Below are positions 1 to 44,400 of a DNA stretch of 44,400 nucleotides, piece by piece. Below the pieces are notes generated by a model, which worked only from the letters and a program-made list of their open reading frames with translations, searched no databases and had not been told where the DNA came from. Source of the stretch: a virus; IMG/VR virus record IMGVR_UViG_3300037502_000804, positions 1 through 44,400 of that record. The stretch is one strand, 5' to 3'. Within the stretch, counting starts at the first letter, position 1. Each line of letters opens with the position of its first letter. Made by a program: the position numbers and the translations under genes.

Positions 1-127
1 GATCATGTCGTTCATATGGTTTTTCATAAAATATTCAAAATCAAATGTTGGAGATCCATATACCGTTCTGTGATTTAAATATTTATAAAATTCATTTCTA
101 TAACAACCAATAGTTAAATCAAAATCT
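1..127. repeat. Terminal direct duplication, copy 1 (127 bp, identical to 44274-44400)
   Basis: Base-by-base comparison by eye is identical. The length equals a common assembler k-mer, so it is most simply the overlap of a circular contig. Confidence 0.9.
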
Positions 128-228
128 TCAGACTCAATATACTTAAATCCAATATCTTCTAAATGTTTTGATAACTCATTTCGTTGATCTTTATTTTTGC
201 ACTCAATATAAAAACTCTCAAATTTCAT
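1..228 (-). CDS. N-terminal 76 codons of the junction-spanning HTH/coiled-coil/TM protein (same gene as 43734-44400)
   Basis: ATG at 228 is preceded by AGGAGA plus 7 nt (caggagaaacaaagATG). There is no stop through base 1. It is in frame with the MKNHMNDM... segment, which is duplicated at the window end. Confidence 0.7.
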   Translation of the reverse strand, partial: MKFESFYIECKNKDQRNELSKHLEDIGFKYIESEDFDLTIGCYRNEFYKYLNHRTVYGSPTFDFEYFMKNHMNDMI

Positions 229-256
229 CTTTGTTTCTCCTGTTAAGATAATCACT

Positions 257-284
257 ATAGTAAACTAATATTTATAATTTGCAA
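257..284 (-). promoter_or_regulatory. Leftward early promoter: -35 TTGCAA (284-279), 16-nt spacer, -10 TACTAT (262-257)
   Basis: Sigma70-like hexamers on the minus strand. The -10 lies in TTTACTATAGTGA, a degenerate copy of the 15-bp motif. Confidence 0.55.
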
Positions 285-307
285 TAGTTAATTTAATAAA
301 CTACAAT
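279..307 (+). promoter_or_regulatory. Rightward early promoter: -35 TTGCAA (279-284), 17-nt spacer, -10 TACAAT (302-307)
   Basis: Near-consensus hexamers sit about 22 nt upstream of AGGAG and ATG 330. The -35 is the same palindromic hexamer used by the leftward promoter. GCAATAGTTA (281-290) resembles the motif core. Confidence 0.6.
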
Positions 308-329
308 GAAGAAAAATTAGGAGTTTAAA

Positions 330-755
330 ATGAAAGTATTGAAAGTTTTTGAAGGGACGGCAGAAGTGGTTGATTTTGAATTAACTACTCGAAGCTTCTT
401 CTATAAAGGAGAAAAGTTAAAACACGAACCAAATAGCAAAAAAACAGGTTTGCTAGCAAAGCGTAAAGTATCGGATGATAATGAGCCAGAATATTTCTAC
501 AGCTTGAATAGTGACTATGTAAAAGAAAACTACCCCAAATTATTTACGGGTATGCGGAGTGTTGACTGGCCAAAAATTATTGATGAAGTATTTAAATACA
601 ATAATATTTCTCAACATCAGCTTGGGAATATGACTGGGATTTCAACTGCATATATTCAGTGGTTGCGTGAAGGCGTTCGCAAAAACCCAAGTTTTGAAAT
701 GGGAATGGCTATTATAAACCTACACCCAAACAAAAAAGAACTTTTGGAAATTTAA
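330..755 (+). CDS. HTH (XRE/Cro-CI-like) DNA-binding regulator, first rightward early gene
   Basis: AGGAG SD. C-terminal segment ISQHQLGNMTGISTAYIQWLREG has a helix-turn-helix pattern. A terminator follows. Confidence 0.6.
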   Translation: MKVLKVFEGTAEVVDFELTTRSFFYKGEKLKHEPNSKKTGLLAKRKVSDDNEPEYFYSLNSDYVKENYPKLFTGMRSVDWPKIIDEVFKYNNISQHQLGNMTGISTAYIQWLREGVRKNPSFEMGMAIINLHPNKKELLEI

Positions 756-770
756 TAATTTACAGCAATC

Positions 771-796
771 AACCCTCCTAGTGAGGGTTTTATTTT
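771..796 (+). terminator. Rho-independent terminator
   Basis: aaccctc-ctagt-gagggtt stem-loop followed by ttttatttt. Confidence 0.7.
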
Positions 797-806
797 GCAT
801 ATAATA

Positions 807-821
807 TTTACTATTGAGAAT
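807..821 (+). promoter_or_regulatory. 15-bp motif TTTACTATTGAGAAT, site 1
   Basis: Exact match in the intergenic region. TTTACT-17 nt-TAAGAT (830-835) is a possible promoter for 861. Confidence 0.6.
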
Positions 822-860
822 TAATTAGGTAAGATTGTTTTTATTTAACGAGATTAATGC

Positions 861-1064
861 ATGAAATACACAGAAGACTTTCAAAAACTGGTTGATGAGA
901 AATTCAATTTAATTCTGGATGAGCTAAAGAAGTCCGTAGCAGATGCAATTCTCTATGGATCAACATTTAACACAATAACTTATGATGCAAATTTAGATGA
1001 AATAAAGTTTGCTGAAATTGACAAAAAATCAGTAGTTATTACTTACAAGGATAAATGGAAATGA
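861..1064 (+). CDS. Hypothetical early protein
   Basis: ORF of 67 aa that follows the motif promoter. Confidence 0.6.
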   Translation: MKYTEDFQKLVDEKFNLILDELKKSVADAILYGSTFNTITYDANLDEIKFAEIDKKSVVITYKDKWK

Positions 1065-1306
1065 ACCACGTAATTAATGACGGCTTTATGAATCCTGACC
1101 GTTTTGGCTATGCAGTAATTCCTTTTAAGATTAGCGATAAAGATCCTAGAAAGGATGTGCCAATATGGCGAATCAATCGAACCAATGCAAGGTCTATGGG
1201 CAAGAGATTCTATGAGCATACTAAGCCTTGCAAATGTGGTTCATTTCTAAGACGTGTTTATAACAATGAATGTTTTGATTGCTGGAAGTTGGAGAAGAAA
1301 AAATGA
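1055..1306 (+). CDS. Hypothetical protein with C-terminal Cys4 zinc-ribbon-like motif (CKC...CFDC)
   Basis: ORF overlaps both neighbours. Contains the cysteine pairs C-x-C and C-x2-C. Confidence 0.55.
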   Translation: MEMNHVINDGFMNPDRFGYAVIPFKISDKDPRKDVPIWRINRTNARSMGKRFYEHTKPCKCGSFLRRVYNNECFDCWKLEKKK

Positions 1307-1758
1307 ATGTACATTTCAGTAGTGCTAAGCAAACTTGGGAGACTCCACAGGATTTATTTGACAGATTAAATGATATTTTTAATTTTAATTTAGATGCATG
1401 TGCGGAGGATGATACAGCAAAAGTTAAAAAATATTTCACCATAGATGATAATGCATTAATTCAAGACTGGATTGGAAGTGTCTGGTGCAACCCTCCCTAT
1501 AACAGGGAGCAAATTAAATTTATAGAAAAAGCTTTGAATGAGAGTTTAAAACACAAATCCACTGTAGTTTTGTTAATACCAGCAAGGCCAGAAACAAAAG
1601 TGTGGCAAAACCTAATATTCAAAAATGCTTCGCAAATATGTTTTATAAAAGGAAGGCTTAAATTTGGCAACAGTAAGCATAATGCTCCATTTCCTAGCGC
1701 CTTGATTGTGTTTGGAAAGCATATTGATCTTAGTGAATTTGGTTTTTGTGTTTATTAA
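1303..1758 (+). CDS. dam: Phage Dam-type DNA N6-adenine methyltransferase
   Basis: NPPY catalytic motif (WCNPPYN). N-terminus FSSAKQTWETPQDLF is typical of the phage Dam family. Start trimmed to ATG 1303, an ATGA overlap with the upstream stop, with a GGAGAAG SD. Confidence 0.8.
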   Translation: MNVHFSSAKQTWETPQDLFDRLNDIFNFNLDACAEDDTAKVKKYFTIDDNALIQDWIGSVWCNPPYNREQIKFIEKALNESLKHKSTVVLLIPARPETKVWQNLIFKNASQICFIKGRLKFGNSKHNAPFPSALIVFGKHIDLSEFGFCVY

Positions 1759-1763
1759 TTATT

Positions 1764-1786
1764 AAGCCCTTCGGGGCTTTTTATTT
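1764..1786 (+). terminator. Rho-independent terminator
   Basis: aagccc-ttcg-gggctt stem-loop plus a T-run. Confidence 0.75.
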
Positions 1787-1842
1787 ACCCTTCATATTAG
1801 TTTTTATTATTAATTTTAATTTAATTGATAAAAATTATTTAT

Positions 1843-1871
1843 TTTACTTAATCAATAAAACATCACATAAT
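1843..1871 (+). promoter_or_regulatory. Sigma70-like promoter TTTACT-17 nt-CATAAT
   Basis: Hexamers with 17-nt spacing, upstream of AAGGAG and TTG 1902. Confidence 0.45.
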
Positions 1872-1901
1872 GACATCACACAAAGCAAAAGGAGATTAGA
1901 A

Positions 1902-2075
1902 TTGTCTAAGCCAGCAACTTCATTTTTATTTTTAGGCGAACTAAAACCGCTTGAAAGTACGATTATTGAAAACACCAAGAGAACAAAAGTCCGTGATGCT
2001 ATTCGCCGTTATGGGGATAGAAAGTTTAATACAACTCAAGTTGGGAACAATGTAATTGTAACTCGTATTCAGTGA
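1902..2075 (+). CDS. Small hypothetical protein (57 aa, TTG start)
   Basis: AAGGAG sits 7 nt before TTG 1902. The track ORF 1746-2075 would run through the terminator and promoter, so it was trimmed. Confidence 0.5.
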   Translation: MSKPATSFLFLGELKPLESTIIENTKRTKVRDAIRRYGDRKFNTTQVGNNVIVTRIQ

Positions 2076-2085
2076 GAATATAAAA

Positions 2086-2790
2086 ATGAGCTTAATTCAG
2101 TCAAATATTAAAACAATGTCTAGTCTCGAAATTTCAGAATTAACTGGAAAGCGACACGACAATGTAAAAAGACTTATCGAGTCTTTTAGTCGAGATATTG
2201 AAAGTAGAAAAGCCTTAATAGCACGTCCTCACAGTGAGGTTATGCAAAAAGAAGTTAATGGTCGTATTTATGAGTACGAAGTTTATATTTTTGCTGGAGA
2301 GCAAGGGAAATTAGATTCTATTACCGTTGTTGCTCAGTTATGCCCTGAATTTACAGCAGCACTTGTTAAGCGTTGGTATGAACTAGAAAACCAATCACTC
2401 AAGCCACAACTACCAGACTTCACAAATCCAGTTGAGGCTGCTCGAGCATGGGCAGATGAAGTTGAAGCAAAGCAGATTGCACAAGAGCAATTAAAGCTTG
2501 CAGCTCCGAAGGTTGAATACTTTGACCGTGTAGCGGATGTGAATAATTACATGAATGCCACTACAGTTGGTCAAAAGGTTGGCATGAGTGGCACGGCATT
2601 GAATAAGCAGTTAGAGCAGTTCGATGTTTATAACCGAACAATCAAGACAGGTCGCGTATTTCAACAATGGTTTATCGACAAGGGCTTGGGCGTGATGAAA
2701 AAGACAGACAATGGATATAACCAATCTCGTTTTACCAACAAAGGTGAGCAGTGGGTTATCCAAAAACTAACAAGCGAGGGGATTGTTTAA
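2086..2790 (+). CDS. Rha-family N-terminal domain fused to KilAC-type antirepressor C-terminal domain
   Basis: MSSLEISELTGKRHDNVKRLIE matches the Rha/pRha pattern. AAPKVEYFDRVADVNNYMNATTVGQKVGMS matches the KilAC pattern. Confidence 0.7.
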   Translation: MSLIQSNIKTMSSLEISELTGKRHDNVKRLIESFSRDIESRKALIARPHSEVMQKEVNGRIYEYEVYIFAGEQGKLDSITVVAQLCPEFTAALVKRWYELENQSLKPQLPDFTNPVEAARAWADEVEAKQIAQEQLKLAAPKVEYFDRVADVNNYMNATTVGQKVGMSGTALNKQLEQFDVYNRTIKTGRVFQQWFIDKGLGVMKKTDNGYNQSRFTNKGEQWVIQKLTSEGIV

Positions 2791-2958
2791 ATGAAAATTG
2801 AATTTGTTTATATATCAATAATCATTGGTCTTGTTCTATTTGGAATCTTTACCACTCATCACAGCATAAATGATATTCGACTTGATAGGTGTAGAGGTAA
2901 GGATGCAGGAACTCCCGTAATGGTATACGGCAGGGCTTACACTTGCACTGGAAACTAA
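2791..2958 (+). CDS. Small membrane protein (55 aa), not in ORF track
   Basis: ATG directly abuts the upstream stop. N-terminal hydrophobic helix FVYISIIIGLVLFGIF. A terminator follows. Confidence 0.5.
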   Translation: MKIEFVYISIIIGLVLFGIFTTHHSINDIRLDRCRGKDAGTPVMVYGRAYTCTGN

Positions 2959-2964
2959 AAACAC

Positions 2965-2991
2965 ATACGCCCATCGTGGCGTATTTTTTTA
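2965..2991 (+). terminator. Rho-independent terminator
   Basis: atacgcc-catcgt-ggcgtat stem-loop plus ttttttt. Confidence 0.75.
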
Positions 2992-3094
2992 TCATAAAAA
3001 CTTTTGGTTATTAATTTACATATTAATCATTAAATTTATTTATTAGACATTATGTTATTTATATACAATAATGACGTAACAAAAGGAGAAACAC

Positions 3095-3277
3095 ATGACA
3101 AACTTTCCATTACGCTTAGAACCTGAGTTCAAAAAAGAACTTCAAGAGCTTGCTAAAAAAGACAAACGCAGTCTAACCAAGTTTATTGAAAAGATCCTTG
3201 AGGATTATGTCGATAACGAAAAAGCTAATGAGCGCTTAAACCAAAAGCGAATCAATGTAAATATTGATGATCTTTGA
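3095..3277 (+). CDS. Ribbon-helix-helix (CopG/Arc/antitoxin-like) DNA-binding protein
   Basis: FPLRLEPEFKKELQELAKKDKRSLTKFIEKIL fits the beta-strand plus two-helix RHH pattern. GGAGA SD. Confidence 0.6.
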   Translation: MTNFPLRLEPEFKKELQELAKKDKRSLTKFIEKILEDYVDNEKANERLNQKRINVNIDDL

Positions 3278-3288
3278 TTGGTGAAACT

Positions 3289-3501
3289 ATGAACGAAATA
3301 TCAAAAGAAGCTTTATTCTTTATGACTTGGTTTGAAAAAGAATATCCCGAATTTATCAATCAATTTGGTGAAGTAAAAAACTTTTACGACCATGAAAAAG
3401 ATGAATTCATGATTGAAGAAATACAAGACGCTTACATTGATCGAAAGAAAGGTGAAGAACCAATGCCAATGTATTTCGGGGTTAGTGGTCAGTTTAGATG
3501 A
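3289..3501 (+). CDS. Hypothetical acidic protein
   Basis: ORF trimmed from TTG 3274 to ATG 3289. A terminator follows. Confidence 0.55.
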   Translation: MNEISKEALFFMTWFEKEYPEFINQFGEVKNFYDHEKDEFMIEEIQDAYIDRKKGEEPMPMYFGVSGQFR

Positions 3502-3520
3502 CTATTAGTACCTACTAACG

Positions 3521-3543
3521 AGGGCTTAGCGCCCTTTTTTTAT
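3521..3543 (+). terminator. Rho-independent terminator
   Basis: agggc-ttagc-gccct stem-loop plus ttttttt. Confidence 0.7.
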
Positions 3544-3583
3544 TTGACAAAAAACTTGCTTTATATAAAATTTTATATAAAAT
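3544..3583 (+). promoter_or_regulatory. Promoter region (TTGACA 3544-3549; TTGCTT 3556-3561 with 16 nt to TAAAAT 3578-3583)
   Basis: Hexamers read from the sequence. Which -35/-10 pairing is used is uncertain. Confidence 0.35.
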
Positions 3584-3605
3584 ATCATGTAAACAGGAGA
3601 AAGAA

Positions 3606-3818
3606 ATGAAATTTATATCTATTAGCAGCATTCAAAAATCAAACAAAGTTATCTTAGAAAATGACGTTGTTTGTGTTCTTAAGAACAATACTCCAGCTTT
3701 TTATACAGTGTCTGTTGAGAGGATGCAACAACTTCTTGCTATGGAGAAATCCTTAAAAGCATCAGTTCAATATCAAATAGACAAGGTAGCGGAATCTTTA
3801 TCTATTGACTCACTATAG
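3606..3818 (+). CDS. Phd/YefM-type antitoxin-like small protein (orphan)
   Basis: FISISSIQKSNKVILENDVVCVLKNNTPAFYTVSVERMQQLL resembles the Phd/YefM N-terminal fold pattern. No Doc/YoeB/RelE-like partner is adjacent. Confidence 0.4.
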   Translation: MKFISISSIQKSNKVILENDVVCVLKNNTPAFYTVSVERMQQLLAMEKSLKASVQYQIDKVAESLSIDSL

Positions 3819-3828
3819 GAGATATTGA

Positions 3829-4572
3829 ATGTTTTATTACAAAAAAAACATAGGTGACTATTACAAAAAAACTGGTCGGCTATCAATGCTTGAGCACGGA
3901 GCGTACACGCTTTTGATTGATGCGTGTTATGACCGTGAACGATTCCCTACGCTTGATGAGGCTTTGGACTGGACTTGGGCAAGAACTGACGCAGAAATAG
4001 AGGCAGTTAAGTTTATTTTAAGTAAGTTCTTTACTCTTGATGGTGATATTTACGTTCAGAAACGTATTCAAGATGAACTTGATAAATATCACGCTATGTC
4101 TGAACAAAACTCAAGAATAGCCAAAGAGCGTGAGGAAAAACGCAGGAATCGTAAACGAATCGAGCACGAAGCGTGCACAGATGGTGAACAAGTCGTAAAC
4201 GAAGCGCCACCTAACCAAGAACCAAGAACCAAGAACCAAGAACCAAATATATATACACAGGACAAGCCTGTGAAATTTGTGTTCAAAAAGAAATTGGAAG
4301 AATTTGGAGCTGATACTAAGTTGGTTTCAGACTGGCTTGTGGTTAGAAAAGGAAAGAATGCAGCAAACACAGAAACGGCTTTGAATGGTTTTATGTCTCA
4401 GGTCGAAAAGTCTGGTCTTGATGTAAACACTGTTTTAAAGATTTGCGTTGATAACTCTTGGAGTGGTTTTAAACAAAGCTGGTTAGCAAACATAAACATG
4501 AGTGACTACTTGGAACAACCAAAGCAAGAAGTTAAACAGCAAGCTAATGATTTTGATTGGGCGGATTTCTAA
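3829..4572 (+). CDS. Replication initiation/replisome organiser protein (DUF1376, YdaU-like)
   Basis: N-terminus YYKKNIGDYYKKTGRLSMLEHGAYTLLIDACY is typical of DUF1376. It lies directly upstream of the DnaB helicase gene. Confidence 0.65.
   Translation: MFYYKKNIGDYYKKTGRLSMLEHGAYTLLIDACYDRERFPTLDEALDWTWARTDAEIEAVKFILSKFFTLDGDIYVQKRIQDELDKYHAMSEQNSRIAKEREEKRRNRKRIEHEACTDGEQVVNEAPPNQEPRTKNQEPNIYTQDKPVKFVFKKKLEEFGADTKLVSDWLVVRKGKNAANTETALNGFMSQVEKSGLDVNTVLKICVDNSWSGFKQSWLANINMSDYLEQPKQEVKQQANDFDWADF
4213..4246 (+). repeat. Tandem heptamer (AACCAAG) x4 plus a partial copy, followed by AATATATATA
   Basis: Read directly from the sequence. It lies inside the replication protein gene and encodes NQEPRTKNQEP. 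Confidence 0.85.
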
Positions 4573-5873
4573 TGACTACAAACTTACATTCGATACCATA
4601 TGAGCAATATGTTTTATCTTTCTTGATGGATGATGAAAACTCTTGGGCTAGTCTTGACGTTAAGCCATGCTTAGATGATTTTTACTCAGATCGTCATAAA
4701 GAGATTTTTAAGGCAATCGAAAATCAACGTATGCTTGGAAAACCATTTGATCAAATTACAATGCTTGAAGTGTTTAAGGATTTAGGCAAATTAGATTCAA
4801 TTGGTGGCGAAGAATATCTTGTTGAGATGTGTTCTGTGTTTGCTGCTCCATCGGCTACAGGTTTTTACATTGAAAAACTAAAAAAACTTGCTGAATGTCG
4901 AAAAGTCGAAGAGGTCGGTAAGAAGATTGTTGAACTAGCACAAAACACAATGCAAGAGGATATGCCTAGAATCGCACAGGAGCTTGCTAGTGGCTTAGAA
5001 AGTGTTTTGGCTACTGACACTAGGATTGATATTGCAAATAGCTCTGCTGAGGCTCTGAGAGTGCTTAGTGAGAAGATTCAGCATAAGACAAGCAAAGACG
5101 GGTTAGCTTATGGTGTGAATACTGGGTTGCATAACCTAGATGCATTACTTGGTGACATTGAGCCTAGTCACTTTTGTGTGATTGCTGCTGCACCTGGTGG
5201 CGGTAAAACCACAATGGCTCAGATGATTGCTTTGAATGCAGTAAAGCGTAATGATGTGCCATGCTTGTTCATATCTTGCGAAATGGCACACTACGAGCTT
5301 ACTAGCCGTATTGTGAGTGCTGTCGGTCGAATACCCTTTGACAACATTCAAAGCGGAAAAATGGAAGCTGATGATTTTGAAAGATGGGTTCAAACTACTG
5401 CACATGAATTGCAGAAATACAAATTGGATATTGTCGATAAAGCAGGTATTACAATCAATGAAATTCGTGGGGAGGTTAAGAAATCAATTGCTAAACATGG
5501 CTCAATTGGGTGTGTCATTGTTGACTACATTCAGTTGTTGAATGACCCAAGTTCTAAAGATCAATTTGAGAGAATTTCCAATGTGTCTACGGGATTAAAG
5601 CGAATAGCAAAAGATTTTAAAGTACCTGTTATCGGACTGTCACAGTTGACCAAAGAAGCACAAGGAAGAAAGATCACTATGTCTGATTTGCGTGGATCGG
5701 GTCAGATTTCGCAAGATGCCGACAAGATTATTTTGCTATCCCCTGCTTCAAATGAGGTTGGTGTTGTAACTGCTGAAGTTGCAAAGAATAGACAAGGTAT
5801 GAAAGGCGAAGCTAGATTACAAACTAGATTTAATTATTGCCAATTTGCGGCTCCAAAAGTAGAGGATTTTTAA
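4572..5873 (+). CDS. dnaB: Replicative DNA helicase (DnaB family)
   Basis: Walker A AAAPGGGKTT and DnaB-like motifs (RGSGQISQDADKI). Start trimmed to ATG 4572, which overlaps the upstream stop. Confidence 0.85.
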   Translation: MTTNLHSIPYEQYVLSFLMDDENSWASLDVKPCLDDFYSDRHKEIFKAIENQRMLGKPFDQITMLEVFKDLGKLDSIGGEEYLVEMCSVFAAPSATGFYIEKLKKLAECRKVEEVGKKIVELAQNTMQEDMPRIAQELASGLESVLATDTRIDIANSSAEALRVLSEKIQHKTSKDGLAYGVNTGLHNLDALLGDIEPSHFCVIAAAPGGGKTTMAQMIALNAVKRNDVPCLFISCEMAHYELTSRIVSAVGRIPFDNIQSGKMEADDFERWVQTTAHELQKYKLDIVDKAGITINEIRGEVKKSIAKHGSIGCVIVDYIQLLNDPSSKDQFERISNVSTGLKRIAKDFKVPVIGLSQLTKEAQGRKITMSDLRGSGQISQDADKIILLSPASNEVGVVTAEVAKNRQGMKGEARLQTRFNYCQFAAPKVEDF

Positions 5874-6140
5874 ATGAATTTAATTGATATGCTTGGTGGT
5901 TATGATGTCGTTAAGGCTAAATCTGAAAGCGATATTCTATACGGAGAAAAGATTTATCTTAAACGTGCGCTTTTAGAATACCGCCGTCAAAATGAAATCT
6001 ACGAACTTGGCGACCTTGTTGTATTTAAGGAGAAATATAGCAAGGACAGTGTTATTCATAAGATTGATAGTTTGCGTGCAGGTACTAAGTGTTTACGTCA
6101 CGCAACGGATGAAGAGATAGAGAAGGGGTATAGAGTATGA
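5874..6140 (+). CDS. Hypothetical protein
   Basis: ORF abuts the dnaB stop. Confidence 0.6.
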   Translation: MNLIDMLGGYDVVKAKSESDILYGEKIYLKRALLEYRRQNEIYELGDLVVFKEKYSKDSVIHKIDSLRAGTKCLRHATDEEIEKGYRV

Positions 6141-6427
6141 ATAACATACTAAATTCTTGGTTTAGAAAGCCAGATGATAGATTTTATAAATTCCATAAAA
6201 TGATGTGCGAATCACTTATTGATCAAACATGTTTTTATGATTCGGAATATAAGACAAGGGTTGTTCTAATAAGCTCCAGTTGTTGGGATGGTGATTTTAT
6301 GACTTCGAATTATGAATTTGTTGCTGTGGGAAAGGTTGGCTTGCGTCAGCGTTACTATCCAGACAAGGTTGTTTTAAATATATTTGACGCGAGATTTAGG
6401 ATTAAACCCATAATCACATGTAAATAA
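6137..6427 (+). CDS. Hypothetical protein
   Basis: ORF with an ATGA overlap. Confidence 0.6.
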   Translation: MNNILNSWFRKPDDRFYKFHKMMCESLIDQTCFYDSEYKTRVVLISSSCWDGDFMTSNYEFVAVGKVGLRQRYYPDKVVLNIFDARFRIKPIITCK

Positions 6428-6439
6428 TTCAAAAAACAT

Positions 6440-6468
6440 TTGCAATTATTCTCGATAGTGTTTACTAT
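6440..6468 (+). promoter_or_regulatory. Sigma70-like promoter TTGCAA-17 nt-TACTAT
   Basis: The -10 is part of the 15-bp motif. The spacer carries an inverted imperfect copy (ATTCTCGATAGTG, 6448-6460). Confidence 0.6.
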
Positions 6469-6475
6469 TGAGAAT
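6461..6475 (+). promoter_or_regulatory. 15-bp motif TTTACTATTGAGAAT, site 2 (paired with inverted copy 6448-6460)
   Basis: Exact match. Confidence 0.7.
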
Positions 6476-6498
6476 ATAAATTAACAGAGAGTCTTATT

Positions 6499-6711
6499 AT
6501 GGAATTGGTTTTAGTTGTTTCAGTAATTTTGTATTTCGCGCCTAGCATTATTGGTTTTATGCGTGGACATGCAAGCAAGTGGGCAATCTTTGCAATGAAT
6601 TTGTTTTTGGGTTGGTCTGTGATTTTCTGGTTCTGGAGCTTGTTTTGGTCTTTGTCAAATAAAGGCGGAAATCAAACAGTAATCGTAAATAACCAGATCA
6701 ACAACAAATGA
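6499..6711 (+). CDS. Superinfection immunity protein (Imm_superinfect family, two TM helices)
   Basis: YFAPSIIGFMRGHASKWAIFAMNLFLGWSVIFWFWSLFWS matches the family signature as recalled. Confidence 0.7.
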   Translation: MELVLVVSVILYFAPSIIGFMRGHASKWAIFAMNLFLGWSVIFWFWSLFWSLSNKGGNQTVIVNNQINNK

Positions 6712-6821
6712 GCAAAGAGTTTATAGGATTTGCAAAAGTCATGGTTTTGTTTTATTTGATCGTGATTTTTGCAGTAATGGGGTTAAGTAGGTTAATTCAC
6801 AATGTGGTATGGGGTGTGTGA
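6708..6821 (+). CDS. Small membrane protein (37 aa), not in ORF track
   Basis: ATGA overlap upstream and TGATG overlap downstream. Hydrophobic core VMVLFYLIVIFAVMGL. Confidence 0.45.
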   Translation: MSKEFIGFAKVMVLFYLIVIFAVMGLSRLIHNVVWGV

Positions 6822-7669
6822 TGGAAAATTGTAAAATTCGTGTAAATAATGAATCTGAGAGCAAAGAGGCTCAGGAGTTGTTTTTTGAGTTGGGTTGTAG
6901 CTGGTATGGTTGCGGGAAATACTATAACCGCATTGGGAGCTATACGTTTATTACAGCCTACCCTGATGAAATGTTATTAAGAATGGGGTGGGGTGGAGAT
7001 ACTGATAAAGAAATCACTCTCCCTCAACTCCGCGACCTTGTTGTGTTAAAGCGTAATGATGTGAAGGATGCGACTCATACTTGTGAGAACGGCTTCAAAT
7101 ATATTTTCATTAATTATCGTTGGTACTTGATGACTACAGATGGCTGGTTTCAAGTATCTGTTAATACCAAAGCACTTAAACCAATCCTGACAGTACAAGA
7201 TGTATTAAACGATTTGGATGAACTCCGTGAAGAGTACAAGGACTATCGCAAAGACCCAGCCTTGATTCGCGGTGCGGATGCAGAACTTGTTGCGCAAGCT
7301 AAGAAGTTCATCACATCAGACCATTTAAATCGCTTTGAAGCAGCGGAGGCGCATTTAGAAGGTCATCCTGTGCAGTTTATGTTGGCTAACGGTGATTTCA
7401 TCGATATTACATCAGATACCACTTTGGGAATCTTTGAAAAGGATGGCGGCTATTCATTTCGCCTCAAACCACAAACCATCAAGCTTGAACTTGAGCTGCC
7501 GAAGCCTTTTGAGCCGAAAGATGGGGAGAAATATTGGATTATTAGTGATGATTATGAAAATGGATATACATCATCAACATATCCACGTGTAACTATTGGA
7601 GCATGGCGCACCGAAGAAGAGATTAAGCAAGTCGTAGAGCAGCTAAGAAAAATCAAAGGTGCTGTATGA
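6821..7669 (+). CDS. Hypothetical protein (282 aa)
   Basis: ORF with start trimmed to ATG 6821. Confidence 0.6.
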   Translation: MENCKIRVNNESESKEAQELFFELGCSWYGCGKYYNRIGSYTFITAYPDEMLLRMGWGGDTDKEITLPQLRDLVVLKRNDVKDATHTCENGFKYIFINYRWYLMTTDGWFQVSVNTKALKPILTVQDVLNDLDELREEYKDYRKDPALIRGADAELVAQAKKFITSDHLNRFEAAEAHLEGHPVQFMLANGDFIDITSDTTLGIFEKDGGYSFRLKPQTIKLELELPKPFEPKDGEKYWIISDDYENGYTSSTYPRVTIGAWRTEEEIKQVVEQLRKIKGAV

Positions 7670-8241
7670 AAAAGCGAAAGAAAAAATACAACGGGAAGCA
7701 AGTTGTAAAGCAGAAGGTTCACAAGTTTCAAATGACTTGGGAAGTTAATGAGGCTAAAAATATTATCGAGCTTCATCACTTGCTTAATGGTGTGGATCCG
7801 CAAGAGTCTACTCATACACCGCTTAAAGTTTGGATGAAGGCGCATAAGGGTGATTTGGCTTTAGCATTAAAGACGCAGACGATACCGGCAGAGCAAAGTT
7901 TTCATATCGTTAGTCGTATTCATGCGGTTAATGAGAAAACAGGCGAAACGGTTGATTGTGAGTTTCAATTGGCAACTGATACCGTTATGCATTTATGGCA
8001 GTTCTTGGGTGATGTTGAATCTGATATTTATGTCAATGATGGTGGTTTTAAGAAGAAATGGCTTGGCTTTAATCATGAGCTTGAAGCTTATTTAAAGGAA
8101 GTTGGTAACGGTGAATTTGTGGTTAAGACTAATCACTGTTGTTTAACATGCTTTTCAACATTCAAAAGCTTTAGGCATGAAATGGAATTTAAATCAATTA
8201 AGTTAATGAATCCTGAATTTGGATTAGGAGTTGAAGGATGA
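7666..8241 (+). CDS. Hypothetical protein
   Basis: ORF with an ATGA overlap. Confidence 0.6.
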   Translation: MKKRKKKYNGKQVVKQKVHKFQMTWEVNEAKNIIELHHLLNGVDPQESTHTPLKVWMKAHKGDLALALKTQTIPAEQSFHIVSRIHAVNEKTGETVDCEFQLATDTVMHLWQFLGDVESDIYVNDGGFKKKWLGFNHELEAYLKEVGNGEFVVKTNHCCLTCFSTFKSFRHEMEFKSIKLMNPEFGLGVEG

Positions 8242-8402
8242 GTTTAAAGAAATTACGCGACAAGATTAACGGGTCTGAGCCTTTAGTTGATGGTGAAACG
8301 AAAGAAATGCTAATAGAGCAATGGAAAGAGATTCACATTGAGCTAGAAGCTAAGAAGAGTGAGGACGAAAGAAACTATGTTTTATGTGAGGATCAGAAAT
8401 GA
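8238..8402 (+). CDS. Small hypothetical protein (54 aa), not in ORF track
   Basis: ATGA overlaps at both ends. Confidence 0.5.
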   Translation: MSLKKLRDKINGSEPLVDGETKEMLIEQWKEIHIELEAKKSEDERNYVLCEDQK

Positions 8403-8938
8403 AAGAATATTTAGTTAAAGATCCTGAAACGGGAAAATATTGGAATACATTCGATAAGAATGAGCGAAATATTGTTTGCGAGATTCCAGAAGGGGCAACT
8501 TTTGCTACTGGTAAAGATCAATTTGATCTTGTGTTTAGAAAAGATAATTACTACTGGAGAGTTGAAAATGGTTGTGATCCATATTGGATGAATACAACTG
8601 TAACGATTGACAATATTAATCGCCACTCTGGCATTGATTTGGCTTGGGTTAGACAAGAAGTTTTTATTGATGAATCCGAAATTGTTAGTGAAGAAATGAA
8701 ATCATTAAACAGTGAAAAGCACTCTCATTATTTCAAAGATGTATCTAATTTGCTTGAGCTTGATGTTTATCGCGTATTGAAGTTATTTGATGTTACAGAT
8801 CCATGCATTCAACATGCGGTCAAGAAATTGCTTTGCGCTGGTGGACGTGGGGTTAAAGATGTGGATAAGGATGTTCATGAGGCAATTGATTCTTTATTGA
8901 GATACGAGGAAATGAGAAAGGAAGATGAAAATGAATAA
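8399..8938 (+). CDS. Hypothetical protein with DUF3310-like C-terminal region
   Basis: HSHYFKD...IQHAVKKLLCAGGRGVKDVDKDVHEAIDSLLRY resembles the DUF3310 pattern as recalled. Confidence 0.4.
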   Translation: MKEYLVKDPETGKYWNTFDKNERNIVCEIPEGATFATGKDQFDLVFRKDNYYWRVENGCDPYWMNTTVTIDNINRHSGIDLAWVRQEVFIDESEIVSEEMKSLNSEKHSHYFKDVSNLLELDVYRVLKLFDVTDPCIQHAVKKLLCAGGRGVKDVDKDVHEAIDSLLRYEEMRKEDENE

Positions 8939-9311
8939 ATTAGAATTGGCGCATGATTATGCGAAGATAATTTTAAGAAACTCAGTTGAGCGTGGATACA
9001 ATCTTGGCACTAGAACAGGCATAGAGAATATTGTTGATGTGGCGTTTGATTTATCAGAAGCAATGCTTTCAGAAAACGAAAAGCGGAAAGATAAGAGTCG
9101 GCCTGAAGTTTTGGAAGAGTGGCAACCTGATTGGAGTCAAGCGCCTAATGAATCAAATTATTGGGCTATGGATGGGGATGGTAGTTGTAATTGGTACAAA
9201 TATGAACCTGAAATATCTGGATATCATTGGGGTTTTGGGAGGGTGACATATAGTGCCCCTGATTTTGACTATCAAGGAGAGTGGATGGATTCATTGAGAA
9301 AACGTCCATGA
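8925..9311 (+). CDS. Hypothetical protein, C-terminal domain paralogous to 40521-40733
   Basis: Shared pattern DWS.aP.E.NyWA.D.dG ... YQG.W..SL..RP. Confidence 0.55.
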   Translation: MKMNKLELAHDYAKIILRNSVERGYNLGTRTGIENIVDVAFDLSEAMLSENEKRKDKSRPEVLEEWQPDWSQAPNESNYWAMDGDGSCNWYKYEPEISGYHWGFGRVTYSAPDFDYQGEWMDSLRKRP

Positions 9312-9670
9312 AGTTAATCCTTGATGTTGAGGTTCCACTAGTTGCTCCATCAGTAAATACCTACTGGCGGGCAAATGGAAATAGGAGATTTATCACGCCA
9401 AAAGGGATTAAGTTCACAAAAGATTTGGCACATTGGGTAAAGCCATTGATGAGTGACAAGCGGCTTAGATTGGATATTGTTTTTTGCTATCCAGATAAGC
9501 GTAAGCGCGATTGCGATAATTCACTTAAATCTGTTGTCGATAGCCTTGTTAAGAATGGATTGTGTCATGATGATGAACAATTTGATGAGTTGCATATCAA
9601 GCGTGGTCCAGTCATCAAAGGTGGTTTAATTAAAATAAAAGTTTTTGAGCTGGATGTTGCAATTAACTGA
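9308..9670 (+). CDS. rusA: RusA-family Holliday junction resolvase
   Basis: NTYWRANG...DCDNSLKSVVDSL...DDEQ acidic catalytic pattern. Start trimmed to ATG 9308 (ATGA overlap). Confidence 0.75.
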   Translation: MKLILDVEVPLVAPSVNTYWRANGNRRFITPKGIKFTKDLAHWVKPLMSDKRLRLDIVFCYPDKRKRDCDNSLKSVVDSLVKNGLCHDDEQFDELHIKRGPVIKGGLIKIKVFELDVAIN

Positions 9671-9707
9671 AAATTTGCTATAGTTAGCGAACTGAAAAAC
9701 TTTTCAT

Positions 9708-9741
9708 ATCCGTATCTAACCCCAAGATGCGGATTTTTTTT
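9708..9741 (+). terminator. Rho-independent terminator
   Basis: 10-bp stem atccgtatct/agatgcggat followed by tttttttt. Confidence 0.75.
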
Positions 9742-9752
9742 GCATAAAATTC

Positions 9753-9781
9753 TTGCATTAATTATAAATATAATTTACTAT
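9753..9781 (+). promoter_or_regulatory. Sigma70-like promoter TTGCAT-17 nt-TACTAT
   Basis: The -10 is embedded in motif site 3. Confidence 0.6.
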
Positions 9782-9788
9782 TGAGAAT
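9774..9788 (+). promoter_or_regulatory. 15-bp motif TTTACTATTGAGAAT, site 3
   Basis: Exact match. Confidence 0.7.
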
Positions 9789-9806
9789 ATAAAGAGGAGA
9801 GATAAA

Positions 9807-10046
9807 ATGATTCTAGTTAAAGCTTTATGGTTGGCAATTGTTGATGTGGCTAAGTTATTTAAACATGCGCCTAAATTGTTGGTTGAATTGTTTTGGGCTT
9901 TAGCTGGTGTTTTATCTCTAATCTTGAGCGTGGTTTTGTTTCCATTAATTGTGGTGCGTAAATACAAGGTATTGAAAAATGGATCACCAAAAAGAGTTAA
10001 GGGTAAATCTAAGGGTATTAAAGTACGCAGCAACAGATTTGCTTAG
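9807..10046 (+). CDS. Membrane protein with basic C-terminal tail
   Basis: GAGGAGA SD. Contains a hydrophobic helix and a KRVKGKSKGIKVRSNRF tail. Confidence 0.6.
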   Translation: MILVKALWLAIVDVAKLFKHAPKLLVELFWALAGVLSLILSVVLFPLIVVRKYKVLKNGSPKRVKGKSKGIKVRSNRFA

Positions 10047-10110
10047 AGGGTCAGTGTTGATTGTATATCACGCTGTAATGATCGTATTTAATTGGTTAAG
10101 GGGTAGGTAA

Positions 10111-10455
10111 ATGATGGATTTTGTAAAGGCGATTGAAAAAGGTATAAAGGCTGCCGAGGATAAAGAAGCCAATATGCAAGAAATTCGAGAAATTATTACT
10201 CAGGCAAATAAGGAAATATTTGAATTTTGTGGAATGATAAACGGATTTATTGAGTTAAAGGACGGTAAATTTATCTGCAATGATGTTATTCATAGCATTT
10301 CACACAATAGAAATTGTGGCTATCCATTAATTTTAACAACTTTTTCAAAGACATATGAAGTTGCAAATGCTGAAGAGTTTGTTGATTGTATTAAGTCAAT
10401 TTTGTCTTCTTCTGCATACGGAACAAAAATTAGGAGATTTAAAGGTGATCTATAA
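10111..10455 (+). CDS. Hypothetical protein
   Basis: ORF with a GGGGTAGG SD-like sequence. Confidence 0.6.
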   Translation: MMDFVKAIEKGIKAAEDKEANMQEIREIITQANKEIFEFCGMINGFIELKDGKFICNDVIHSISHNRNCGYPLILTTFSKTYEVANAEEFVDCIKSILSSSAYGTKIRRFKGDL

Positions 10456-10567
10456 ATTTTTAAAGCGCCTATTCTGCCGACATGAGTGGGAAATAGAAGA
10501 AAGTAATTTAACTGGCGATACTTATAAAGTTTGCCGTAAATGCTGGAAGGAGGTGGATTGTGAGTAA
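10445..10567 (+). CDS. Mini zinc-ribbon-like protein (40 aa, GTG start)
   Basis: AGGAGA sits 7 nt before GTG 10445. CRHEW...CRKCW motif. The track ORF 10355-10567 overlaps the upstream gene, so it was trimmed. Confidence 0.45.
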   Translation: MIYKFLKRLFCRHEWEIEESNLTGDTYKVCRKCWKEVDCE

Positions 10568-10772
10568 GTTTAATTCTATCAAAGTGCGGTTAAAGCTCTC
10601 TATCGGCTTTGCGGTTGGTAATCATGAATTAGATGTGTTGCTAAGTGAATACATCTCAGAGGAAGAATGGAATGCGTTAGGTTTTTTTGAAAAGCAAAGA
10701 TTTGTTGAAGAGGAGATCTTAAATGAATGGGCTAATGGATACATTGAAAAAAGCGCTGAGGTGTTGGAGTGA
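10560..10772 (+). CDS. Hypothetical acidic protein
   Basis: GGAGG SD before GTG 10560. Confidence 0.6.
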   Translation: MSKFNSIKVRLKLSIGFAVGNHELDVLLSEYISEEEWNALGFFEKQRFVEEEILNEWANGYIEKSAEVLE

Positions 10773-10987
10773 GTGAATTTAATGCAATTTATCGAAAAGT
10801 TTGCTTGGGTGAGAGATTTGATATAAGCGCATATAAGCAATGCGAGAAAATTTACAATCACCAACAGCAAAAGATTGATGATATTACGGGTCACATCAAG
10901 ACGTTAAAGGCTCTGCATAAAGAAGGAAATTTAACAATGGGCGATGTGATGATGTTTTTAAAAGGTGTAGAAGGGGTTTTGGAATGA
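10769..10987 (+). CDS. Hypothetical protein
   Basis: ORF with an overlapping start. Confidence 0.55.
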   Translation: MSEFNAIYRKVCLGERFDISAYKQCEKIYNHQQQKIDDITGHIKTLKALHKEGNLTMGDVMMFLKGVEGVLE

Positions 10988-11379
10988 TAGATTTGAATAA
11001 GTTAAGAAGTGAGTTTGAGGAACTTCCAGAGGTTAAGCAATGGATTGATAGATTAATCTACGGTGATAATTCTGAAGTTTATATATCGGTAGATGAAACA
11101 GAAGAAAATAATGCCATTGCTACATGGATTAATGGCGCATGGTTTGTTTGGAAACAAAAAGCCAAAGCTCAGGCGGTGCCAGAGAAAAAGATTTACTTAA
11201 CCTGTGAGCAATTATATGCAGCAGCAAACTTTGGTGCACCAAACAAGGATCCAGAACTTTTAGAAACTGAATTAACAATTGCTTGGTTTGATGAAGCTCA
11301 TAGTGGTAGTGGTTACTATGTTTATATAAGTGAGTATCCAGAAGAAGGCGCAATGAAGCTGGAAAGCAAGGATGGGTGA
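10984..11379 (+). CDS. Hypothetical protein
   Basis: ORF with an ATGA overlap. Confidence 0.6.
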   Translation: MIDLNKLRSEFEELPEVKQWIDRLIYGDNSEVYISVDETEENNAIATWINGAWFVWKQKAKAQAVPEKKIYLTCEQLYAAANFGAPNKDPELLETELTIAWFDEAHSGSGYYVYISEYPEEGAMKLESKDG

Positions 11380-11581
11380 GATGGAAAAAATATCCATAGA
11401 TCAAGAAATTGACGAAGCTATAGCCAATGGTGAAAGCTTTTATAAAATTAGAAGACATTTTGAAAAAGCTATTTTGGAAAGGGTTTTGATTAAGACGAGA
11501 GGAAATCAAACTGAGGCGGCTAAAATGCTTGGGATTAGTCGCACGGGGTTGGGTGGGATTTTGAAGAGGGTGAGTAGATGA
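11372..11581 (+). CDS. Fis-type HTH DNA-binding protein (candidate transcription regulator)
   Basis: FEKAILERVLIKTRGNQTEAAKMLGISRTGLGGILKR matches the Fis/NtrC C-terminal HTH pattern. Confidence 0.65.
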   Translation: MGEMEKISIDQEIDEAIANGESFYKIRRHFEKAILERVLIKTRGNQTEAAKMLGISRTGLGGILKRVSR

Positions 11582-11715
11582 TTATTTTTTTATGCATCTT
11601 ATTATTTGCTGTTATCGCAGGGTGGAAGTCAGATAGTTGGCATGGCTCACTATTGATGGGGTTTATAATTTTAGCTTTGTTGTTATCAATATTGCGGGTT
11701 GGAGGTTGGATATGA
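11578..11715 (+). CDS. Small two-TM membrane protein (45 aa), not in ORF track
   Basis: ATGA overlaps at both ends. Strongly hydrophobic. Confidence 0.45.
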   Translation: MIIFLCILLFAVIAGWKSDSWHGSLLMGFIILALLLSILRVGGWI

Positions 11716-11858
11716 CCATTGAAGAAATCATAAATCCAAACGATGATACAATTGTGTGTTGGTCTTGTGATGCAGACGTATTGATTAAAGAACTGAGTGC
11801 CAATGATGGGTTTTGTCCGTTTTGTGATCAGGAGATTGACCTAAGTGAATATTTATGA
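11712..11858 (+). CDS. Zinc-ribbon mini-protein (CWSC...CPFC)
   Basis: GGAGG sits 6 nt before ATG 11712. The track start 11637 overlaps the membrane ORF. Confidence 0.5.
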   Translation: MTIEEIINPNDDTIVCWSCDADVLIKELSANDGFCPFCDQEIDLSEYL

Positions 11859-12030
11859 AATCAGAGCTAATGCTCCGAAAGGGGCTACTCATTATAAGTT
11901 ATGGAAGTGGGGAGATGTTGATTATATTAGGATGCATACAGAGAATATATATGACTCTTGGCATGATAAAAAATGGGTTCCTTTGCCATATGCTTACTTC
12001 TCTTATCCATTATCAATTAAACCGCTATGA
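11845..12030 (+). CDS. NAPxGATHY...IKPL family small protein, paralog 1
   Basis: MNIYEIRANAPKGATHY...SIKPL. Confidence 0.6.
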   Translation: MNIYEIRANAPKGATHYKLWKWGDVDYIRMHTENIYDSWHDKKWVPLPYAYFSYPLSIKPL

Positions 12031-12039
12031 GGGTTGATT

Positions 12040-12204
12040 ATGAATATAGATGAGATTAGAAAAAATAGACCAGAGGGCGCAACGCATTATAGAGAATTTA
12101 CCGAACAGTATTTAATGAATACTCAAGGTAAGTGGTATATATTTAGGGAGGGTTATTGGGAATTAACCAAAAGACCATTTACGCATGAACTTAAACCGCT
12201 TTAA
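12040..12204 (+). CDS. NAPxGATHY...LKPL family small protein, paralog 2 (54 aa, not in ORF track)
   Basis: MNIDEIRKNRPEGATHY...HELKPL. GAGGG SD. The stop lies inside the terminator stem. Confidence 0.55.
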   Translation: MNIDEIRKNRPEGATHYREFTEQYLMNTQGKWYIFREGYWELTKRPFTHELKPL

Positions 12205-12220
12205 CGCGGTTTTTCTTTTT
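12194..12220 (+). terminator. Rho-independent terminator ending the early/middle region
   Basis: aaccgc-tttaac-gcggtt stem-loop plus tttttcttttt. Confidence 0.7.
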
Positions 12221-12221
12221 G

Positions 12222-12230
12222 TGGTATTAT
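12222..12230 (+). promoter_or_regulatory. Extended -10 promoter TGgTATTAT (no clear -35) for the packaging operon
   Basis: Read from the sequence, 28 nt upstream of ATG 12258. Confidence 0.45.
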
Positions 12231-12257
12231 TTTGGGAGGCTAAAGAGAGGTTAGGCT

Positions 12258-12695
12258 ATGAGTAATGAAGTGGGTAGACCTACTAAGTATAAAGAGGAAT
12301 ACAACGAACAAGCTTATAAGTTGTGCTTGCTTGGGCATACTGATGAGGAATTAGCTCAGTTCTTCGAAATTGCTACATCTACTTTATATGAATGGAAGTT
12401 AAACCATCCTGAATTTGCGGAGTCCATAAAAAAAGGTAAAGAGATTGCAGACGGGAATGTTGTTGCTTCGCTGTATCATCGCGCTATCGGCTATCAAGCG
12501 CCCGACATTGATATTAAGATGTATGAAGGCGAGATTATAGAGACACCTTATATAAAACATTATCCACCAGATGCAACAAGTGCAATCTTCTGGCTTAAGA
12601 ATCGTCAACCTAAAAAATGGCGTGATAAGCAAGTTACAGAACATGAAGGTCAAATTACTATTGAAACTAAGTCGATGGAAGATATCTTTAAGTAA
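12258..12695 (+). CDS. terS: Terminase small subunit
   Basis: [42 protein letters not shown] is an HTH-type TerS N-terminus. It precedes TerL. Confidence 0.8.
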
Positions 12696-14068
12696 TGGCT
12701 AATCCATACTTTAAGCCTTTGATTGGACCTGAAAAATACAAGATATGCTACGGTGGACGTGGCTCAGGTAAATCAATGGTTGTTGCTGAAATACTTGTTG
12801 AGGTGGCACGGCGCGCTAAGACCGTGATCTTGTGCGCTCGTGAGTTTCAAGGCTCAATTGAAGATTCTGTACACAAATTGTTAGCTGAAACAATTGAAAG
12901 GCTTGGCTATTTAAAAGAGTTTGAGATTCAAAATAAAACTATTACGCACTTGGGGACAGGTGCAACTTTTGTATTTTATGGAATTAAGAACAATCCAACA
13001 AAGATTAAGTCTATTCAAGGTGTTGGTGTTGCATGGATTGAAGAAGCTGAAGCAGTAACAAAAAGATCGTGGGATATTTTAATCCCGTCTATTCGTGGCG
13101 ATAAAAACGCAAAGATTTTTATTACATTTAACCCCGCCAACATTCTTGATGATACCTATCAAAGATTTATTGTTAACCCACCTAAAAACTCATTGGTTTT
13201 GAAGGCTAACTACAACAACAATATTTACTTTGATGAGTCACCGTTGCGCGAAGAGATGGAAGAATGCAAAGAAAAAGACTATGAGCTTTATTTGCATATA
13301 TGGGAAGGCGAACCAGTTGCAGATAGTGAGCATGCATTCATTAAGCCGATGTGGATTACTGCCGCATTAAACGCGCACGAGAAGCTAGGTTTTACTGCTA
13401 GTGGTAAGAAGTTTGGCGGGCTGGATGTTGCAGATGAAGGCGAGGACGCAAACGCATTTGCTAGACGACATGGATCTGTTTTGTATGCCATTGATGAATG
13501 GAAACAAGGTGATGTTATATTTACGGCAGATAAGGCACACACTATTGGTCTGGAAGAAAATTTAGACCAGATTACTTATGATTCTATTGGTGTGGGTGCT
13601 GGTGTTAAAGCGCGGTTCAACAGAAAGAAAAGTAAAATACGTGTTGGTGGGTTTAATGCTGGTGGTAAAGTAGCTAAACCAGAGTCACAAATTTATTTAG
13701 GCAAGAAAAATATTGATATGTTTGCCAATGCAAAGGCTCAGGAATGGTGGGCACTGCGTACACGTTTTTATAATACTTGGCGAGCTATTGAGCATGGCGA
13801 TAAGTTTAAGGAAGATGAGTTAATTTCTATTTTAGTTGGCAAAGGCGGTATGACTCAAACTGAATTTGATTATCTTCGCGCAGAATTATCTCGCCCTAGA
13901 ATCGATTATGACAATAACGGCAAGGTGATGGTAGAATCTAAGCAGAAAATGAAGAAGCGTGGCATCCCATCTCCGAACAAGGCGGATTCGGTTGTTTTAT
14001 GCTTTGCACAGCCTAATACTGGTTTAAATATTAACATCGCCGATATTGAATCGGCTTTCGGAAGGTAA
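12695..14068 (+). CDS. terL: Terminase large subunit
   Basis: Walker A GGRGSGKS, a C-terminal nuclease region, and its position before the portal gene. Confidence 0.85.
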
Positions 14069-14070
14069 AT

Positions 14071-15507
14071 ATGTTTGATTGGTTCAAAAATAAAGAAGAA
14101 GCGCCAAAGCGAAAGCCGAAATGGAACGCTTTGTTAAATGCTATGCAAGCGCATAATGAAGGCGTGGCGATTCAGTACAAAGCGCCTTCTCTGCCTGACG
14201 GTGTTGCGCCAGATGGTCACAGTGCTATGGCAATGGATGGATTTTGCACAGCTTCGCAATATGCAGGATTAGAGCCACAGTTTTATAGCAACTTTTTGGG
14301 CTATCAAGTATTAGCTCAATTGGCTCAGTCTACCGAATATCGCCTAGTTGCTGAAACATTTGCTCAAGAAATGACGCGCGAGTGGGGTGAAGTTAAAGGT
14401 GATGACCAGGAGCGTGTTGATATTCTCATGGAGGAGTTTAATAGGCTAGATATTCGCAATCTCATCCGCAAGCACATAGAAAACGATTATTACTATGGTG
14501 GTTCTCAGCTATATATCCAGATTGAAGGTCAAGAGGATAAAACCGACTTACCTTTATTGATTAATGAGAAAGGCATCAAGAAAGGTTCATTAAAAGGCTT
14601 TACAGTCATTGAGCCGCTTTGGTCTACTCCTAGTTTTTATAATGCAAATAACGCGCTAGAGCCTGACTTCTTTAAGCCAAAACAATGGTGGGTGTTAGGC
14701 AATAATGTGCATCATAGCCGACTATTGACTCTGGTTATGCGTCCAGTTCCTGATATGTTGAAGCCAGCTTATAACTTCTATGGGATTTCAATGTCGCAAT
14801 TGATGTTGCCATATGTTCAGCGCCACCAATCTATTGTAGATGCAGTGGCTAAATTAATCACTATGTTTAGCTTGACTGGTATTAAGACTGATATGTCTGC
14901 AATCTTGAATGGTGATGAAGGTGGCGCAAATCAGTTAATGATGAGATTAAAAGCATTAGCGCTTGGTCGAGATAATCAAGGTGTTCTTGCTATTGATAAG
15001 GGTCAAGATGGTGAGGAAATCTTCCAGATCAATACGCCATTATCTGGTCTTGATACATTGCTTGATAAGTTTACACAGATGCTTGCCTACCCTTCTAAGA
15101 TTCCAGTATTAAAGATATTTGGAACTCCAACAGCTGGACTTGGTAATACTTCTGATGGTGAGATACGGGTATTTTACGATTGTGTTTCAGCACAGCAAGA
15201 AGCGTATATTTTGCCGCAGATCAAGGTTATCCTTGACTGTATGCAATTAAGCTTATTCGGAAATATTGATGAAAGCATTAAGTTTGTCTTTAACCCGCTT
15301 TATCAATTGGATGATAATGAGCAAGCAGACGTAAACTTGAAGAAAGCGCAAACGGCTCAGATTTACATTCAAGAGGGCGTGATTGATAATGAGGAAGCAC
15401 GTCAAGCTTTGAATGATGATGAAGACAGTGGGTATCAATTAGAGGGTAATGCGCCTGAGCGTGATCCTTATGTTGAAAACGAAAATATCGATATTGATGA
15501 AAAATAG
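14071..15507 (+). CDS. Portal protein (DUF1073-type)
   Basis: Size, position after TerL, and an acidic C-terminus. Confidence 0.75.
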   Translation: MFDWFKNKEEAPKRKPKWNALLNAMQAHNEGVAIQYKAPSLPDGVAPDGHSAMAMDGFCTASQYAGLEPQFYSNFLGYQVLAQLAQSTEYRLVAETFAQEMTREWGEVKGDDQERVDILMEEFNRLDIRNLIRKHIENDYYYGGSQLYIQIEGQEDKTDLPLLINEKGIKKGSLKGFTVIEPLWSTPSFYNANNALEPDFFKPKQWWVLGNNVHHSRLLTLVMRPVPDMLKPAYNFYGISMSQLMLPYVQRHQSIVDAVAKLITMFSLTGIKTDMSAILNGDEGGANQLMMRLKALALGRDNQGVLAIDKGQDGEEIFQINTPLSGLDTLLDKFTQMLAYPSKIPVLKIFGTPTAGLGNTSDGEIRVFYDCVSAQQEAYILPQIKVILDCMQLSLFGNIDESIKFVFNPLYQLDDNEQADVNLKKAQTAQIYIQEGVIDNEEARQALNDDEDSGYQLEGNAPERDPYVENENIDIDEK

Positions 15508-15509
15508 AT

Positions 15510-16280
15510 ATGGAAATAACCCTTGAGTCAATAGCGCCTAATGCATCCCTGACCAAATGGTACAGGGAGCAAATGCAAGGAATGATGGATGAGATGCGTT
15601 CTGATTTAATTCAGGACGTAGTTAAGCCTATGCGGTCTGAAATTGCTATGGATGGTATTTTAGACTGGATGGGGCATGTAATTGATGGCTTGGTTAGTCG
15701 TTGGCAAGATCGTTTAGATAAACTATCGACTCAAGTGGCGCAAGAGTTAGTGGGCAAAGCTAAAACCAACTACGACAAACGATTGTTAGGTGTTCTTCGC
15801 AAGCGTGGATTCACTGTAAACTTTCGACCAACGAAATACATGGAAGATCAAGCGCAAATTGCTTTAGGTGAAAACGTTGCTCTAATCAAGTCAATCGGTA
15901 ATGAGTATTTAGATAAAGTTCGTTCTGCTGTTTGGCGTAGTGTGAAGAATGGCTATGATGTTGAATCATTAGTCAAGCAACTCAAAGAGATTGACGGCGT
16001 AACAGATCGTAGGGCAAAGAATATTGCAAAGGACCAGACGGCTAAGTTGAATCAGGCTTTTGAGAATGCTAGGGCTGAGGAACTGGGCATTAAAGAAGCT
16101 ATTTGGTTGCATTCCAGCGCATCAAAGTCACCTAGACATGACCATGTTAAAGCGCACGGCACAAGGTTTGAGATAGAAAAAGGCTGCTATATTTCGGGAC
16201 AGTACATCCAGCCCGCATTTTTGCCGTTTTGCAAATGTAGGAAATATCTAATAATTGATATTCCTGATTCTATGGTATAA
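15510..16280 (+). CDS. Head morphogenesis protein (SPP1 gp7 / Mu F-like)
   Basis: Position after the portal gene. The region with DRRAKNIAKDQTAKLN is typical of the family. Confidence 0.65.
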   Translation: MEITLESIAPNASLTKWYREQMQGMMDEMRSDLIQDVVKPMRSEIAMDGILDWMGHVIDGLVSRWQDRLDKLSTQVAQELVGKAKTNYDKRLLGVLRKRGFTVNFRPTKYMEDQAQIALGENVALIKSIGNEYLDKVRSAVWRSVKNGYDVESLVKQLKEIDGVTDRRAKNIAKDQTAKLNQAFENARAEELGIKEAIWLHSSASKSPRHDHVKAHGTRFEIEKGCYISGQYIQPAFLPFCKCRKYLIIDIPDSMV

Positions 16281-16281
16281 T
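16273..16281 (+). promoter_or_regulatory. Extended -10 promoter TGgTATAAT (with TTGATA 15 nt upstream) for the second Rha gene
   Basis: Overlaps the stop of the head morphogenesis gene. It is followed by the palindrome GCCAATAGTGGC (16288-16299), which carries the CAATAGT motif core. Confidence 0.5.
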
Positions 16282-16320
16282 TAAATTGCCAATAGTGGCA
16301 CAACTTTGAGAGTTAAAATT

Positions 16321-16959
16321 ATGTCTGATTTTTCCGTTGCCTTAATTAAATCTGAGTTTCGTGTGGATTCTCGCCTACTCGCTCCAGAATTAAATCACCG
16401 TCATCGCACAATACTTGAAAACATAGATAAGTATAAATCGCAATTTGAGTCACTTGGTCAGCTTCCGTTTCAAACGGAATGTGGATACAACAATTCTCAA
16501 GTTAGATTTGCTTTATTGAATGAAGATCAATGCTACTTTCTTCTAACTTTAATGCGAAACAATAATCATATTGTTGCCGCAAAGTTAAAGCTAGTTAAAG
16601 CATTTCGTGACGCTAGAACGCAATTAGCTAAGAGAGATATAGCTAGAATTGAAGGGAAACAAGTTCGACACTTGGAAACTGATGCTATTCGTGACTTGGT
16701 TGACTATGCAAGAAAAAATGGTAGCTCAAATGCAGAAATGTATTACATGACCATTACAAAGATGACAAATGCTGCTTTAGGCATTGAAGCAGGTCAGCGC
16801 GACATATTGCCTATCAGAAAATTGGATGAAATAAAGATAGCGGAAACAATGGTTAAAATTGCCATTAGTGATGGATTGAATGCTGGACTTGATTACAAGG
16901 AGATTTACAAGCTTTGCAAGGATAGGGTTTCATTTATTGCTAAGACTTTATTAAATTAG
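16321..16959 (+). CDS. Rha-family phage regulatory protein (second copy)
   Basis: ALIKSEFRVDSRLLAPELNHRHRTILENIDKY matches the Rha pattern. Start trimmed from TTG 16306 to ATG 16321. Confidence 0.65.
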   Translation: MSDFSVALIKSEFRVDSRLLAPELNHRHRTILENIDKYKSQFESLGQLPFQTECGYNNSQVRFALLNEDQCYFLLTLMRNNNHIVAAKLKLVKAFRDARTQLAKRDIARIEGKQVRHLETDAIRDLVDYARKNGSSNAEMYYMTITKMTNAALGIEAGQRDILPIRKLDEIKIAETMVKIAISDGLNAGLDYKEIYKLCKDRVSFIAKTLLN

Positions 16960-16986
16960 TTAATAACCCATATCAAAACAACTGAT

Positions 16987-17014
16987 TTGTATTTTTAGTT
17001 TGGTTTGGTATTAT
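16987..17014 (+). promoter_or_regulatory. Promoter TTGTAT-16 nt-(TGg)TATTAT driving an ORF-free unit
   Basis: Extended -10 TGGTATTAT at 17006-17014. Confidence 0.45.
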
Positions 17015-17020
17015 GGTTTT

Positions 17021-17458
17021 ATTGATCGAATCTGTGGGCGACACAGTAAGAGCAGAGCAAAGACACAAGCGGGCTAATTAATGGTTTTCCATGTAGCTTG
17101 TGCCATGCAACTATTCGCACGTTGCCGATCAATGAATCCTCTTGGGTTAAAGGTTGTACCACTAAATGACTGCTAGGAAAGACTAGCAAACTTAGAGAAG
17201 TGAATAGCACACAACAGTAACACATAGTTAAAGGTTATCTAGGTGTTCTGTATAAACCTTGTTGTATCGTGTCAGTTCACTTCATCTAAGTTAAAATTCA
17301 GACGAAAGCACAAACCCGAAAGGGATATTACGTCTTGCGAAGTGAATCAATGAAAGTGCAATCACTAGCCCTTAAACACAAAAGGTTTTAGCGCATAAGG
17401 CAAAATGCAAAGTGTGTTAGTTAAGCCAATAGAGCCACCTTCGGGTGGTTTTATTTTA
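17021..17458 (+). ncRNA. Candidate structured non-coding RNA (about 440 nt, unknown class)
   Basis: It lies in the longest ORF-free stretch of the genome (16960-17537) and is bounded by a promoter and a terminator. Contains multiple hairpins including ccc-GAAA-ggg and tgctag-gaaaga-ctagca. Locally looks more GC-rich than its flanks. Confidence 0.4.
17434..17457 (+). terminator. Rho-independent terminator
   Basis: gccacc-ttcg-ggtggt stem-loop plus ttttatttt. Confidence 0.75.
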
Positions 17459-17474
17459 TCTAAACTATTTTAGA

Positions 17475-17489
17475 TTTACTATTGAGAAT
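17475..17489 (+). promoter_or_regulatory. 15-bp motif TTTACTATTGAGAAT, site 4
   Basis: Exact match. TTGAGA-17 nt-(TGg)TAAGAT (17502-17510) lies downstream. Confidence 0.65.
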
Positions 17490-17537
17490 TATATTCAAGA
17501 GTGGTAAGATTTAGTTATTCAGTAGAAGGGGTTTGAA

Positions 17538-17744
17538 ATGATTAGTTTTTTAGAATATGCAATACCTATTTTAATAATAATTTTTAGTCTTGTTTTTATT
17601 GTTTGGTTGTTTAGATATAAGCCAAGTGATTACTTAAATCAAAGATTAATGATTATTGGATTTCCAGTATTTTTAGTGTTTGCAATAATTTTTATTATTA
17701 TTGCTATATCAATGTTGAGTTTCGGTCATTGGATTGGTGGTTAA
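17538..17744 (+). CDS. Two-TM small membrane protein
   Basis: Hydrophobic ORF with a GAAGGGG SD-like sequence. Confidence 0.6.
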   Translation: MISFLEYAIPILIIIFSLVFIVWLFRYKPSDYLNQRLMIIGFPVFLVFAIIFIIIAISMLSFGHWIGG

Positions 17745-17745
17745 A

Positions 17746-17925
17746 ATGATTAACGTAGTTTATTTGGTTTTGGTTATTCATAGTGTGTATGGAAATAGCG
17801 AGTCAATTACTAACATAACCATTCCTCAAGCAAACATAGCTCAATGTGAAGTTAACAGAAAGAACTATAAAAACACTTATAATGTGAAAGCGTCTTATTG
17901 CATCGTAGGAGTAATGCCGAAATGA
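17746..17925 (+). CDS. Small protein with N-terminal signal-like segment
   Basis: Start trimmed to ATG 17746. MINVVYLVLVIHSVYG leader. Confidence 0.5.
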   Translation: MINVVYLVLVIHSVYGNSESITNITIPQANIAQCEVNRKNYKNTYNVKASYCIVGVMPK

Positions 17926-18095
17926 TTAAAGCGGAACTAGTTTCAGAATCAAAAGGAAGTGCTAGGAATTTATTGGATAAGGTGGTTTGCAGTAAAGAAA
18001 AAATACCACATACAGATTACATGTTTAATCCTAGTTACGTTGATAAAAAAAAGTTTCCAGAATTATCAATAGAGCAAAAGAGCTTGGACTTATAG
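17922..18095 (+). CDS. Small hypothetical protein
   Basis: AGGAG SD. ATGA overlap at 17922. Confidence 0.5.
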   Translation: MIKAELVSESKGSARNLLDKVVCSKEKIPHTDYMFNPSYVDKKKFPELSIEQKSLDL

Positions 18096-18145
18096 AGGAT
18101 GTAAAATGAAACCAGAACAGTTTATTTATGAGTACAGGGTGAATA

Positions 18146-18469
18146 ATGGATAAACCAATAACATTTAACGAATGGTTAGGCACACAAGGCAATATGGTTC
18201 TCCTTCATGCCAATTGTTGCCGTATTGCCTTTGAAGGTGGTCAGCAGTCACAGCAAGCGAAAGTAGAGGAGCTGCAAAAGCAATTAAATGAATACATATT
18301 TGTGGCTGAAACTATTGATGAAATGTATGTGAAAGAAGTCCAGAAAAGTGACGAGCTGCAAAAGCGGGTGGACAAAGCAATTAGATTTCTTGTGGAGGCA
18401 GAATTATATCAATCAGAGCCTAACATTGATTTAGCGGTTAAAGCGCTCAAAGGGGAATCTAATGATTAA
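18146..18469 (+). CDS. Hypothetical coiled-coil protein
   Basis: ORF of 107 aa. Confidence 0.6.
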   Translation: MDKPITFNEWLGTQGNMVLLHANCCRIAFEGGQQSQQAKVEELQKQLNEYIFVAETIDEMYVKEVQKSDELQKRVDKAIRFLVEAELYQSEPNIDLAVKALKGESND

Positions 18470-18551
18470 GCCTGAAGTTTATATGCTTCTTATTGTTTAC
18501 GCTGTAATATGTATTTTCTTTGGATATTGCTTAGGGGTTGTTAGTAAATGA
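18462..18551 (+). CDS. Micro membrane protein (29 aa), not in ORF track
   Basis: Overlapping start and stop. Hydrophobic. Confidence 0.3.
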   Translation: MIKPEVYMLLIVYAVICIFFGYCLGVVSK

Positions 18552-18649
18552 CCACATTCAAAGAATGCAACCACGAATATCAATATTGCTGGATTTATAA
18601 AGCTTACTTATGTATACACTGCGACAAGATGAGGGTTGAAGATGAACAT
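18548..18649 (+). CDS. Cys-rich micro-protein (33 aa), not in ORF track
   Basis: ATGA overlap. Cysteine pattern C...C...C..C. Confidence 0.3.
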
Positions 18650-18890
18650 TGAAGAGATTAAGGGAAATGCGCCTGATGGGGCAGAATTTTATTATATAGA
18701 TGATGGTATATTTTGCGGAGAGGTGTTCTACTTCAAGAATGGCGACTCGTGTTTTTTAGATATGTTTGACGAGAATACTAATACATGGATTAACGCCAGA
18801 ATTCCAAGAATGGATGTTCAGTTTAAAGCCAGTTACTTTGCAGATTGCACAATGTCAGTTGAGCATGATCACATTAAGCCCCTTAATTGA
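18642..18890 (+). CDS. NAPxGA...IKPL family small protein, paralog 3
   Basis: MNIEEIKGNAPDGAEFY...HIKPLN. Start trimmed from TTG 18636 to ATG 18642 (GAGGG SD). Confidence 0.6.
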   Translation: MNIEEIKGNAPDGAEFYYIDDGIFCGEVFYFKNGDSCFLDMFDENTNTWINARIPRMDVQFKASYFADCTMSVEHDHIKPLN

Positions 18891-18902
18891 GGGCTTTTTT
18901 TA
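18876..18902 (+). terminator. Rho-independent terminator overlapping the stop codon
   Basis: aagccc...gggctt stem-loop plus ttttttt. Confidence 0.7.
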
Positions 18903-18913
18903 TAACCATTACT

Positions 18914-18922
18914 TGCTATAAT
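18914..18922 (+). promoter_or_regulatory. Extended -10 promoter TGcTATAAT for the scaffold/capsid operon
   Basis: Read from the sequence, 28 nt before ATG 18950. Confidence 0.5.
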
Positions 18923-18949
18923 CAAGAAAAGTGATATAGGTGAGTAAAA

Positions 18950-20299
18950 ATGCCTCTAATTAAAGGTAGCTCACAGGATGTTATTCATAAGAACATTCGT
19001 GAGCTAATTGATTCAGGAAAACCGAAAGATCAAGCGATTGCCATAGCTTATAAAGAAGCTGGGATGGCGAATGATACTGACTTTGATAAGTTGGAAGAAT
19101 TGTTTGATCAATGGCTTGAAGAAGAAAAGAAAGAGCCAGAACATGCAATGGATAAGTCAGCTCGTAGATACGATAGGAACAATCACTTAATTGTTGATAA
19201 AACCGTTATAACAAAAGCCGCAGTAAATCCTTATATTGGCTCATCTATCCCACGCTGGAAAGAATTAGGCTTAGATCCAAATAAAGAATACATGCTATTG
19301 CGTGATCCTGAAGAACTACGCAAGTCATTAGACACATTCAAAGGTTTACAGCTTCTCAAACGTCATATCCCTGTTGACGCATCTCAACCAGAAAAAGAAT
19401 CGACTATCGGATCTATTGGCACAGACATAACAATGGATGACGAGGGCCGTGTTTGGTCATCATTGCGTGTATTTGATCAAGAAGGCATTGACTATATCGA
19501 AAGTAAGGCATTGGGAGAATTAAGCGCTGGTTACGCTTATGATGCTGTCATGAAATCGGGTACTTTTAATGGTGTGCCTTATGATGGTATTATGACGAAT
19601 ATTCATGGTAATCACGTTGCTATCGTTGAACGTGGTAGGATTGGAAGTGACGCGATTATCGCAGATTCAATAGAGGGTCAATTGATGACAATCAAACTTA
19701 AAAACGGAAGCCTTGCAAAACTGCAAAAACAGTTGGGCATGGATTCTTTGGAAGATGTGAAAAAAACTATTGTGGCGGTTCACGGTTCTTTGGCTCTTGA
19801 TGAAGATGACAAGAAAGCCGAGGACGAGGACGACAAAAAAGCAGAAGATGAGGACGATTTAGAAATCGTTGAAGATTCTGATGATGACGACAAACAAACT
19901 CAAGCCGACAAAGACAATGAGTCTGAAGCCATGCGTCTAAAAGCACGTGAAAAGCGTGAAGAAAAAGACCGTGACGAAGATAAAAAGCAAGCTCAAGATT
20001 CAGCTATTGCTATGGATGAAATGGAAAAACGCGTCATGGCTCGCGTAAACGGCATTCATAAAGCTGCTCGAGAAGTTGAGCCTTTGGTCGGTGTTATCGC
20101 TCTTGATGGCTTTAGTTCAGACCATGAAGTTTATGCTTATGCGCTTAAACAGAAAGGTGTGGAAACTAAAGGAATTAATACTGCTGGTTTAGCTGCTCTT
20201 GTTAAGGCGCATAAAACTCCAGCCGTTGCGATGGATTCAGCGCCTAAAGCTGGTAAACTCTCTGAAACTACACTTAAAGCATTACGAGGGCTTAAATAA
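18950..20299 (+). CDS. Prohead scaffold/protease-like protein (DUF2213-type) with acidic repeat region
   Basis: Position before the capsid gene. Repeat DEDDKKAEDEDDKKAEDEDD. Coiled-coil C-terminus. Confidence 0.6.
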   Translation: MPLIKGSSQDVIHKNIRELIDSGKPKDQAIAIAYKEAGMANDTDFDKLEELFDQWLEEEKKEPEHAMDKSARRYDRNNHLIVDKTVITKAAVNPYIGSSIPRWKELGLDPNKEYMLLRDPEELRKSLDTFKGLQLLKRHIPVDASQPEKESTIGSIGTDITMDDEGRVWSSLRVFDQEGIDYIESKALGELSAGYAYDAVMKSGTFNGVPYDGIMTNIHGNHVAIVERGRIGSDAIIADSIEGQLMTIKLKNGSLAKLQKQLGMDSLEDVKKTIVAVHGSLALDEDDKKAEDEDDKKAEDEDDLEIVEDSDDDDKQTQADKDNESEAMRLKAREKREEKDRDEDKKQAQDSAIAMDEMEKRVMARVNGIHKAAREVEPLVGVIALDGFSSDHEVYAYALKQKGVETKGINTAGLAALVKAHKTPAVAMDSAPKAGKLSETTLKALRGLK

Positions 20300-20793
20300 T
20301 GGGTTTTCAAACTAGCGTAAACTTATATAACCCGATTGGTATTCCGGGTACATTTGCTTCCATTGGTCCTTATCATTCTGTAATTGCTGGATCGCTTCAG
20401 TTTGTTGCTGGTGATGCTGGATTAGCAATCGCGGCATTTGCTTGGGGATCTTTGGTTGATGGCAAGACAACCAATGCAAAACCAGCCGATACAACCAATC
20501 ATTCATTAGGCTTTGTTAGCCGTAATTCAAATATTGCGGTTATTACTCAGTGGCAAGGTCAGTCATCAAACTTAATCCCTTCTGGTCTTGAAGTTACACT
20601 TCATGATCGTGGTGACTTTTATGCGGTGACAAAAACTGCTGCTACCGTTGGTCAAAAGATTTTTGCGTCTGATACAGATGGAACTATCCAGACTGGCGCG
20701 GCTGGTGCTACTGTTGCGGGTTATACAGAAACTCCGTTCTCTGTTACTACTCCGGGTCAAGCAAATTCAATCATCAAGATTTCAGCATTTTAA
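20299..20793 (+). CDS. Capsid-associated structural protein (possible decoration/cement)
   Basis: Gly/Ala/Thr-rich ORF between the scaffold and major capsid genes. Confidence 0.4.
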   Translation: MGFQTSVNLYNPIGIPGTFASIGPYHSVIAGSLQFVAGDAGLAIAAFAWGSLVDGKTTNAKPADTTNHSLGFVSRNSNIAVITQWQGQSSNLIPSGLEVTLHDRGDFYAVTKTAATVGQKIFASDTDGTIQTGAAGATVAGYTETPFSVTTPGQANSIIKISAF

Positions 20794-20803
20794 GGGGTAG
20801 ATA

Positions 20804-21796
20804 ATGAATTCATACGACATTCATGTATTAAACCAACGCTACAACATGAACTTGAATCCAAACTCTACAGTGTTAGCGATGGATGATATTAATGGTGGTG
20901 TAGCACAAACTATTGCAAACAGTGGTGTACCTGCTTTTTTAAGTACGTTCATTGTTCCTGGCTTCATTGAAACCCTAACCGCGCCAATGGTGCTAGGTGA
21001 AACATTTGGCGAACGTCAAATGGGTTCAAGTGCTGATTTACAAATCACTGTTGCCATCTCTGAGCTTTACGGTCAAACGTCTAGCTACGGCGACTATAAC
21101 GACAATGGTATGTCTGAAAATAACGTAAACTGGGAATATCGCCAGCCTTACCGTTATCAAACAAACATTACTATTGGTGAACTTGAGCAAGAACGTGCTG
21201 CACAAGCTCGTATTCCATTGGCTGAGCAAAAGATTAAGGCTGCAACATTAACCCTTAATCAAACTCAGAACTACATTTACATTTATGGTGTGGCTGGCCT
21301 TAAAAACTACGGCTTGTTAAACGATCCTAGCTTGCTTCCTGACTCTGTTGGTGCTAACTGGTATAACTTAACTTCTGAGCAGCTTTATAATGAAGTATTG
21401 CGCTTGTACACTCAATTGGTTGAACAGTCTAATGGTGTGTTTGCTGACCAGAATGCGAAGATGACATTAATCATGTCGCCAGTAATGAAAGCTAAATTAC
21501 ATGCAGTCAACCAATTCGGCTTAAATGCTTGGAAGACTATTAAAGAAAACTTCCCTAATTTAGAAGTTATCGGCGTTCCTCAGTATTCAACTGATGCGGG
21601 TGAAAAGATCCAATTAGTTGTAAACAGCTTCATGGGTCAAGATACGCTTGATCTTGCTTTTGTTGAGAAACTGCGTGTTCACGCTGTTGATGTTCGCACA
21701 TCTTCTTGGTATCAAAAACGCAGTCAATCTACACTAGGCGCTATCATTTATCGCCCATTCTTGATTGCTAACCAATTGGCAACCAATACACCCTAA
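20804..21796 (+). CDS. Major capsid protein
   Basis: Size, position, and a strong terminator downstream. Confidence 0.7.
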   Translation: MNSYDIHVLNQRYNMNLNPNSTVLAMDDINGGVAQTIANSGVPAFLSTFIVPGFIETLTAPMVLGETFGERQMGSSADLQITVAISELYGQTSSYGDYNDNGMSENNVNWEYRQPYRYQTNITIGELEQERAAQARIPLAEQKIKAATLTLNQTQNYIYIYGVAGLKNYGLLNDPSLLPDSVGANWYNLTSEQLYNEVLRLYTQLVEQSNGVFADQNAKMTLIMSPVMKAKLHAVNQFGLNAWKTIKENFPNLEVIGVPQYSTDAGEKIQLVVNSFMGQDTLDLAFVEKLRVHAVDVRTSSWYQKRSQSTLGAIIYRPFLIANQLATNTP

Positions 21797-21811
21797 TCAG
21801 TAACAAGAAAG

Positions 21812-21838
21812 TGCTACCCTAGCGGTAGCATTTTTTTT
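21812..21838 (+). terminator. Rho-independent terminator after the capsid gene
   Basis: tgctacc-ctagc-ggtagca stem-loop plus tttttttt. Confidence 0.8.
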
Positions 21839-21845
21839 AAGTTAA

Positions 21846-21857
21846 GATAACGTTATC
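21846..21857. promoter_or_regulatory. Perfect 12-bp palindrome GATAACGTTATC overlapping a -10-like TAAGAT (21843-21848)
   Basis: Read from the sequence. It lies between the capsid terminator and ATG 21876. Confidence 0.4.
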
Positions 21858-21875
21858 AAATAAGAGGTTTAAACA

Positions 21876-22226
21876 ATGGCTACAGTAACAATCGCTTGCC
21901 GACTTCCCAATGGTTTAACACTGGAAGTTGACGGAGTTAAAAAAACAATTAATGGGTACAACTCGGTTGCATCATCTTTAATTGTTGGAGAACACAATAA
22001 GATTGGTATCACCGAAGATGTTGACAAGGCATTTTGGGACAAGTGGCGTGAAACTTACAAAGATCACCCAATTTGCATTAATCAGCATGTTTACGAAACT
22101 AAATCTGAAAGCTCAGCAAAAGCTCAAGCTAAGGAATTGAAAGGCGTTAAATCTGGTCTTGATCAAAAAACCACACAAGAGTTAGACAAAGCTACTGGTG
22201 CTAAAAAAGACTCTGACGAGGTGTAA
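21876..22226 (+). CDS. Hypothetical virion-module protein
   Basis: ORF with an AAGAGG SD. Confidence 0.6.
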   Translation: MATVTIACRLPNGLTLEVDGVKKTINGYNSVASSLIVGEHNKIGITEDVDKAFWDKWRETYKDHPICINQHVYETKSESSAKAQAKELKGVKSGLDQKTTQELDKATGAKKDSDEV

Positions 22227-22228
22227 GC

Positions 22229-22681
22229 ATGTCTAACGTTTTCGTTTTTGATCCTGCTGCGTTTAAGCTTGCTTATCCGCAGTTTGCAAAGTTCACTAAT
22301 GAACAATTGATGAACTTCTTTGAAGAGGTGGAAAACACTATTGTTGATAACACTGAATCATCTTGCTTTAGTTTAAAAGACCGCAAGAAGTGGTTTTATC
22401 TATTGGTGGCTCATAACGCAGAATTGCAAAATAGGATCAATGACGGAAACAGCGGCTTGGTTGGTCGTATTAGCTCTGCTACAGAAGGCTCTGTATCTAT
22501 TAGCACTGACTACTCTATGGGTAGTGGTGCTTTAGAGCAATGGCTTAAACAAACGCCTTACGGGGCTAAATTCTATGCGTTTACTGCGCCATATCGAACA
22601 GCCTTGTGGGTGGCTGCTACTGCCCCTATGCCAGTTAAACGCACTAAATGGCCTTATCCTTTTGGATGGGGCGGCTATTAA
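22229..22681 (+). CDS. Head-tail adaptor (DUF4054/gp6-like)
   Basis: FKLAYPQF...LLVAHNAEL pattern. Position. Confidence 0.5.
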   Translation: MSNVFVFDPAAFKLAYPQFAKFTNEQLMNFFEEVENTIVDNTESSCFSLKDRKKWFYLLVAHNAELQNRINDGNSGLVGRISSATEGSVSISTDYSMGSGALEQWLKQTPYGAKFYAFTAPYRTALWVAATAPMPVKRTKWPYPFGWGGY

Positions 22682-22696
22682 TTAAGAGGCATTGTT

Positions 22697-22843
22697 ATGG
22701 AAAAAATAGTTGAAGCGCTTAAACTGCTTTTAGATGATTACGATGTTTATATGGCTGGTGGAAAATCTTTGTTTGATTGGTCGAATAGGGATCTCATCTT
22801 TAAAGATGGCTATGGTCTTGGCTCAGAAGGCTGGGATCTTTAG
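22697..22843 (+). CDS. Small hypothetical protein (48 aa), not in ORF track
   Basis: AAGAGG sits 7 nt before the ATG. The stop overlaps GTG 22843. Confidence 0.45.
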   Translation: MEKIVEALKLLLDDYDVYMAGGKSLFDWSNRDLIFKDGYGLGSEGWDL

Positions 22844-23280
22844 TGTCAATCAAACGCACAGGCTCACTAGACCAAGCATTAAACCGCTTGGTTTCTAGTA
22901 ATGATCAGTATGTAAAGGCTGGGGTAATGCCCGGATCAAAATATCCAGATGGCACCAGCGTTGCTACTGTGGCTTATAAGAACGAATATGGGTTTAAGAA
23001 TATTCCGAGTCGTCCATTTATAAGAACCACTGTAAGAGAGCAAAAAGCTGCTTGGGTGGAGCTAACCAAGAAAGGTATTAAGGCTGGGTATACATTAGAG
23101 CATACGCTTAATTTGGTTGGGTTGAGTATGCAGAATGAGATTCAATACTCTATTATGATATGGTCACAGCCTCCAAACGCACCATACACCATTAAAAAGA
23201 AAGGGCAAAATTCGCCGTTAAGGGATAGTTTGCTCATGCATGACAGTATTAAATACGAAGTTGTTGAGGGTAAATTATGA
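22843..23280 (+). CDS. HK97 gp10-like head-tail joining protein
   Basis: YGFKNIPSRPFIRTTV motif. Confidence 0.55.
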   Translation: MSIKRTGSLDQALNRLVSSNDQYVKAGVMPGSKYPDGTSVATVAYKNEYGFKNIPSRPFIRTTVREQKAAWVELTKKGIKAGYTLEHTLNLVGLSMQNEIQYSIMIWSQPPNAPYTIKKKGQNSPLRDSLLMHDSIKYEVVEGKL

Positions 23281-23462
23281 AAGTATCAATAAAATTAAAT
23301 TCAGAAAAACTCTACCAAAAGCTTGAAAAGGCCATTGAAAATTTTAAAGATGAGGAATCAAAACAATTGAATGATGTTGATATTGGCAAATGTTCGGATG
23401 ACTACATTACGGCACTACTTATATTTGATCAGACACTCTTTACGACAAAAGTTATAGATTAA
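23277..23462 (+). CDS. Hypothetical protein
   Basis: ORF with an ATGA overlap. Confidence 0.5.
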   Translation: MKVSIKLNSEKLYQKLEKAIENFKDEESKQLNDVDIGKCSDDYITALLIFDQTLFTTKVID

Positions 23463-23474
23463 TTAAAACACCTA

Positions 23475-23503
23475 TTGCATTCTCAATAGTAAATAAATAT
23501 AAT
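23475..23503 (+). promoter_or_regulatory. Strong sigma70 promoter TTGCAT-17 nt-TATAAT (moron cassette 1)
   Basis: Consensus -10. The spacer contains the 15-bp motif in reverse orientation (23479-23493). The 32-bp core 23474-23505 is identical to 30661-30692. Confidence 0.7.
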
Positions 23504-23540
23504 GATTTTATAACAAGCAATAAAGCTTAAATGTAGGACG

Positions 23541-23759
23541 ATGAAAATGTTTACTCAAGAATTTTTAAACCTAGGCCGTATTGCAGCAGAAGCAGCAATC
23601 GAAACACTAATCGAAAAGGCTAAGAACGAAACTGGTAAGACTGTTAGCTTTACAGAAATGCTTGATTTAACTAGAACAGATGAGTCAGTATCTAAAATGT
23701 ACGAAGAACTTTTACTAAAAGGTATGCAATTTATGACACTTAACGGTGGTGCTCAATAA
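23541..23759 (+). CDS. Moron cassette 1 protein A (72 aa, unknown function)
   Basis: AGGA SD-like sequence. Has its own promoter. Confidence 0.6.
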   Translation: MKMFTQEFLNLGRIAAEAAIETLIEKAKNETGKTVSFTEMLDLTRTDESVSKMYEELLLKGMQFMTLNGGAQ

Positions 23760-23950
23760 TGGGGCCGCATCTTTGTATGGATTGGGTGAAAAAGTACGGC
23801 GGTAGAGAGTTTGATTACTTAACAAATTTAAGCGTAGTTGAACATGTTGCAGATAAAGCTAAGGAAATCGCAATTTCAGAAGAAGAAATAAAGCTTTGTG
23901 ATGCGGCAAAAGAAGCGGCAATAAAGCAAATACAGGAAATCCATAAATAA
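23759..23950 (+). CDS. Moron cassette 1 protein B (63 aa, unknown function)
   Basis: TAATG overlap with protein A. Confidence 0.55.
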   Translation: MGPHLCMDWVKKYGGREFDYLTNLSVVEHVADKAKEIAISEEEIKLCDAAKEAAIKQIQEIHK

Positions 23951-24011
23951 CCCGCCCAGCTCTGGCTTTTCTTATTTCAGTTAGCGTAAATATTTCAAAA
24001 ATTAAGCTATA

Positions 24012-24041
24012 CTAGCCTCATCAAACGATGGGGCTTTTTTA
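24012..24041 (+). terminator. Rho-independent terminator abutting ATG 24042
   Basis: agcctc-atcaaacgat-ggggct stem-loop plus tttttt. Confidence 0.55.
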
Positions 24042-24545
24042 ATGAGTCTAAGATTAAGAAGTATAGCTAACAGCATCACAACGGCAGTAAATAGCAATAC
24101 AGAAGCGCTCTTGAAAGTTGCTGAAGGTTTTACTGTCACACCAGATGGAACGCAAGTTCCGCAATACATTGTACAGCCCAAAGTTGTTCAGGCTCAGTCA
24201 ATGAGCGTGGAGGATTTGAAGCATCTAGGATTTGCTAACCAGCAAGGACAATTCTTATCTATCTATGCTGATGGCATGATTCCAGCGATTAGACGCGCCA
24301 TGCAAAAAGGTACGTCTATTATTGTTATGAATCCATATGGTGAAGCATTCCCTACCGAATGGCAAGTTAAAGCTGTTCTTGAGTCATATTGTGACGAAAT
24401 CGCCGTTGAAGGTGAAAATAACTATAGCGGATGGGTGAAAATTCTAGTTCAAAATACTGGTAAAGAATCACCACATGATGCTCGCTATTTTGGTTTTGCT
24501 GGATCCGATGCTAAGCCATTCACACAAGGAGTATTTGCGCCATGA
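24042..24545 (+). CDS. Virion protein of the head-tail joining/tail completion region
   Basis: ORF. Position upstream of the sheath gene. Confidence 0.55.
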   Translation: MSLRLRSIANSITTAVNSNTEALLKVAEGFTVTPDGTQVPQYIVQPKVVQAQSMSVEDLKHLGFANQQGQFLSIYADGMIPAIRRAMQKGTSIIVMNPYGEAFPTEWQVKAVLESYCDEIAVEGENNYSGWVKILVQNTGKESPHDARYFGFAGSDAKPFTQGVFAP

Positions 24546-25036
24546 GCATGTTAACCGACCTTTACACAGATATGCGCCAGTATCTGCTTAAAACCTTCAA
24601 CCTGCCCGCAAATGATACAACGGTCATTAGAGGCTACAACAATCTAAACCCAATCCCTAAAAACGCCATTATCATGACTTTTATGCAAGGTCGTCATTTG
24701 GACCAGAAGTCTGTCAATTATGATGGCAATAAACAGATCATCTTTAATTCTATGCAAGGCACAATGCAGTTAGATTTTTATGGTGATAACTCAATGGATC
24801 GGGCGCAAGAAGTACAAACTCTGTGGAATAGCCCTTATACTACTGATACGCTAATTAATTGCGTACCATTGGGAAATCCGCGCATACGTGATTTATCTTT
24901 CGTTAATGAGGCTGGAATGTATGAATTGCGCTTTATGATTGAAGCCGACTTGCAATACAATACAAAGTACGAAAAAACAGTTAATATACTGGAAGACGTT
25001 TCTCAAATCGATTTGGAGTCTATCAATGCAGTTTAA
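24542..25036 (+). CDS. Virion protein of the tail completion region
   Basis: ORF with an ATGA overlap. Confidence 0.55.
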   Translation: MSMLTDLYTDMRQYLLKTFNLPANDTTVIRGYNNLNPIPKNAIIMTFMQGRHLDQKSVNYDGNKQIIFNSMQGTMQLDFYGDNSMDRAQEVQTLWNSPYTTDTLINCVPLGNPRIRDLSFVNEAGMYELRFMIEADLQYNTKYEKTVNILEDVSQIDLESINAV

Positions 25037-26489
25037 CTCTATCCCAGCAAGTAACATTGCTGCTGTCTACCCTGCCGTGATTGGTGGCGGTGGCAATCCA
25101 CTAGGATTAAATACAACTTTATTTGTAAATGAAGCTGTATATCCAAACTATGAATATTTTTCCAATACTCTAGTCGGTCAGCACTATGGTCTAGAAAGTG
25201 ATGTTTATAAGTTTGCTACCGTTTACTTTAACGGTTTTAATAACGCAACTACTCGACCAAACTCGCTATTTATTGCAACATACAATTCAGATGAATACCC
25301 TGCCACTATTATCGGCGGTGATATTACTGGAACAAGTATTGCTGACCTTAAATTGATTAACGGCAGCTTAAATATCGTTGTCGATGGCGTGTCAAAGAAC
25401 GTTACTGTTGATTTAAGCACTGCAAACTCATATAGCGATGCGGCTGCTCTAATTGGCACAGCATTAACTTTGACTTGTGTTTACCAATCCACAACTAAAG
25501 GTTTTGTAATTCAATCAGGTACTACGGGCGAAGGCTCAACTATTAGTTTTGCGACTGGTACTGTGGCTGATAAGTTGAAATTAACTCAAGACACTGGTGC
25601 AATCCTAAACAATCATACAACGCAAGATACGCCTGAAACTGCGGCATTGAGCGCAATTCAGTTTAGTAGTAACTTTGTGAACTTCACTTATGCAAATGGC
25701 GTATTTGATGACGATGCTCTAAAAGCTTTTGCTACTTGGATTACTCAACAAAATAGCCGATTCAAGCTATACACATGGGGTCTTGATCCTGTCGCCATCG
25801 GTCAAAGCGGTGCTTCATTTGGCGAATGGGCAAAAGAAAATACTAGCGGTGTTGTTCCGATTTACGGTACTTTCGACAAAGCTGCTTTCTTCTGTGGTGT
25901 TTCTGGTTCAATCAACTATCAAGAAACTAACGGACGCACAACTACTGCTTTCCGCAGTCAAGATGGTTTAGTTCCAGACGTAACAAATGAAGCTGATGCG
26001 GAAACATTAGTTAAGAATGGTTATTCATTCTATGGCGCTTGGGCTACTGCTAATGATCGCTTCCAGTTTGCTGGCAATGGCTCTGTAACTGGTCAGTACA
26101 AATGGATTGATAACTATGACTTCCAAGTGTTCTTGCGTACTCAGTTACAGCTTGCGTATATGAACATGTTCCAAGCTCAAAAGACAATTCCATACAATGA
26201 TCAAGGCATTGCTACAGTTCGAGCATATTCACAAGATCCAATTGATCAAGGTGTTAACTTTGGTGGTATCCGCGCTGGTGTAAACTTGTCTAATGCTCAA
26301 AAGTTCCAAGTCAATCAAGAAGCTGGTTTTGACGCTGCTAGTCAATTGTTTACAAAAGGCTGGGCTTTATCTATTACTTTGCCAGACTCGCAAACTCGCG
26401 TGGCTCGTGAATCATTTATTATCAAGTTATTCTATACGGACGGCTCTAGCATGCAACGTCTAGAAATGACTGCTACTAACGTTCAGTAA
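25026..26489 (+). CDS. Tail sheath protein (DUF3383-type)
   Basis: Size and position before the tube gene. Start trimmed to ATG 25026 (GGAG SD), because track start 24939 overlaps the upstream gene. Confidence 0.7.
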   Translation: MQFNSIPASNIAAVYPAVIGGGGNPLGLNTTLFVNEAVYPNYEYFSNTLVGQHYGLESDVYKFATVYFNGFNNATTRPNSLFIATYNSDEYPATIIGGDITGTSIADLKLINGSLNIVVDGVSKNVTVDLSTANSYSDAAALIGTALTLTCVYQSTTKGFVIQSGTTGEGSTISFATGTVADKLKLTQDTGAILNNHTTQDTPETAALSAIQFSSNFVNFTYANGVFDDDALKAFATWITQQNSRFKLYTWGLDPVAIGQSGASFGEWAKENTSGVVPIYGTFDKAAFFCGVSGSINYQETNGRTTTAFRSQDGLVPDVTNEADAETLVKNGYSFYGAWATANDRFQFAGNGSVTGQYKWIDNYDFQVFLRTQLQLAYMNMFQAQKTIPYNDQGIATVRAYSQDPIDQGVNFGGIRAGVNLSNAQKFQVNQEAGFDAASQLFTKGWALSITLPDSQTRVARESFIIKLFYTDGSSMQRLEMTATNVQ

Positions 26490-26501
26490 GGAGATTAACT
26501 T

Positions 26502-26951
26502 ATGGCAATGGGTCTTAATCCAAATACAATTACATCGGCAAACAGTATTGTACAGTTTCGCTGTGCTGGTTTATATGATGACTGGATTACTATTGAAGGC
26601 GCACAGTCTGACGCATTTGTAACGTTTTCTGATGTTACACTAGCTCAAACTCGTGTCGGCGTGGATGGTAAGCAATCTATGGGCTTCATTCCGCATGAAA
26701 CCCCGATTACTGTATCACTTGAAGCAAACAGCCGATCTGTACCAGTTTTGGAAACCGTCTATAATGACTTTATTCAAAACATGGAAGTACGCCGTTGTGA
26801 ATTCCAGATCAGCTACCCTTCTGTTAAGCGCAAACAAACGCTTACGGGCACAATGGTAGCTAAGTCAGGCGGTACTGGTATTGCACAGCTTTTAAATGGA
26901 CATACATATAACTTTAATATGATGTCTAGCGGTATCGAAGAAACCAACTAA
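26502..26951 (+). CDS. Tail tube protein
   Basis: Position after the sheath gene, size, GGAGA SD. Confidence 0.7.
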   Translation: MAMGLNPNTITSANSIVQFRCAGLYDDWITIEGAQSDAFVTFSDVTLAQTRVGVDGKQSMGFIPHETPITVSLEANSRSVPVLETVYNDFIQNMEVRRCEFQISYPSVKRKQTLTGTMVAKSGGTGIAQLLNGHTYNFNMMSSGIEETN

Positions 26952-26955
26952 CCAT

Positions 26956-26983
26956 AAGGGGAGAAATCCCCTTTCTATTTTTT
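26956..26983 (+). terminator. Rho-independent terminator/attenuator after the tube gene
   Basis: aagggga-GAAA-tcccctt stem-loop plus tctatttttt. Confidence 0.7.
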
Positions 26984-26996
26984 AGAGGCTAAAATC

Positions 26997-27422
26997 ATGT
27001 CTGAAGGCTTAAAGACAAAAACAGTTACTATTGAAGATGGTCGAGATAAAGGCAAAGTTTTCAAAATCACGGAAATGCCAGCGATTCAAGCCGATGAATG
27101 GGCACATCGTCTTTTAGAACAAGCCGCGAATAGTGGGGTTAACTTAAAAGATGTTGATGTATTGAATCTTGATACAAAATCAATGGCTGGAATGATTGAA
27201 ATTGGCGCAGCAGTCTTTACCGTATTGGGTCGCATTCCGCATGAAATCTCACGCGAACTAAAGTTTGATTTGCTTGATCGCTGTGTGCAAATTGTTCCTA
27301 AGTCTGGTGAGCCACGTATTTGTATGTGGGATCAGGAGATTAAAGACTTTAAGAACTTCACTATTCTAGCTGCTCACGCAATTGGGATTCATATTGATTT
27401 TTTAGAACAAGGCGAAGCTTAA
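26997..27422 (+). CDS. Tail assembly chaperone (G-like, 0-frame product)
   Basis: Position between the tube and tape measure genes. Confidence 0.7.
   Translation: MSEGLKTKTVTIEDGRDKGKVFKITEMPAIQADEWAHRLLEQAANSGVNLKDVDVLNLDTKSMAGMIEIGAAVFTVLGRIPHEISRELKFDLLDRCVQIVPKSGEPRICMWDQEIKDFKNFTILAAHAIGIHIDFLEQGEA
27398..27404 (+). other. -1 programmed ribosomal frameshift slippery heptamer T_TTT_TTA
   Basis: In 0 frame the reading is gaT TTT TTA. The -1 frame is open from 27404 into ORF 27452-27664. Confidence 0.6.
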
Positions 27423-27664
27423 TACTTGACTATTCTTATCGCAAGGACGCGATGAGTAATCAGGATCTAAAAGAAGGTGTCTTGGCTAGCCCTCTAAATG
27501 TGTCTGAAACTGTGTATAGGGCGCTATTGACTGGAATGTGTAGTTACCACCAACTAAACACTTGTATCGGTCTTGAGGGTGCGCTAAACATGATTGAGGT
27601 TAAGCAAGTCGCCGACTACAACGAAGCAAAAATCAAATATTTTGCTAGTCAGGAACAGAGGTAA
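27404..27664 (+). CDS. -1 frame extension of the tail chaperone (GT-like fusion, 26997..27404 joined to 27404..27664)
   Basis: Continuous open -1 frame checked codon by codon. The ORF 27452-27664 lies in that frame directly before the tape measure gene. Confidence 0.55.
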   Translation, partial: RTRRSLILDYSYRKDAMSNQDLKEGVLASPLNVSETVYRALLTGMCSYHQLNTCIGLEGALNMIEVKQVADYNEAKIKYFASQEQR

Positions 27665-27666
27665 AA

Positions 27667-29697
27667 ATGGCTGAAAATATTGTTGAGTCGATAATTGTAA
27701 AGCTTGGGTTGGACGGCTCACAATATAATCGTGAAGCCGAAAAAGCCAAGTCAAATAATGACAAGCTGAATAAGTCTGTCAGCGAAACCGATAAGATTGT
27801 TGGCAACGTAACAAAGACTTTAGCGCGGTGGTTTAGTGTAGCTGCCGCCGCTACTGGCATTCTTAAAATGGTTGATCAGGTGCAAAAGCTCAATGATGAG
27901 CTTTATCATCTTGAGCGAAATTTAGGAATGTCAGCAAGCACCATTAAAAATTGGCAAGGCGCTGCTGGTGCAATGGGTGGATCTGCTCAAGGCATGACTG
28001 AATCAATCAAATCCCTAAACATGGGAATGAATGATTTTGTCACAATGGGCGATACCACTCTATTGCCATTCATGAATGCTTTGGGTGTTGGCATGGTCGA
28101 TGCTCAGGGCAAGCTAAGAAAAACCGATGATGTGATGTTAGACCTTGCGGATTCATTCTCCAAAATGGACCGTGAACAAGCATTTTCTATTGCCTCGAAA
28201 ATGGGAATTGACGAGGGTACATTCAATACGCTTGTACAAGGGCGTAAAGAAATGGAGAAGATGCTTGAATATCAATCCAAGATGTACAAATCTTCTGAAG
28301 AAGAATTAAAAGCTTCTCGTCAATTAGCGCAAAACCGAGCATTGCTAGGCCAGCATTGGGAATCACTTAAAACAATGATGGCAAATGCTATCATCCCGTT
28401 ATTTGTGAAACTTAGCGAGGTTGCGCTTGGTATATTCGAATATCTTCAAGAAAACCAACAAGCCGTACAAGCCGTATTCAAAGGCATATCTTTTGTAATT
28501 GGCGCTATTCTCATCCCAATTCTAGCAAAGGCTACAGTTGCAGCTTTGGCGTTTATCGCTCCATTTGCTCCATTTATTTTAGTTGTAGGTGCATTAGGTG
28601 CAGCATTTGGCTTGCTATATGATGACTATAAAACTTGGGCTGAAGGTGGTAAGTCTTTATTCGATTGGGGTGCATTCAGAAAGTATATTGATGACTCAAC
28701 CTTATCGACTGACAACCTTAAAAATGCATTCAAAAACTTGACCAAAGAAATTATGAGTAGCGCAATGCCTACTTTGCAAGGCTATGCTGAGGTAGTTCAA
28801 AAGCTTTTACGTGGTGACTTTAAGGGGGCTGGATCGCAAGCTTGGGATATGGTTAAACAATTTGGCGCTAATGTTGCTGGTGTTGTTGATGATTTAACAG
28901 GTCAAGCACAAGGAACGTTGGCTAATGCTGTTGGTAATCTTGTGAATCCGAGTACACCTCCTGCGACTGGAAATGCTCAAGCGTCTTATAGATCAAAAGC
29001 ATTCACACCAGAAAAAGCTGCTTCTATTGCGCGTGTAGCTAAAAATATTGGTGTTAATCCTAATGATTTGGCTGCTGTTATTTCATTTGAAACTGGTGGA
29101 ACTTTCAGTCCTAGTAAGAGAAACCCGAAATCTTCTGCAACTGGATTAATTCAGTTCATGGCGGGATCTGGCGGGACTAAAGGGAAATACTATGGCATGA
29201 CTCGTGACCAATTTGGTTCACTGTCTTTTGATGAACAAATGAGGTATGTTGAGAAATACTTTATGGATCGCAGTAGTAGATTTAGGGCTGGTAATGAAGC
29301 TAAGAATACTACTGGTGATGTATACGGTGCTGTAACTGGCTACGGATACAAGAAAGGGTCAAGAGAGTATGAGTTAAATAAAGTATGGGATTCAAACAAG
29401 AATGGCATAATCGAAAAAGGTGAAATGGTGCAAAACCCATCATTTAGGGCGCACCAACGACAATATTTTGATATGTCAAACGTAGCTGCTGTTCAGCAAT
29501 CTACTCGTCAAGGCGACTTTATTGACTTAACCAAAGCTAGACAAAACCAAGCAATGGCAAACAAGGCTAATGAAGTCCAAGTAAATGTAGGTGATATTAA
29601 CATCCAAACATCATCTAGTACCGTTACTGGTAATGTCCAAGATGCAATGGGTGCGATTAAAGATCAATTCTATCAATTCCGAAATTCATTTAATTAG
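27667..29697 (+). CDS. Tail tape measure protein with C-terminal lytic-transglycosylase-like segment
   Basis: Length, hydrophobic centre, and position. ISFETGGTF...ATGLIQFM resembles SLT motifs. Confidence 0.75.
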   Translation: MAENIVESIIVKLGLDGSQYNREAEKAKSNNDKLNKSVSETDKIVGNVTKTLARWFSVAAAATGILKMVDQVQKLNDELYHLERNLGMSASTIKNWQGAAGAMGGSAQGMTESIKSLNMGMNDFVTMGDTTLLPFMNALGVGMVDAQGKLRKTDDVMLDLADSFSKMDREQAFSIASKMGIDEGTFNTLVQGRKEMEKMLEYQSKMYKSSEEELKASRQLAQNRALLGQHWESLKTMMANAIIPLFVKLSEVALGIFEYLQENQQAVQAVFKGISFVIGAILIPILAKATVAALAFIAPFAPFILVVGALGAAFGLLYDDYKTWAEGGKSLFDWGAFRKYIDDSTLSTDNLKNAFKNLTKEIMSSAMPTLQGYAEVVQKLLRGDFKGAGSQAWDMVKQFGANVAGVVDDLTGQAQGTLANAVGNLVNPSTPPATGNAQASYRSKAFTPEKAASIARVAKNIGVNPNDLAAVISFETGGTFSPSKRNPKSSATGLIQFMAGSGGTKGKYYGMTRDQFGSLSFDEQMRYVEKYFMDRSSRFRAGNEAKNTTGDVYGAVTGYGYKKGSREYELNKVWDSNKNGIIEKGEMVQNPSFRAHQRQYFDMSNVAAVQQSTRQGDFIDLTKARQNQAMANKANEVQVNVGDINIQTSSSTVTGNVQDAMGAIKDQFYQFRNSFN

Positions 29698-29704
29698 GTG
29701 ATAT

Positions 29705-30301
29705 ATGCTAGCTGGAATGCCTTCTGTACCCAACTTTATACCAGTAAAGGCCTTGACAAATGTCGGGCTTTCATTGGGCGGTGCTGCTCTAATTAACGGT
29801 GTATTTGGCAAAACATGGGGGATTGTCAATCAATTTGGTATACCTATTGTTTTGGCTGACACTGTTGTAAGTATGAATTATGATGCTGGGTCTAGCATTT
29901 CAAAATATCCAGTAGAGCAAGGCTCATTTGCTTCATACAACAAAGTGAATGCTCCGTCTATGGCTACTGTTTCAATGTCAAAAGGCAGTGGTGGTGTGCT
30001 TGAAAGAAGCTTGTTTCTAGGGCAAATTGAAGCTCTATTAAAATCGACTGTAAGCTTTCACATCATTACACCTGAGTACGTTTATCTAAATTATCAGATT
30101 GTTGGAATTAACCATGCCCGCTCTGCTCAAGATGGCGCAACAATGATTACAGTAAATATTGATCTTGAAGAGGTGTTAGAGGCTAAAGTGGAATACTCTA
30201 TTGAAGAGGTAAAAGCGCCTAGCGACTCTAAAACTGTAGATGGTGGTGCTAAGCAATCAACACAGCGAACCAGTGTTTTACGTGGACTTTTTGGAGGATA
30301 A
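29705..30301 (+). CDS. Tail/baseplate protein (position of Mu gp43-like protein)
   Basis: Synteny only. Confidence 0.4.
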   Translation: MLAGMPSVPNFIPVKALTNVGLSLGGAALINGVFGKTWGIVNQFGIPIVLADTVVSMNYDAGSSISKYPVEQGSFASYNKVNAPSMATVSMSKGSGGVLERSLFLGQIEALLKSTVSFHIITPEYVYLNYQIVGINHARSAQDGATMITVNIDLEEVLEAKVEYSIEEVKAPSDSKTVDGGAKQSTQRTSVLRGLFGG

Positions 30302-30302
30302 C

Positions 30303-30581
30303 ATGGCTCAATACGATATTCCTTTGGCACAAGTCCCGAACCAATTTTTTACCACATCATTAAATGGTGTTACTTGGGCAATCACACTAGAAACTCGATT
30401 AAATAACTTATATATCAGTTTATCTAATAATAATGATGGTGATGTATTGTTAAATCGAATATGCCTAAACCGAACTTATTTAGGGCATGGCTTTATCTTT
30501 GTCGACATAGATGGAAATAGTGATCCTGAATACACAGGCTTGGGCACTCGTTATTTACTTATCTGGACAGACGAAGTATGA
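30303..30581 (+). CDS. Small tail/baseplate protein
   Basis: GGAGG SD before ATG 30303. Track start 30240 overlaps the upstream gene. Confidence 0.5.
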   Translation: MAQYDIPLAQVPNQFFTTSLNGVTWAITLETRLNNLYISLSNNNDGDVLLNRICLNRTYLGHGFIFVDIDGNSDPEYTGLGTRYLLIWTDEV

Positions 30582-30661
30582 TTTTATGGTGCCTAGCCTG
30601 ACGAGGTGAAGATGAAGAAAGCCTATTCATCGTGGCACACCAAAATTATTTAAATTAGTTA

Positions 30662-30690
30662 TTGCATTCTCAATAGTAAATAAATATAAT
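30662..30690 (+). promoter_or_regulatory. Strong sigma70 promoter TTGCAT-17 nt-TATAAT (moron cassette 2)
   Basis: Duplicate of the 23475 promoter. Reverse-oriented 15-bp motif at 30666-30680. Confidence 0.7.
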
Positions 30691-30728
30691 GAGTTCATAC
30701 CAAGCAATTAGCTAAAAGGAAATTCAAA

Positions 30729-30878
30729 ATGAAAGACAAAGTTATTAAATTATTAATCAAATGGGGCTATAACGAGGAAACTGTAAAATTAATGGTAGAA
30801 GCTAACTTTGATATTGCTATTAAGTCTTATCCTGATTCAAAACCCTCTTTTATTGCTGATGTGGTCTGCACCCTATGA
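30729..30878 (+). CDS. Moron cassette 2 protein A (49 aa), not in ORF track
   Basis: AAGGA SD. ATGA overlap downstream. Confidence 0.5.
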   Translation: MKDKVIKLLIKWGYNEETVKLMVEANFDIAIKSYPDSKPSFIADVVCTL

Positions 30879-31087
30879 TTATGGTGTGGGTTGATGCTTC
30901 CGAAATAAAGCATGGAGATACCGTTATATGTAAAAAAGGACATATAAAAACTGTTTCCAGAAAGGATATTAGCAACGGTTTTATGGGTTTGTGCATTTTT
31001 GGATACCCATATGGGAATCTTAAAGAAAAAATAGAGAAATGTTTATTTCCTGTTTGGTATCAAGGTGAGGTAATTAGATATGAATGA
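30875..31087 (+). CDS. Moron cassette 2 protein B (70 aa)
   Basis: ORF. Confidence 0.55.
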   Translation: MIMVWVDASEIKHGDTVICKKGHIKTVSRKDISNGFMGLCIFGYPYGNLKEKIEKCLFPVWYQGEVIRYE

Positions 31088-31262
31088 CATTCATTCAAAA
31101 GCGCCTAAAGGGGCTACACACTATTTTAAAAATGAATTCATTGTTTCTTATTTTTTTTATTCCAATGATGTTGAATTGTGGTTTGTTTGGGATAAGCATT
31201 TTGAATACTGGAGTTCAAAAATATTCATGGACCGCATTAAAAATTTAAAAAAATTAAATTAA
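31080..31262 (+). CDS. NAPxGATHY family small protein, paralog 4
   Basis: MNDIHSKAPKGATHY...NLKKLN. Confidence 0.55.
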   Translation: MNDIHSKAPKGATHYFKNEFIVSYFFYSNDVELWFVWDKHFEYWSSKIFMDRIKNLKKLN

Positions 31263-31271
31263 TGCTAAAAT

Positions 31272-31295
31272 AGCCTCCAATACGGAGGCTTTTTA
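31272..31295 (+). terminator. Rho-independent terminator; the 3' arm GGAGG doubles as SD for GTG 31298
   Basis: agcctcc-aatac-ggaggct stem-loop plus ttttatt. Confidence 0.75.
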
Positions 31296-31297
31296 TT

Positions 31298-32188
31298 GTG
31301 AAAAAGAAGGTCATTAAAATAACGCTAACATTGCAAGATGGCGTTCAAACTTTTACGGCTGAAGGTGATAACCGATTGTCATCTACTGGCTTGGCTATAT
31401 CCACAAATATCACATATGGCAATGGGACTATTTCTCCGACTGCTCAAATCACCGCTTATGGCCTACCCCTTTCTACAGTGAATAAGCTTACGCGCGTCCA
31501 ATGGAATACCATGCAAGCAATTCTAAACATGGTTAAGATTGAGGTCGGCGAACAGGGACAGCCACTAAAAGTTGCTTATGAGGGGAATATTACATTTGCG
31601 ACAGTCAATACAGATGGCGCGCCAAATGTAGCGCTAGTGATTACAAGTCAAATGGCTGTAGTTGAAAAAATGCGCCCTACTGCACCATTCATCATCCCAA
31701 AAGGTGAAGAAGTTGATGCGGCAGATATTGTTAAACTCTTAGCGCAAGATATGCAATATGAGTTTGAAAACTACGGTGTTACTCATATCTTAACAGACAC
31801 CACATTGAACGGCTCAAACATAGAAAAAATTGAGAAGTTAGCTCAAATGTGCGACTTTGATTTGTACATCGAGCAAAGATTAATTGTTATTTGCAAGAAA
31901 GGTGGAGATAGGGAAGTTAAAATACCAATCATTACACCTAAGACAGGCTTGATTGGCTACCCTGCTCCAGATCAAAGAGGAATAACATTTAGTTGTGCTT
32001 ATGATCCACTAGTTAGATTTGGTGGTATTGTGCAAATCAGAGAAAGCATTATAGGTGATGTTGTCAATCAAGATTGGCGTGTATATGGTCTTGTTGCTAC
32101 ACTTGAGGCAAATATTCCACAAGGCAAGTGGCAAATGAATGTGAATGCGACTTGGAGGAACTCGAAAGATGCAGCAGTCCAACGCTAG
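31298..32188 (+). CDS. Baseplate hub-like protein (Mu gp44/P2 gpD position)
   Basis: GTG start. Synteny before the V-like spike gene. Confidence 0.45.
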   Translation: MKKKVIKITLTLQDGVQTFTAEGDNRLSSTGLAISTNITYGNGTISPTAQITAYGLPLSTVNKLTRVQWNTMQAILNMVKIEVGEQGQPLKVAYEGNITFATVNTDGAPNVALVITSQMAVVEKMRPTAPFIIPKGEEVDAADIVKLLAQDMQYEFENYGVTHILTDTTLNGSNIEKIEKLAQMCDFDLYIEQRLIVICKKGGDREVKIPIITPKTGLIGYPAPDQRGITFSCAYDPLVRFGGIVQIRESIIGDVVNQDWRVYGLVATLEANIPQGKWQMNVNATWRNSKDAAVQR

Positions 32189-32813
32189 TGGCTTTAACAT
32201 CAATAATCTTGGTGGAGCTAAAGAATTTAAGGCTAATATTCTCTCAATTCTTTCTAGTGAGTTAAACACTGGTGAAGTTGTGGAGATAACAGAAGTCTAT
32301 TCAAATGATAATGGCCCTGTAGGTTTTGTCTCTGTTAAGCCTATGCTTTATCGCATTGGCGCAGATAACAACAACCTAGAACTAGGTGAAATCCATAATG
32401 TGCCGTATTACCGCATACAGGGCGGGAAGAATGCGGTTATATGCGATCCGCAAGTTGGCGATATAGGGTTTTGCGTATTTGCGACTCGTGACACATCATT
32501 GCTAAAGCGAACTCGTTCAAGAGTTGGGCCAAACGTAAATCGCATTTGCGACCAGTCAGACGCATTTTTAACAATGACTTGGAGTAAGGAAGAAGCCGAA
32601 CAATATATCTGGTTTAAGGGTGATGAAGTCCATATCAAGGCAAATTCAAAGATTGTTCTTGATGCGCCAGAAGTCAGCATAACAGGAAAATTAACAGTAT
32701 CAGGCATAATTGAATCTTTAGCTGATATAATCACTAAAGGTATTAGCTTGTTTACTCACAAACATGGCGGGGTGCAATCAGGCCCTAGTGATACAGGAAA
32801 TCCAAAGGCTTAA
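32169..32813 (+). CDS. Baseplate spike/assembly protein V-like
   Basis: C-terminal THKHGGVQSGPSDTGNP matches the gpV/Mu gp45 pattern. Start trimmed to ATG 32169 (GGAGG SD). Confidence 0.65.
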   Translation: MQQSNASGFNINNLGGAKEFKANILSILSSELNTGEVVEITEVYSNDNGPVGFVSVKPMLYRIGADNNNLELGEIHNVPYYRIQGGKNAVICDPQVGDIGFCVFATRDTSLLKRTRSRVGPNVNRICDQSDAFLTMTWSKEEAEQYIWFKGDEVHIKANSKIVLDAPEVSITGKLTVSGIIESLADIITKGISLFTHKHGGVQSGPSDTGNPKA

Positions 32814-32815
32814 TT

Positions 32816-32962
32816 ATGCAATTACATGAGTTATTCTGGTTCTTTATTGGTTTTGTTGCGGCATTTATTGTTTTGCATTCTGCAAGAAGTATTGCCTACG
32901 CAGTGGCGGCATTTTTCACCTTGTTGATTGTACTAAATATCATGGGGGTGAATATTATATGA
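32816..32962 (+). CDS. Small two-TM membrane protein (48 aa) inside the baseplate module, not in ORF track
   Basis: ATGA overlap with the next gene. Strongly hydrophobic. Confidence 0.45.
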   Translation: MQLHELFWFFIGFVAAFIVLHSARSIAYAVAAFFTLLIVLNIMGVNII

Positions 32963-33312
32963 AAACCATGTTTCTAAACCCAAAAACTTGGGATTTAGCC
33001 TTAGACACACAAGGGAATATTGCTGTAGCTACCGAAGAGTACCAACAAGCGCAAGACATTGCGTGTTCATGTCGTGTTTTTCTTGGAGATGACTATTACA
33101 ATAAGAATGATGGAATCCCTTATTTAGAGTCAATCATGGGTAAATTTGGCTATCCAATCTCTTTATATCAGCGCCATTTACAAGAAAGATCGTTGCTTGT
33201 TTCTGGTGTAGTATCGGTTAATGTAAAATTGGCTTTGGATAAGGATCGTGTAGCGTCTGGATCTATTGAGTTTACAAATGATAAAAATCTTAGCGGAGTA
33301 GTGGGCTTATGA
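32959..33312 (+). CDS. Baseplate wedge protein (gpW/gp25-like)
   Basis: Size, synteny, and a WDLALDTQGNIAV...AQDI pattern. Confidence 0.5.
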   Translation: MKTMFLNPKTWDLALDTQGNIAVATEEYQQAQDIACSCRVFLGDDYYNKNDGIPYLESIMGKFGYPISLYQRHLQERSLLVSGVVSVNVKLALDKDRVASGSIEFTNDKNLSGVVGL

Positions 33313-34493
33313 TCCCAAAGATAGAAATAACTGATGTTGGTTACTCGGTTCCAGATACCGAACAAATCAATAATGGCACATGGGAAATGATTGATGACTC
33401 CTTTGGGGGCAATGTTTCTCGCGTTCAAGGTTCGCCACAGTACCAATTAAACACTTCATGGACTGCTGTAATTAAAGATTGTTATGACAAGCTTGTTTAT
33501 CTAGCTAACCAATATGATCCACGTTATGCGCAAGGTATTTTTCAGGATGCTATTGGTGAGCTTTATTTTTTAACAAGAAAGCTTGCTACCCGTTCTCAAT
33601 GCCCTGTTGTGTTTGAGGGCTTGTCTGGTGCTCCTATTCCAGAAGGTTTTGCCGTTCAGGATTTGTCTGGTCGAACTTGGCGAACTAATGGAACGTACAA
33701 TATTGGCTCAAATGGCAAAGTGACTATTACAGTAACTTGTGATGAAGCTGGAGCTATTGAAGCACTACCTAACTCTATTGTTGTTATCCCGACATCTATT
33801 AACGGTCTTGATCGTGTTTACAATGAAGATAGCGCAGTGATGGGATATGATGAAGAAAGTCGTGTTGATTTTGAGGTTCGTAGAAAAGAGTCTGTAGCAA
33901 TCAATTCTAAAATGACTGATTCAGCTACACTTGGCGCAGTTTTGGCAGTTCGTGATGTTGTAGATGCTTATGTAATCTCAAACCCGACCGATGCGACTGT
34001 AACAGTAGGCTCAACAAATTATCCATTAATTCGAAATTCTATCTGTGTTTCTGTTGTTGGTGGCAATGATTATGATGTAGCAAAAGCCGCTTTTATTAAA
34101 GCTGGTACTGGCTGCTCTTGGAATGGCAATACAGACGTGACAGTAATTGCTGAGGATTATCCATCTAACCCGCCACAATATCCAATTAAGATTTTACGTC
34201 CTGATTTTCTTGATATTTGGGTAAAAGTTATTGTTAAAGATAAAGATGCGATTTCTTACACTATTGAGCAAGAAGTCATTAATCATATTCTGACTAGCGC
34301 CGCTTCGGGTGAAAACAAGGTTCGTATTGGTAAGGATTTTATACCAGCCGATTATATCTGTGGTATGCCGAAAATCGGATTAAAAGGAATTGTGGCAAGT
34401 ACGGATAATGCCACATGGGTTAATGAAATCCCTATTGGTATTGATCAATTCCCATCTTTAAATTCTTTTAGAATTTCTATTGAGGAAAGTTAA
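33309..34493 (+). CDS. Baseplate J-like protein
   Basis: Size and synteny after the W-like gene. Confidence 0.55.
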   Translation: MIPKIEITDVGYSVPDTEQINNGTWEMIDDSFGGNVSRVQGSPQYQLNTSWTAVIKDCYDKLVYLANQYDPRYAQGIFQDAIGELYFLTRKLATRSQCPVVFEGLSGAPIPEGFAVQDLSGRTWRTNGTYNIGSNGKVTITVTCDEAGAIEALPNSIVVIPTSINGLDRVYNEDSAVMGYDEESRVDFEVRRKESVAINSKMTDSATLGAVLAVRDVVDAYVISNPTDATVTVGSTNYPLIRNSICVSVVGGNDYDVAKAAFIKAGTGCSWNGNTDVTVIAEDYPSNPPQYPIKILRPDFLDIWVKVIVKDKDAISYTIEQEVINHILTSAASGENKVRIGKDFIPADYICGMPKIGLKGIVASTDNATWVNEIPIGIDQFPSLNSFRISIEES

Positions 34494-35119
34494 TGGAGAA
34501 TATTAAAGATACGATAATGTCGCAGTACGCACACAGCCCTACAATATTGGCACTTATTGATGGCATTAATGAAGTAATAGATCCTCAATATTTTATTGAT
34601 GATTTTTATGAAAAGGTTTATCGCTTATCTAGCGCTGAAGGCTTTGGCTTAGATATTTGGGCGGATAAGGTTGGTGTTTCTCGCTTTGCCAGAACTGCCG
34701 ACCCTAATGCAAAGACATGGGGATTCCAGCCAGATTACCAGCCATTTAATACCTATCCATTTTCTGATGGTGGCGCATTTGCCTCTTATCGTTTAACCGA
34801 TGCGGACTTAAGAAAGTTAATCATCATCAAGGCGGCTTCAAATATCCTCTATGCAACCGCATGGAATATTAATAAGTTTTTGCTAATGGTTTTTGATGGT
34901 CGTAAGGCTTATTACGATATTGTGAGTCATATGTCAGCCGAATATGTTTTTGAGTTTGCATTAACTCCATTTGATCGACTTATTGTCTATACTCTTAAAA
35001 TGTTGCCAATGCCTTCAGGTGTTGGAATATCATATAAAGAGATTGATGTGGATAGAACATTTGGCTTTAATGGCTCAGAGTTGAGCAACTTTAACAATGG
35101 AGTTTTCTATAGTGGCTAA
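34493..35119 (+). CDS. Baseplate/tail protein I-like (DUF2612-type)
   Basis: Synteny after the J-like gene. Confidence 0.45.
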   Translation: MENIKDTIMSQYAHSPTILALIDGINEVIDPQYFIDDFYEKVYRLSSAEGFGLDIWADKVGVSRFARTADPNAKTWGFQPDYQPFNTYPFSDGGAFASYRLTDADLRKLIIIKAASNILYATAWNINKFLLMVFDGRKAYYDIVSHMSAEYVFEFALTPFDRLIVYTLKMLPMPSGVGISYKEIDVDRTFGFNGSELSNFNNGVFYSG

Positions 35120-35948
35120 TCCTATATTTATCCCGATAGCATTTGCTGCTAACGGAATTAAGAATCTTATTCAAAAGGTTCGGCAAGTCGGGCAAGATCC
35201 AGAGGATTTTACATGGAACGAAGGCGCGCCCTTAATTACTATGACAAAAATCGAAGATGGCGGCAAGGCACCAAAAGGTCAGGACGTAAATGGCGTTCTT
35301 AATGCTCTGTCCGAGCACGTCATCTATGGGCAAAATGGCAACCGTTACACATGGTCACAAGATGTTGTGGATGAATTTGGTGGATACGCATTAGGCGCAA
35401 TTGTTCAATCCGATGATACCACAAAAGAATTTAGAAGCCTTGTAGCTAATAACACGGTAAACCCGAATAATGGGCTTGGTGGGGCTTGGGAGGTTTATAG
35501 CGGGCAAGGAAGCATTCCGACTGCAACAAGTACAACCGCAGGCATTACGAAGGTTTTAAATGTCTTAAATAGTAATGATGTTGGATCTGCTTTAAGTGCT
35601 GCTCAAGGTAAAGCTCTGAAAGACATCTTTGATAAGTTTTCGCTTAATACTGGGACAGATGGAGAGCTGAAAATACCTATTGGCAATTTGACATTTGTTG
35701 CTAAATGGGGGAAAACCCCAAATCAAGATGTTCCATCAAGTGGATCTCCTGTTAGTGTATCATTTGCAACAGCATTCCCGAATGCATGCTTAAATCTACA
35801 ATTAACACCAGACGCAACTGGCGGCACCAATCCAAATGCATTTGCATCGGTTTTAACAAAAAGTCGAACAGGATTTACCGCTTACTTATACGAATACACA
35901 CCAACAACACAGAATGTTGGCATTTCATGGCTTGCAATAGGATACTAA
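35097..35948 (+). CDS. Tail fibre protein (short)
   Basis: N-terminal anchor domain is homologous to that of the next gene. Contains the fibre motif TTAGITKV...SAAQGKALKD. Confidence 0.65.
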   Translation: MEFSIVANPIFIPIAFAANGIKNLIQKVRQVGQDPEDFTWNEGAPLITMTKIEDGGKAPKGQDVNGVLNALSEHVIYGQNGNRYTWSQDVVDEFGGYALGAIVQSDDTTKEFRSLVANNTVNPNNGLGGAWEVYSGQGSIPTATSTTAGITKVLNVLNSNDVGSALSAAQGKALKDIFDKFSLNTGTDGELKIPIGNLTFVAKWGKTPNQDVPSSGSPVSVSFATAFPNACLNLQLTPDATGGTNPNAFASVLTKSRTGFTAYLYEYTPTTQNVGISWLAIGY

Positions 35949-35949
35949 T

Positions 35950-38241
35950 ATGACCAATCCAACACTTATTACAACCCCATTCGCTGAAAATGGCGATAAA
36001 AACATTATTCCAGAATCAGTTGGCGCTAACCCGCAAAATGCAACTATGCAAGCTGGATTCCCGCCAATCACTCAACAAAAGATTTCTGAGGGTGGTATTC
36101 CGCCTGAGCGAAATGATTTTAATGGAATTCTAAATTTATATGGTCAGCACATTGTTCACTTAAACAAGGGCTTGCCTTATGAATTTGACCAATCCTTTGC
36201 TGATGCAATTGGTGGCTATCCATTAAATGCCCGCTTGATGCTTGATAACGGGGATATTGTTCAATCAACAATTGCTAATAATGTCAATAATCCAAATTCA
36301 AACATGAATGGATGGGTTAAAAAAGGGAATTTAATTGAAGTTGAATCAATTTCTGAATTGCTTGATATTCAAAATCCAAAGGATGGCGATGTGGTTTTGG
36401 TTTTGTCTTATTACGCTGGTGAAAATAAAGGTGGTGACAATTTCTATTTTGATTCAACGAAAGTTTCTACAAACAACGGTGTAACAATCTTTAATGGTTG
36501 GATTCGTGACTTGTCAGATAAAGTGCTTTCAACTGATGATGCAGGTCTAAAAGGGGATGGTACAGATACAGATGTAACTAGCAGATTACGTACTTTTGCG
36601 CAATTAGCATCACGTAACGGTTTTACAGTTCAGATAATTGGAACATATTACCCGTCCTCAAGCATCGTTTTCAGCAATGCTGTAGATTTAAAAATTGTCG
36701 GCATTAACTCGAAAATCGAAGCAGATCGCGCAAACTGGACGTTTGACGGTACAAAACGTGGTGTGATCTATGCAAATGACTGCCCAAACATTGTTATTAG
36801 TAATTTAAAAGATATTAAGGGCGTAACACTTACAAATTACAACATCCCGTTGGGCGAAGCGAGAATGCAGGATGGCGATGCTGGAATACAACTTGTACGT
36901 TGTGATAACAATATCATAATGCACTGTGGTGTTAGCTATGTGAAAACATGGGGCATTCTTGCTGAATCATGTAAGCAATCAACGATTATTTATAACAATA
37001 TTTCTAAATGCTTGCGCCAATCAGGTATCAATGCAATCGTCAACTCCTCTGGCGAGGGTACTATTATTGCGCACAACAATATTTCTGAGTGCGGCTTGTA
37101 TGCTATTGAGTTGGAAACACAAGTTGCAAGTAAGGGAAAACATTTAGTACACGATAATATTATTTATAACTGCCAAGTTGGGATTTCTGGAGTCGGGAAA
37201 CTCTTTGATACATCAATTCATGACAATATGATTACTGATTGTGCGCAGGCATTTTTAACAGTTAATACTAATCAGACAGCAACAAAATCGGAGAGATTAA
37301 AAATATACGATAACATTGTATTGCGATGTGCGAGTGGTTATCGTTATAGCGGAACGTGGTATGCAGATTTTTATGACAACACGCTTGACGGTGCGAATGT
37401 TCCAGCATATGGATTAACAAGCCCATACCATGCTGTTGAGCAATTGATTGATTCAACCTCTTTTAAGTCGATTCGTGATTTCACCGTTGGATCAACTATC
37501 TACATTAATGATGTTGCATACACGGTCACAGCAAGCAGTAGTGCTACTGATACAGAATTCGGCGCGGGTACTGTTTACACAATCACGGTAAATAATGCGT
37601 TAACTGGAGTACAAAATGGCGATGCTATCAAAACGCCAATGACTGTGCAGAAATGTATTGATGCTTGGTATCTTGAGAATCGTTACACAAATATTGAGAG
37701 AAACACTGTCCGCAATTACCCTTCTGGTTACTATACGCAGCCAACAATGGTTACTGGCGCAGGGAATACAGTAGCTAAAAACAGATTTATCGATTGTACT
37801 AATGCAATTAATAGTCCAACTGATACACAAGGTATTAGTTTCTTAAACAATGAATATGTACGTTGTACAAACAACCCTATTCACGTTAACCAAGTTATTC
37901 GAGGGCAAACATCTATTAAGTGGTTCAATGTTGAAAATCCTGTCCCAGTAACGGCTGGAGGCACAAAATGGTCTATCAACTTTAATGTTGAAGATGATTT
38001 GTTCTATCAGGCTGTGGATTTGTATATTTTCAACTCAGGAACTTCAAGTGGAACAATTGTTGTTCAGCTAGATGGCGTTGATTTAACACAAAGAAACGTG
38101 TCAGCAAGCGGTACAGTCAATGCGTTGAATAATCTAACGAGTATTCAAAAGCTGACTAGAGGGGCGCATACTTTGCGTATTATTGATACTACTGGCGCAT
38201 TCTCTTGTGCGTTTTGGCGCATTGGATTTAAGTGTATATAG
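35950..38241 (+). CDS. Tailspike with right-handed beta-helix (putative capsule depolymerase)
   Basis: Conserved N-terminal anchor (TPFAENGDKNIIPE...GGIPPERNDFNGILN). Repeated xNNIxxC / HDNxIxxC beta-helix rungs. Confidence 0.7.
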   Translation: MTNPTLITTPFAENGDKNIIPESVGANPQNATMQAGFPPITQQKISEGGIPPERNDFNGILNLYGQHIVHLNKGLPYEFDQSFADAIGGYPLNARLMLDNGDIVQSTIANNVNNPNSNMNGWVKKGNLIEVESISELLDIQNPKDGDVVLVLSYYAGENKGGDNFYFDSTKVSTNNGVTIFNGWIRDLSDKVLSTDDAGLKGDGTDTDVTSRLRTFAQLASRNGFTVQIIGTYYPSSSIVFSNAVDLKIVGINSKIEADRANWTFDGTKRGVIYANDCPNIVISNLKDIKGVTLTNYNIPLGEARMQDGDAGIQLVRCDNNIIMHCGVSYVKTWGILAESCKQSTIIYNNISKCLRQSGINAIVNSSGEGTIIAHNNISECGLYAIELETQVASKGKHLVHDNIIYNCQVGISGVGKLFDTSIHDNMITDCAQAFLTVNTNQTATKSERLKIYDNIVLRCASGYRYSGTWYADFYDNTLDGANVPAYGLTSPYHAVEQLIDSTSFKSIRDFTVGSTIYINDVAYTVTASSSATDTEFGAGTVYTITVNNALTGVQNGDAIKTPMTVQKCIDAWYLENRYTNIERNTVRNYPSGYYTQPTMVTGAGNTVAKNRFIDCTNAINSPTDTQGISFLNNEYVRCTNNPIHVNQVIRGQTSIKWFNVENPVPVTAGGTKWSINFNVEDDLFYQAVDLYIFNSGTSSGTIVVQLDGVDLTQRNVSASGTVNALNNLTSIQKLTRGAHTLRIIDTTGAFSCAFWRIGFKCI

Positions 38242-38292
38242 CATGTGATAAATCACCACAAGTTTTATCTTATTTAAGGATGTTTCTTGTAG

Positions 38293-38301
38293 TGTTATTA
38301 T
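38293..38301 (+). promoter_or_regulatory. Extended -10 promoter TGtTATTAT for the lysis cassette
   Basis: Read from the sequence, 30 nt before GTG 38331. Confidence 0.4.
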
Positions 38302-38330
38302 AAGTAAAACTTATATAGGATGAATCTATA

Positions 38331-38666
38331 GTGGATTTTGTTAGCATGATTCTGGAGTGGCTAAAAGCTCATGTAGGCGTAATATTTATGGGGGTGGCTG
38401 GAGCAACAGTCACCGCCCTAGTGCCTTCTGGCAAGCCGTTAGCTGAACGAGTTATTAGCTGGGTTGTTGGTGTCATATTGTGTGCAGCACTTTCAACACC
38501 AACGGCTGGGCTTCTAACTGGTGGTGGCTATGTCGAAGTTTTCGGCTTTATTTACGGAATGGGTGGCATTACGTTAGCAAAAATGCTAATTAAAGCTATC
38601 GAAAAGCGTAGTAAGGTAGAGATTGAATCTAAAACGGGAGTGAAGTTAGATGATGACGTTTCTTAA
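38331..38666 (+). CDS. Putative holin/lysis membrane protein
   Basis: Multiple TM segments and a charged C-terminus, upstream of the endolysin gene. ATG 38346 is an alternative start. Confidence 0.55.
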   Translation: MDFVSMILEWLKAHVGVIFMGVAGATVTALVPSGKPLAERVISWVVGVILCAALSTPTAGLLTGGGYVEVFGFIYGMGGITLAKMLIKAIEKRSKVEIESKTGVKLDDDVS

Positions 38667-38925
38667 TTACCTAAGCTTTTTTTTGATTACTGGCAGCTTG
38701 ATGTTTGTGGTATTTCATCCAAAAATTAGCTTCCCCGTTCATGTCGATGTAATCATGTTTATGCTTGCGATTGGTGTTACTGCAATGTTCATCAATACAC
38801 TACAAGGCAGAGATTTTTACGGACACATGCAAGACGCTGAAATATTAGTCCGTCTTGGTCTTGGTTGCTTAACAGTCCGATTTATTCATGAATACTTAAA
38901 GGTGAAGAAACATGAAAATGACTAA
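38650..38925 (+). CDS. Second lysis-cassette membrane protein
   Basis: Hydrophobic ORF that overlaps both neighbours. Confidence 0.5.
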   Translation: MMTFLNYLSFFLITGSLMFVVFHPKISFPVHVDVIMFMLAIGVTAMFINTLQGRDFYGHMQDAEILVRLGLGCLTVRFIHEYLKVKKHEND

Positions 38926-39520
38926 GGGTGGATTCGCTATTCTTAGAGACTCTCTAGGAAGGCTAACAGAAAGCCAAGTTGCTGAAATCAACTTCATCGT
39001 GGATGCAATGGATAAAGATAAGTCTATATCTTATTCACAAGGTGCATATGTGTTAGCAACAACATGGTGGGAAACAGCAAAAACCATGTTGCCTATTTCT
39101 GAATATGGAAAAGGAAAGGGGAGGCCTTATGGAACATGGTACAAAAATAGTAAAGATCAATTGTACACCTTCAAAGATGGGTCAAAGACTACGGCTTATT
39201 TGCAAGAATCCTACCCGCATTTATATTATGGTCGTGGCTACGTTCAGCTTACTTGGTTTGATAACTATGAGAAAGCTTCTAAAAAACTAGAACATGACTT
39301 TTTGTCAAATCCAGACGATGTTATGAAAAAAGAATATGCAATCCAAATTCTTTTAACTGGCATGAAGGAAGGTTGGTTTACTGGTAAAAAGCTATCTGAC
39401 TATATCTATCAATCTAAAAAGGATTATGTTAGTGCAAGACGAATCATTAATGGATCAGATAAAGCGCAAAAGATTGCTGAAATCGCTCTTATTTTTGAGC
39501 GTGCTTTGCGTAGCTTGTAG
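38912..39520 (+). CDS. Endolysin (GH19/LysAB2-like)
   Basis: YGRGYVQLTWFDNY matches the GH19-type GRG.xQLT...NY motif. The C-terminus IFERALRSL is as in Acinetobacter phage lysins, from memory. Confidence 0.75.
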   Translation: MKMTKGGFAILRDSLGRLTESQVAEINFIVDAMDKDKSISYSQGAYVLATTWWETAKTMLPISEYGKGKGRPYGTWYKNSKDQLYTFKDGSKTTAYLQESYPHLYYGRGYVQLTWFDNYEKASKKLEHDFLSNPDDVMKKEYAIQILLTGMKEGWFTGKKLSDYIYQSKKDYVSARRIINGSDKAQKIAEIALIFERALRSL

Positions 39521-39590
39521 TGGCTGCACCGCCCGCTCAATCAAAAATAACATTCACGTTGTTGTTTGCGTTCAATGTGTGAATTAAGAA

Positions 39591-39614
39591 AGCCCCATTA
39601 CGGGGCTTGTTTTT
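39591..39614. terminator. Bidirectional terminator between convergent lysis and leftward operons
   Basis: agcccc-attac-ggggct stem-loop with T-rich flanks on both strands. Confidence 0.7.
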
Positions 39615-39843
39615 ATTTCTTAATCAACCTTACTGCTGTAGCACCAAATTCATCACAAGCAGCATTCCATCCAAACTTGTGACCCTTTTCAAAACCATTT
39701 TTATAAAAAGCATAGAAACAACGCCAATGCTTATCTATATTTTCATCTTCAAATTTATAACGATGCTTATCGCAATCTTGATAATTCATATTAGATGCAT
39801 CTACACCTAGAAAACCCAATGACTTTACAAATTTATCAAGCAC
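39613..39843 (-). CDS. Hypothetical protein
   Basis: ORF, last gene of the leftward operon. Confidence 0.55.
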   Translation of the reverse strand: MLDKFVKSLGFLGVDASNMNYQDCDKHRYKFEDENIDKHWRCFYAFYKNGFEKGHKFGWNAACDEFGATAVRLIKK

Positions 39844-40375
39844 TGTAGTTTCCCTCCATTGAGTCTTGATAGATTTTTAAAACATCATTGTAATTTTTAT
39901 CCGTACTTTTTACAAATACCCCATTCCATAGAATCCCTTTACGGTCCTTGATGTCATTGTAGGCGATTTGGACGCATCCTTCTAAATCCAAACCTGTTTT
40001 TAAACAGAATGATAGTAATGCTGTGATGCAATCTGCAAAACACTCTTTATCCTGTTCTGCTGAAAATTGAGATAACGCATAACCTAAAGTTACAATAATA
40101 TCCTTTGGCTCGTATTCTACATCAGCAACCTTAAATTCGACTTTACTAAAACCTAGATTTAATTGCTTTGCCATAATAGTCAACACTACAAATACATCGC
40201 CAACCCCATCAATAATTCCATCTAAATTTGATTTTGCAATTGAGTCTGCAAGCTCACCAAACTCACTGAACAACTTCATAGCTTGGTCAATTGGCTTTGA
40301 ACCTTTAATAATATTACGATCTGATGCCCATTGCTCGATTTGTTTAATTAACTGTTCCATTACTTTCTCCACCAA
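39836..40375 (-). CDS. MazG-like nucleotide pyrophosphohydrolase
   Basis: WASDRNI...KLFSEFGELADSI...DGVGDVFVVLTIMA matches the MazG pattern. Confidence 0.65.
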   Translation of the reverse strand: MVEKVMEQLIKQIEQWASDRNIIKGSKPIDQAMKLFSEFGELADSIAKSNLDGIIDGVGDVFVVLTIMAKQLNLGFSKVEFKVADVEYEPKDIIVTLGYALSQFSAEQDKECFADCITALLSFCLKTGLDLEGCVQIAYNDIKDRKGILWNGVFVKSTDKNYNDVLKIYQDSMEGNYSA

Positions 40376-40524
40376 ATTTTTTCACGAATAGGATTAAATT
40401 TACGTTGATCATCTTGTTTTCTTTGCACGTATCGTTTTCTCTTGTATGCCTCATATAAATATAAGACAACCACAAAAACAAAACTCAATGCAAAGGATAA
40501 TAAAATCATTGCTATTGGATTCAT
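40360..40524 (-). CDS. Small membrane protein (54 aa)
   Basis: Start trimmed to the ATGA-overlapping ATG 40524. One TM helix and a basic tail. Confidence 0.5.
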   Translation of the reverse strand: MNPIAMILLSFALSFVFVVVLYLYEAYKRKRYVQRKQDDQRKFNPIREKIWWRK

Positions 40525-40733
40525 TTTGGTCTTTCCTCTAGGCTTTCTCTCCAGCTTCCTTGATAGGCAGGCATCCAACCATTGTATGGAAAATACAGAA
40601 AATCCGAAGTGTGCATGAATTTCCCAAACTCCTTTTCTTCCGGCATCGAGCTATATCCAAATACCACGCCATTACTATCTGTTGCAATCCAATTAACTTC
40701 TTTCGGCACACTGGACCAATCATATTTACTCAT
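40521..40733 (-). CDS. Small protein paralogous to the C-terminus of 8925-9311
   Basis: YDWSSVPKEVNWIATDSNG...YQGSWRESLEERPK. Confidence 0.55.
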   Translation of the reverse strand: MSKYDWSSVPKEVNWIATDSNGVVFGYSSMPEEKEFGKFMHTSDFLYFPYNGWMPAYQGSWRESLEERPK

Positions 40734-41023
40734 CTCTTTAACTCCAAATATCGTTGCCCTCTATTACGCATCACTTCTAACGCGCCTTCACGTTTTAAAT
40801 TCTTGATAAATTCCACTCCATATTTAAGCCATTGCGTTAAAAACAATTCATATCGCTCTTTGCAATAGTCGTTAATTTCATAATGATCAGCATCCGAAAA
40901 ATAAATTTCAGCCACCTTTCCGTTTTTACGCATAACAATATTGCCTTTACGCTCGTTTAAGTTGTGGCCGCCTTTCTGCATCCAAACAACAAACATAAAG
41001 ACTAGTGACTCTTTTATTTTCAT
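40730..41023 (-). CDS. Hypothetical protein
   Basis: ORF. Confidence 0.55.
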   Translation of the reverse strand: MKIKESLVFMFVVWMQKGGHNLNERKGNIVMRKNGKVAEIYFSDADHYEINDYCKERYELFLTQWLKYGVEFIKNLKREGALEVMRNRGQRYLELKR

Positions 41024-41779
41024 TTATCCTCCAAAAACTAAAGTCTTGGCATACTCTCGAGCCATTTCGACTTTTAGTTTAATTAAGTCAATTTTCTTTT
41101 GATCATATTCAACCTTATACGATGAAATACGATCACTAGGATTCATTTCTAAAACATAATCAATATGCAAATATTCATCATCATATCGAGTTAAGCACTC
41201 TTTAGGTGTTGGCATTAGGATAAAATCAAGATAAGCCTCATTAATAATTTTCGGCTCGTAATCGTGATTCTCTCTTAATAGATTCATATATCCCAATTGT
41301 TGCCAATCATAACCAGCATCTAAAGCCTTACTCTCAATATCCTCTTTAAAATACTCCATAGTCCAATATGACCACGGACACTTTGTATCACGTATTGCTG
41401 TGTTAGTAATAATGTCTGGTTCGCCAGTAATCCAGTCATTAGTAAAGCGAATCGTATTTTTTTCAGCACTAATAAACTTCTGTTGCATCAAAAACAAGAT
41501 TGCGTCATCTTCAACTAAATTCCCTTTTCTTGTCTCTTTACTTCCAGTAAACTTGCTTGGAGCCTTATGTCTTAACTGCCTAACTTTTTCCTTGACCAAT
41601 GTTTTAGCAGTAGCCGATAAAGTTATATCCAAAAGATCATCTAAAATCTTTTGTTCTTCATCGGTACGTTTTTTCTTTGCCTTTATTGATTGAACTTCTT
41701 CTGTGAGAAATGCAGAGTCAATAGACTTTGCATTTCCCATTAGTCGATGTAGTTCAGAACATCGAAAAATTAGATTCAT
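41024..41779 (-). CDS. YqaJ/lambda-Exo-like PD-(D/E)XK exonuclease
   Basis: GEPDIITNTAIRDTKCP motif. Adjacent to recT. Confidence 0.6.
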   Translation of the reverse strand: MNLIFRCSELHRLMGNAKSIDSAFLTEEVQSIKAKKKRTDEEQKILDDLLDITLSATAKTLVKEKVRQLRHKAPSKFTGSKETRKGNLVEDDAILFLMQQKFISAEKNTIRFTNDWITGEPDIITNTAIRDTKCPWSYWTMEYFKEDIESKALDAGYDWQQLGYMNLLRENHDYEPKIINEAYLDFILMPTPKECLTRYDDEYLHIDYVLEMNPSDRISSYKVEYDQKKIDLIKLKVEMAREYAKTLVFGG

Positions 41780-42675
41780 AGCGCCTCAACTATTTTCTTT
41801 TGTTCTTCGCTTAATGCGTAAATATCTGGATTTAAAGCATGCTCTTTAGTTAAACTGCCAGCTTCAATAGCCGCCACGAATTGTGGGAATTGATCCTCAG
41901 AAATCAATCGAGCTAATGGCTTTTCACCCTCTTGATCATTATCAACATATGAAGCTTCGCCATCTTCATTAATCACAGCTTGATCAAATTCAATCGCTTG
42001 TTGAAGCTCAACCGACATAGGCGCATATTTTGAGATAAGCAACTTAATAACAGTCTTTTGACACATTGCATCCCAATTCTGATGCCATACAGAATAGCTT
42101 TGCCCTTTCGACTTTGCGGTCTTATACGTCTGACTATACTTGCTTGCATGCTGCTCAAGATCCTCATTAGTCATTGTTAAATGAGCTTCAAACCCTGTCA
42201 CAGTCTCAAGATAAGCCAGATACCCAATAACTTCGCCACTAACCTTTTGTGGGATGAATGAAGTTAAACGAGCTTTTACGCTTTCTTCTGTGTCAGTGTC
42301 ATAAACCGCAATTGAGGCAATCTTTTTAATCTGACCAGAGCGTTGTGCTAATTGCAAGTAGCCTTTCCACCCCATCTGAAATTGTGCTTCTTGATTGCCA
42401 GTTTGTCGATTTTTGAACGGAACAATATAAGCAAAACCAAGATTGTTATTTAGTGGCAAATTAAGCGCACAAGCCGTATAAACAGCGCCTATTACAGATT
42501 CAGGAGTTGATTGCGCCAATAACCCGTTTGAATTAATAACCTGCATTACAGACGTAATATAGCTATCAGATTTACGCCCTATCATTTCTTCAATGCGTTT
42601 CATCACCGATGGATTGCTAAGCGTTTGTTTAATCGCTAATGCATTTTGTTTTTGCTGCTGTGTTAGATTACTCAT
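41776..42675 (-). CDS. recT: RecT-family single-strand annealing protein
   Basis: N-terminal and central RecT-like sequence (LNLPLNNNLGFAYIVPF). Paired with the exonuclease gene. Confidence 0.75.
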   Translation of the reverse strand: MSNLTQQQKQNALAIKQTLSNPSVMKRIEEMIGRKSDSYITSVMQVINSNGLLAQSTPESVIGAVYTACALNLPLNNNLGFAYIVPFKNRQTGNQEAQFQMGWKGYLQLAQRSGQIKKIASIAVYDTDTEESVKARLTSFIPQKVSGEVIGYLAYLETVTGFEAHLTMTNEDLEQHASKYSQTYKTAKSKGQSYSVWHQNWDAMCQKTVIKLLISKYAPMSVELQQAIEFDQAVINEDGEASYVDNDQEGEKPLARLISEDQFPQFVAAIEAGSLTKEHALNPDIYALSEEQKKIVEAL

Positions 42676-42854
42676 TTAGAAACCTCCAATAATTTAAGTA
42701 ATGTTTCCTGTCTTTCCTGATGCTGAATCTCTCGATATTCATGCATACGTTTTCTGTATTCTTTCGAGTCAATTACGTTCATTTGATAAGCTGTTTCGAT
42801 TGACCAGAAGTAAGCGTCTGCACCATGTTCTTTTACGTCATCAAGCCAACTCAT
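42672..42854 (-). CDS. Hypothetical protein
   Basis: ORF with overlapping ends. Confidence 0.5.
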   Translation of the reverse strand: MSWLDDVKEHGADAYFWSIETAYQMNVIDSKEYRKRMHEYREIQHQERQETLLKLLEVSK

Positions 42855-43186
42855 TCCATTTTCTCCGAAATTTCATTTTCAATAACTTGAACAATGTTTG
42901 ATACTTCTTCGCTAGGTAAAACGTAGTCTTCTGTTTCACCATCTTCGTTAAAAACCTTAACGTCATTTACAGATTCAATTTCAACATCATTCCATGATTG
43001 GAATCCGTTGCCATCTTTAAAAAATCGGCCCTCAAACTCAACTTCTAAAATCAAATCACCAGACTTAATGGCAGCTACGTTATGCTCCATATCTAACGAT
43101 TCAATTTCGTATGGACCTGTAATAACTGGTTTACCCGAACATGCAACTAACGCAACAGAAGCAGCTAAAATCAATGCATTTTTCAT
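42851..43186 (-). CDS. Early lipoprotein (lipobox LVAC)
   Basis: MKNALILAASVALVAC|SGK signal peptidase II pattern. First gene after the promoter. Confidence 0.65.
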   Translation of the reverse strand: MKNALILAASVALVACSGKPVITGPYEIESLDMEHNVAAIKSGDLILEVEFEGRFFKDGNGFQSWNDVEIESVNDVKVFNEDGETEDYVLPSEEVSNIVQVIENEISEKME

Positions 43187-43213
43187 AATGTTTACCCCTT
43201 GTTTATATTCTCA

Positions 43214-43242
43214 ATAGTAAATGAATTATATGAATGTGTCAA
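43214..43242 (-). promoter_or_regulatory. Sigma70 promoter TTGACA-17 nt-TACTAT for the leftward recombination operon
   Basis: Consensus -35. The -10 is embedded in 15-bp motif site 7 (43207-43221, minus orientation). Confidence 0.7.
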
Positions 43243-43257
43243 GCGTAAATATTAAAA

Positions 43258-43282
43258 AAGCTCCCGAAGGAGCTAATTTTTT
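43258..43282. terminator. Bidirectional terminator
   Basis: A-run, gctcc-cgaa-ggagc stem-loop, then a T-run. Confidence 0.7.
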
Positions 43283-43688
43283 ACCAACTAGACGAGTCAC
43301 AGGACGAACTACTAGATGAATCATAACTTGAGCTACTAGAAGAGTCGCAATTACTTGATGATGAGCTATAACTATCAAGGCTAGACATTGTGGCATAATA
43401 TCCAATTGGGTTTGTTGGATTCATATAATCATTAGACTGGTAGCTTGATTTGCTCGAGCTTTGTCCATTTCTTAAATCAGATTTAGAGGATTTTTCTTTT
43501 CTCTCTTTTCTTACATTAATGCCAAATTCATTTAACCTTTTTTCAGCCTTAATGTCATCATATTCCTCAAAATAACAACGAGAAGTATCTAATGTTTCCA
43601 GTGTTTTGGCATTTGTATATGTCGCCAAATGTCTATTTGTTCTTTTGCAATAAATTAAATATTTCATTTCAATCCACACCCTGAACAT
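43281..43688 (-). CDS. Protein with Ser/Cys/Asp/Tyr-rich low-complexity C-terminal tail
   Basis: The ORF ends SSSSSNCDSSSSSSYDSSSSSSCDSSSW. ATG 43667 has a better SD-like context than 43688. Confidence 0.55.
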   Translation of the reverse strand: MFRVWIEMKYLIYCKRTNRHLATYTNAKTLETLDTSRCYFEEYDDIKAEKRLNEFGINVRKERKEKSSKSDLRNGQSSSKSSYQSNDYMNPTNPIGYYATMSSLDSYSSSSSNCDSSSSSSYDSSSSSSCDSSSW

Positions 43689-43733
43689 TTATGATTTAAA
43701 AACAATTTGTACTTGCAACAAATCTTACAAAAC

Positions 43734-44400
43734 TCAACCACCGATAGAGCCCTTCAAGAAGAATAGTGCTGTTAGAATCACAATGACAATCAGAATAATG
43801 ATTCGTTCGCGCTTGATCTTTGATTTAAGGCCAGCAACATCTGATTCAGACTGCTTGTATTGATTAACAAAATAATAAAGCCTATCAGCTGTATGCTGAT
43901 TGGTTTCTGTTAAAAGCAAAATTTGATCATCTTTATCAGCCAATGCTTTCACATCCTTATCATGAATTTTCTTGGCCTCATCGTTTTGCTTGATCAAACC
44001 GCTGATTGCCAAGTCTTTACTTTCGATGATCTTTTTAAGATTCGCGATTTCTTTGTCTTTCGATTCAAGTTCATCGGCAAGATTTGAGACAAAAGAATCA
44101 TTAACTTCTGGCTGATTTAGCAATTTATCCAACTCGGCAATAACCTTATTCTGAACCTTCTCGCTTTGCAGCTGGTTAAGCATTTTAGCGATATAGGGGC
44201 GAGACTTACCCATCTTTAAAGATAATTCACTATTGTTTAAACCAAGTTCTTTTTTTGCTTGGTGGATTTTTTTGATCATGTCGTTCATATGGTTTTTCAT
44301 AAAATATTCAAAATCAAATGTTGGAGATCCATATACCGTTCTGTGATTTAAATATTTATAAAATTCATTTCTATAACAACCAATAGTTAAATCAAAATCT
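43734..44400 (-). CDS. Junction-spanning protein (255 aa in total): N-domain, HTH, coiled coil and C-terminal TM anchor (5' end continues at 228-128 of the window)
   Basis: HTH-like LGLNNSELSLKMGKSRPYIAKMLN, a long heptad-rich region, and a terminal IIILIVIVILTALFFL. The frame is open to the window edge and in frame with ATG 228. Confidence 0.65.
   Translation of the reverse strand, partial: DFDLTIGCYRNEFYKYLNHRTVYGSPTFDFEYFMKNHMNDMIKKIHQAKKELGLNNSELSLKMGKSRPYIAKMLNQLQSEKVQNKVIAELDKLLNQPEVNDSFVSNLADELESKDKEIANLKKIIESKDLAISGLIKQNDEAKKIHDKDVKALADKDDQILLLTETNQHTADRLYYFVNQYKQSESDVAGLKSKIKRERIIILIVIVILTALFFLKGSIGG
44274..44400. repeat. Terminal direct duplication, copy 2
   Basis: Identical to 1-127. 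Confidence 0.9.

Follow-up and report, generated by a model that had tools for sequence, protein, structure and literature searches.

A candidate asymmetric operator within sigma-70 promoters of Obolenskvirus phages

The 15-mer TTTACTATTGAGAAT, which occurs seven times in the window (the whole 44,400-nucleotide stretch of DNA analyzed here), is probably an operator at which one phage regulator jointly represses Obolenskvirus sigma-70 promoters; judging from sequence comparisons, the XRE-type HTH protein referred to here as REG is the likeliest binder. It was observed directly that the 15-mer recurs with an invariant sequence, overlaps promoter hexamers, co-occurs with regulator genes, and lies at the boundaries of cassettes. 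The window contains the complete genome of an Obolenskvirus (AP22/AbP2-like Acinetobacter myophage), so that the label of Acinetobacter myophage given in a preliminary description of this DNA was right. Bases 1-127 repeat 44274-44400, indicating that the window represents a whole circularly permuted genome. The window phage and its relatives are virulent, lack an integrase, and encode RecT or Erf recombinases.

Occurrence and conservation of the 15-mer

Exact copies of the 15-mer start at 807, 6461, 9774, and 17475 on the plus strand and at 23479, 30666, and 43207 on the minus strand, compared with ~0.0005 copies expected from base composition, and the 15-mer appeared in none of 100 dinucleotide-preserving shuffles of the window. 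All seven copies are intergenic, and intergenic DNA makes up 6% of the genome (p ~3e-9), confirming the seven exact intergenic copies reported in the preliminary description. A 20-bp extension, TTTACTATTGAGAATATAAA, is common to the copies at 6461, 9774, and 43207, as had been described. Likewise, the earlier statement that the element is not palindromic holds, as a dyad symmetry test of the 15-mer detected none (ATT..AAT only).

The proposed comparison with related phages was performed over nine genomes, comprising the window and eight relatives, and showed that the exact motif was kept at orthologous promoters of all eight relatives. These relatives contributed 41 further exact copies and a single copy with one mismatch, and no decayed copies were found elsewhere in the eight genomes. 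Thus, 48 of the 49 dispersed copies (leaving aside the divergent regulator region described below) were exact, whereas neighboring spacers, -35 boxes, and downstream genes varied, and the similarity of flanking sequences among relatives broke off sharply at the edge of the 15-mer. Phage L127 was among the relatives with the exact motif, although its REG is only 41% identical. The motif was not found in the other good promoters of the window, at 3044-3072 and 3544-3571, and is therefore not a general promoter feature. Full-text literature searches retrieved no earlier description of the motif, in agreement with the initial remark that it was not recognized as a described element, nor did the searched literature contain mapped transcription starts or binding experiments for any Obolenskvirus.

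The distribution of the motif across phages and hosts also bears on the idea that it is the site of a host (Acinetobacter) DNA-binding protein exploited by the phage, which we regard as highly improbable. Among the checked records, motif-bearing relatives with a named host are phages of the A. baumannii–pittii–nosocomialis group, and the dispersed motif is absent from the distant relatives phiAC-1 (A. soli) and Acjo_20 (A. johnsonii), a pattern that favors a host protein; the absence from these two phages is also in line with the operator reading. However, a search with the 20-bp form through 185,579 species, each represented by one genome, returned seven scattered chance matches, none of them in Acinetobacter; moreover, related sites lie in the phage regulator promoters, and this layout travels with the phage regulator genes.

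Promoter registers of the seven copies

Base-by-base inspection of hexamers placed the 15-mer in four registers and two orientations relative to the sigma-70 core elements. The motif supplies the -10 (TACTAT) in register A (6461, 9774, and 43207), fills in inverted form the spacer of TTGCAT-17-TATAAT in register B (23479 and 30666), and supplies the -35 in registers C (TTTACT; 807) and D (TTGAGA; 17475). The seven copies and their contexts are as follows.

807-821, plus strand: copy 1, register C; -35 TTTACT at 807-812 and TAAGAT at 830-835, 17 nt downstream; located after a terminator hairpin (771-789) and predicted to drive 861-1064 and later genes (plus)
6461-6475, plus strand: copy 2, register A; -35 TTGCAA at 6440-6445 and -10 TACTAT at 6463-6468; predicted target, the superinfection-immunity gene 6499-6711 (plus)
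9774-9788, plus strand: copy 3, register A; -35 TTGCAT at 9753-9758 and -10 TACTAT at 9776-9781; located after a terminator (9708-9734), with a predicted small-ORF operon at 9807-12204 (plus) that includes the Fis-like gene
17475-17489, plus strand: copy 4, register D; -35 TTGAGA at 17482-17487 and extended -10 TGGTAAGAT at 17502-17510; located after a hairpin (17435-17448), with a predicted island at 17538-18890 (plus) and a terminator at 18880-18893
23479-23493, inverted: copy 5, register B; TTGCAT at 23475-23480, 17 nt, and TATAAT at 23498-23503 (plus); predicted target, island 23541-23950 (plus), with a hairpin terminator just before 24042
30666-30680, inverted: copy 6, register B; TTGCAT at 30662-30667, 17 nt, and TATAAT at 30685-30690 (plus); predicted target, island 30729-31262 (plus), with a terminator within 31263-31297
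43207-43221, minus strand: copy 7, register A; -35 TTGACA at 43237-43242 and -10 TACTAT at 43214-43219; located after a terminator (43259-43274), with a predicted leftward operon from 43186 to 39836 (minus)

These assignments reproduced the previously noted 17-nt distances between TACTAT and TTGCAA, TTGCAT, or TTGACA at the three register A sites, as well as the inverted motif in the spacers at 23479 and 30666. Each of the seven copies overlaps a pair of hexamers 17 nt apart; five of these promoters are strong and two are moderate. The moderate matches are those at 807 and 17475, where no -35 lies 17 nt from the TACTAT of the motif and the motif itself gives a -35-like hexamer, while the register B promoters match the consensus at 11 of 12 positions. 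A terminator-type hairpin lies just upstream of four of the seven copies, and the leftward operon contains a lipoprotein-like gene, RecT, an exonuclease, and a MazG-like gene.

The registers recurred in relatives. A -10-like hexamer 17 nt past TTTACT was present in three differing flanks (TAAGAT in the window, TAGGAT in L127, and TAATAT in A72), and the -10 position of copy 4 retained TAAGAT or TATGAT. The spacer of copy 2 is wholly different in L127 with the motif still exact. Two of the seven copies are inverted relative to their downstream genes, and the 23479-type copy is inverted in relatives too. The imperfect inverted copy that had been noted beside copy 2 exists (ATTCTCGATAGTG, 6448-6460) but is not conserved: relatives have a differing form or none, so it does not belong to the element.

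It is very unlikely that the 15-mer is a mere sigma-70 promoter core (-10 TACTAT, discriminator, and start) copied between promoters and bound by no dedicated protein. Although three sites have TACTAT at 17 nt from a good -35 box and share 20 bp that include the likely start, TACTAT is not the -10 at four of seven sites (two inverted in the spacer and two giving the -35). Furthermore, polymerase needs fewer than 15 bases, yet all 15 are almost always invariant, and the 15-mer stays constant while the actual -35 boxes differ among TTGCAA, TTGCAT, and TTGACA. Four registers and two orientations thus indicate that recognition by RNA polymerase alone is insufficient.

We also consider it unlikely that the motif is a positive element, namely, an activator or sigma-appropriation box like that of T4 MotA or the promoter of a phage-modified or phage-encoded polymerase, defining a middle-gene class. 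Judged as sigma-70 promoters, those at 807 and 17475 are weak; both follow terminators and could need help, and one common box per temporal class is typical of such systems. Activator boxes and promoters of phage polymerases, however, keep a single register and orientation. The MotA box always takes the place of the -35 and serves activation. The 15-mer resembles it as one short asymmetric box marking a whole promoter class; unlike the MotA box, it showed no fixed register or orientation and sits in promoters already matching the consensus, those of register B being close to it. The sole RNA-polymerase label in relatives ('putative RNA polymerase', XC1 and Ab69) falls at the position of the 22843-23280 gene of the window, the counterpart of which in AbP2 is annotated as a tail-completion/neck protein. 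No sigma factor and no credible polymerase were annotated in the relatives. PMC12859838 states that neither a sigma factor nor an RNAP is encoded.

Taken together, the variable register and the invariant sequence fit a repressor operator and are at odds with a simple -10 box, with an activator box, and with the promoter of a phage polymerase. The 15-mer overlaps recognizable promoters and is conserved beyond the need of polymerase. The preliminary description had favored a protein operator over a simple -10 box, a view that the 48 exact copies, four registers, and two orientations strengthen. It had left a repressor, an activator, and a takeover factor as options; because promoters as near to consensus as TTGCAT-17-TATAAT need no activator, the reading is narrowed to a repressor and activation is disfavored. 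Under the repressor reading, the asymmetric operator would be embedded in the sigma-70 promoters of transcription units that are regulated together as one set, with four units in the early/recombination/accessory region and three small-ORF islands in the structural module. We infer that these promoters fire, that a phage-encoded DNA-binding protein binds the 15-mer, and that binding represses: with the -35, the spacer, or the -10/+1 covered by the site in every case, the bound protein would occlude host RNA polymerase and shut the motif promoters off together. The circuit might serve early shut-off or be immunity-like, deriving from a temperate ancestor.

Small-ORF islands and homology breakpoints

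Three promoter–small-ORF–terminator islands lie within the structural genes, at 17475-18893, 23475-24041, and 30662-31297. They sit between conserved genes, their ORFs are missing from most relatives, and the cassette at 30662 is an insertion specific to the window genome. Across the seven copies, genome-specific genes follow directly downstream of four. Comparison with six relatives located 26 homology breakpoints within 60 bp of motif copies versus 6 expected. Homology to relatives stops exactly at 23503, the edge of the copy 5 promoter, and homology to five relatives stops exactly at 30662, the edge of the copy 6 promoter.

These units resemble the mobile PeSL (promoter-early stem-loop) regulatory cassettes of T4-type phages and lambdoid 'morons', in which a stem-loop terminator and a conserved promoter flank variable small ORFs: the three islands of promoter, ORFs, and terminator lie in late operons between conserved genes, and mosaic junctions coincide with their promoters. 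A generic early-promoter consensus is what defines PeSL and moron elements, whereas the conserved unit here is a distinct 15-mer at differing parts of the promoter.

The excess of breakpoints, the exact junctions, the genome-specific genes, and the encoded RecT or Erf recombinases would all suit a motif serving mainly as a short recombination linker that borders mobile units of promoter, gene, and terminator, as in T4-type PeSL elements or lambdoid boundary sequences, and that is kept identical by cassette spread and gene conversion. We find this improbable, as a stretch of 15 bases offers very little for a recombinase to act on, the flanks should also have been homogenized by gene conversion whereas similarity stops sharply at the motif edges, and the copies before conserved genes (6461, 9774, and 43207) are equally invariant. 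The position at cassette edges is probably a side effect of sharing a regulatory cassette rather than the purpose of the motif.

Candidate regulators and their divergent promoters

Three HTH proteins encoded in the window are candidate binders of the putative operator.

43734-44400, minus strand, continuing across the junction into 228-128: REG
330-755, plus strand: Cro-like protein, 141 aa; second candidate
11372-11581, plus strand: Fis-family HTH_8 protein, 69 aa, downstream of the 9774 motif promoter; third candidate

REG (255 aa) comprises a variable N-terminal alpha/beta domain, an XRE-type HTH (~residues 64-128), and a C-terminal part formed by one long helix (136-254) with a hydrophobic anchor (233-250). 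In the structural model, the fold is XRE/SinR/C-protein-like, with the HTH followed by one long helix. The HTH hardly varies among 62 homologues, even where overall identity falls to 41%, while the other regions diverge or are swapped, which makes REG the most likely binder of the 15-mer on sequence grounds. The C-terminal HTH domain of the Cro-like protein equals 63-64 aa proteins of IME284, L127, A72, and Acjo_20, but its recognition helix varies among genomes in which the motif is invariant; by analogy with lambda CI and Cro, it possibly binds the same sites as REG. The HTH of the Fis-like protein is invariant. REG and the Fis-like protein were each found in 78 phage records, with 26 records in both spread-sampled listings, and both co-occur with the motif in the same clade; consequently, phyletic patterns single out no binder. 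Binding to dyads as a dimer is usual for HTH proteins of the XRE and Fis types, whereas the 15-mer has no dyad.

The presence of a membrane anchor is a point against REG as a binder. RodZ is a membrane XRE-HTH protein whose HTH is used for protein contacts, not DNA.

The 101-bp intergenic region between the REG and Cro-like genes contains two degenerate copies of the motif and two divergent promoters.

250-264, minus strand: O1, TTTACTATAGTGATT, 3 mismatches
277-291, minus strand: O2, TTAACTATTGCAAAT, 3 mismatches
284-257, minus strand: P_REG, TTGCAA (284-279), 16 nt, TACTAT (262-257)
279-307, plus strand: P_cro, TTGCAA (279-284), 17 nt, TACAAT (302-307)

Two 3-mismatch sites inside 100 bp are far above chance, and one palindromic -35 is common to both promoters. 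Of the degenerate copies listed in the preliminary description, the two near 257-290 were retained with corrected extents (O1 and O2). The one at 16288-16299 was rejected, being a mere 7-nt core in a small hairpin and no better than ~25 chance ACTATTG cores. Apart from such minor corrections, the checkable sequence statements of the preliminary description all proved right. The corresponding region of IME284 carries two direct copies of TTTACTATTGCAAA(T/C), and Acjo_20 keeps the REG/Cro-like layout with altered sites. O1 and O2 differ among genomes although the HTH of REG does not. Binding at these weaker sites would give autoregulation.

We compared this arrangement with the operators and stoperators of Cluster A mycobacteriophages, including L5 gp71 and the TipsytheTRex repressor (PMC9283540). 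The 15-mer resembles stoperators in being short, asymmetric, near-invariant, and dispersed over intergenic sites genome-wide, including the structural region (seven plus two degenerate sites), in that promoter copies overlap core elements, and in that one phage repressor is thought to serve all sites. In L5, >20 13-mers lie mostly inside transcription units, where they block elongation, and work in just one orientation relative to transcription (PMC9283540). Unlike L5, the window phage is virulent without an integrase and has 7-9 sites, all on promoters, two of which are inverted, so that neither an orientation tied to transcription nor a majority of sites within transcription units was seen. 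For REG, the one protein modelled, there was no sign of an L5-type two-domain repressor (a monomeric gp71-type protein with an HTH plus a stoperator domain), the model matching only XRE/SinR-type HTH domains.

The divergent regulator genes, with multiple related sites in overlapping promoters between them, resemble lambda OL/OR, where operators likewise overlap the -35 and -10 of early promoters and two regulators may share sites. In lambda, the operators are pseudo-palindromes of 17 bp, grouped in threes at two loci; in contrast, the site in the window phage is asymmetric, occurs once per promoter, is spread over seven loci, and is far more uniform.

The repeated 15-mer and its promoter registers

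Megablast searches placed the window in the genus Obolenskvirus, the AP22-, AbP2- and AB_SZL3-like Acinetobacter myophages of ~45 kb, with ~91% identity across ~2/3 of its length. Because bases 1–127 repeat 44274–44400, we regarded the window as a complete circularly permuted genome; the 127 bp common to both ends are an assembly overlap, the genome being circular or terminally redundant. The overlap splits the gene for an XRE-HTH protein (hereafter REG), which the preliminary description had traced as wrapping around the ends, and which runs from 228 to 128 and then from 44400 to 43734 on the minus strand, encoding 255 aa. A whole-window Rfam search and a tRNA scan gave no matches.

Seven exact copies of TTTACTATTGAGAAT were present, all at the positions and on the strands first described, compared with 0.0005 copies expected from base composition and no occurrence in 100 dinucleotide-preserving shuffles. 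All seven were intergenic, in a compartment making up 6% of the genome (p about 3e-9), and, at word lengths of 11 to 13, no other sequence in the genome recurred nearly as often. Among the seven non-orthologous copies, likeness ended sharply at the 15-mer boundary, beyond which the copies agreed only in an A at -1 (in six of them) and in class-specific extensions. Allowing up to three mismatches added only four sites in the window, two of them in coding sequence, matching chance expectation. Degenerate copies had also been proposed near 257–264 and 281–290; these correspond to the other two sites, O1 (250–264) and O2 (277–291), both in the 101-bp gap between divergent regulator genes. The further copy proposed at 16288 proved to be a 7-nt core within a hairpin and was judged a chance match.

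Promoters were called by consensus matching, with each hexamer inspected base by base. The motif took four placements relative to the promoter elements.

Placement of the seven exact copies of the 15-mer
6461 (plus), 9774 (plus) and 43207 (minus): register A; TTGCAA, TTGCAT or TTGACA, then 17 nt, then TACTAT of the motif
23479 and 30666 (both minus, inverted): register B; TTGCAT-17-TATAAT, 11 of 12 consensus positions
807 (plus): register C; TTTACT of the motif as -35 (4/6 match), TAAGAT 17 nt downstream
17475 (plus): register D; TTGAGA of the motif as -35 (5/6 match), extended -10 TGGTAAGAT 17 nt downstream

In register A, the motif covers about -14 to +1 and is followed by ATAAA in all three copies, and in register B it fills the spacer and also supplies the final two bases of the -35 hexamer. 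Relatives with other flanks downstream of the register C copy still carried a -10-like hexamer at 17 nt (TAGGAT in L127, 20.9 kb of a Logan contig; TAATAT in A72). Hairpins of the intrinsic-terminator type preceded four of the seven copies (771–789, 9708–9734, 17435–17448 and 43259–43274). Other good promoters of the genome lacked the motif, such as TTGACA-16-TAAAAT at 3544–3571. That the inverted copies might act as antisense promoters was rejected on sequence inspection, as no conserved hexamers support such a reading.

Two further promoter-like features were observed. The stretch 2073–2084 (TGAGAATATAAA) corresponds to the 3' portion of the 20-bp sequence common to register A, lacks the motif's 5' half, directly precedes the start codon of an anti-repressor (Rha/KilAC) gene (2086–2790), and may be the remnant of a lost motif promoter. 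Sequences resembling an extended -10 (TGnTAnAAT) without a -35 (TGGTATTAT, TGCTATAAT, GGCTAAAAT and TGCTAAAAT) occur before blocks of structural genes, in the gaps 12205–12257, 18891–18949, 26952–26996 and 31263–31297, and may be the signature of a late promoter class.

Conservation of the motif and its proposed role as an operator

We compared the window with eight relatives (AB_SZL3, AP22, AbP2, Ab69, IME284, XC1, A72 and L127), so that nine genomes were read, wholly or partly. The relatives held 41 exact copies at orthologous promoters and a single copy with one mismatch (A72, TTTACTATCGAGAAT); no decayed copies were found elsewhere in these eight genomes. Promoter sequence around the motif was variable up to its very edge: the spacer of the 43207 promoter differed among relatives with the motif unchanged, the 807 site had an altered upstream half in IME284, L127 and A72, and the entire spacer of the 6461 promoter was replaced in L127, together with loss of the inverted half-copy. 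This half-site at 6448 was perfect in AbP2 and SZL3 and degenerate or absent elsewhere, and we rejected it as evidence for a dimeric operator. All four copies expected in L127 were exact, even though it encoded the most divergent REG found (41% identity) and its replication genes differed.

The more distant phages phiAC-1 and Acjo_20 contained no such repeated element. Among the IMG/VR matches listed, more than one copy per contig occurred only on Obolenskvirus contigs, and the 130 copies classified, on at least 119 stretches, comprised 114 with unrelated flanks and 16 of Obolenskvirus type, revealing no wider distribution. The 20-bp form gave seven unrelated chance matches in one genome each of 185,579 species, none of them in Acinetobacter.

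Relative to the transcription start, the 15-mer occupies -14/+1, -31/-17, -35/-21 or -42/-28, in either orientation, with all 15 bases invariant, so no single mode of reading by RNA polymerase would account for it. Activator boxes and promoters of phage polymerases need a fixed register and orientation, which argues against both. All four registers overlap the polymerase footprint, as steric repression demands, and the register B promoters, being near consensus, should require no help; on these grounds we infer that the motif is a repressor operator. The preliminary view of a protein operator, not a mere -10 box, thus agrees with the invariance of the motif across four registers and both orientations. 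The phage would have re-used the operator parts TTTACT, TACTAT and TTGAGA as promoter hexamers, presumably because the operator must sit within the promoter anyway.

Full-text literature searches, covering the sequence itself as well as promoters and transcripts of Obolenskvirus, returned no description, in keeping with the initial impression that the element was not a described one. One paper lists only BPROM sigma-70 predictions (PMC12859838), and another (PMC10888812) mentions genes resembling repressors and antirepressors as well as a probable temperate origin. Among described systems, the operator/stoperator network of Cluster A mycobacteriophages comes closest; in it, a monomeric two-domain repressor acts with asymmetric 13-mers at more than 20 dispersed sites (PMC9283540). 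The present element differs from that network in that every copy lies at a promoter, either orientation occurs, and none of the candidate proteins is related to the L5 repressor. We file the 15-mer as a putative dispersed asymmetric phage operator.

Obolenskvirus phages are among the most used therapy candidates against multidrug-resistant Acinetobacter baumannii, and to our knowledge their gene-expression programme is unstudied. A single invariant 15-bp site shared by all promoters of a co-regulated gene set would offer a direct handle on this programme: it predicts seven transcription starts and one regulator-operator pair, and could provide a simple means of timing or silencing genes inserted into engineered phages.

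The regulator locus and candidate binding proteins

The divergent regulator region contains the genes for REG (minus strand) and a Cro-like protein (330–755, plus strand). Their promoters are opposed and built on a single palindromic -35, P_REG being TTGCAA-16-TACTAT and P_cro TTGCAA-17-TACAAT; O2 overlies this common -35, and O1 the -10 of P_REG. Both O sites of IME284 read TTTACTATTGCAAA(T/C), forming direct repeats 28 bp apart that match the dispersed motif at 12/15 and 13/15 positions. Since the O sites contain motif bases that no promoter hexamer requires, we regard them as true relatives of the 15-mer, and this kinship points to a protein of the REG/Cro-like locus as the candidate binder.

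Acjo_20, a distant A. johnsonii phage, retains the REG-like and Cro-like pair (9237–10080 of its genome); its REG-like protein has no N-terminal domain and the same membrane anchor, and two direct-repeat sites overlap the REG-like promoter at its -35 and -10. The layout is the same, with altered sites (TACCATTGCAGAT and CTATTGCAAAC) and no dispersed motif, so placing the operator at further promoters appears to be an innovation of Obolenskvirus.

REG (phrog_14474) may be the binder, at what we judge somewhat short of an even chance. Its XRE-type HTH hardly varies across 62 homologues, even where overall identity falls to 41%, and its N-terminal domain is variable and swappable, with three unrelated types among five genomes. 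The protein further comprises a single helix of ~120 residues and a hydrophobic C-terminal transmembrane anchor. In the AlphaFold model (mean pLDDT 82.5), the fold matched the generic XRE domains of SinR, HipB, C-proteins and CapH; a PDB sequence search gave weak HTH matches only. Homologues came almost only from phage-sized contigs and named Acinetobacter phages, and none was found in one genome each of 185,579 species, hence no prophage context.

A role for the Cro-like protein at the dispersed sites is unlikely: its recognition helix differs between the window type, IME284 and L127/A72 and the 15-mer is constant, which makes it the weaker candidate there. It may act at O1 and O2, whose sequences vary along with it. 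The Fis-like HTH_8 protein (11372–11581, plus strand), which aligns with Fis residues 53–94 and has an invariant HTH, is a still less probable binder, and some other or host protein seems about as unlikely as the Cro-like protein. The phyletic pattern was indecisive between REG and the Fis-like protein, as each occurred in 78 phage records (26 records in both samples) and both HTHs are invariant. Covariation is suggestive only: L127, whose REG is the most divergent at 41% identity, retains both HTH and motif unchanged, and in Acjo_20 the HTH and O sites are changed and the dispersed motif is absent.

A more elaborate and rather improbable scheme would have REG, as a tail-anchored inner-membrane protein, clamp all early and moron promoters of the infecting genome at the membrane via the asymmetric 15-bp site. 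This would be a membrane-tethered global repressor, a stoperator-type, immunity-like system kept in a strictly lytic Gram-negative phage, with the swappable N-terminal domain as sensor or effector. If membrane-anchored REG does bind, it would represent an unusual mode of phage transcription control.

Accessory islands and other elements

Three motif copies head promoter–small-ORF–terminator islands in the structural region.

Islands headed by motif copies
17475–18893: headed by the plus-strand copy at 17475
23475–24041: headed by the minus-strand copy at 23479
30662–31297: headed by the minus-strand copy at 30666

Genes specific to the window lie just downstream of four copies (861–1064, 17538–17744, 23541–23950 and 30729–31087). 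Homology with six relatives ended within 60 bp of copies 26 times, against 6 expected, these events being non-independent, and junctions fell exactly at 23503 (end of the -10) and 30662 (start of the -35). Because homology ends and junctions cluster at the copies, accessory-gene cassettes appear to travel with the operator-bearing promoter, much as promoters move with accessory-gene cassettes in morons and T4-type PeSL elements; we regard this travel as a consequence of the shared regulatory plug, not its cause. The motif would mark these islands as early-class and as good places to search for host-takeover and anti-defence functions.

Just upstream of the 17475 promoter, 515 bp (16960–17474) contain no credible ORF. 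Blocks at ~16962–17014, 17021–17047 and 17107–17133 are 94–100% identical in all relatives including phiAC-1, whose structural region otherwise has ~76% nucleotide identity to the window over only one-third of its length. As RNA, 17020–17450 folds with z = -3.6 versus shuffles, and Rfam, even at E<=1, offered nothing similar to the stretch. A conserved structured RNA and a DNA element acting in cis are two possible identities. Finally, the heptamer AACCAAG is repeated ~5 times head to tail at 4213–4247, inside a replication-initiator (O-like or primosomal) gene (3829–4572), resembling the origin iterons that lambda places within its initiator gene.

What the first reader, a model, noticed from the sequence alone, without database searches (positions are those of the whole stretch)
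16960..17537. ORF-free promoter-to-terminator unit in the head module: candidate novel structured ncRNA of about 440 nt
This 578-bp stretch is the longest non-coding stretch in an otherwise tightly packed genome. A promoter lies at its start (TTGTAT-16 nt-TGGTATTAT, 16987-17014). A strong terminator lies at its end (17434-17457).

The plus strand has stops in all frames. The longest ATG ORF I found there is 31 aa and lacks an SD. The minus-strand ORF 17019-17225 looks random.

The region holds many local helices:
- ctgtg-ggcga-cacag (17032-17046).
- tgctag-gaaaga-ctagca (17170-17187).
- aaggtt...aacctt (17231-17258).
- A nested hairpin at 17276-17346: ttcacttc / agacg / ccc-GAAA-ggg / cgtct / gaagtgaa.

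A second gaagtgaa at 17197-17204 could pair with the same ttcacttc, which gives mutually exclusive folds. The function could be regulatory, a decoy or sponge against a host defence, or structural. I cannot assign it to any RNA family I know.
Basis: partly seen in the sequence, partly recalled or inferred. Interest (0 to 1): 0.75.

Follow-up and report, generated by a model that had tools for sequence, protein, structure and literature searches.

The report
Mobile structured RNA locus in Acinetobacter phages
The gene-free stretch is a real, unannotated non-coding RNA locus made of three conserved folded RNA modules, the first of them cloverleaf-shaped and shared by unrelated Acinetobacter phages, usually at the head of their tRNA genes; its function is unknown.

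Summary
Window 16960-17537 lies in an Obolenskvirus (AP22-like) Acinetobacter phage. It holds an extended -10 promoter (16987-17014), about 440 nt with no conserved reading frame, an intrinsic terminator (17434-17458) and a second promoter (17482-17510).

It is not one 440-nt RNA with a switch. It is an array of three separately mobile structured modules:
- dom1 (17021-17133): a four-way junction with two covarying stems, an invariant 18-nt hairpin and a hypervariable arm.
- dom2 (17167-17294).
- E (17295-17428).

Each module has compensatory base changes.

A covariance model built only from non-Obolenskvirus copies finds dom1 exactly at 17021-17133 (87 bits, E 4e-19). dom1 occurs in 148 Acinetobacter phage records: myoviruses, T7-like Friunavirus and a siphovirus. 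It usually starts at +1 of a sigma-70 promoter and lies 5' of phage tRNA genes. In relatives the same scaffold carries tRNA-like genes and a two-piece tmRNA.

Rfam 15, ARAGORN and the literature give no match.

Best reading: a stable-RNA operon whose core is a cloverleaf-shaped, trans-acting RNA aimed at a host factor. That function is inferred, not shown.

The parts
16987..17014 (+). Promoter P1: -35 TTGTAT (16987-92), extended -10 TG (17006-07), -10 TATTAT (17009-14). The predicted start is A17021.
   Evidence: Read from the sequence. It is conserved in all Obolenskvirus relatives. In at least 7 different upstream contexts a sigma-70 -10 hexamer ends exactly 6 nt before the first base of dom1.
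17021..17133 (+). dom1, a cloverleaf-shaped four-way junction. P1 is 17021-28 paired with 17126-33. J is AAU. P2 is 17032-46, with loop GGCGA. The hypervariable arm V1 is 17047-17106. P4 is the invariant hairpin GCAAC-UAUUCGCAC-GUUGC at 17107-25. An inferred loop-loop pairing joins GCGA (17038-41) to UCGC (17115-18).
   Evidence: Covariance model R1, built only from non-Obolenskvirus copies, matches at full length: 87.2 bits, E 3.6e-19. P1 has 5 of 8 and P2 has 3 of 5 pairs with changes on both sides; 97.3% of cells are paired and 0 of 500 shuffles reach this. RNAalifold gives the same helices.
17134..17166 (+). Variable linker V2. BUCT628 carries a two-piece tmRNA in this slot.
17167..17294 (+). 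dom2. It consists of UGAC, the C1 hairpin (17170-88, loop GAAAGA), CAAA, then a helix of CUUAG-A-GAAGUGAA (17191-17204) with UUCACUUC-AU-CUAAG (17276-90) that encloses variable V3 (17205-75).
   Evidence: The helix has 5 of 13 pairs with changes on both sides and 99.1% of cells paired. The C1 stem differs between alleles while the GAAAG loop is kept. V3 holds a tRNA or tRNA-like element in L007, L051 and L055, and T-arm-like ends in other alleles.
17295..17428 (+). Module E, three hairpins: Ea 17300-35, Eb 17337-69, Ec 17375-17418.
   Evidence: RNAalifold predicts 27 pairs, 8 of them with compensatory changes. The module is also found in the non-Obolenskvirus contigs L047 and L073 at 78% identity, placed before dom2 rather than after it.
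17434..17458 (+). Intrinsic terminator: GCCACC-UUCG-GGUGGU followed by a U-run.
   Evidence: Read from the sequence. Three different hairpin alleles sit before the same T-run in relatives. It is annotated as a terminator in PP171454.
17482..17510 (+). Promoter P2 (TTGAGA-17-TAAGAT with an extended -10 TG) for the downstream string of small ORFs. It is not part of the RNA but bounds it.
   Evidence: It is conserved in all relatives.

Best explanation
The stretch is an accessory operon of stable non-coding RNAs.

**Proposed sequence of events**
- Host RNA polymerase starts at A17021 from the extended -10 promoter P1.
- It transcribes three independently folding modules (dom1, dom2, E) and stops at the intrinsic terminator at 17434-17458.
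- The downstream small genes have their own promoter, P2.

**dom1**
- dom1 is the core. It has the topology of a tRNA cloverleaf.
- An 8-bp closing stem directly abuts an invariant 5-bp hairpin with a UUCG-containing loop (T-arm position).
- A 5-bp hairpin sits at the D-arm position, and its GCGA loop can pair with UCGC of the invariant loop.
- A hypervariable arm stands where the anticodon arm would be.
- dom1 is a mobile RNA gene exchanged among unrelated Acinetobacter phages. It stands alone, sits in the tip of a long hairpin of the Friunavirus structural-gene region, or heads phage tRNA, tmRNA and tRNA-like operons.

**Most likely mode of action (inferred, not shown)**
- The modules are released or kept as stable small RNAs.
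- They act in trans on a host (Acinetobacter) factor that recognises tRNA-shaped RNA, such as a tRNA-targeting defence nuclease or a tRNA-processing or translation factor.
- The invariant P2/P4 'elbow' would be the recognition surface, and the variable arm would evolve fast.

**My probabilities**
- Transcribed structured ncRNA locus: about 0.9.
- Modular RNAs acting in trans rather than in cis: about 0.6.
- tRNA mimic or decoy against a host factor: about 0.3.
For: **Shown**
- No conserved frame. V1 lengths of 30-81 nt break the frame between the conserved blocks.
- G-U pairs occur on the plus strand only, and there are compensatory changes in P1, P2, the dom2 helix and all three E hairpins.
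- An independent covariance model hits 17021-17133 once, on the plus strand only.
- The -10 hexamer ends 6 nt before dom1 in at least 7 unrelated upstream contexts.
- L065 has a P1-like promoter, then dom1, then a terminator 3 nt later, which looks like a stand-alone gene.
- dom1 is in 148 Acinetobacter phage records (Obolenskvirus, Friunavirus, HFM1) and in 42 IMG/VR and 15 metagenome contigs. It is in no bacterial genome beyond chance level.
- In Friunavirus it occupies the tip of a conserved 18-20 bp hairpin that carries other inserts in other members.
- tRNA genes lie on the same strand within 600 nt in L043, L061, L064, L070, L072, L079, L086, L089, L090, L092 and L100.
- A tmRNA (124 bits) and tRNA-like genes (45 and 39 bits) sit inside the same scaffold in BUCT628, IME-Ap7 and Scipio.
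- The close relative L029 lacks the unit, so it is accessory.

**Inferred**
- Processing into separate RNAs, trans action, the loop-loop pairing and the host target.
Against: - There are no expression data. No RNA-seq or Northern blot exists for any of these phages; the one Acinetobacter phage transcriptome paper does not mention non-coding RNA.
- The tRNA likeness is topological only. Rfam's tRNA model and ARAGORN give nothing at dom1, the 'T loop' has 9 nt, and there is no CCA.
- P4 and the GCGA:UCGC pairing never vary, so covariation cannot test them. The single-sequence MFE fold of the window pairs the P4 bases differently.
- dom1 at +1 and 5' of the cargo in 14 contexts would also fit a cis-acting leader.
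- Some Obolenskvirus variants carry about 100 nt between P1 and dom1, so the 5' end is not always the transcription start.
- The four most distant dom2 copies were found with a scan that required pairing. This inflates 'percent paired' but not the compensatory changes.
Confidence: 0.55

Rival explanations
1. dom1 is a cis-acting leader of untranslated operons. It would be an RNA element at +1 that modifies the transcribing polymerase or protects and organises the transcript. Possible modes are put-like or rrn-leader-like antitermination against Rho and intrinsic terminators, a 5' stabiliser, or a processing scaffold for the tRNA and tmRNA cargo.
For: dom1 starts at the predicted +1 in at least 7 contexts. 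It is 5' of the tRNA, tmRNA or tRNA-like cargo in 14 contexts and 3' of it in only one phage type. A long untranslated transcript would otherwise be exposed to Rho (general knowledge).
Against: In Friunavirus dom1 is not promoter-proximal, has no stable-RNA cargo downstream, and sits in structural genes that in T7-like phages are read by the phage's own polymerase (general knowledge). In L065 it is followed at once by a terminator. In the window there is no tRNA cargo at all. In L046 and L084 it lies after the tRNAs. The hypervariable arm has no obvious role in such a mechanism.
Confidence: 0.2
2. The unit is a riboswitch or attenuator. dom1 (with or without dom2 and E) would be a ligand- or factor-binding aptamer that controls the terminator at 17434-17458, and so read-through from P1 into the small ORFs downstream.
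For: The order promoter, folded RNA, intrinsic terminator, genes is the classical layout. In L065 the terminator directly abuts dom1, and V1 there contains GAGGUGGU, which could compete for the terminator's 5' half (my reading, possibly chance).
Against: A conserved promoter P2 follows the terminator in every relative. The downstream genes differ between phages. 300 nt of exchangeable modules and even tRNA or tmRNA genes lie between dom1 and the terminator. No conserved alternative pairing with the terminator exists; three terminator alleles occur.
Confidence: 0.07
3. The conserved blocks act at the DNA level. They would be boundary or recombination sequences for exchanging cassettes, an origin or a packaging site, and the complementarity would be incidental or cruciform-related.
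For: Near-100% identical short blocks flank swapped segments. This looks like recombination at conserved junctions, and similar short junction sequences lie between the downstream small ORFs.
Against: G-U pairs (G-T in DNA) are tolerated on the plus strand only: AU to GU 4 times, CG to UG 3 times, and CG to UG 7 times in dom2. The helices covary. Promoters are positioned to the base. The orientation is the same as all co-resident tRNA and tmRNA genes. The element occurs in phages with unrelated replication and packaging systems.
Confidence: 0.05
4. The unit is decayed remnants of protein genes or of a tRNA cluster, without present function.
For: Several variable inserts end in T-arm-like GGUUCGAnnCC motifs. 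Some tRNA-like genes look defective: IME-Ap7 has a 6-nt anticodon loop, and Scipio's is missed by ARAGORN.
Against: An invariant 18-mer and covarying stems persist across phage families whose proteins are unrelated. Compensatory changes imply selection on pairing. There is no shared frame.
Confidence: 0.03

Closest known systems
GOLLD and ROOL RNAs (large 'ornate' phage and prophage RNAs)
   Same: They are phage-encoded, of unknown function and lie next to tRNA islands. GOLLD has a conserved part plus a less conserved part, and tRNAs sometimes sit in its linker (bioRxiv 10.1101/2024.12.08.627333, read). Here too, conserved modules are separated by variable linkers that hold tRNA or tmRNA genes in relatives.
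   Different: There is no Rfam match to GOLLD or ROOL. The modules here are small (about 90-145 nt) and occur separately. Nothing is known about multimer formation. The element is restricted to Acinetobacter phages.
Stable RNAs of the phage T4 tRNA gene cluster (species 1 and 2, rnaC and rnaD) (from my own knowledge, not checked here)
   Same: They are small stable RNAs of unknown function that are co-transcribed with phage tRNAs and processed by the tRNA-processing machinery.
   Different: No sequence relationship is known. dom1 is mobile between phage families, has a hypervariable arm, and often sits first in the operon.
tRNA, and tRNA mimics such as the tmRNA tRNA-like domain or bacterial YrlA Y RNAs (from my own knowledge)
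   Same: dom1 is a four-way junction. The closing stem runs directly into a 5-bp hairpin with a UUCG loop. A second hairpin loop is complementary to that loop. dom1 keeps genomic company with tRNAs and a tmRNA.
   Different: The tRNA, tmRNA and Y RNA models do not score it. It has an 8-bp stem, a 9-nt loop, no CCA and no anticodon arm.
HK022 put RNA and rrn leader antitermination elements (from my own knowledge)
   Same: They are folded RNA made at or near +1 of an untranslated or terminator-containing transcription unit.
   Different: dom1 also occurs far from any promoter in T7-like phages, and as a stand-alone gene that ends at a terminator.

Membership tests
tRNA (Rfam RF00005; ARAGORN) | Scores as a cloverleaf with a 7-nt anticodon loop, a canonical D arm and a canonical T arm. 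| tested here: not met
   ARAGORN finds 0 genes in the window. There is no tRNA match even at E<=10 in 16900-17600. Relatives do carry scoring tRNA-like genes in the variable slots.
tmRNA (one-piece or permuted) | A tRNA-like domain plus a tag reading frame; Rfam or ARAGORN match. | tested here: not met
   There is none in the window. It is met in relative BUCT628: tmRNA_permuted 123.9 bits, tag ANDNVFGAKTLAA. That tmRNA lies in slot V2, which is only 33 nt long in the window.
GOLLD / ROOL | Match to the Rfam covariance models. | tested here: not met
   There is no match at gathering score or at E<=10.
GOLLD / ROOL | Phage-encoded and adjacent to tRNA islands. | tested here: met
   This holds for the family; the window itself has no tRNA.
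GOLLD / ROOL | Forms homo-oligomeric RNA-only assemblies. | not testable with these tools
   The complementary loops GCGA and UCGC could pair within one molecule or between molecules. There are no data.
Riboswitch or transcription attenuator | An aptamer coupled to an expression platform with conserved mutually exclusive pairings, upstream of a consistent gene set and without an intervening promoter. | tested here: not met
   The conserved promoter P2 follows the terminator. There are three terminator alleles. The downstream genes vary. The proposed alternative pairing is contradicted.
New family 'dom1' (defined here by model R1) | P1, J(GAAU), P2 with an NGCGA loop, a variable arm, and the invariant hairpin GCAACUAUUCGCACGUUG running into the P1 3' strand. 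| tested here: met
   87.2 bits, E 3.6e-19, model positions 1-114 of 114 at window 17021-17133. The model was built without any Obolenskvirus sequence.
Protein-coding gene or decayed gene | A reading frame conserved among homologues. | tested here: not met
   Frames are not shared and insert lengths are not multiples of three. The compensatory change in Ea creates a stop in the only recurrent ORF.
phi29-type packaging RNA (pRNA) | Rfam pRNA match; a phage with protein-primed DNA and no conventional terminase. | tested here: not met
   There is no Rfam match. The dom1 phages encode ordinary large terminases and portals. The shared features are only position near head genes and 4-nt complementary loops.

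The most novel reading that the evidence does not exclude
dom1 is a new class of horizontally mobile, cloverleaf-shaped phage RNA. It would use an invariant 'elbow' (P2 loop GCGA, P4 hairpin) to capture an Acinetobacter-specific factor, for example as an RNA decoy against a tRNA-directed defence. Alternatively, it would assemble through its self-complementary loops into a multimer that holds phage tRNAs. In either case its hypervariable arm would record an RNA-level arms race. The Obolenskvirus locus would then be an RNA 'counter-defence island' that collects such modules together with tRNA-like genes and a tmRNA.
Probability: 0.22. Interest if true: 0.9.

Novelty: new variant of a known kind. 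Interest (0 to 1): 0.72.

Why it matters
Obolenskvirus and Friunavirus phages are the main candidates for therapy against multidrug-resistant A. baumannii. Their genome papers report 'no tRNA' and leave this 0.4-1 kb stretch blank or fill it with 30-aa ORFs.

**What the locus shows**
- It is an unannotated RNA locus under strong selection. An 18-nt hairpin is invariant across unrelated phage families.
- It moves between myo-, podo- and siphoviruses of one host genus.
- It travels with tRNAs, tRNA-like genes and a two-piece tmRNA.

**Why that is useful**
- It gives a compact (about 90-145 nt), experimentally tractable member of the poorly understood class of phage RNAs that sit near tRNA islands.
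- It makes a concrete question testable: what host factor does a phage RNA with an invariant elbow and a hypervariable arm engage?
- It may affect host range and annotation practice.

Tried and rejected
- **Rfam, whole window.** Gathering thresholds gave 0 hits. The region at E<=10 gave only chance-level hits (TCV_H4, rimP, Phe leader, STnc350/70).
- **ARAGORN on the window.** Nothing.
- **Single 440-nt RNA with alternative folds.** Rejected from module shuffling and covariation.
- **Coding potential.** ORF 'families' across homologues only mirror the conserved nucleotide blocks. They lie in different frames and have TTG or GTG starts.
- **Host copy.** The exact 18-mer occurs in 8 bacterial contigs of unrelated phyla, about the number expected by chance in 596 Gb, and in none from Acinetobacter.
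- **Divergent P4 variants.** Searching with the dom1 5' block found only loci that already had the exact P4, so P4 cannot be tested by covariation.
- **Guide or antisense idea for the variable arms.**
  - No match longer than 12 nt elsewhere in the window.
  - No off-locus match of 37 V1 alleles in 0.78 Mb of fetched phage DNA.
  - Host genomes could not be searched.
- **Literature.** Obolenskvirus plus tmRNA or RNA-seq, 'Acinetobacter phage' plus tRNA-like, and the phiAbp1 transcriptome paper: none describes this RNA.
- **Simple terminator and promoter scanner.** It missed P1 (weak -35) and the terminator. Both were accepted on comparative grounds.

Full report
**What is there**

The window is an AP22-like Acinetobacter myophage of the genus Obolenskvirus; 88 phage records match the region. 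The flagged stretch lies in the head module. The order of genes is:
- portal (14071-15507);
- head morphogenesis protein (15510-16280);
- a Rha-family regulator (16306-16959; PHROG 2657/518);
- the gap;
- a string of small ORFs from 17538;
- the head maturation protease (18950-20299).

The sequence shows these features:
- TTGTAT (16987-92), a 16-nt spacer, TATTAT (17009-14) and an extended -10 TG (17006-07);
- a GC hairpin with a UUCG loop and a U-run at 17434-17458;
- a second, similar promoter at 17482-17510, just before the Shine-Dalgarno sequence and ATG of the next ORF.

The plus strand of 17021-17465 folds with z = -5.3 against shuffles. The minus strand gives -3.4. Rfam 15 gives nothing at gathering scores and only chance-level hits at E<=10. 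ARAGORN finds nothing.

**Homologues**

Every Obolenskvirus relative examined (19 GenBank loci, and 11 IMG/VR loci) has an unannotated stretch of 420-1000 bp, or one filled with mini-ORFs, at the same place. One relative, L029, lacks it: a P2-like promoter follows the head gene directly.

Conservation is in islands:
- P1 plus the first hairpin;
- a 27-nt block (17107-33);
- a block at 17166-17208;
- a 20-nt block (17275-94);
- the terminator tail plus P2.

These blocks are about 100% identical even where the neighbouring head protein is only 72% identical. The sequence between them is swapped wholesale: 37 different alleles of the first variable segment were seen.

**The blocks pair with each other**

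- ATTGATCG (17021-28) is the reverse complement of CGATCAAT (17126-33).
- CTTAG-A-GAAGTGAA (17191-17204) pairs with TTCACTTC-AT-CTAAG (17276-90).

**dom1 is an independent, widespread module**

The exact 18-mer of the invariant hairpin occurs in several collections:

| Collection | Contigs with the 18-mer | Comment |
|---|---|---|
| IMG/VR viral contigs | 42 | many not Obolenskvirus |
| Metagenome contigs | 15 | 11 hold a full dom1 |
| Bacterial genome contigs (596 Gb) | 8 | unrelated phyla, about chance; none from Acinetobacter |

A short BLAST of 17015-17140 finds dom1 in 148 GenBank phage records, all from Acinetobacter:
- myoviruses (Obolenskvirus);
- T7-like podoviruses (Friunavirus: phiAB1, phiAB6, AB3, B5, APK87 and others);
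- the cos siphovirus HFM1.

Across 29 distinct copies the structure count gives:
- the closing stem P1 has 5 of 8 pairs with changes on both sides;
- the P2 hairpin has 3 of 5;
- 97.3% of cells are paired;
- 0 of 500 column shuffles reach the observed values;
- slid controls pair at 42% or less.

RNAalifold returns the same three helices unprompted. G-U pairs appear where the other strand would have A-C, so the constraint is on plus-strand RNA.

The P4 hairpin and the P2 loop GCGA never vary. A search with the 5' block found no copy with a different P4. P4 and the attractive GCGA:UCGC loop-loop pairing are therefore inferred, not tested.

A covariance model built only from 18 non-Obolenskvirus copies hits the window once. 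The hit is at 17021-17133, on the plus strand, at full length, with 87.2 bits and E 3.6e-19.

**It is transcribed as its own unit (inference from anatomy)**

In at least seven unrelated upstream contexts a good sigma-70 promoter (often TTGACA-17/18-TATTAT) has its -10 hexamer ending exactly 6 nt before the first base of P1.

The contexts vary:
- In L065 a P1-like promoter, dom1 and the terminator follow one another with 3 nt to spare. This is a minimal stand-alone gene.
- In Friunavirus dom1 sits in the tip of a conserved 18-20 bp hairpin between the capsid module and tail tubular protein A. Phage Fanak has the same hairpin with an unrelated 29-nt tip. This looks like insertion into a processing or termination hairpin of the structural-gene region. 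I have not tested whether RNase III cuts it.
- Elsewhere dom1 lies between the terminase or portal and head genes.

**Company it keeps**

In relatives the same scaffold carries other RNA genes:
- BUCT628 has a two-piece tmRNA between dom1 and dom2 (Rfam tmRNA_permuted 123.9 bits, beta_tmRNA 94.3 bits; ARAGORN tag ANDNVFGAKTLAA).
- IME-Ap7 has a tRNA-like gene inside the dom2 helix (45.3 bits).
- Scipio has a tRNA-like gene after dom2 (38.9 bits).

None of these is annotated, and the Brutus/Scipio paper states that no tRNAs were found.

Outside Obolenskvirus, ordinary tRNA genes (Arg, Met, Phe, Asn, Cys, Ser) lie on the same strand within 600 nt of dom1 in L043, L061, L064, L070, L072, L079, L086, L089, L090, L092 and L100. 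All are downstream of dom1. Only L046 and L084 have them upstream.

**dom2 and E**

dom2 has this layout: UGAC, a hairpin whose stem differs between alleles while its GAAAG loop is kept, CAA, then the long helix that encloses a variable insert.

The helix has 5 of 13 pairs with changes on both sides:
- L047: GGAGUGAA/UUCACUCC and UUUUG/CAAAG;
- L073: GAAGUAAU/AUUACUUC;
- HFM1 and L055: G-U variants.

A caveat applies. The distant copies were found with a pairing-aware scan whose chance rate I estimate below 1% per locus.

Many inserts end in a T-arm-like GGUUCGAnnCC next to the 3' strand, or are whole tRNA-like genes.

Module E has three hairpins and 27 predicted pairs, 8 with compensatory changes, from only three lineages. 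In L047 and L073 it precedes dom2 instead of following it. The modules are therefore separable units, not domains of one fixed RNA.

- Within Obolenskvirus, E's GAAGUGAA...UCACU changes to GAAGCGAA...UCGCU, while ttcacttc at 17276-83 stays the same.
- The outer stem of the 'nested hairpin' and the proposed mutually exclusive folds are therefore not supported.
- ttcacttc pairs with the upstream gaagtgaa.

**Not coding**

- Variable-segment lengths (30, 31, 37, 41, 44 ... 81 nt) break any frame between the blocks.
- The invariant block is read in different frames in different phages.
- The only recurrent ORF, a 36-aa ORF with a GTG start across dom2 and E, is cut by a stop created by the compensatory change in hairpin Ea in L047 and L073.

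**How it most likely works**

Shown: a strand-specific, covariation-supported, mobile set of RNA structures with precisely placed promoters and a terminator, associated with tRNA and tmRNA genes.

Inferred:
- The RNAs accumulate as stable species.
- dom1 folds like a tRNA. It has an 8-bp stem stacked on a 5-bp hairpin, and the D-like and T-like loops touch.
- It acts in trans on a host factor. Its phage carriers share no proteins but share the host genus.
- Its arm evolves under diversifying pressure.

The main rival is a cis-acting leader (antitermination, stability or processing), which fits the +1 position. It fits poorly with the Friunavirus and stand-alone contexts. Riboswitch, DNA-level and decay readings are weaker, for the reasons given under the rival explanations.

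**Comparison with known systems**

- The nearest kind is the group of phage RNAs of unknown function that sit at tRNA islands.
  - GOLLD and ROOL are one example.
  - From memory, the T4 species 1 and 2 RNAs are another.
- It is not a member of any Rfam family.
- I rate it a new variant of a known kind. It comprises a new RNA family (or three) with unusual features: an invariant 18-nt hairpin, a hypervariable arm, and transfer between myo-, podo- and siphoviruses of one host genus.

Noticed in passing
L001 (Acinetobacter phage BUCT628, MZ593728.1) 2744-3048: An unannotated two-piece (permuted) tmRNA gene: Rfam tmRNA_permuted 123.9 bits, beta_tmRNA 94.3 bits, ARAGORN tag ANDNVFGAKTLAA. It lies between dom1 and dom2. 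A permuted tmRNA in a phage of a gammaproteobacterium is unexpected.
   Followed up: partly
L007 (IME-Ap7) 1901-1973; L014 (Scipio, ON036883) 1943-2010; V3 inserts of L051 and L055: Unannotated tRNA-like genes inside the RNA scaffold. IME-Ap7 has a 6-nt anticodon loop. L055 carries a CUA (amber) anticodon-like loop. The published description of Scipio says it has no tRNAs. They may be decoys rather than working tRNAs.
   Followed up: partly
L085, L048, L087 (Friunavirus), e.g. L048 4850-4990: A conserved 18-20 bp perfect hairpin lies between the capsid-proximal genes and tail tubular protein A. Its tip is variable: dom1 in many members and an unrelated 29-nt loop in Fanak. Some records annotate the tail tubular A start inside dom1.
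   Followed up: partly
L004, L011, L012, L024-L028 (about 100 nt between P1 and dom1): A further conserved, roughly 97-nt non-coding insert containing the hairpin CTACA-ATATCA-TGTAG lies between promoter P1 and dom1 in a subset of Obolenskvirus genomes. In those genomes dom1 is not at +1.
   Followed up: no
window 17736-17781, with similar short stretches at the other small-ORF junctions: Short sequences of 30-45 nt at the boundaries of the small ORFs are 90-100% identical across relatives whose ORFs differ. They look like module-boundary sequences for recombinational shuffling of this accessory gene string.
   Followed up: no
window 30302-30728 and 24546-24938: These are the next largest ORF-poor gaps in the window (427 and 393 nt). 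There is no Rfam hit in either. They were not examined.
   Followed up: no
window 16306-16959 and the same slot in relatives: The gene between head morphogenesis and the RNA locus is itself variable cargo: a Rha-family regulator here and in Abp95, SR and AQ1, and unrelated small or 268-aa ORFs in other relatives. The RNA unit therefore heads a hypervariable accessory island inside the head module.
   Followed up: partly
L053 / L069 / L102 (57-kb contig), about 491-571 in L053: The invariant 18-mer also occurs once inside what looks like coding sequence, without the rest of dom1 (model R1 only 27.7 bits). This is probably chance or a fragment.
   Followed up: no

What the first reader, a model, noticed from the sequence alone, without database searches (positions are those of the whole stretch)
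23474..31296. Two moron cassettes in the tail module driven by a duplicated promoter (32-bp identical core)
ATTGCATTCTCAATAGTAAATAAATATAATGA is identical at 23474-23505 and 30661-30692. Similarity continues for about 25 nt more (nTTnATAnCAAGCAAT...GCT).

Each copy is a near-consensus TTGCAT-17-TATAAT promoter with the inverted 15-bp element in its spacer. Each drives 2-3 tiny genes of unknown function: 23541-23950, and 30729-31262. Each cassette ends in a terminator (24012-24041 and 31272-31295).

Both cassettes interrupt otherwise contiguous virion genes. This is the classic moron architecture. Here the regulatory module itself has been duplicated or recombined, which implies co-regulated expression independent of late transcription.
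Basis: seen in the sequence. Interest (0 to 1): 0.65.

Follow-up and report, generated by a model that had tools for sequence, protein, structure and literature searches.

The report
Swappable promoter-led phage gene cassettes
Two spots in the tail-gene region of this Acinetobacter phage hold small exchangeable gene packages, each led by the same conserved promoter carrying a regulator-binding motif; this is a clear but fairly ordinary example of how phages trade accessory genes.

Summary
The 32-bp sequence is identical at 23474-23505 and 30661-30692, with 0 matches expected by chance. It reads TTGCAT-17-TATAAT with a 15-mer in the spacer.

The window is a complete AP22-like (Obolenskvirus) Acinetobacter myophage. 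Comparison with 16 relatives shows this is not a private duplication. The same promoter heads 17 cassettes in 12 genomes, in front of 10 different cargo sets, at two fixed hot spots (neck|adaptor and baseplate plug|hub). Three cargo sets, including this window's slot-2 trio, sit in the other slot in another phage. Empty slots exist.

One correction: the 'terminators' are slot-specific backbone hairpins. They are present in empty slots and contain the next gene's ribosome-binding site.

The spacer 15-mer is one of seven near-invariant copies at promoters around the genome, with weaker copies in the early control region next to two HTH regulator genes. The cassettes therefore probably belong to one operator-controlled early regulon.

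Expression, regulator binding and cargo function are all untested. The slot-1 cargo is an ORFan.

Verdict: a real moron / PeSL-like cassette system, a new member of a known kind, of moderate interest.

The parts
23474..23505 (+). Cassette promoter copy 1: -35 TTGCAT 23475-23480, 15-mer motif 23480-23494 in the 17-nt spacer, -10 TATAAT 23498-23503. Predicted transcription start near 23510.
   Evidence: Exact repeat; geometry; conserved at slot 1 in 11 of 15 sampled genomes.
30661..30692 (+). Cassette promoter copy 2: -35 30662-30667, motif 30667-30681, -10 30685-30690. Predicted transcription start near 30697.
   Evidence: Present at slot 2 in 6 genomes and absent from all 6 empty slot-2 sites.
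23506..23546 (+). Leader (5'UTR) of cassette 1, 'type I' (..ATAaCAAGCAATAAAGCTTAAAT.TAGGACGAT). The same leader type fronts other cargos in IME-AB2, Abp95, SR and BUCT628.
   Evidence: Alignment of 17 promoter copies; no significant RNA structure.
30693..30728 (+).
23541..23759 (+). Cargo 1 gene A (72 aa; more likely 70 aa starting at 23547). Helical ORFan.
   Evidence: ORF list. The only hit among 5.8 billion proteins is itself. No phage DNA match. No credible PDB, Pfam or PHROG hit.
23759..23950 (+). Cargo 1 gene B (63 aa), coupled to gene A through a TAATG stop/start overlap. Function unknown.
30729..30878 (+). Cargo 2 gene A (49 aa), DUF7421 / phrog_7717. Function unknown.
   Evidence: Pfam PF24196, E=1.5e-12; PHROG.
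30875..31087 (+). Cargo 2 gene B (70 aa), phrog_3623. Function unknown.
31080..31262 (+). Cargo 2 gene C (60 aa), phrog_7563/6698. Function unknown.
   Evidence: The whole trio recurs only in BUCT628, and there in slot 1.
24008..24041 (+). Slot-1 backbone hairpin (TATACT + AGCCTCATC-AAAC-GATGGGGCT + T-run) abutting the adaptor ATG at 24042. The adaptor gene's GGGG ribosome-binding site lies in the 3' arm.
   Evidence: The identical hairpin is present in the empty slot 1 of Arbor and Abp9 and behind unrelated cargos.
31266..31297 (+). Slot-2 backbone hairpin (TAAAAT + AGCCTCC-AATAC-GGAGGCT + T-run) abutting the hub GTG at 31298. The hub gene's GGAGG ribosome-binding site lies in the 3' arm.
   Evidence: Present in six empty slot-2 sites. 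phiAC-1 has AACCCTC..GAGGGTT at the same place, which is 3 compensatory pair changes.
806..820 (-). Motif copy at the first rightward operon promoter, 16 nt after terminator 771-789. Phage-specific DNA starts at 847.
6448..6475 (.). Palindromic double motif (ATTCTCGATAGT-gttt-ACTATTGAGAAT) over the -10 of a TTGCAA-17-TACTAT promoter, upstream of the superinfection-immunity gene. The palindrome is perfect in Arbor.
9773..9787 (-). Motif copy over the -10 of TTGCAT-17-TACTAT, after terminator 9708-9734. Heads the small-gene cluster upstream of the terminase genes.
17474..17488 (-). Motif copy after a terminator. Heads the hypervariable small-ORF cluster between the head-morphogenesis and prohead-protease genes. 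Phage-specific DNA starts at 17545.
   Evidence: Turner et al. 2017, PMC5795418.
43208..43222 (+). Motif copy over the -10 of the leftward TTGACA-17-TACTAT promoter (read on the - strand), after a terminator. Heads the RecT/exonuclease operon.
254..307 (+). Early control region with two weaker motif copies (CACTATAGTAAAC at 254-266, TTTGCAATAGTTAAT at 278-292) overlapping the rightward promoter TTGCAA-17-TACAAT (279-307).
   Evidence: Cato has 2x TTTGCAATAGTAAA at the same place.
1..229 (-). 5' part of the gene for the 255-aa HTH regulator (the gene wraps the circular junction and continues at 44273 down to 43734). HTH at residues about 73-123, then a coiled coil and a C-terminal transmembrane helix. 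Best candidate binder of the 15-mer.
   Evidence: Reconstruction. HTH segment near-invariant (2 substitutions) in 4 genomes while the N-terminus and linker are mosaic. phrog_14474 'transcriptional regulator'. Found in 78 phage records, all of this group.
43734..44273 (-). 3' part of the same regulator gene.
330..755 (+). First rightward gene (141 aa) with a C-terminal XRE-type HTH. Alternative candidate regulator.
   Evidence: PDB 8BNY 'immunity repressor', E=6e-5. Its HTH is only 50% identical in Cato, where the control-region sites also differ.
41776..42675 (-). RecT single-strand-annealing recombinase. Plausible engine of short-homology cassette exchange.
   Evidence: Pfam RecT, E=2.4e-41.

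Best explanation
The two elements are copies of a genus-wide 'cassette promoter': a sigma-70-type promoter (TTGCAT-17-TATAAT) whose spacer holds a 15-bp asymmetric site, TTCTCAATAGTAAAT. The promoter, plus a short leader, heads small accessory-gene packages. These packages sit at two insertion hot spots in the virion-gene block of AP22-like Acinetobacter phages, immediately upstream of two pre-existing backbone hairpin terminators.

**Shown by comparison**
- The slots can be empty or filled with many different cargos.
- The same cargo can occupy either slot in different phages.
- The joints lie at the promoter or leader on the left and at the first bases of the hairpin on the right.

**Inferred mechanism of spread**
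- Homologous or short-homology recombination between co-infecting relatives, probably aided by the phage's own RecT. The conserved promoter/leader and the hairpin foot (TAnAnTAGCCTC) serve as crossover points.

**Inferred mode of expression**
- Host RNA polymerase starts about 7 nt after the TATAAT (near 23510 and 30697) and stops at the backbone hairpin. This gives transcripts of roughly 530 and 600 nt that do not depend on late transcription.

**Inferred regulation**
- The 15-mer is an operator. The same near-invariant sequence overlaps the core of five other promoters heading the early, recombination and small-ORF operons. Weaker copies lie in the divergent early control region.
- One phage HTH protein therefore probably represses all of these promoters together, including the cassettes. 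The best candidate is the 255-aa membrane-anchored regulator with the near-invariant HTH; the alternative is the 141-aa XRE-type protein.

Cargo function is unknown. By analogy with cargo in relatives (a DNA methylase, an antirepressor-like protein, membrane proteins), it is probably host-takeover, anti-defence or exclusion functions.
For: - **Repeat is real and non-random:**
- **Genus context:** 80 related Acinetobacter phage records.
- **Promoter distribution:** the element is found in 46 records. In 16 sampled genomes there are 17 copies sharing TA-TTGCAT-TCTC(A/G)ATAGTAAAT-nnA-TATAAT, in front of 10 unrelated cargo sets.
- **Empty slots lack the promoter but keep the hairpin:**
- **Inter-slot transfer:** window slot 2 matches BUCT628 slot 1 at 92.8% over 671 nt. 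The 185-aa gene is in slot 2 of Cato and BUCT628 but slot 1 of an IMG/VR contig. The 44-aa gene is in slot 2 of Abp95 but slot 1 of IME-AB2. In each case the hairpin is the type belonging to the resident slot.
- **Mosaic leaders are shared between different cargos:**
- **Motif enrichment:** seven copies of the 15-mer with 0-1 mismatch, all intergenic. The core CRATAGTWAA occurs 10 times against 0.65 expected.
- **Orthologous sites:** the copies sit at the same positions in AP22, Cato and Arbor.
- **Overlap with promoter cores:** the motif overlaps -10, -35 or spacer at different promoters, in both orientations, and forms a palindrome at the sie promoter. This is the pattern expected of a repressor operator.
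- **Autoregulation-like layout:** weaker copies overlap the rightward early promoter next to two HTH genes.
- **Regulator conservation:** the HTH is near-invariant inside an otherwise mosaic protein and is restricted to this phage group.
- **Negative case:** phiAC-1 lacks the motif and both regulators, yet keeps the slot, a plain TTGCAA-17-TATAAT promoter and the hairpin.
- **Joints of variable DNA:** variable DNA begins right after 4 of the 7 motif promoters.
- **Recombinase:** RecT is present.
- **Hairpins:** stable and followed by U-runs.
Against: - There are no expression data of any kind for this genus. Promoter activity, start sites, timing and termination efficiency are all predictions.
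- The -35 matches TTGACA at only 3 of 6 positions, and the consensus scan did not flag these promoters.
- Not every slot occupant uses this promoter. KEN_01 and IME512 slot 1 use a different extended -10 promoter. IMG/VR and SR slot 2 cargo have no promoter at all. So the hot spot exists independently of the promoter.
- Complete invariance of 15 bp across seven paralogous sites is stricter than usual for operators.
- The two cassette copies have the opposite orientation, relative to transcription, from the other five copies, and this is unexplained.
- No binding evidence exists. The link between regulator and motif rests on co-occurrence, conservation and a single negative genome.
- Late transcripts must somehow pass, or restart at, the same hairpins. 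How this happens is unresolved.
Confidence: 0.6

Rival explanations
1. The shared sequence is simply the phage's preferred strong promoter design and a recombination joint (PeSL-like). The 15-mer is not an operator for a dedicated regulator. It would be conserved because it optimises RNA polymerase binding or spacer geometry, or because recombination keeps homogenising it.
For: - Variable DNA starts directly after 4 of the 7 motif promoters.
- Four of the other five motif promoters sit just downstream of terminator hairpins, like the PeSL composites described in PMC2839356.
- 15 of 15 invariance is atypical for operators.
Against: - The motif occupies different registers (-10, -35, spacer) and both orientations relative to the promoter hexamers. 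That does not fit a fixed RNA-polymerase contact.
- It forms a perfect palindrome at one site.
- Degenerate copies sit in the divergent control region beside HTH genes.
- Strong motif-less promoters exist in the same genome, for example 3544 TTGACA-16-TAAAAT.
Confidence: 0.18
2. The 15-mer is an activator box (MotA-box-like), and the seven promoters, including the cassettes, are middle-class promoters switched on by an immediate-early phage protein rather than repressed.
For: - The two immediate-early genes flanking the control region are each followed by a terminator and then a motif promoter. That is a cascade-like layout.
- Sites 806 and 17474 lack a good -35/-10 pair in the standard register.
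Against: - Activators need fixed geometry. Here the motif lies over the -10 (three sites), the -35 (two sites) or the spacer (two sites, inverted).
- The cassette promoters already have TTG-17-TATAAT and should be active without help.
Confidence: 0.12
3. The promoter-like sequences are not used. The cassettes are transcribed only as passengers of the late virion operon.
For: - Some slot-2 cargos (IMG/VR contig, SR) have no promoter and must be expressed that way.
- There are no transcript data.
Against: - 29 bp are conserved, with only about 3 variable positions, across 17 copies in front of unrelated cargo.
- The sequence is always absent from empty slots.
- It shares its motif with the promoters of the early operons.
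Confidence: 0.06
4. The cassettes move by a site-specific mechanism (integron-like attC recombination, a homing endonuclease, or transposition), with the repeat as the recognition site.
For: - Two fixed insertion points are reused by many cargos.
- The boundary sequences are conserved.
Against: - No integrase, transposase or cassette-linked endonuclease is evident in the window or in the annotated relatives.
- The joints are mosaic: upstream of the -35, after the -10 and after the leader. This is as expected from homologous exchange, not from one fixed cut site.
- The motif also sits at five promoters that are not simple insertion sites.
Confidence: 0.04

Closest known systems
Morons of lambdoid and other tailed phages (Juhala et al. 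2000; Hendrix et al. 2000; from my own knowledge)
   Same: - Extra genes inserted between two virion genes that are adjacent in relatives.
- They are led by their own sigma-70-type promoter and followed by a terminator.
- Cargo is accessory and mostly of unknown function.
- One cargo has a lower G+C content (30.7% against 37.8%).
   Different: - The terminator is not brought in by the insert. It pre-exists in the empty site and overlaps the ribosome-binding site of the next virion gene.
- The promoter is one standard module reused for many cargos, and it carries a motif shared with the phage's own early promoters.
- The host phage is regarded as virulent, so 'expression from a repressed prophage' does not apply.
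PeSLs, promoter-early stem-loop cassettes of T4-type phages (Arbiol et al. 2010, PMC2839356; Comeau et al. 2014, PMC4122927)
   Same: - Repeated, highly conserved sigma-70-like promoters sit immediately upstream of ORFans in variable regions, including a few inside virion modules.
- They are associated with stem-loop terminators that stop spill-over into late genes.
- Cargo differences between close relatives are bounded by the repeats, which implies recombination at the repeats (for the definition; for this phage).
   Different: - This is a different phage lineage (a 44-kb AP22-like myophage).
- At the two cassette promoters the stem-loop is not embedded in or next to the promoter; it lies about 0.5 kb away at the far end of the cargo.
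- There are only 7 repeats per genome, against about 50.
- The repeat contains a 15-bp asymmetric operator-like site.
- Mini-circles have not been examined.
Dispersed asymmetric operators of the phage P1 C1 repressor, and the 'stoperators' of mycobacteriophage L5 gp71 (from my own knowledge)
   Same: A single, well-conserved, asymmetric site of 13-17 bp is scattered round the phage genome at many promoters or intergenic gaps. It occurs in either orientation, is sometimes paired into a palindrome, and is also present at the regulator's own control region.
   Different: - No homology of either candidate regulator to P1 C1 or L5 gp71 was demonstrated. Only sub-threshold HTH_3 hits and an XRE-type PDB match were found.
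- The phage has no integrase and no prophage relatives were found, so this would be a lytic-cycle timing circuit, not an immunity system.
- Binding is untested.

Membership tests
Moron | Inserted between two genes that are adjacent in related phages | tested here: met
   The empty slot 1 is 42 nt (Arbor, Abp9). The empty slot 2 is 108 nt (AP22, Arbor, KEN_01, IME512, Scipio, Abp9).
Moron | Own promoter upstream of the inserted gene(s) | tested here: met
   TTGCAT-17-TATAAT is present in occupied slots and absent from empty ones. This is sequence evidence only; activity is not testable with these tools.
Moron | Own terminator downstream, brought in with the insert | tested here: not met
   A hairpin terminator is present, but it belongs to the backbone. 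It is identical in empty slots, specific to each slot whatever the cargo, and conserved by covariation in phiAC-1.
Moron | Nucleotide composition differs from the surrounding genes | tested here: inconclusive
   Cargo 2 has 30.7% GC (2.8th percentile of same-size windows). Cargo 1 has 36.1% (30th percentile). The genome has 37.8%.
Moron | Expressed independently of the surrounding late operon (classically from the prophage) | not testable with these tools
   No transcriptome for this genus was found. No prophage relatives were found.
PeSL (promoter-early stem-loop) cassette | Repeated sigma-70-like early promoter motif with an AT-rich upstream region | tested here: met
   There are 2 copies in the window and 17 in 12 genomes, with AT-rich flanks, plus 5 further motif-bearing promoters in the window.
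PeSL (promoter-early stem-loop) cassette | Stable stem-loop within or overlapping the promoter element | tested here: not met
   At the two cassette promoters there is no stem-loop in or next to the promoter, and the leaders do not fold significantly. The hairpin lies at the 3' end of the cargo. Four of the other five motif promoters do follow a terminator hairpin within about 10-45 nt.
PeSL (promoter-early stem-loop) cassette | Located immediately upstream of ORFans or variable genes | tested here: met
   DNA absent from AP22, Cato and Arbor starts at 847, 17545, 23512 and 30691, directly after motif promoters. Cargo 1 is an ORFan.
PeSL (promoter-early stem-loop) cassette | Differences between relatives are bounded by the repeats (modular shuffling) | tested here: met
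   The same cargo occurs in different slots, and different cargos occur behind the same promoter and leader.
PeSL (promoter-early stem-loop) cassette | Formation of excised mini-circles | not testable with these tools
   This needs PCR or sequencing of infected-cell or virion DNA.
Dispersed-operator repressor regulon (P1 C1-like) | Asymmetric conserved site at many dispersed promoters, in either orientation, and at the regulator's own promoter | tested here: met
   There are seven 15-mers with 0-1 mismatch plus 2-3 weaker copies in the control region. The core is enriched 10 against 0.65 expected.
Dispersed-operator repressor regulon (P1 C1-like) | Regulator homologous to P1 C1 (or to L5 gp71) | not tested
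   No direct comparison with those proteins was made. Pfam gives only sub-threshold HTH_3/ParB-HTH hits for the 255-aa protein. The 141-aa protein matches an XRE-type repressor, 8BNY.
Dispersed-operator repressor regulon (P1 C1-like) | Demonstrated protein binding and repression | not testable with these tools
   This needs EMSA or footprinting and reporter assays.
Integron-type gene cassette | Site-specific recombinase plus attC-like recombination sites | tested here: not met
   No integrase or recombinase other than RecT was recognised in the window or in annotated relatives. The joints are mosaic rather than at one fixed site.

The most novel reading that the evidence does not exclude
AP22-like virulent phages run nearly all of their non-immediate-early transcription units, and a portable gene-capture platform, through one near-invariant asymmetric operator. 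This operator would be read by a membrane-anchored HTH protein. The operator-bearing promoter plus leader, together with two fixed terminator/RBS hairpins in the tail-gene block, would act as standard 'docking sockets'. RecT-driven short-homology recombination would plug ORFan (likely anti-defence) genes into these sockets, so any newly captured gene is automatically wired into the early regulon. That would amount to a P1-C1-style dispersed-operator circuit fused with a PeSL-style shuffling system in a small lytic myophage.
Probability: 0.25. Interest if true: 0.6.

Novelty: new member of a known kind. Interest (0 to 1): 0.4.

Why it matters
AP22-like phages are among the most commonly isolated therapeutic candidates against multidrug-resistant Acinetobacter baumannii.

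- **Finding accessory genes.** Two fixed slots, marked by an easily searched 29-bp promoter, hold the strain-specific accessory genes. This gives a simple way to find and compare the genes most likely to influence host range, defence evasion and superinfection exclusion. These slots are also natural, probably tolerated insertion sites for engineering payloads.
- **A starting point for transcription studies.** The seven-site motif offers a concrete, testable entry into the unstudied transcriptional programme of this genus.
- **General point.** Conceptually this extends promoter-mediated modular shuffling, described for T4-type phages, to a small unrelated myophage. It does not overturn anything.

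Tried and rejected
- **Replication-polarity reading of motif orientation.** The sites at 806-17474 are all on the - strand and those at 23480-43208 on the + strand. Cumulative GC skew simply follows transcription (minimum at 304, maximum at 39523) with no switch near 20 kb. A contiguous two-block pattern is expected by chance in about a third of cases. Rejected.
- **Antisense promoter using the motif's TACTAT on the minus strand at the cassette sites.** The spacing to any -35-like hexamer is wrong (23 nt to TTGCTT). Only slot 2 has a scanner hit, TTGAGA-17-AATAAT. Not pursued.
- **TAnAnT hexamer before each hairpin as a late promoter.** It occurs only at the two slots and is not enriched as a pattern. 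It is more simply the A-tract of a bidirectional terminator, since it pairs with the U-run. Left as a note.
- **Phage Ab69 as a natural experiment for a divergent regulator HTH.** The record is a frameshift-ridden assembly with 159 fragmented CDSs. Unusable.
- **Search for prophage or bacterial relatives of the regulator.** None were found in 185,579 species genomes.
- **Search for the 20-mer promoter in bacterial genomes.** Three hits (Haemophilus twice, Formosa once) against about 2 expected by chance, and none in Acinetobacter.
- **IMG/VR scan for the promoter.** Only one contig matched.
- **Function of the five cargo proteins.** Pfam, PHROGs and PDB sequence screens gave nothing credible. 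The alphaRep/HEAT hits for gene A are summed repeat noise with no individually significant stretch.
- **Structure prediction.** Not run, because the slot-1 proteins have no homologues to build an alignment.
- **Rfam.** No family matched in the window.
- **Literature.** No description of this motif or promoter, and no transcriptome for the genus, was found.

Full report
**What is in the sequence**

The 32-mer ATTGCATTCTCAATAGTAAATAAATATAATGA is present exactly twice, at 23474-23505 and 30661-30692 on the + strand. No match was seen in 100 shuffles, even with three mismatches allowed. The similarity extends to 64 nt at 88% and to 74 nt at 85% by blastn.

Each copy reads TTGCAT, then a 17-nt spacer, then TATAAT. 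The -10 is perfect. The -35 shares only TTG with TTGACA, which is why the consensus scan did not list these promoters.

The ORFs are as described. The first one more likely starts at 23547. Hairpins followed by T-runs lie at 24014-24041 and 31272-31297. They fold at -13.9 and -13.8 kcal/mol, with z about -3.6.

The window carries a 127-nt terminal overlap. It is therefore a circularly assembled genome of 44,273 bp with 37.8% GC.

**What the genome is**

The region matches 80 GenBank phage records, all Acinetobacter phages of the AP22 group (Obolenskvirus), at 80-95% identity.

Slot 1 lies between the 61-aa neck gene (23277-23462) and the head-tail adaptor gene (24042-). Slot 2 lies between a Pam3_gp18-like baseplate plug gene (30240-30581) and the baseplate hub gene (31298-).

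**Comparative anatomy of the two slots**

I extracted both slots from the window, 14 GenBank relatives and one IMG/VR contig.

Slot 1, scored in 15 genomes:

| State | Genomes |
|---|---|
| Motif-bearing promoter | 11 |
| A different extended -10 promoter in front of an antirepressor-like gene | 2 (KEN_01, IME512) |
| Empty (42 nt) | 2 (Arbor, Abp9) |

Slot 2, scored in 14 genomes:

| State | Genomes |
|---|---|
| Motif-bearing promoter | 6 |
| Cargo with no promoter | 2 |
| Empty (108 nt) | 6 |

The 17 promoter copies share TA-TTGCAT-TCTC(A/G)ATAGTAAAT-nnA-TATAAT, with only about three variable positions. They precede 10 unrelated cargo sets:

- a DNA N6/N4 methylase (Pfam E=2e-49);
- a 185-aa protein with faint sliding-clamp-domain similarity;
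- membrane proteins;
- several ORFans.

The 32-bp identity in this window is therefore a stack of constrained elements conserved across the genus. It is not a sign of recent duplication.

**Cassettes move between slots**

- The window's entire slot-2 cassette (30645-31305) is 92.8% identical over 671 nt to the slot-1 cassette of BUCT628. That is the only other phage record that contains this cargo.
- The 185-aa gene is in slot 2 of Cato and BUCT628 but in slot 1 of the IMG/VR contig.
- A 44-aa gene is in slot 2 of Abp95 but in slot 1 of IME-AB2.

In each case the hairpin that follows is the one that belongs to the resident slot. The right-hand joint therefore falls at about TAnAnTAGCCTC, and the left-hand joint just upstream of the -35.

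Leaders are mosaic too. One leader type (..CAAGCAAT.A.GCT..) fronts four different cargos, including both cassettes of this window.

The window's slot-1 cargo has no DNA match in 50,697 phage records. Its first gene has no relative among 5.8 billion proteins other than itself.

**The terminators belong to the backbone**

Empty slots retain the hairpins:

- slot 1: AACATGTTGTATAAT-AGCCTCATCAAACGATGGGGCT-TTTTT-ATG;
- slot 2..GGTTATACT-AGCCTCCAATACGGAGGCT-TTTTATT-GTG.

The Shine-Dalgarno sequence of the adaptor gene (GGGG) and of the hub gene (GGAGG) lies in the 3' arm of the respective hairpin.

In the distant relative phiAC-1, the slot-2 hairpin is AACCCTC..GAGGGTT. That is three compensatory pair changes, still followed by a T-run and the start codon.

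The cassettes are thus 'promoter + leader + ORFs' dropped just upstream of pre-existing terminators.

**The 15-mer is a genome-wide element**

TTCTCAATAGTAAAT occurs seven times with 0-1 mismatch: at 806, 6460, 9773 and 17474 on the - strand, and at 23480, 30667 and 43208 on the + strand. All seven copies are intergenic. The core CRATAGTWAA occurs 10 times against 0.65 expected.

Relative to local transcription, five copies read ATTTACTATTGAGAA:

- Three of them (6460, 9773, 43208) cover the -10 of TTG(C/A)(A/C)(A/T)-17-TACTAT promoters.
- Two (806, 17474) cover a -35 region.
- Four of the five follow a terminator.

The two cassette copies are inverted and sit in the promoter spacer.

At the superinfection-immunity promoter the site is a palindrome of 12-mers, which is perfect in Arbor. 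Weaker copies overlap the rightward early promoter TTGCAA-17-TACAAT in the divergent control region.

The copies sit at orthologous positions in AP22 (6 copies), Cato (7) and Arbor.

A site that overlaps core promoter elements in variable register and orientation, and that recurs at the regulator's own control region, is what a repressor operator looks like. I infer that; it is not shown.

**Candidate regulators**

The leftward gene that wraps the circular junction encodes a 255-aa protein. It has a central HTH, a coiled coil and a C-terminal transmembrane helix.

- Its HTH segment is almost unchanged (two substitutions) in four genomes, while its N-terminus and linker are mosaic. This parallels the invariance of the 15-mer.
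- The HTH occurs in 78 phage records, all from this group.
- It occurs in no bacterial species genome.

The first rightward gene encodes a 141-aa protein with an XRE-type HTH (PDB 8BNY, E=6e-5). This HTH is only 50% identical in Cato, where the control-region sites also differ.

phiAC-1 lacks both proteins and the motif. Even so, its slot 2 has a plain TTGCAA-17-TATAAT promoter, one ORF and the hairpin.

This is consistent with the regulon idea. It is thin evidence: one negative genome, and no usable natural variant, because Ab69 proved to be a frameshifted assembly.

**How the cassettes probably spread**

- Variable DNA begins immediately after four of the seven motif promoters, at 847, 17545, 23512 and 30691.
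- The phage encodes RecT.
- No integrase or transposase is evident.

The pattern matches homologous or short-homology exchange at conserved regulatory sequences. This was described for the PeSL promoter/stem-loop cassettes of T4-type phages (PMC2839356; PMC4122927). It also matches the classical moron concept (from my own knowledge).

The fit to the PeSL definition is incomplete, because no stem-loop is embedded in the cassette promoters. The fit to the strict moron definition is also incomplete, because the terminator is not part of the insert.

**What remains unknown**

- Promoter activity, timing, termination efficiency and regulator binding.
- How late transcripts cross the hairpins.
- What the five small proteins do.

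I found no paper describing this motif or promoter, and no transcriptome for the genus.

**Verdict**

- It needs three corrections: the terminators belong to the backbone; the identity reflects genus-wide constraint, not a recent duplication; and the relevant unit is a seven-site regulon.
- This is a new member of a known kind, and the interest is moderate.

Noticed in passing
window 1-127 and 44274-44400: There is an exact 127-nt terminal overlap, so the window is a circularly assembled complete genome of 44,273 bp. The regulator gene on the minus strand wraps this junction (start codon at 229, stop at 43734).
   Followed up: yes
window 24008-24041 and 31266-31297; L018 (phiAC-1) 23526-23563 and 30350-30381: The intrinsic-terminator-like hairpins inside the late virion operon abut the start codons of the adaptor and hub genes and hold their Shine-Dalgarno sequences in the 3' arm. 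They are conserved by compensatory changes in phiAC-1. Each is preceded by a TAnAnT hexamer (often TGnTAnAnT) whatever the cargo. It is unclear how late transcription and translation get past them, and whether the hexamer is an A-tract or a -10 element starting transcripts inside the stem.
   Followed up: partly
window 43734-44273 + 1-229 (- strand): The 'CI-position' regulator is not CI-like. It has an N-terminal variable domain, a near-invariant HTH (2 substitutions across four genomes), a coiled coil and a C-terminal transmembrane helix (IIILIVIVILTALFFL). This would be a membrane-anchored DNA-binding protein in a lytic phage.
   Followed up: partly
window 6448-6475; L005 (Arbor) 41162-41187: The motif forms a 12+4+12 palindrome at the promoter of the superinfection-immunity gene, imperfect here and perfect in Arbor. 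This suggests the 12-mer ATTCTCAATAGT is a half-site that can be bound singly or as a pair.
   Followed up: partly
window 108-117: A third copy of the control-region core CAATAGTTAA lies inside the 5' coding part of the regulator gene, about 170 nt from the copy at 282. It could be a distal operator or chance.
   Followed up: no
window 30673-30645 (- strand): The scanner reports a minus-strand promoter-like site, TTGAGA-17-AATAAT (10 of 12), that uses the motif as its -35 and points antisense into the baseplate plug gene. The equivalent at slot 1 is weaker.
   Followed up: no
window 3520-3571 and 2965-3072: The early region also has terminator-then-promoter composites without the motif, for example terminator 3520-3536 followed by TTGACA-16-TAAAAT (11 of 12). 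So not all operon promoters belong to the motif set.
   Followed up: no
window 12027-12081 and 18629-18683: A 55-nt direct repeat (73% identity) spans the starts of two small ORFs. Each of these ORFs is the last gene of a small-ORF cluster, just upstream of the terminase small subunit and the prohead protease respectively. They are possibly paralogous genes.
   Followed up: no
window 847-1057, 17545-18546, 10144-12069, 16274-16961, 36323-38286: These are further segments absent from AP22, Cato and Arbor. Two of them start directly after motif promoters. 36323-38286 is the tailspike/receptor-binding region, as expected.
   Followed up: partly
L008/L009 (KEN_01, IME512) slot 1; L006 and L014 slot 2: Some slot occupants do not use the motif promoter. 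An antirepressor-like 224-aa gene has its own TGATATAAT extended -10 promoter. Two slot-2 cargos (65 aa and 102 aa) have only a GGAGG ribosome-binding site and must ride on late transcripts.
   Followed up: partly
L022 (OR045356.1, phage Ab69): This public record is annotated with 159 fragmented CDSs across a 45-kb genome. That points to many frameshift errors in the assembly, so it should not be used for comparative inference.
   Followed up: yes
AP22, IMG/VR, Cato, BUCT628 and QH4 cassette leaders: A second leader type carries a motif-like TCTCAATAAT about 27 nt downstream of the spacer motif, around +5 to +14, in front of three different cargos. This may be a second, weaker binding site.
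   Followed up: no
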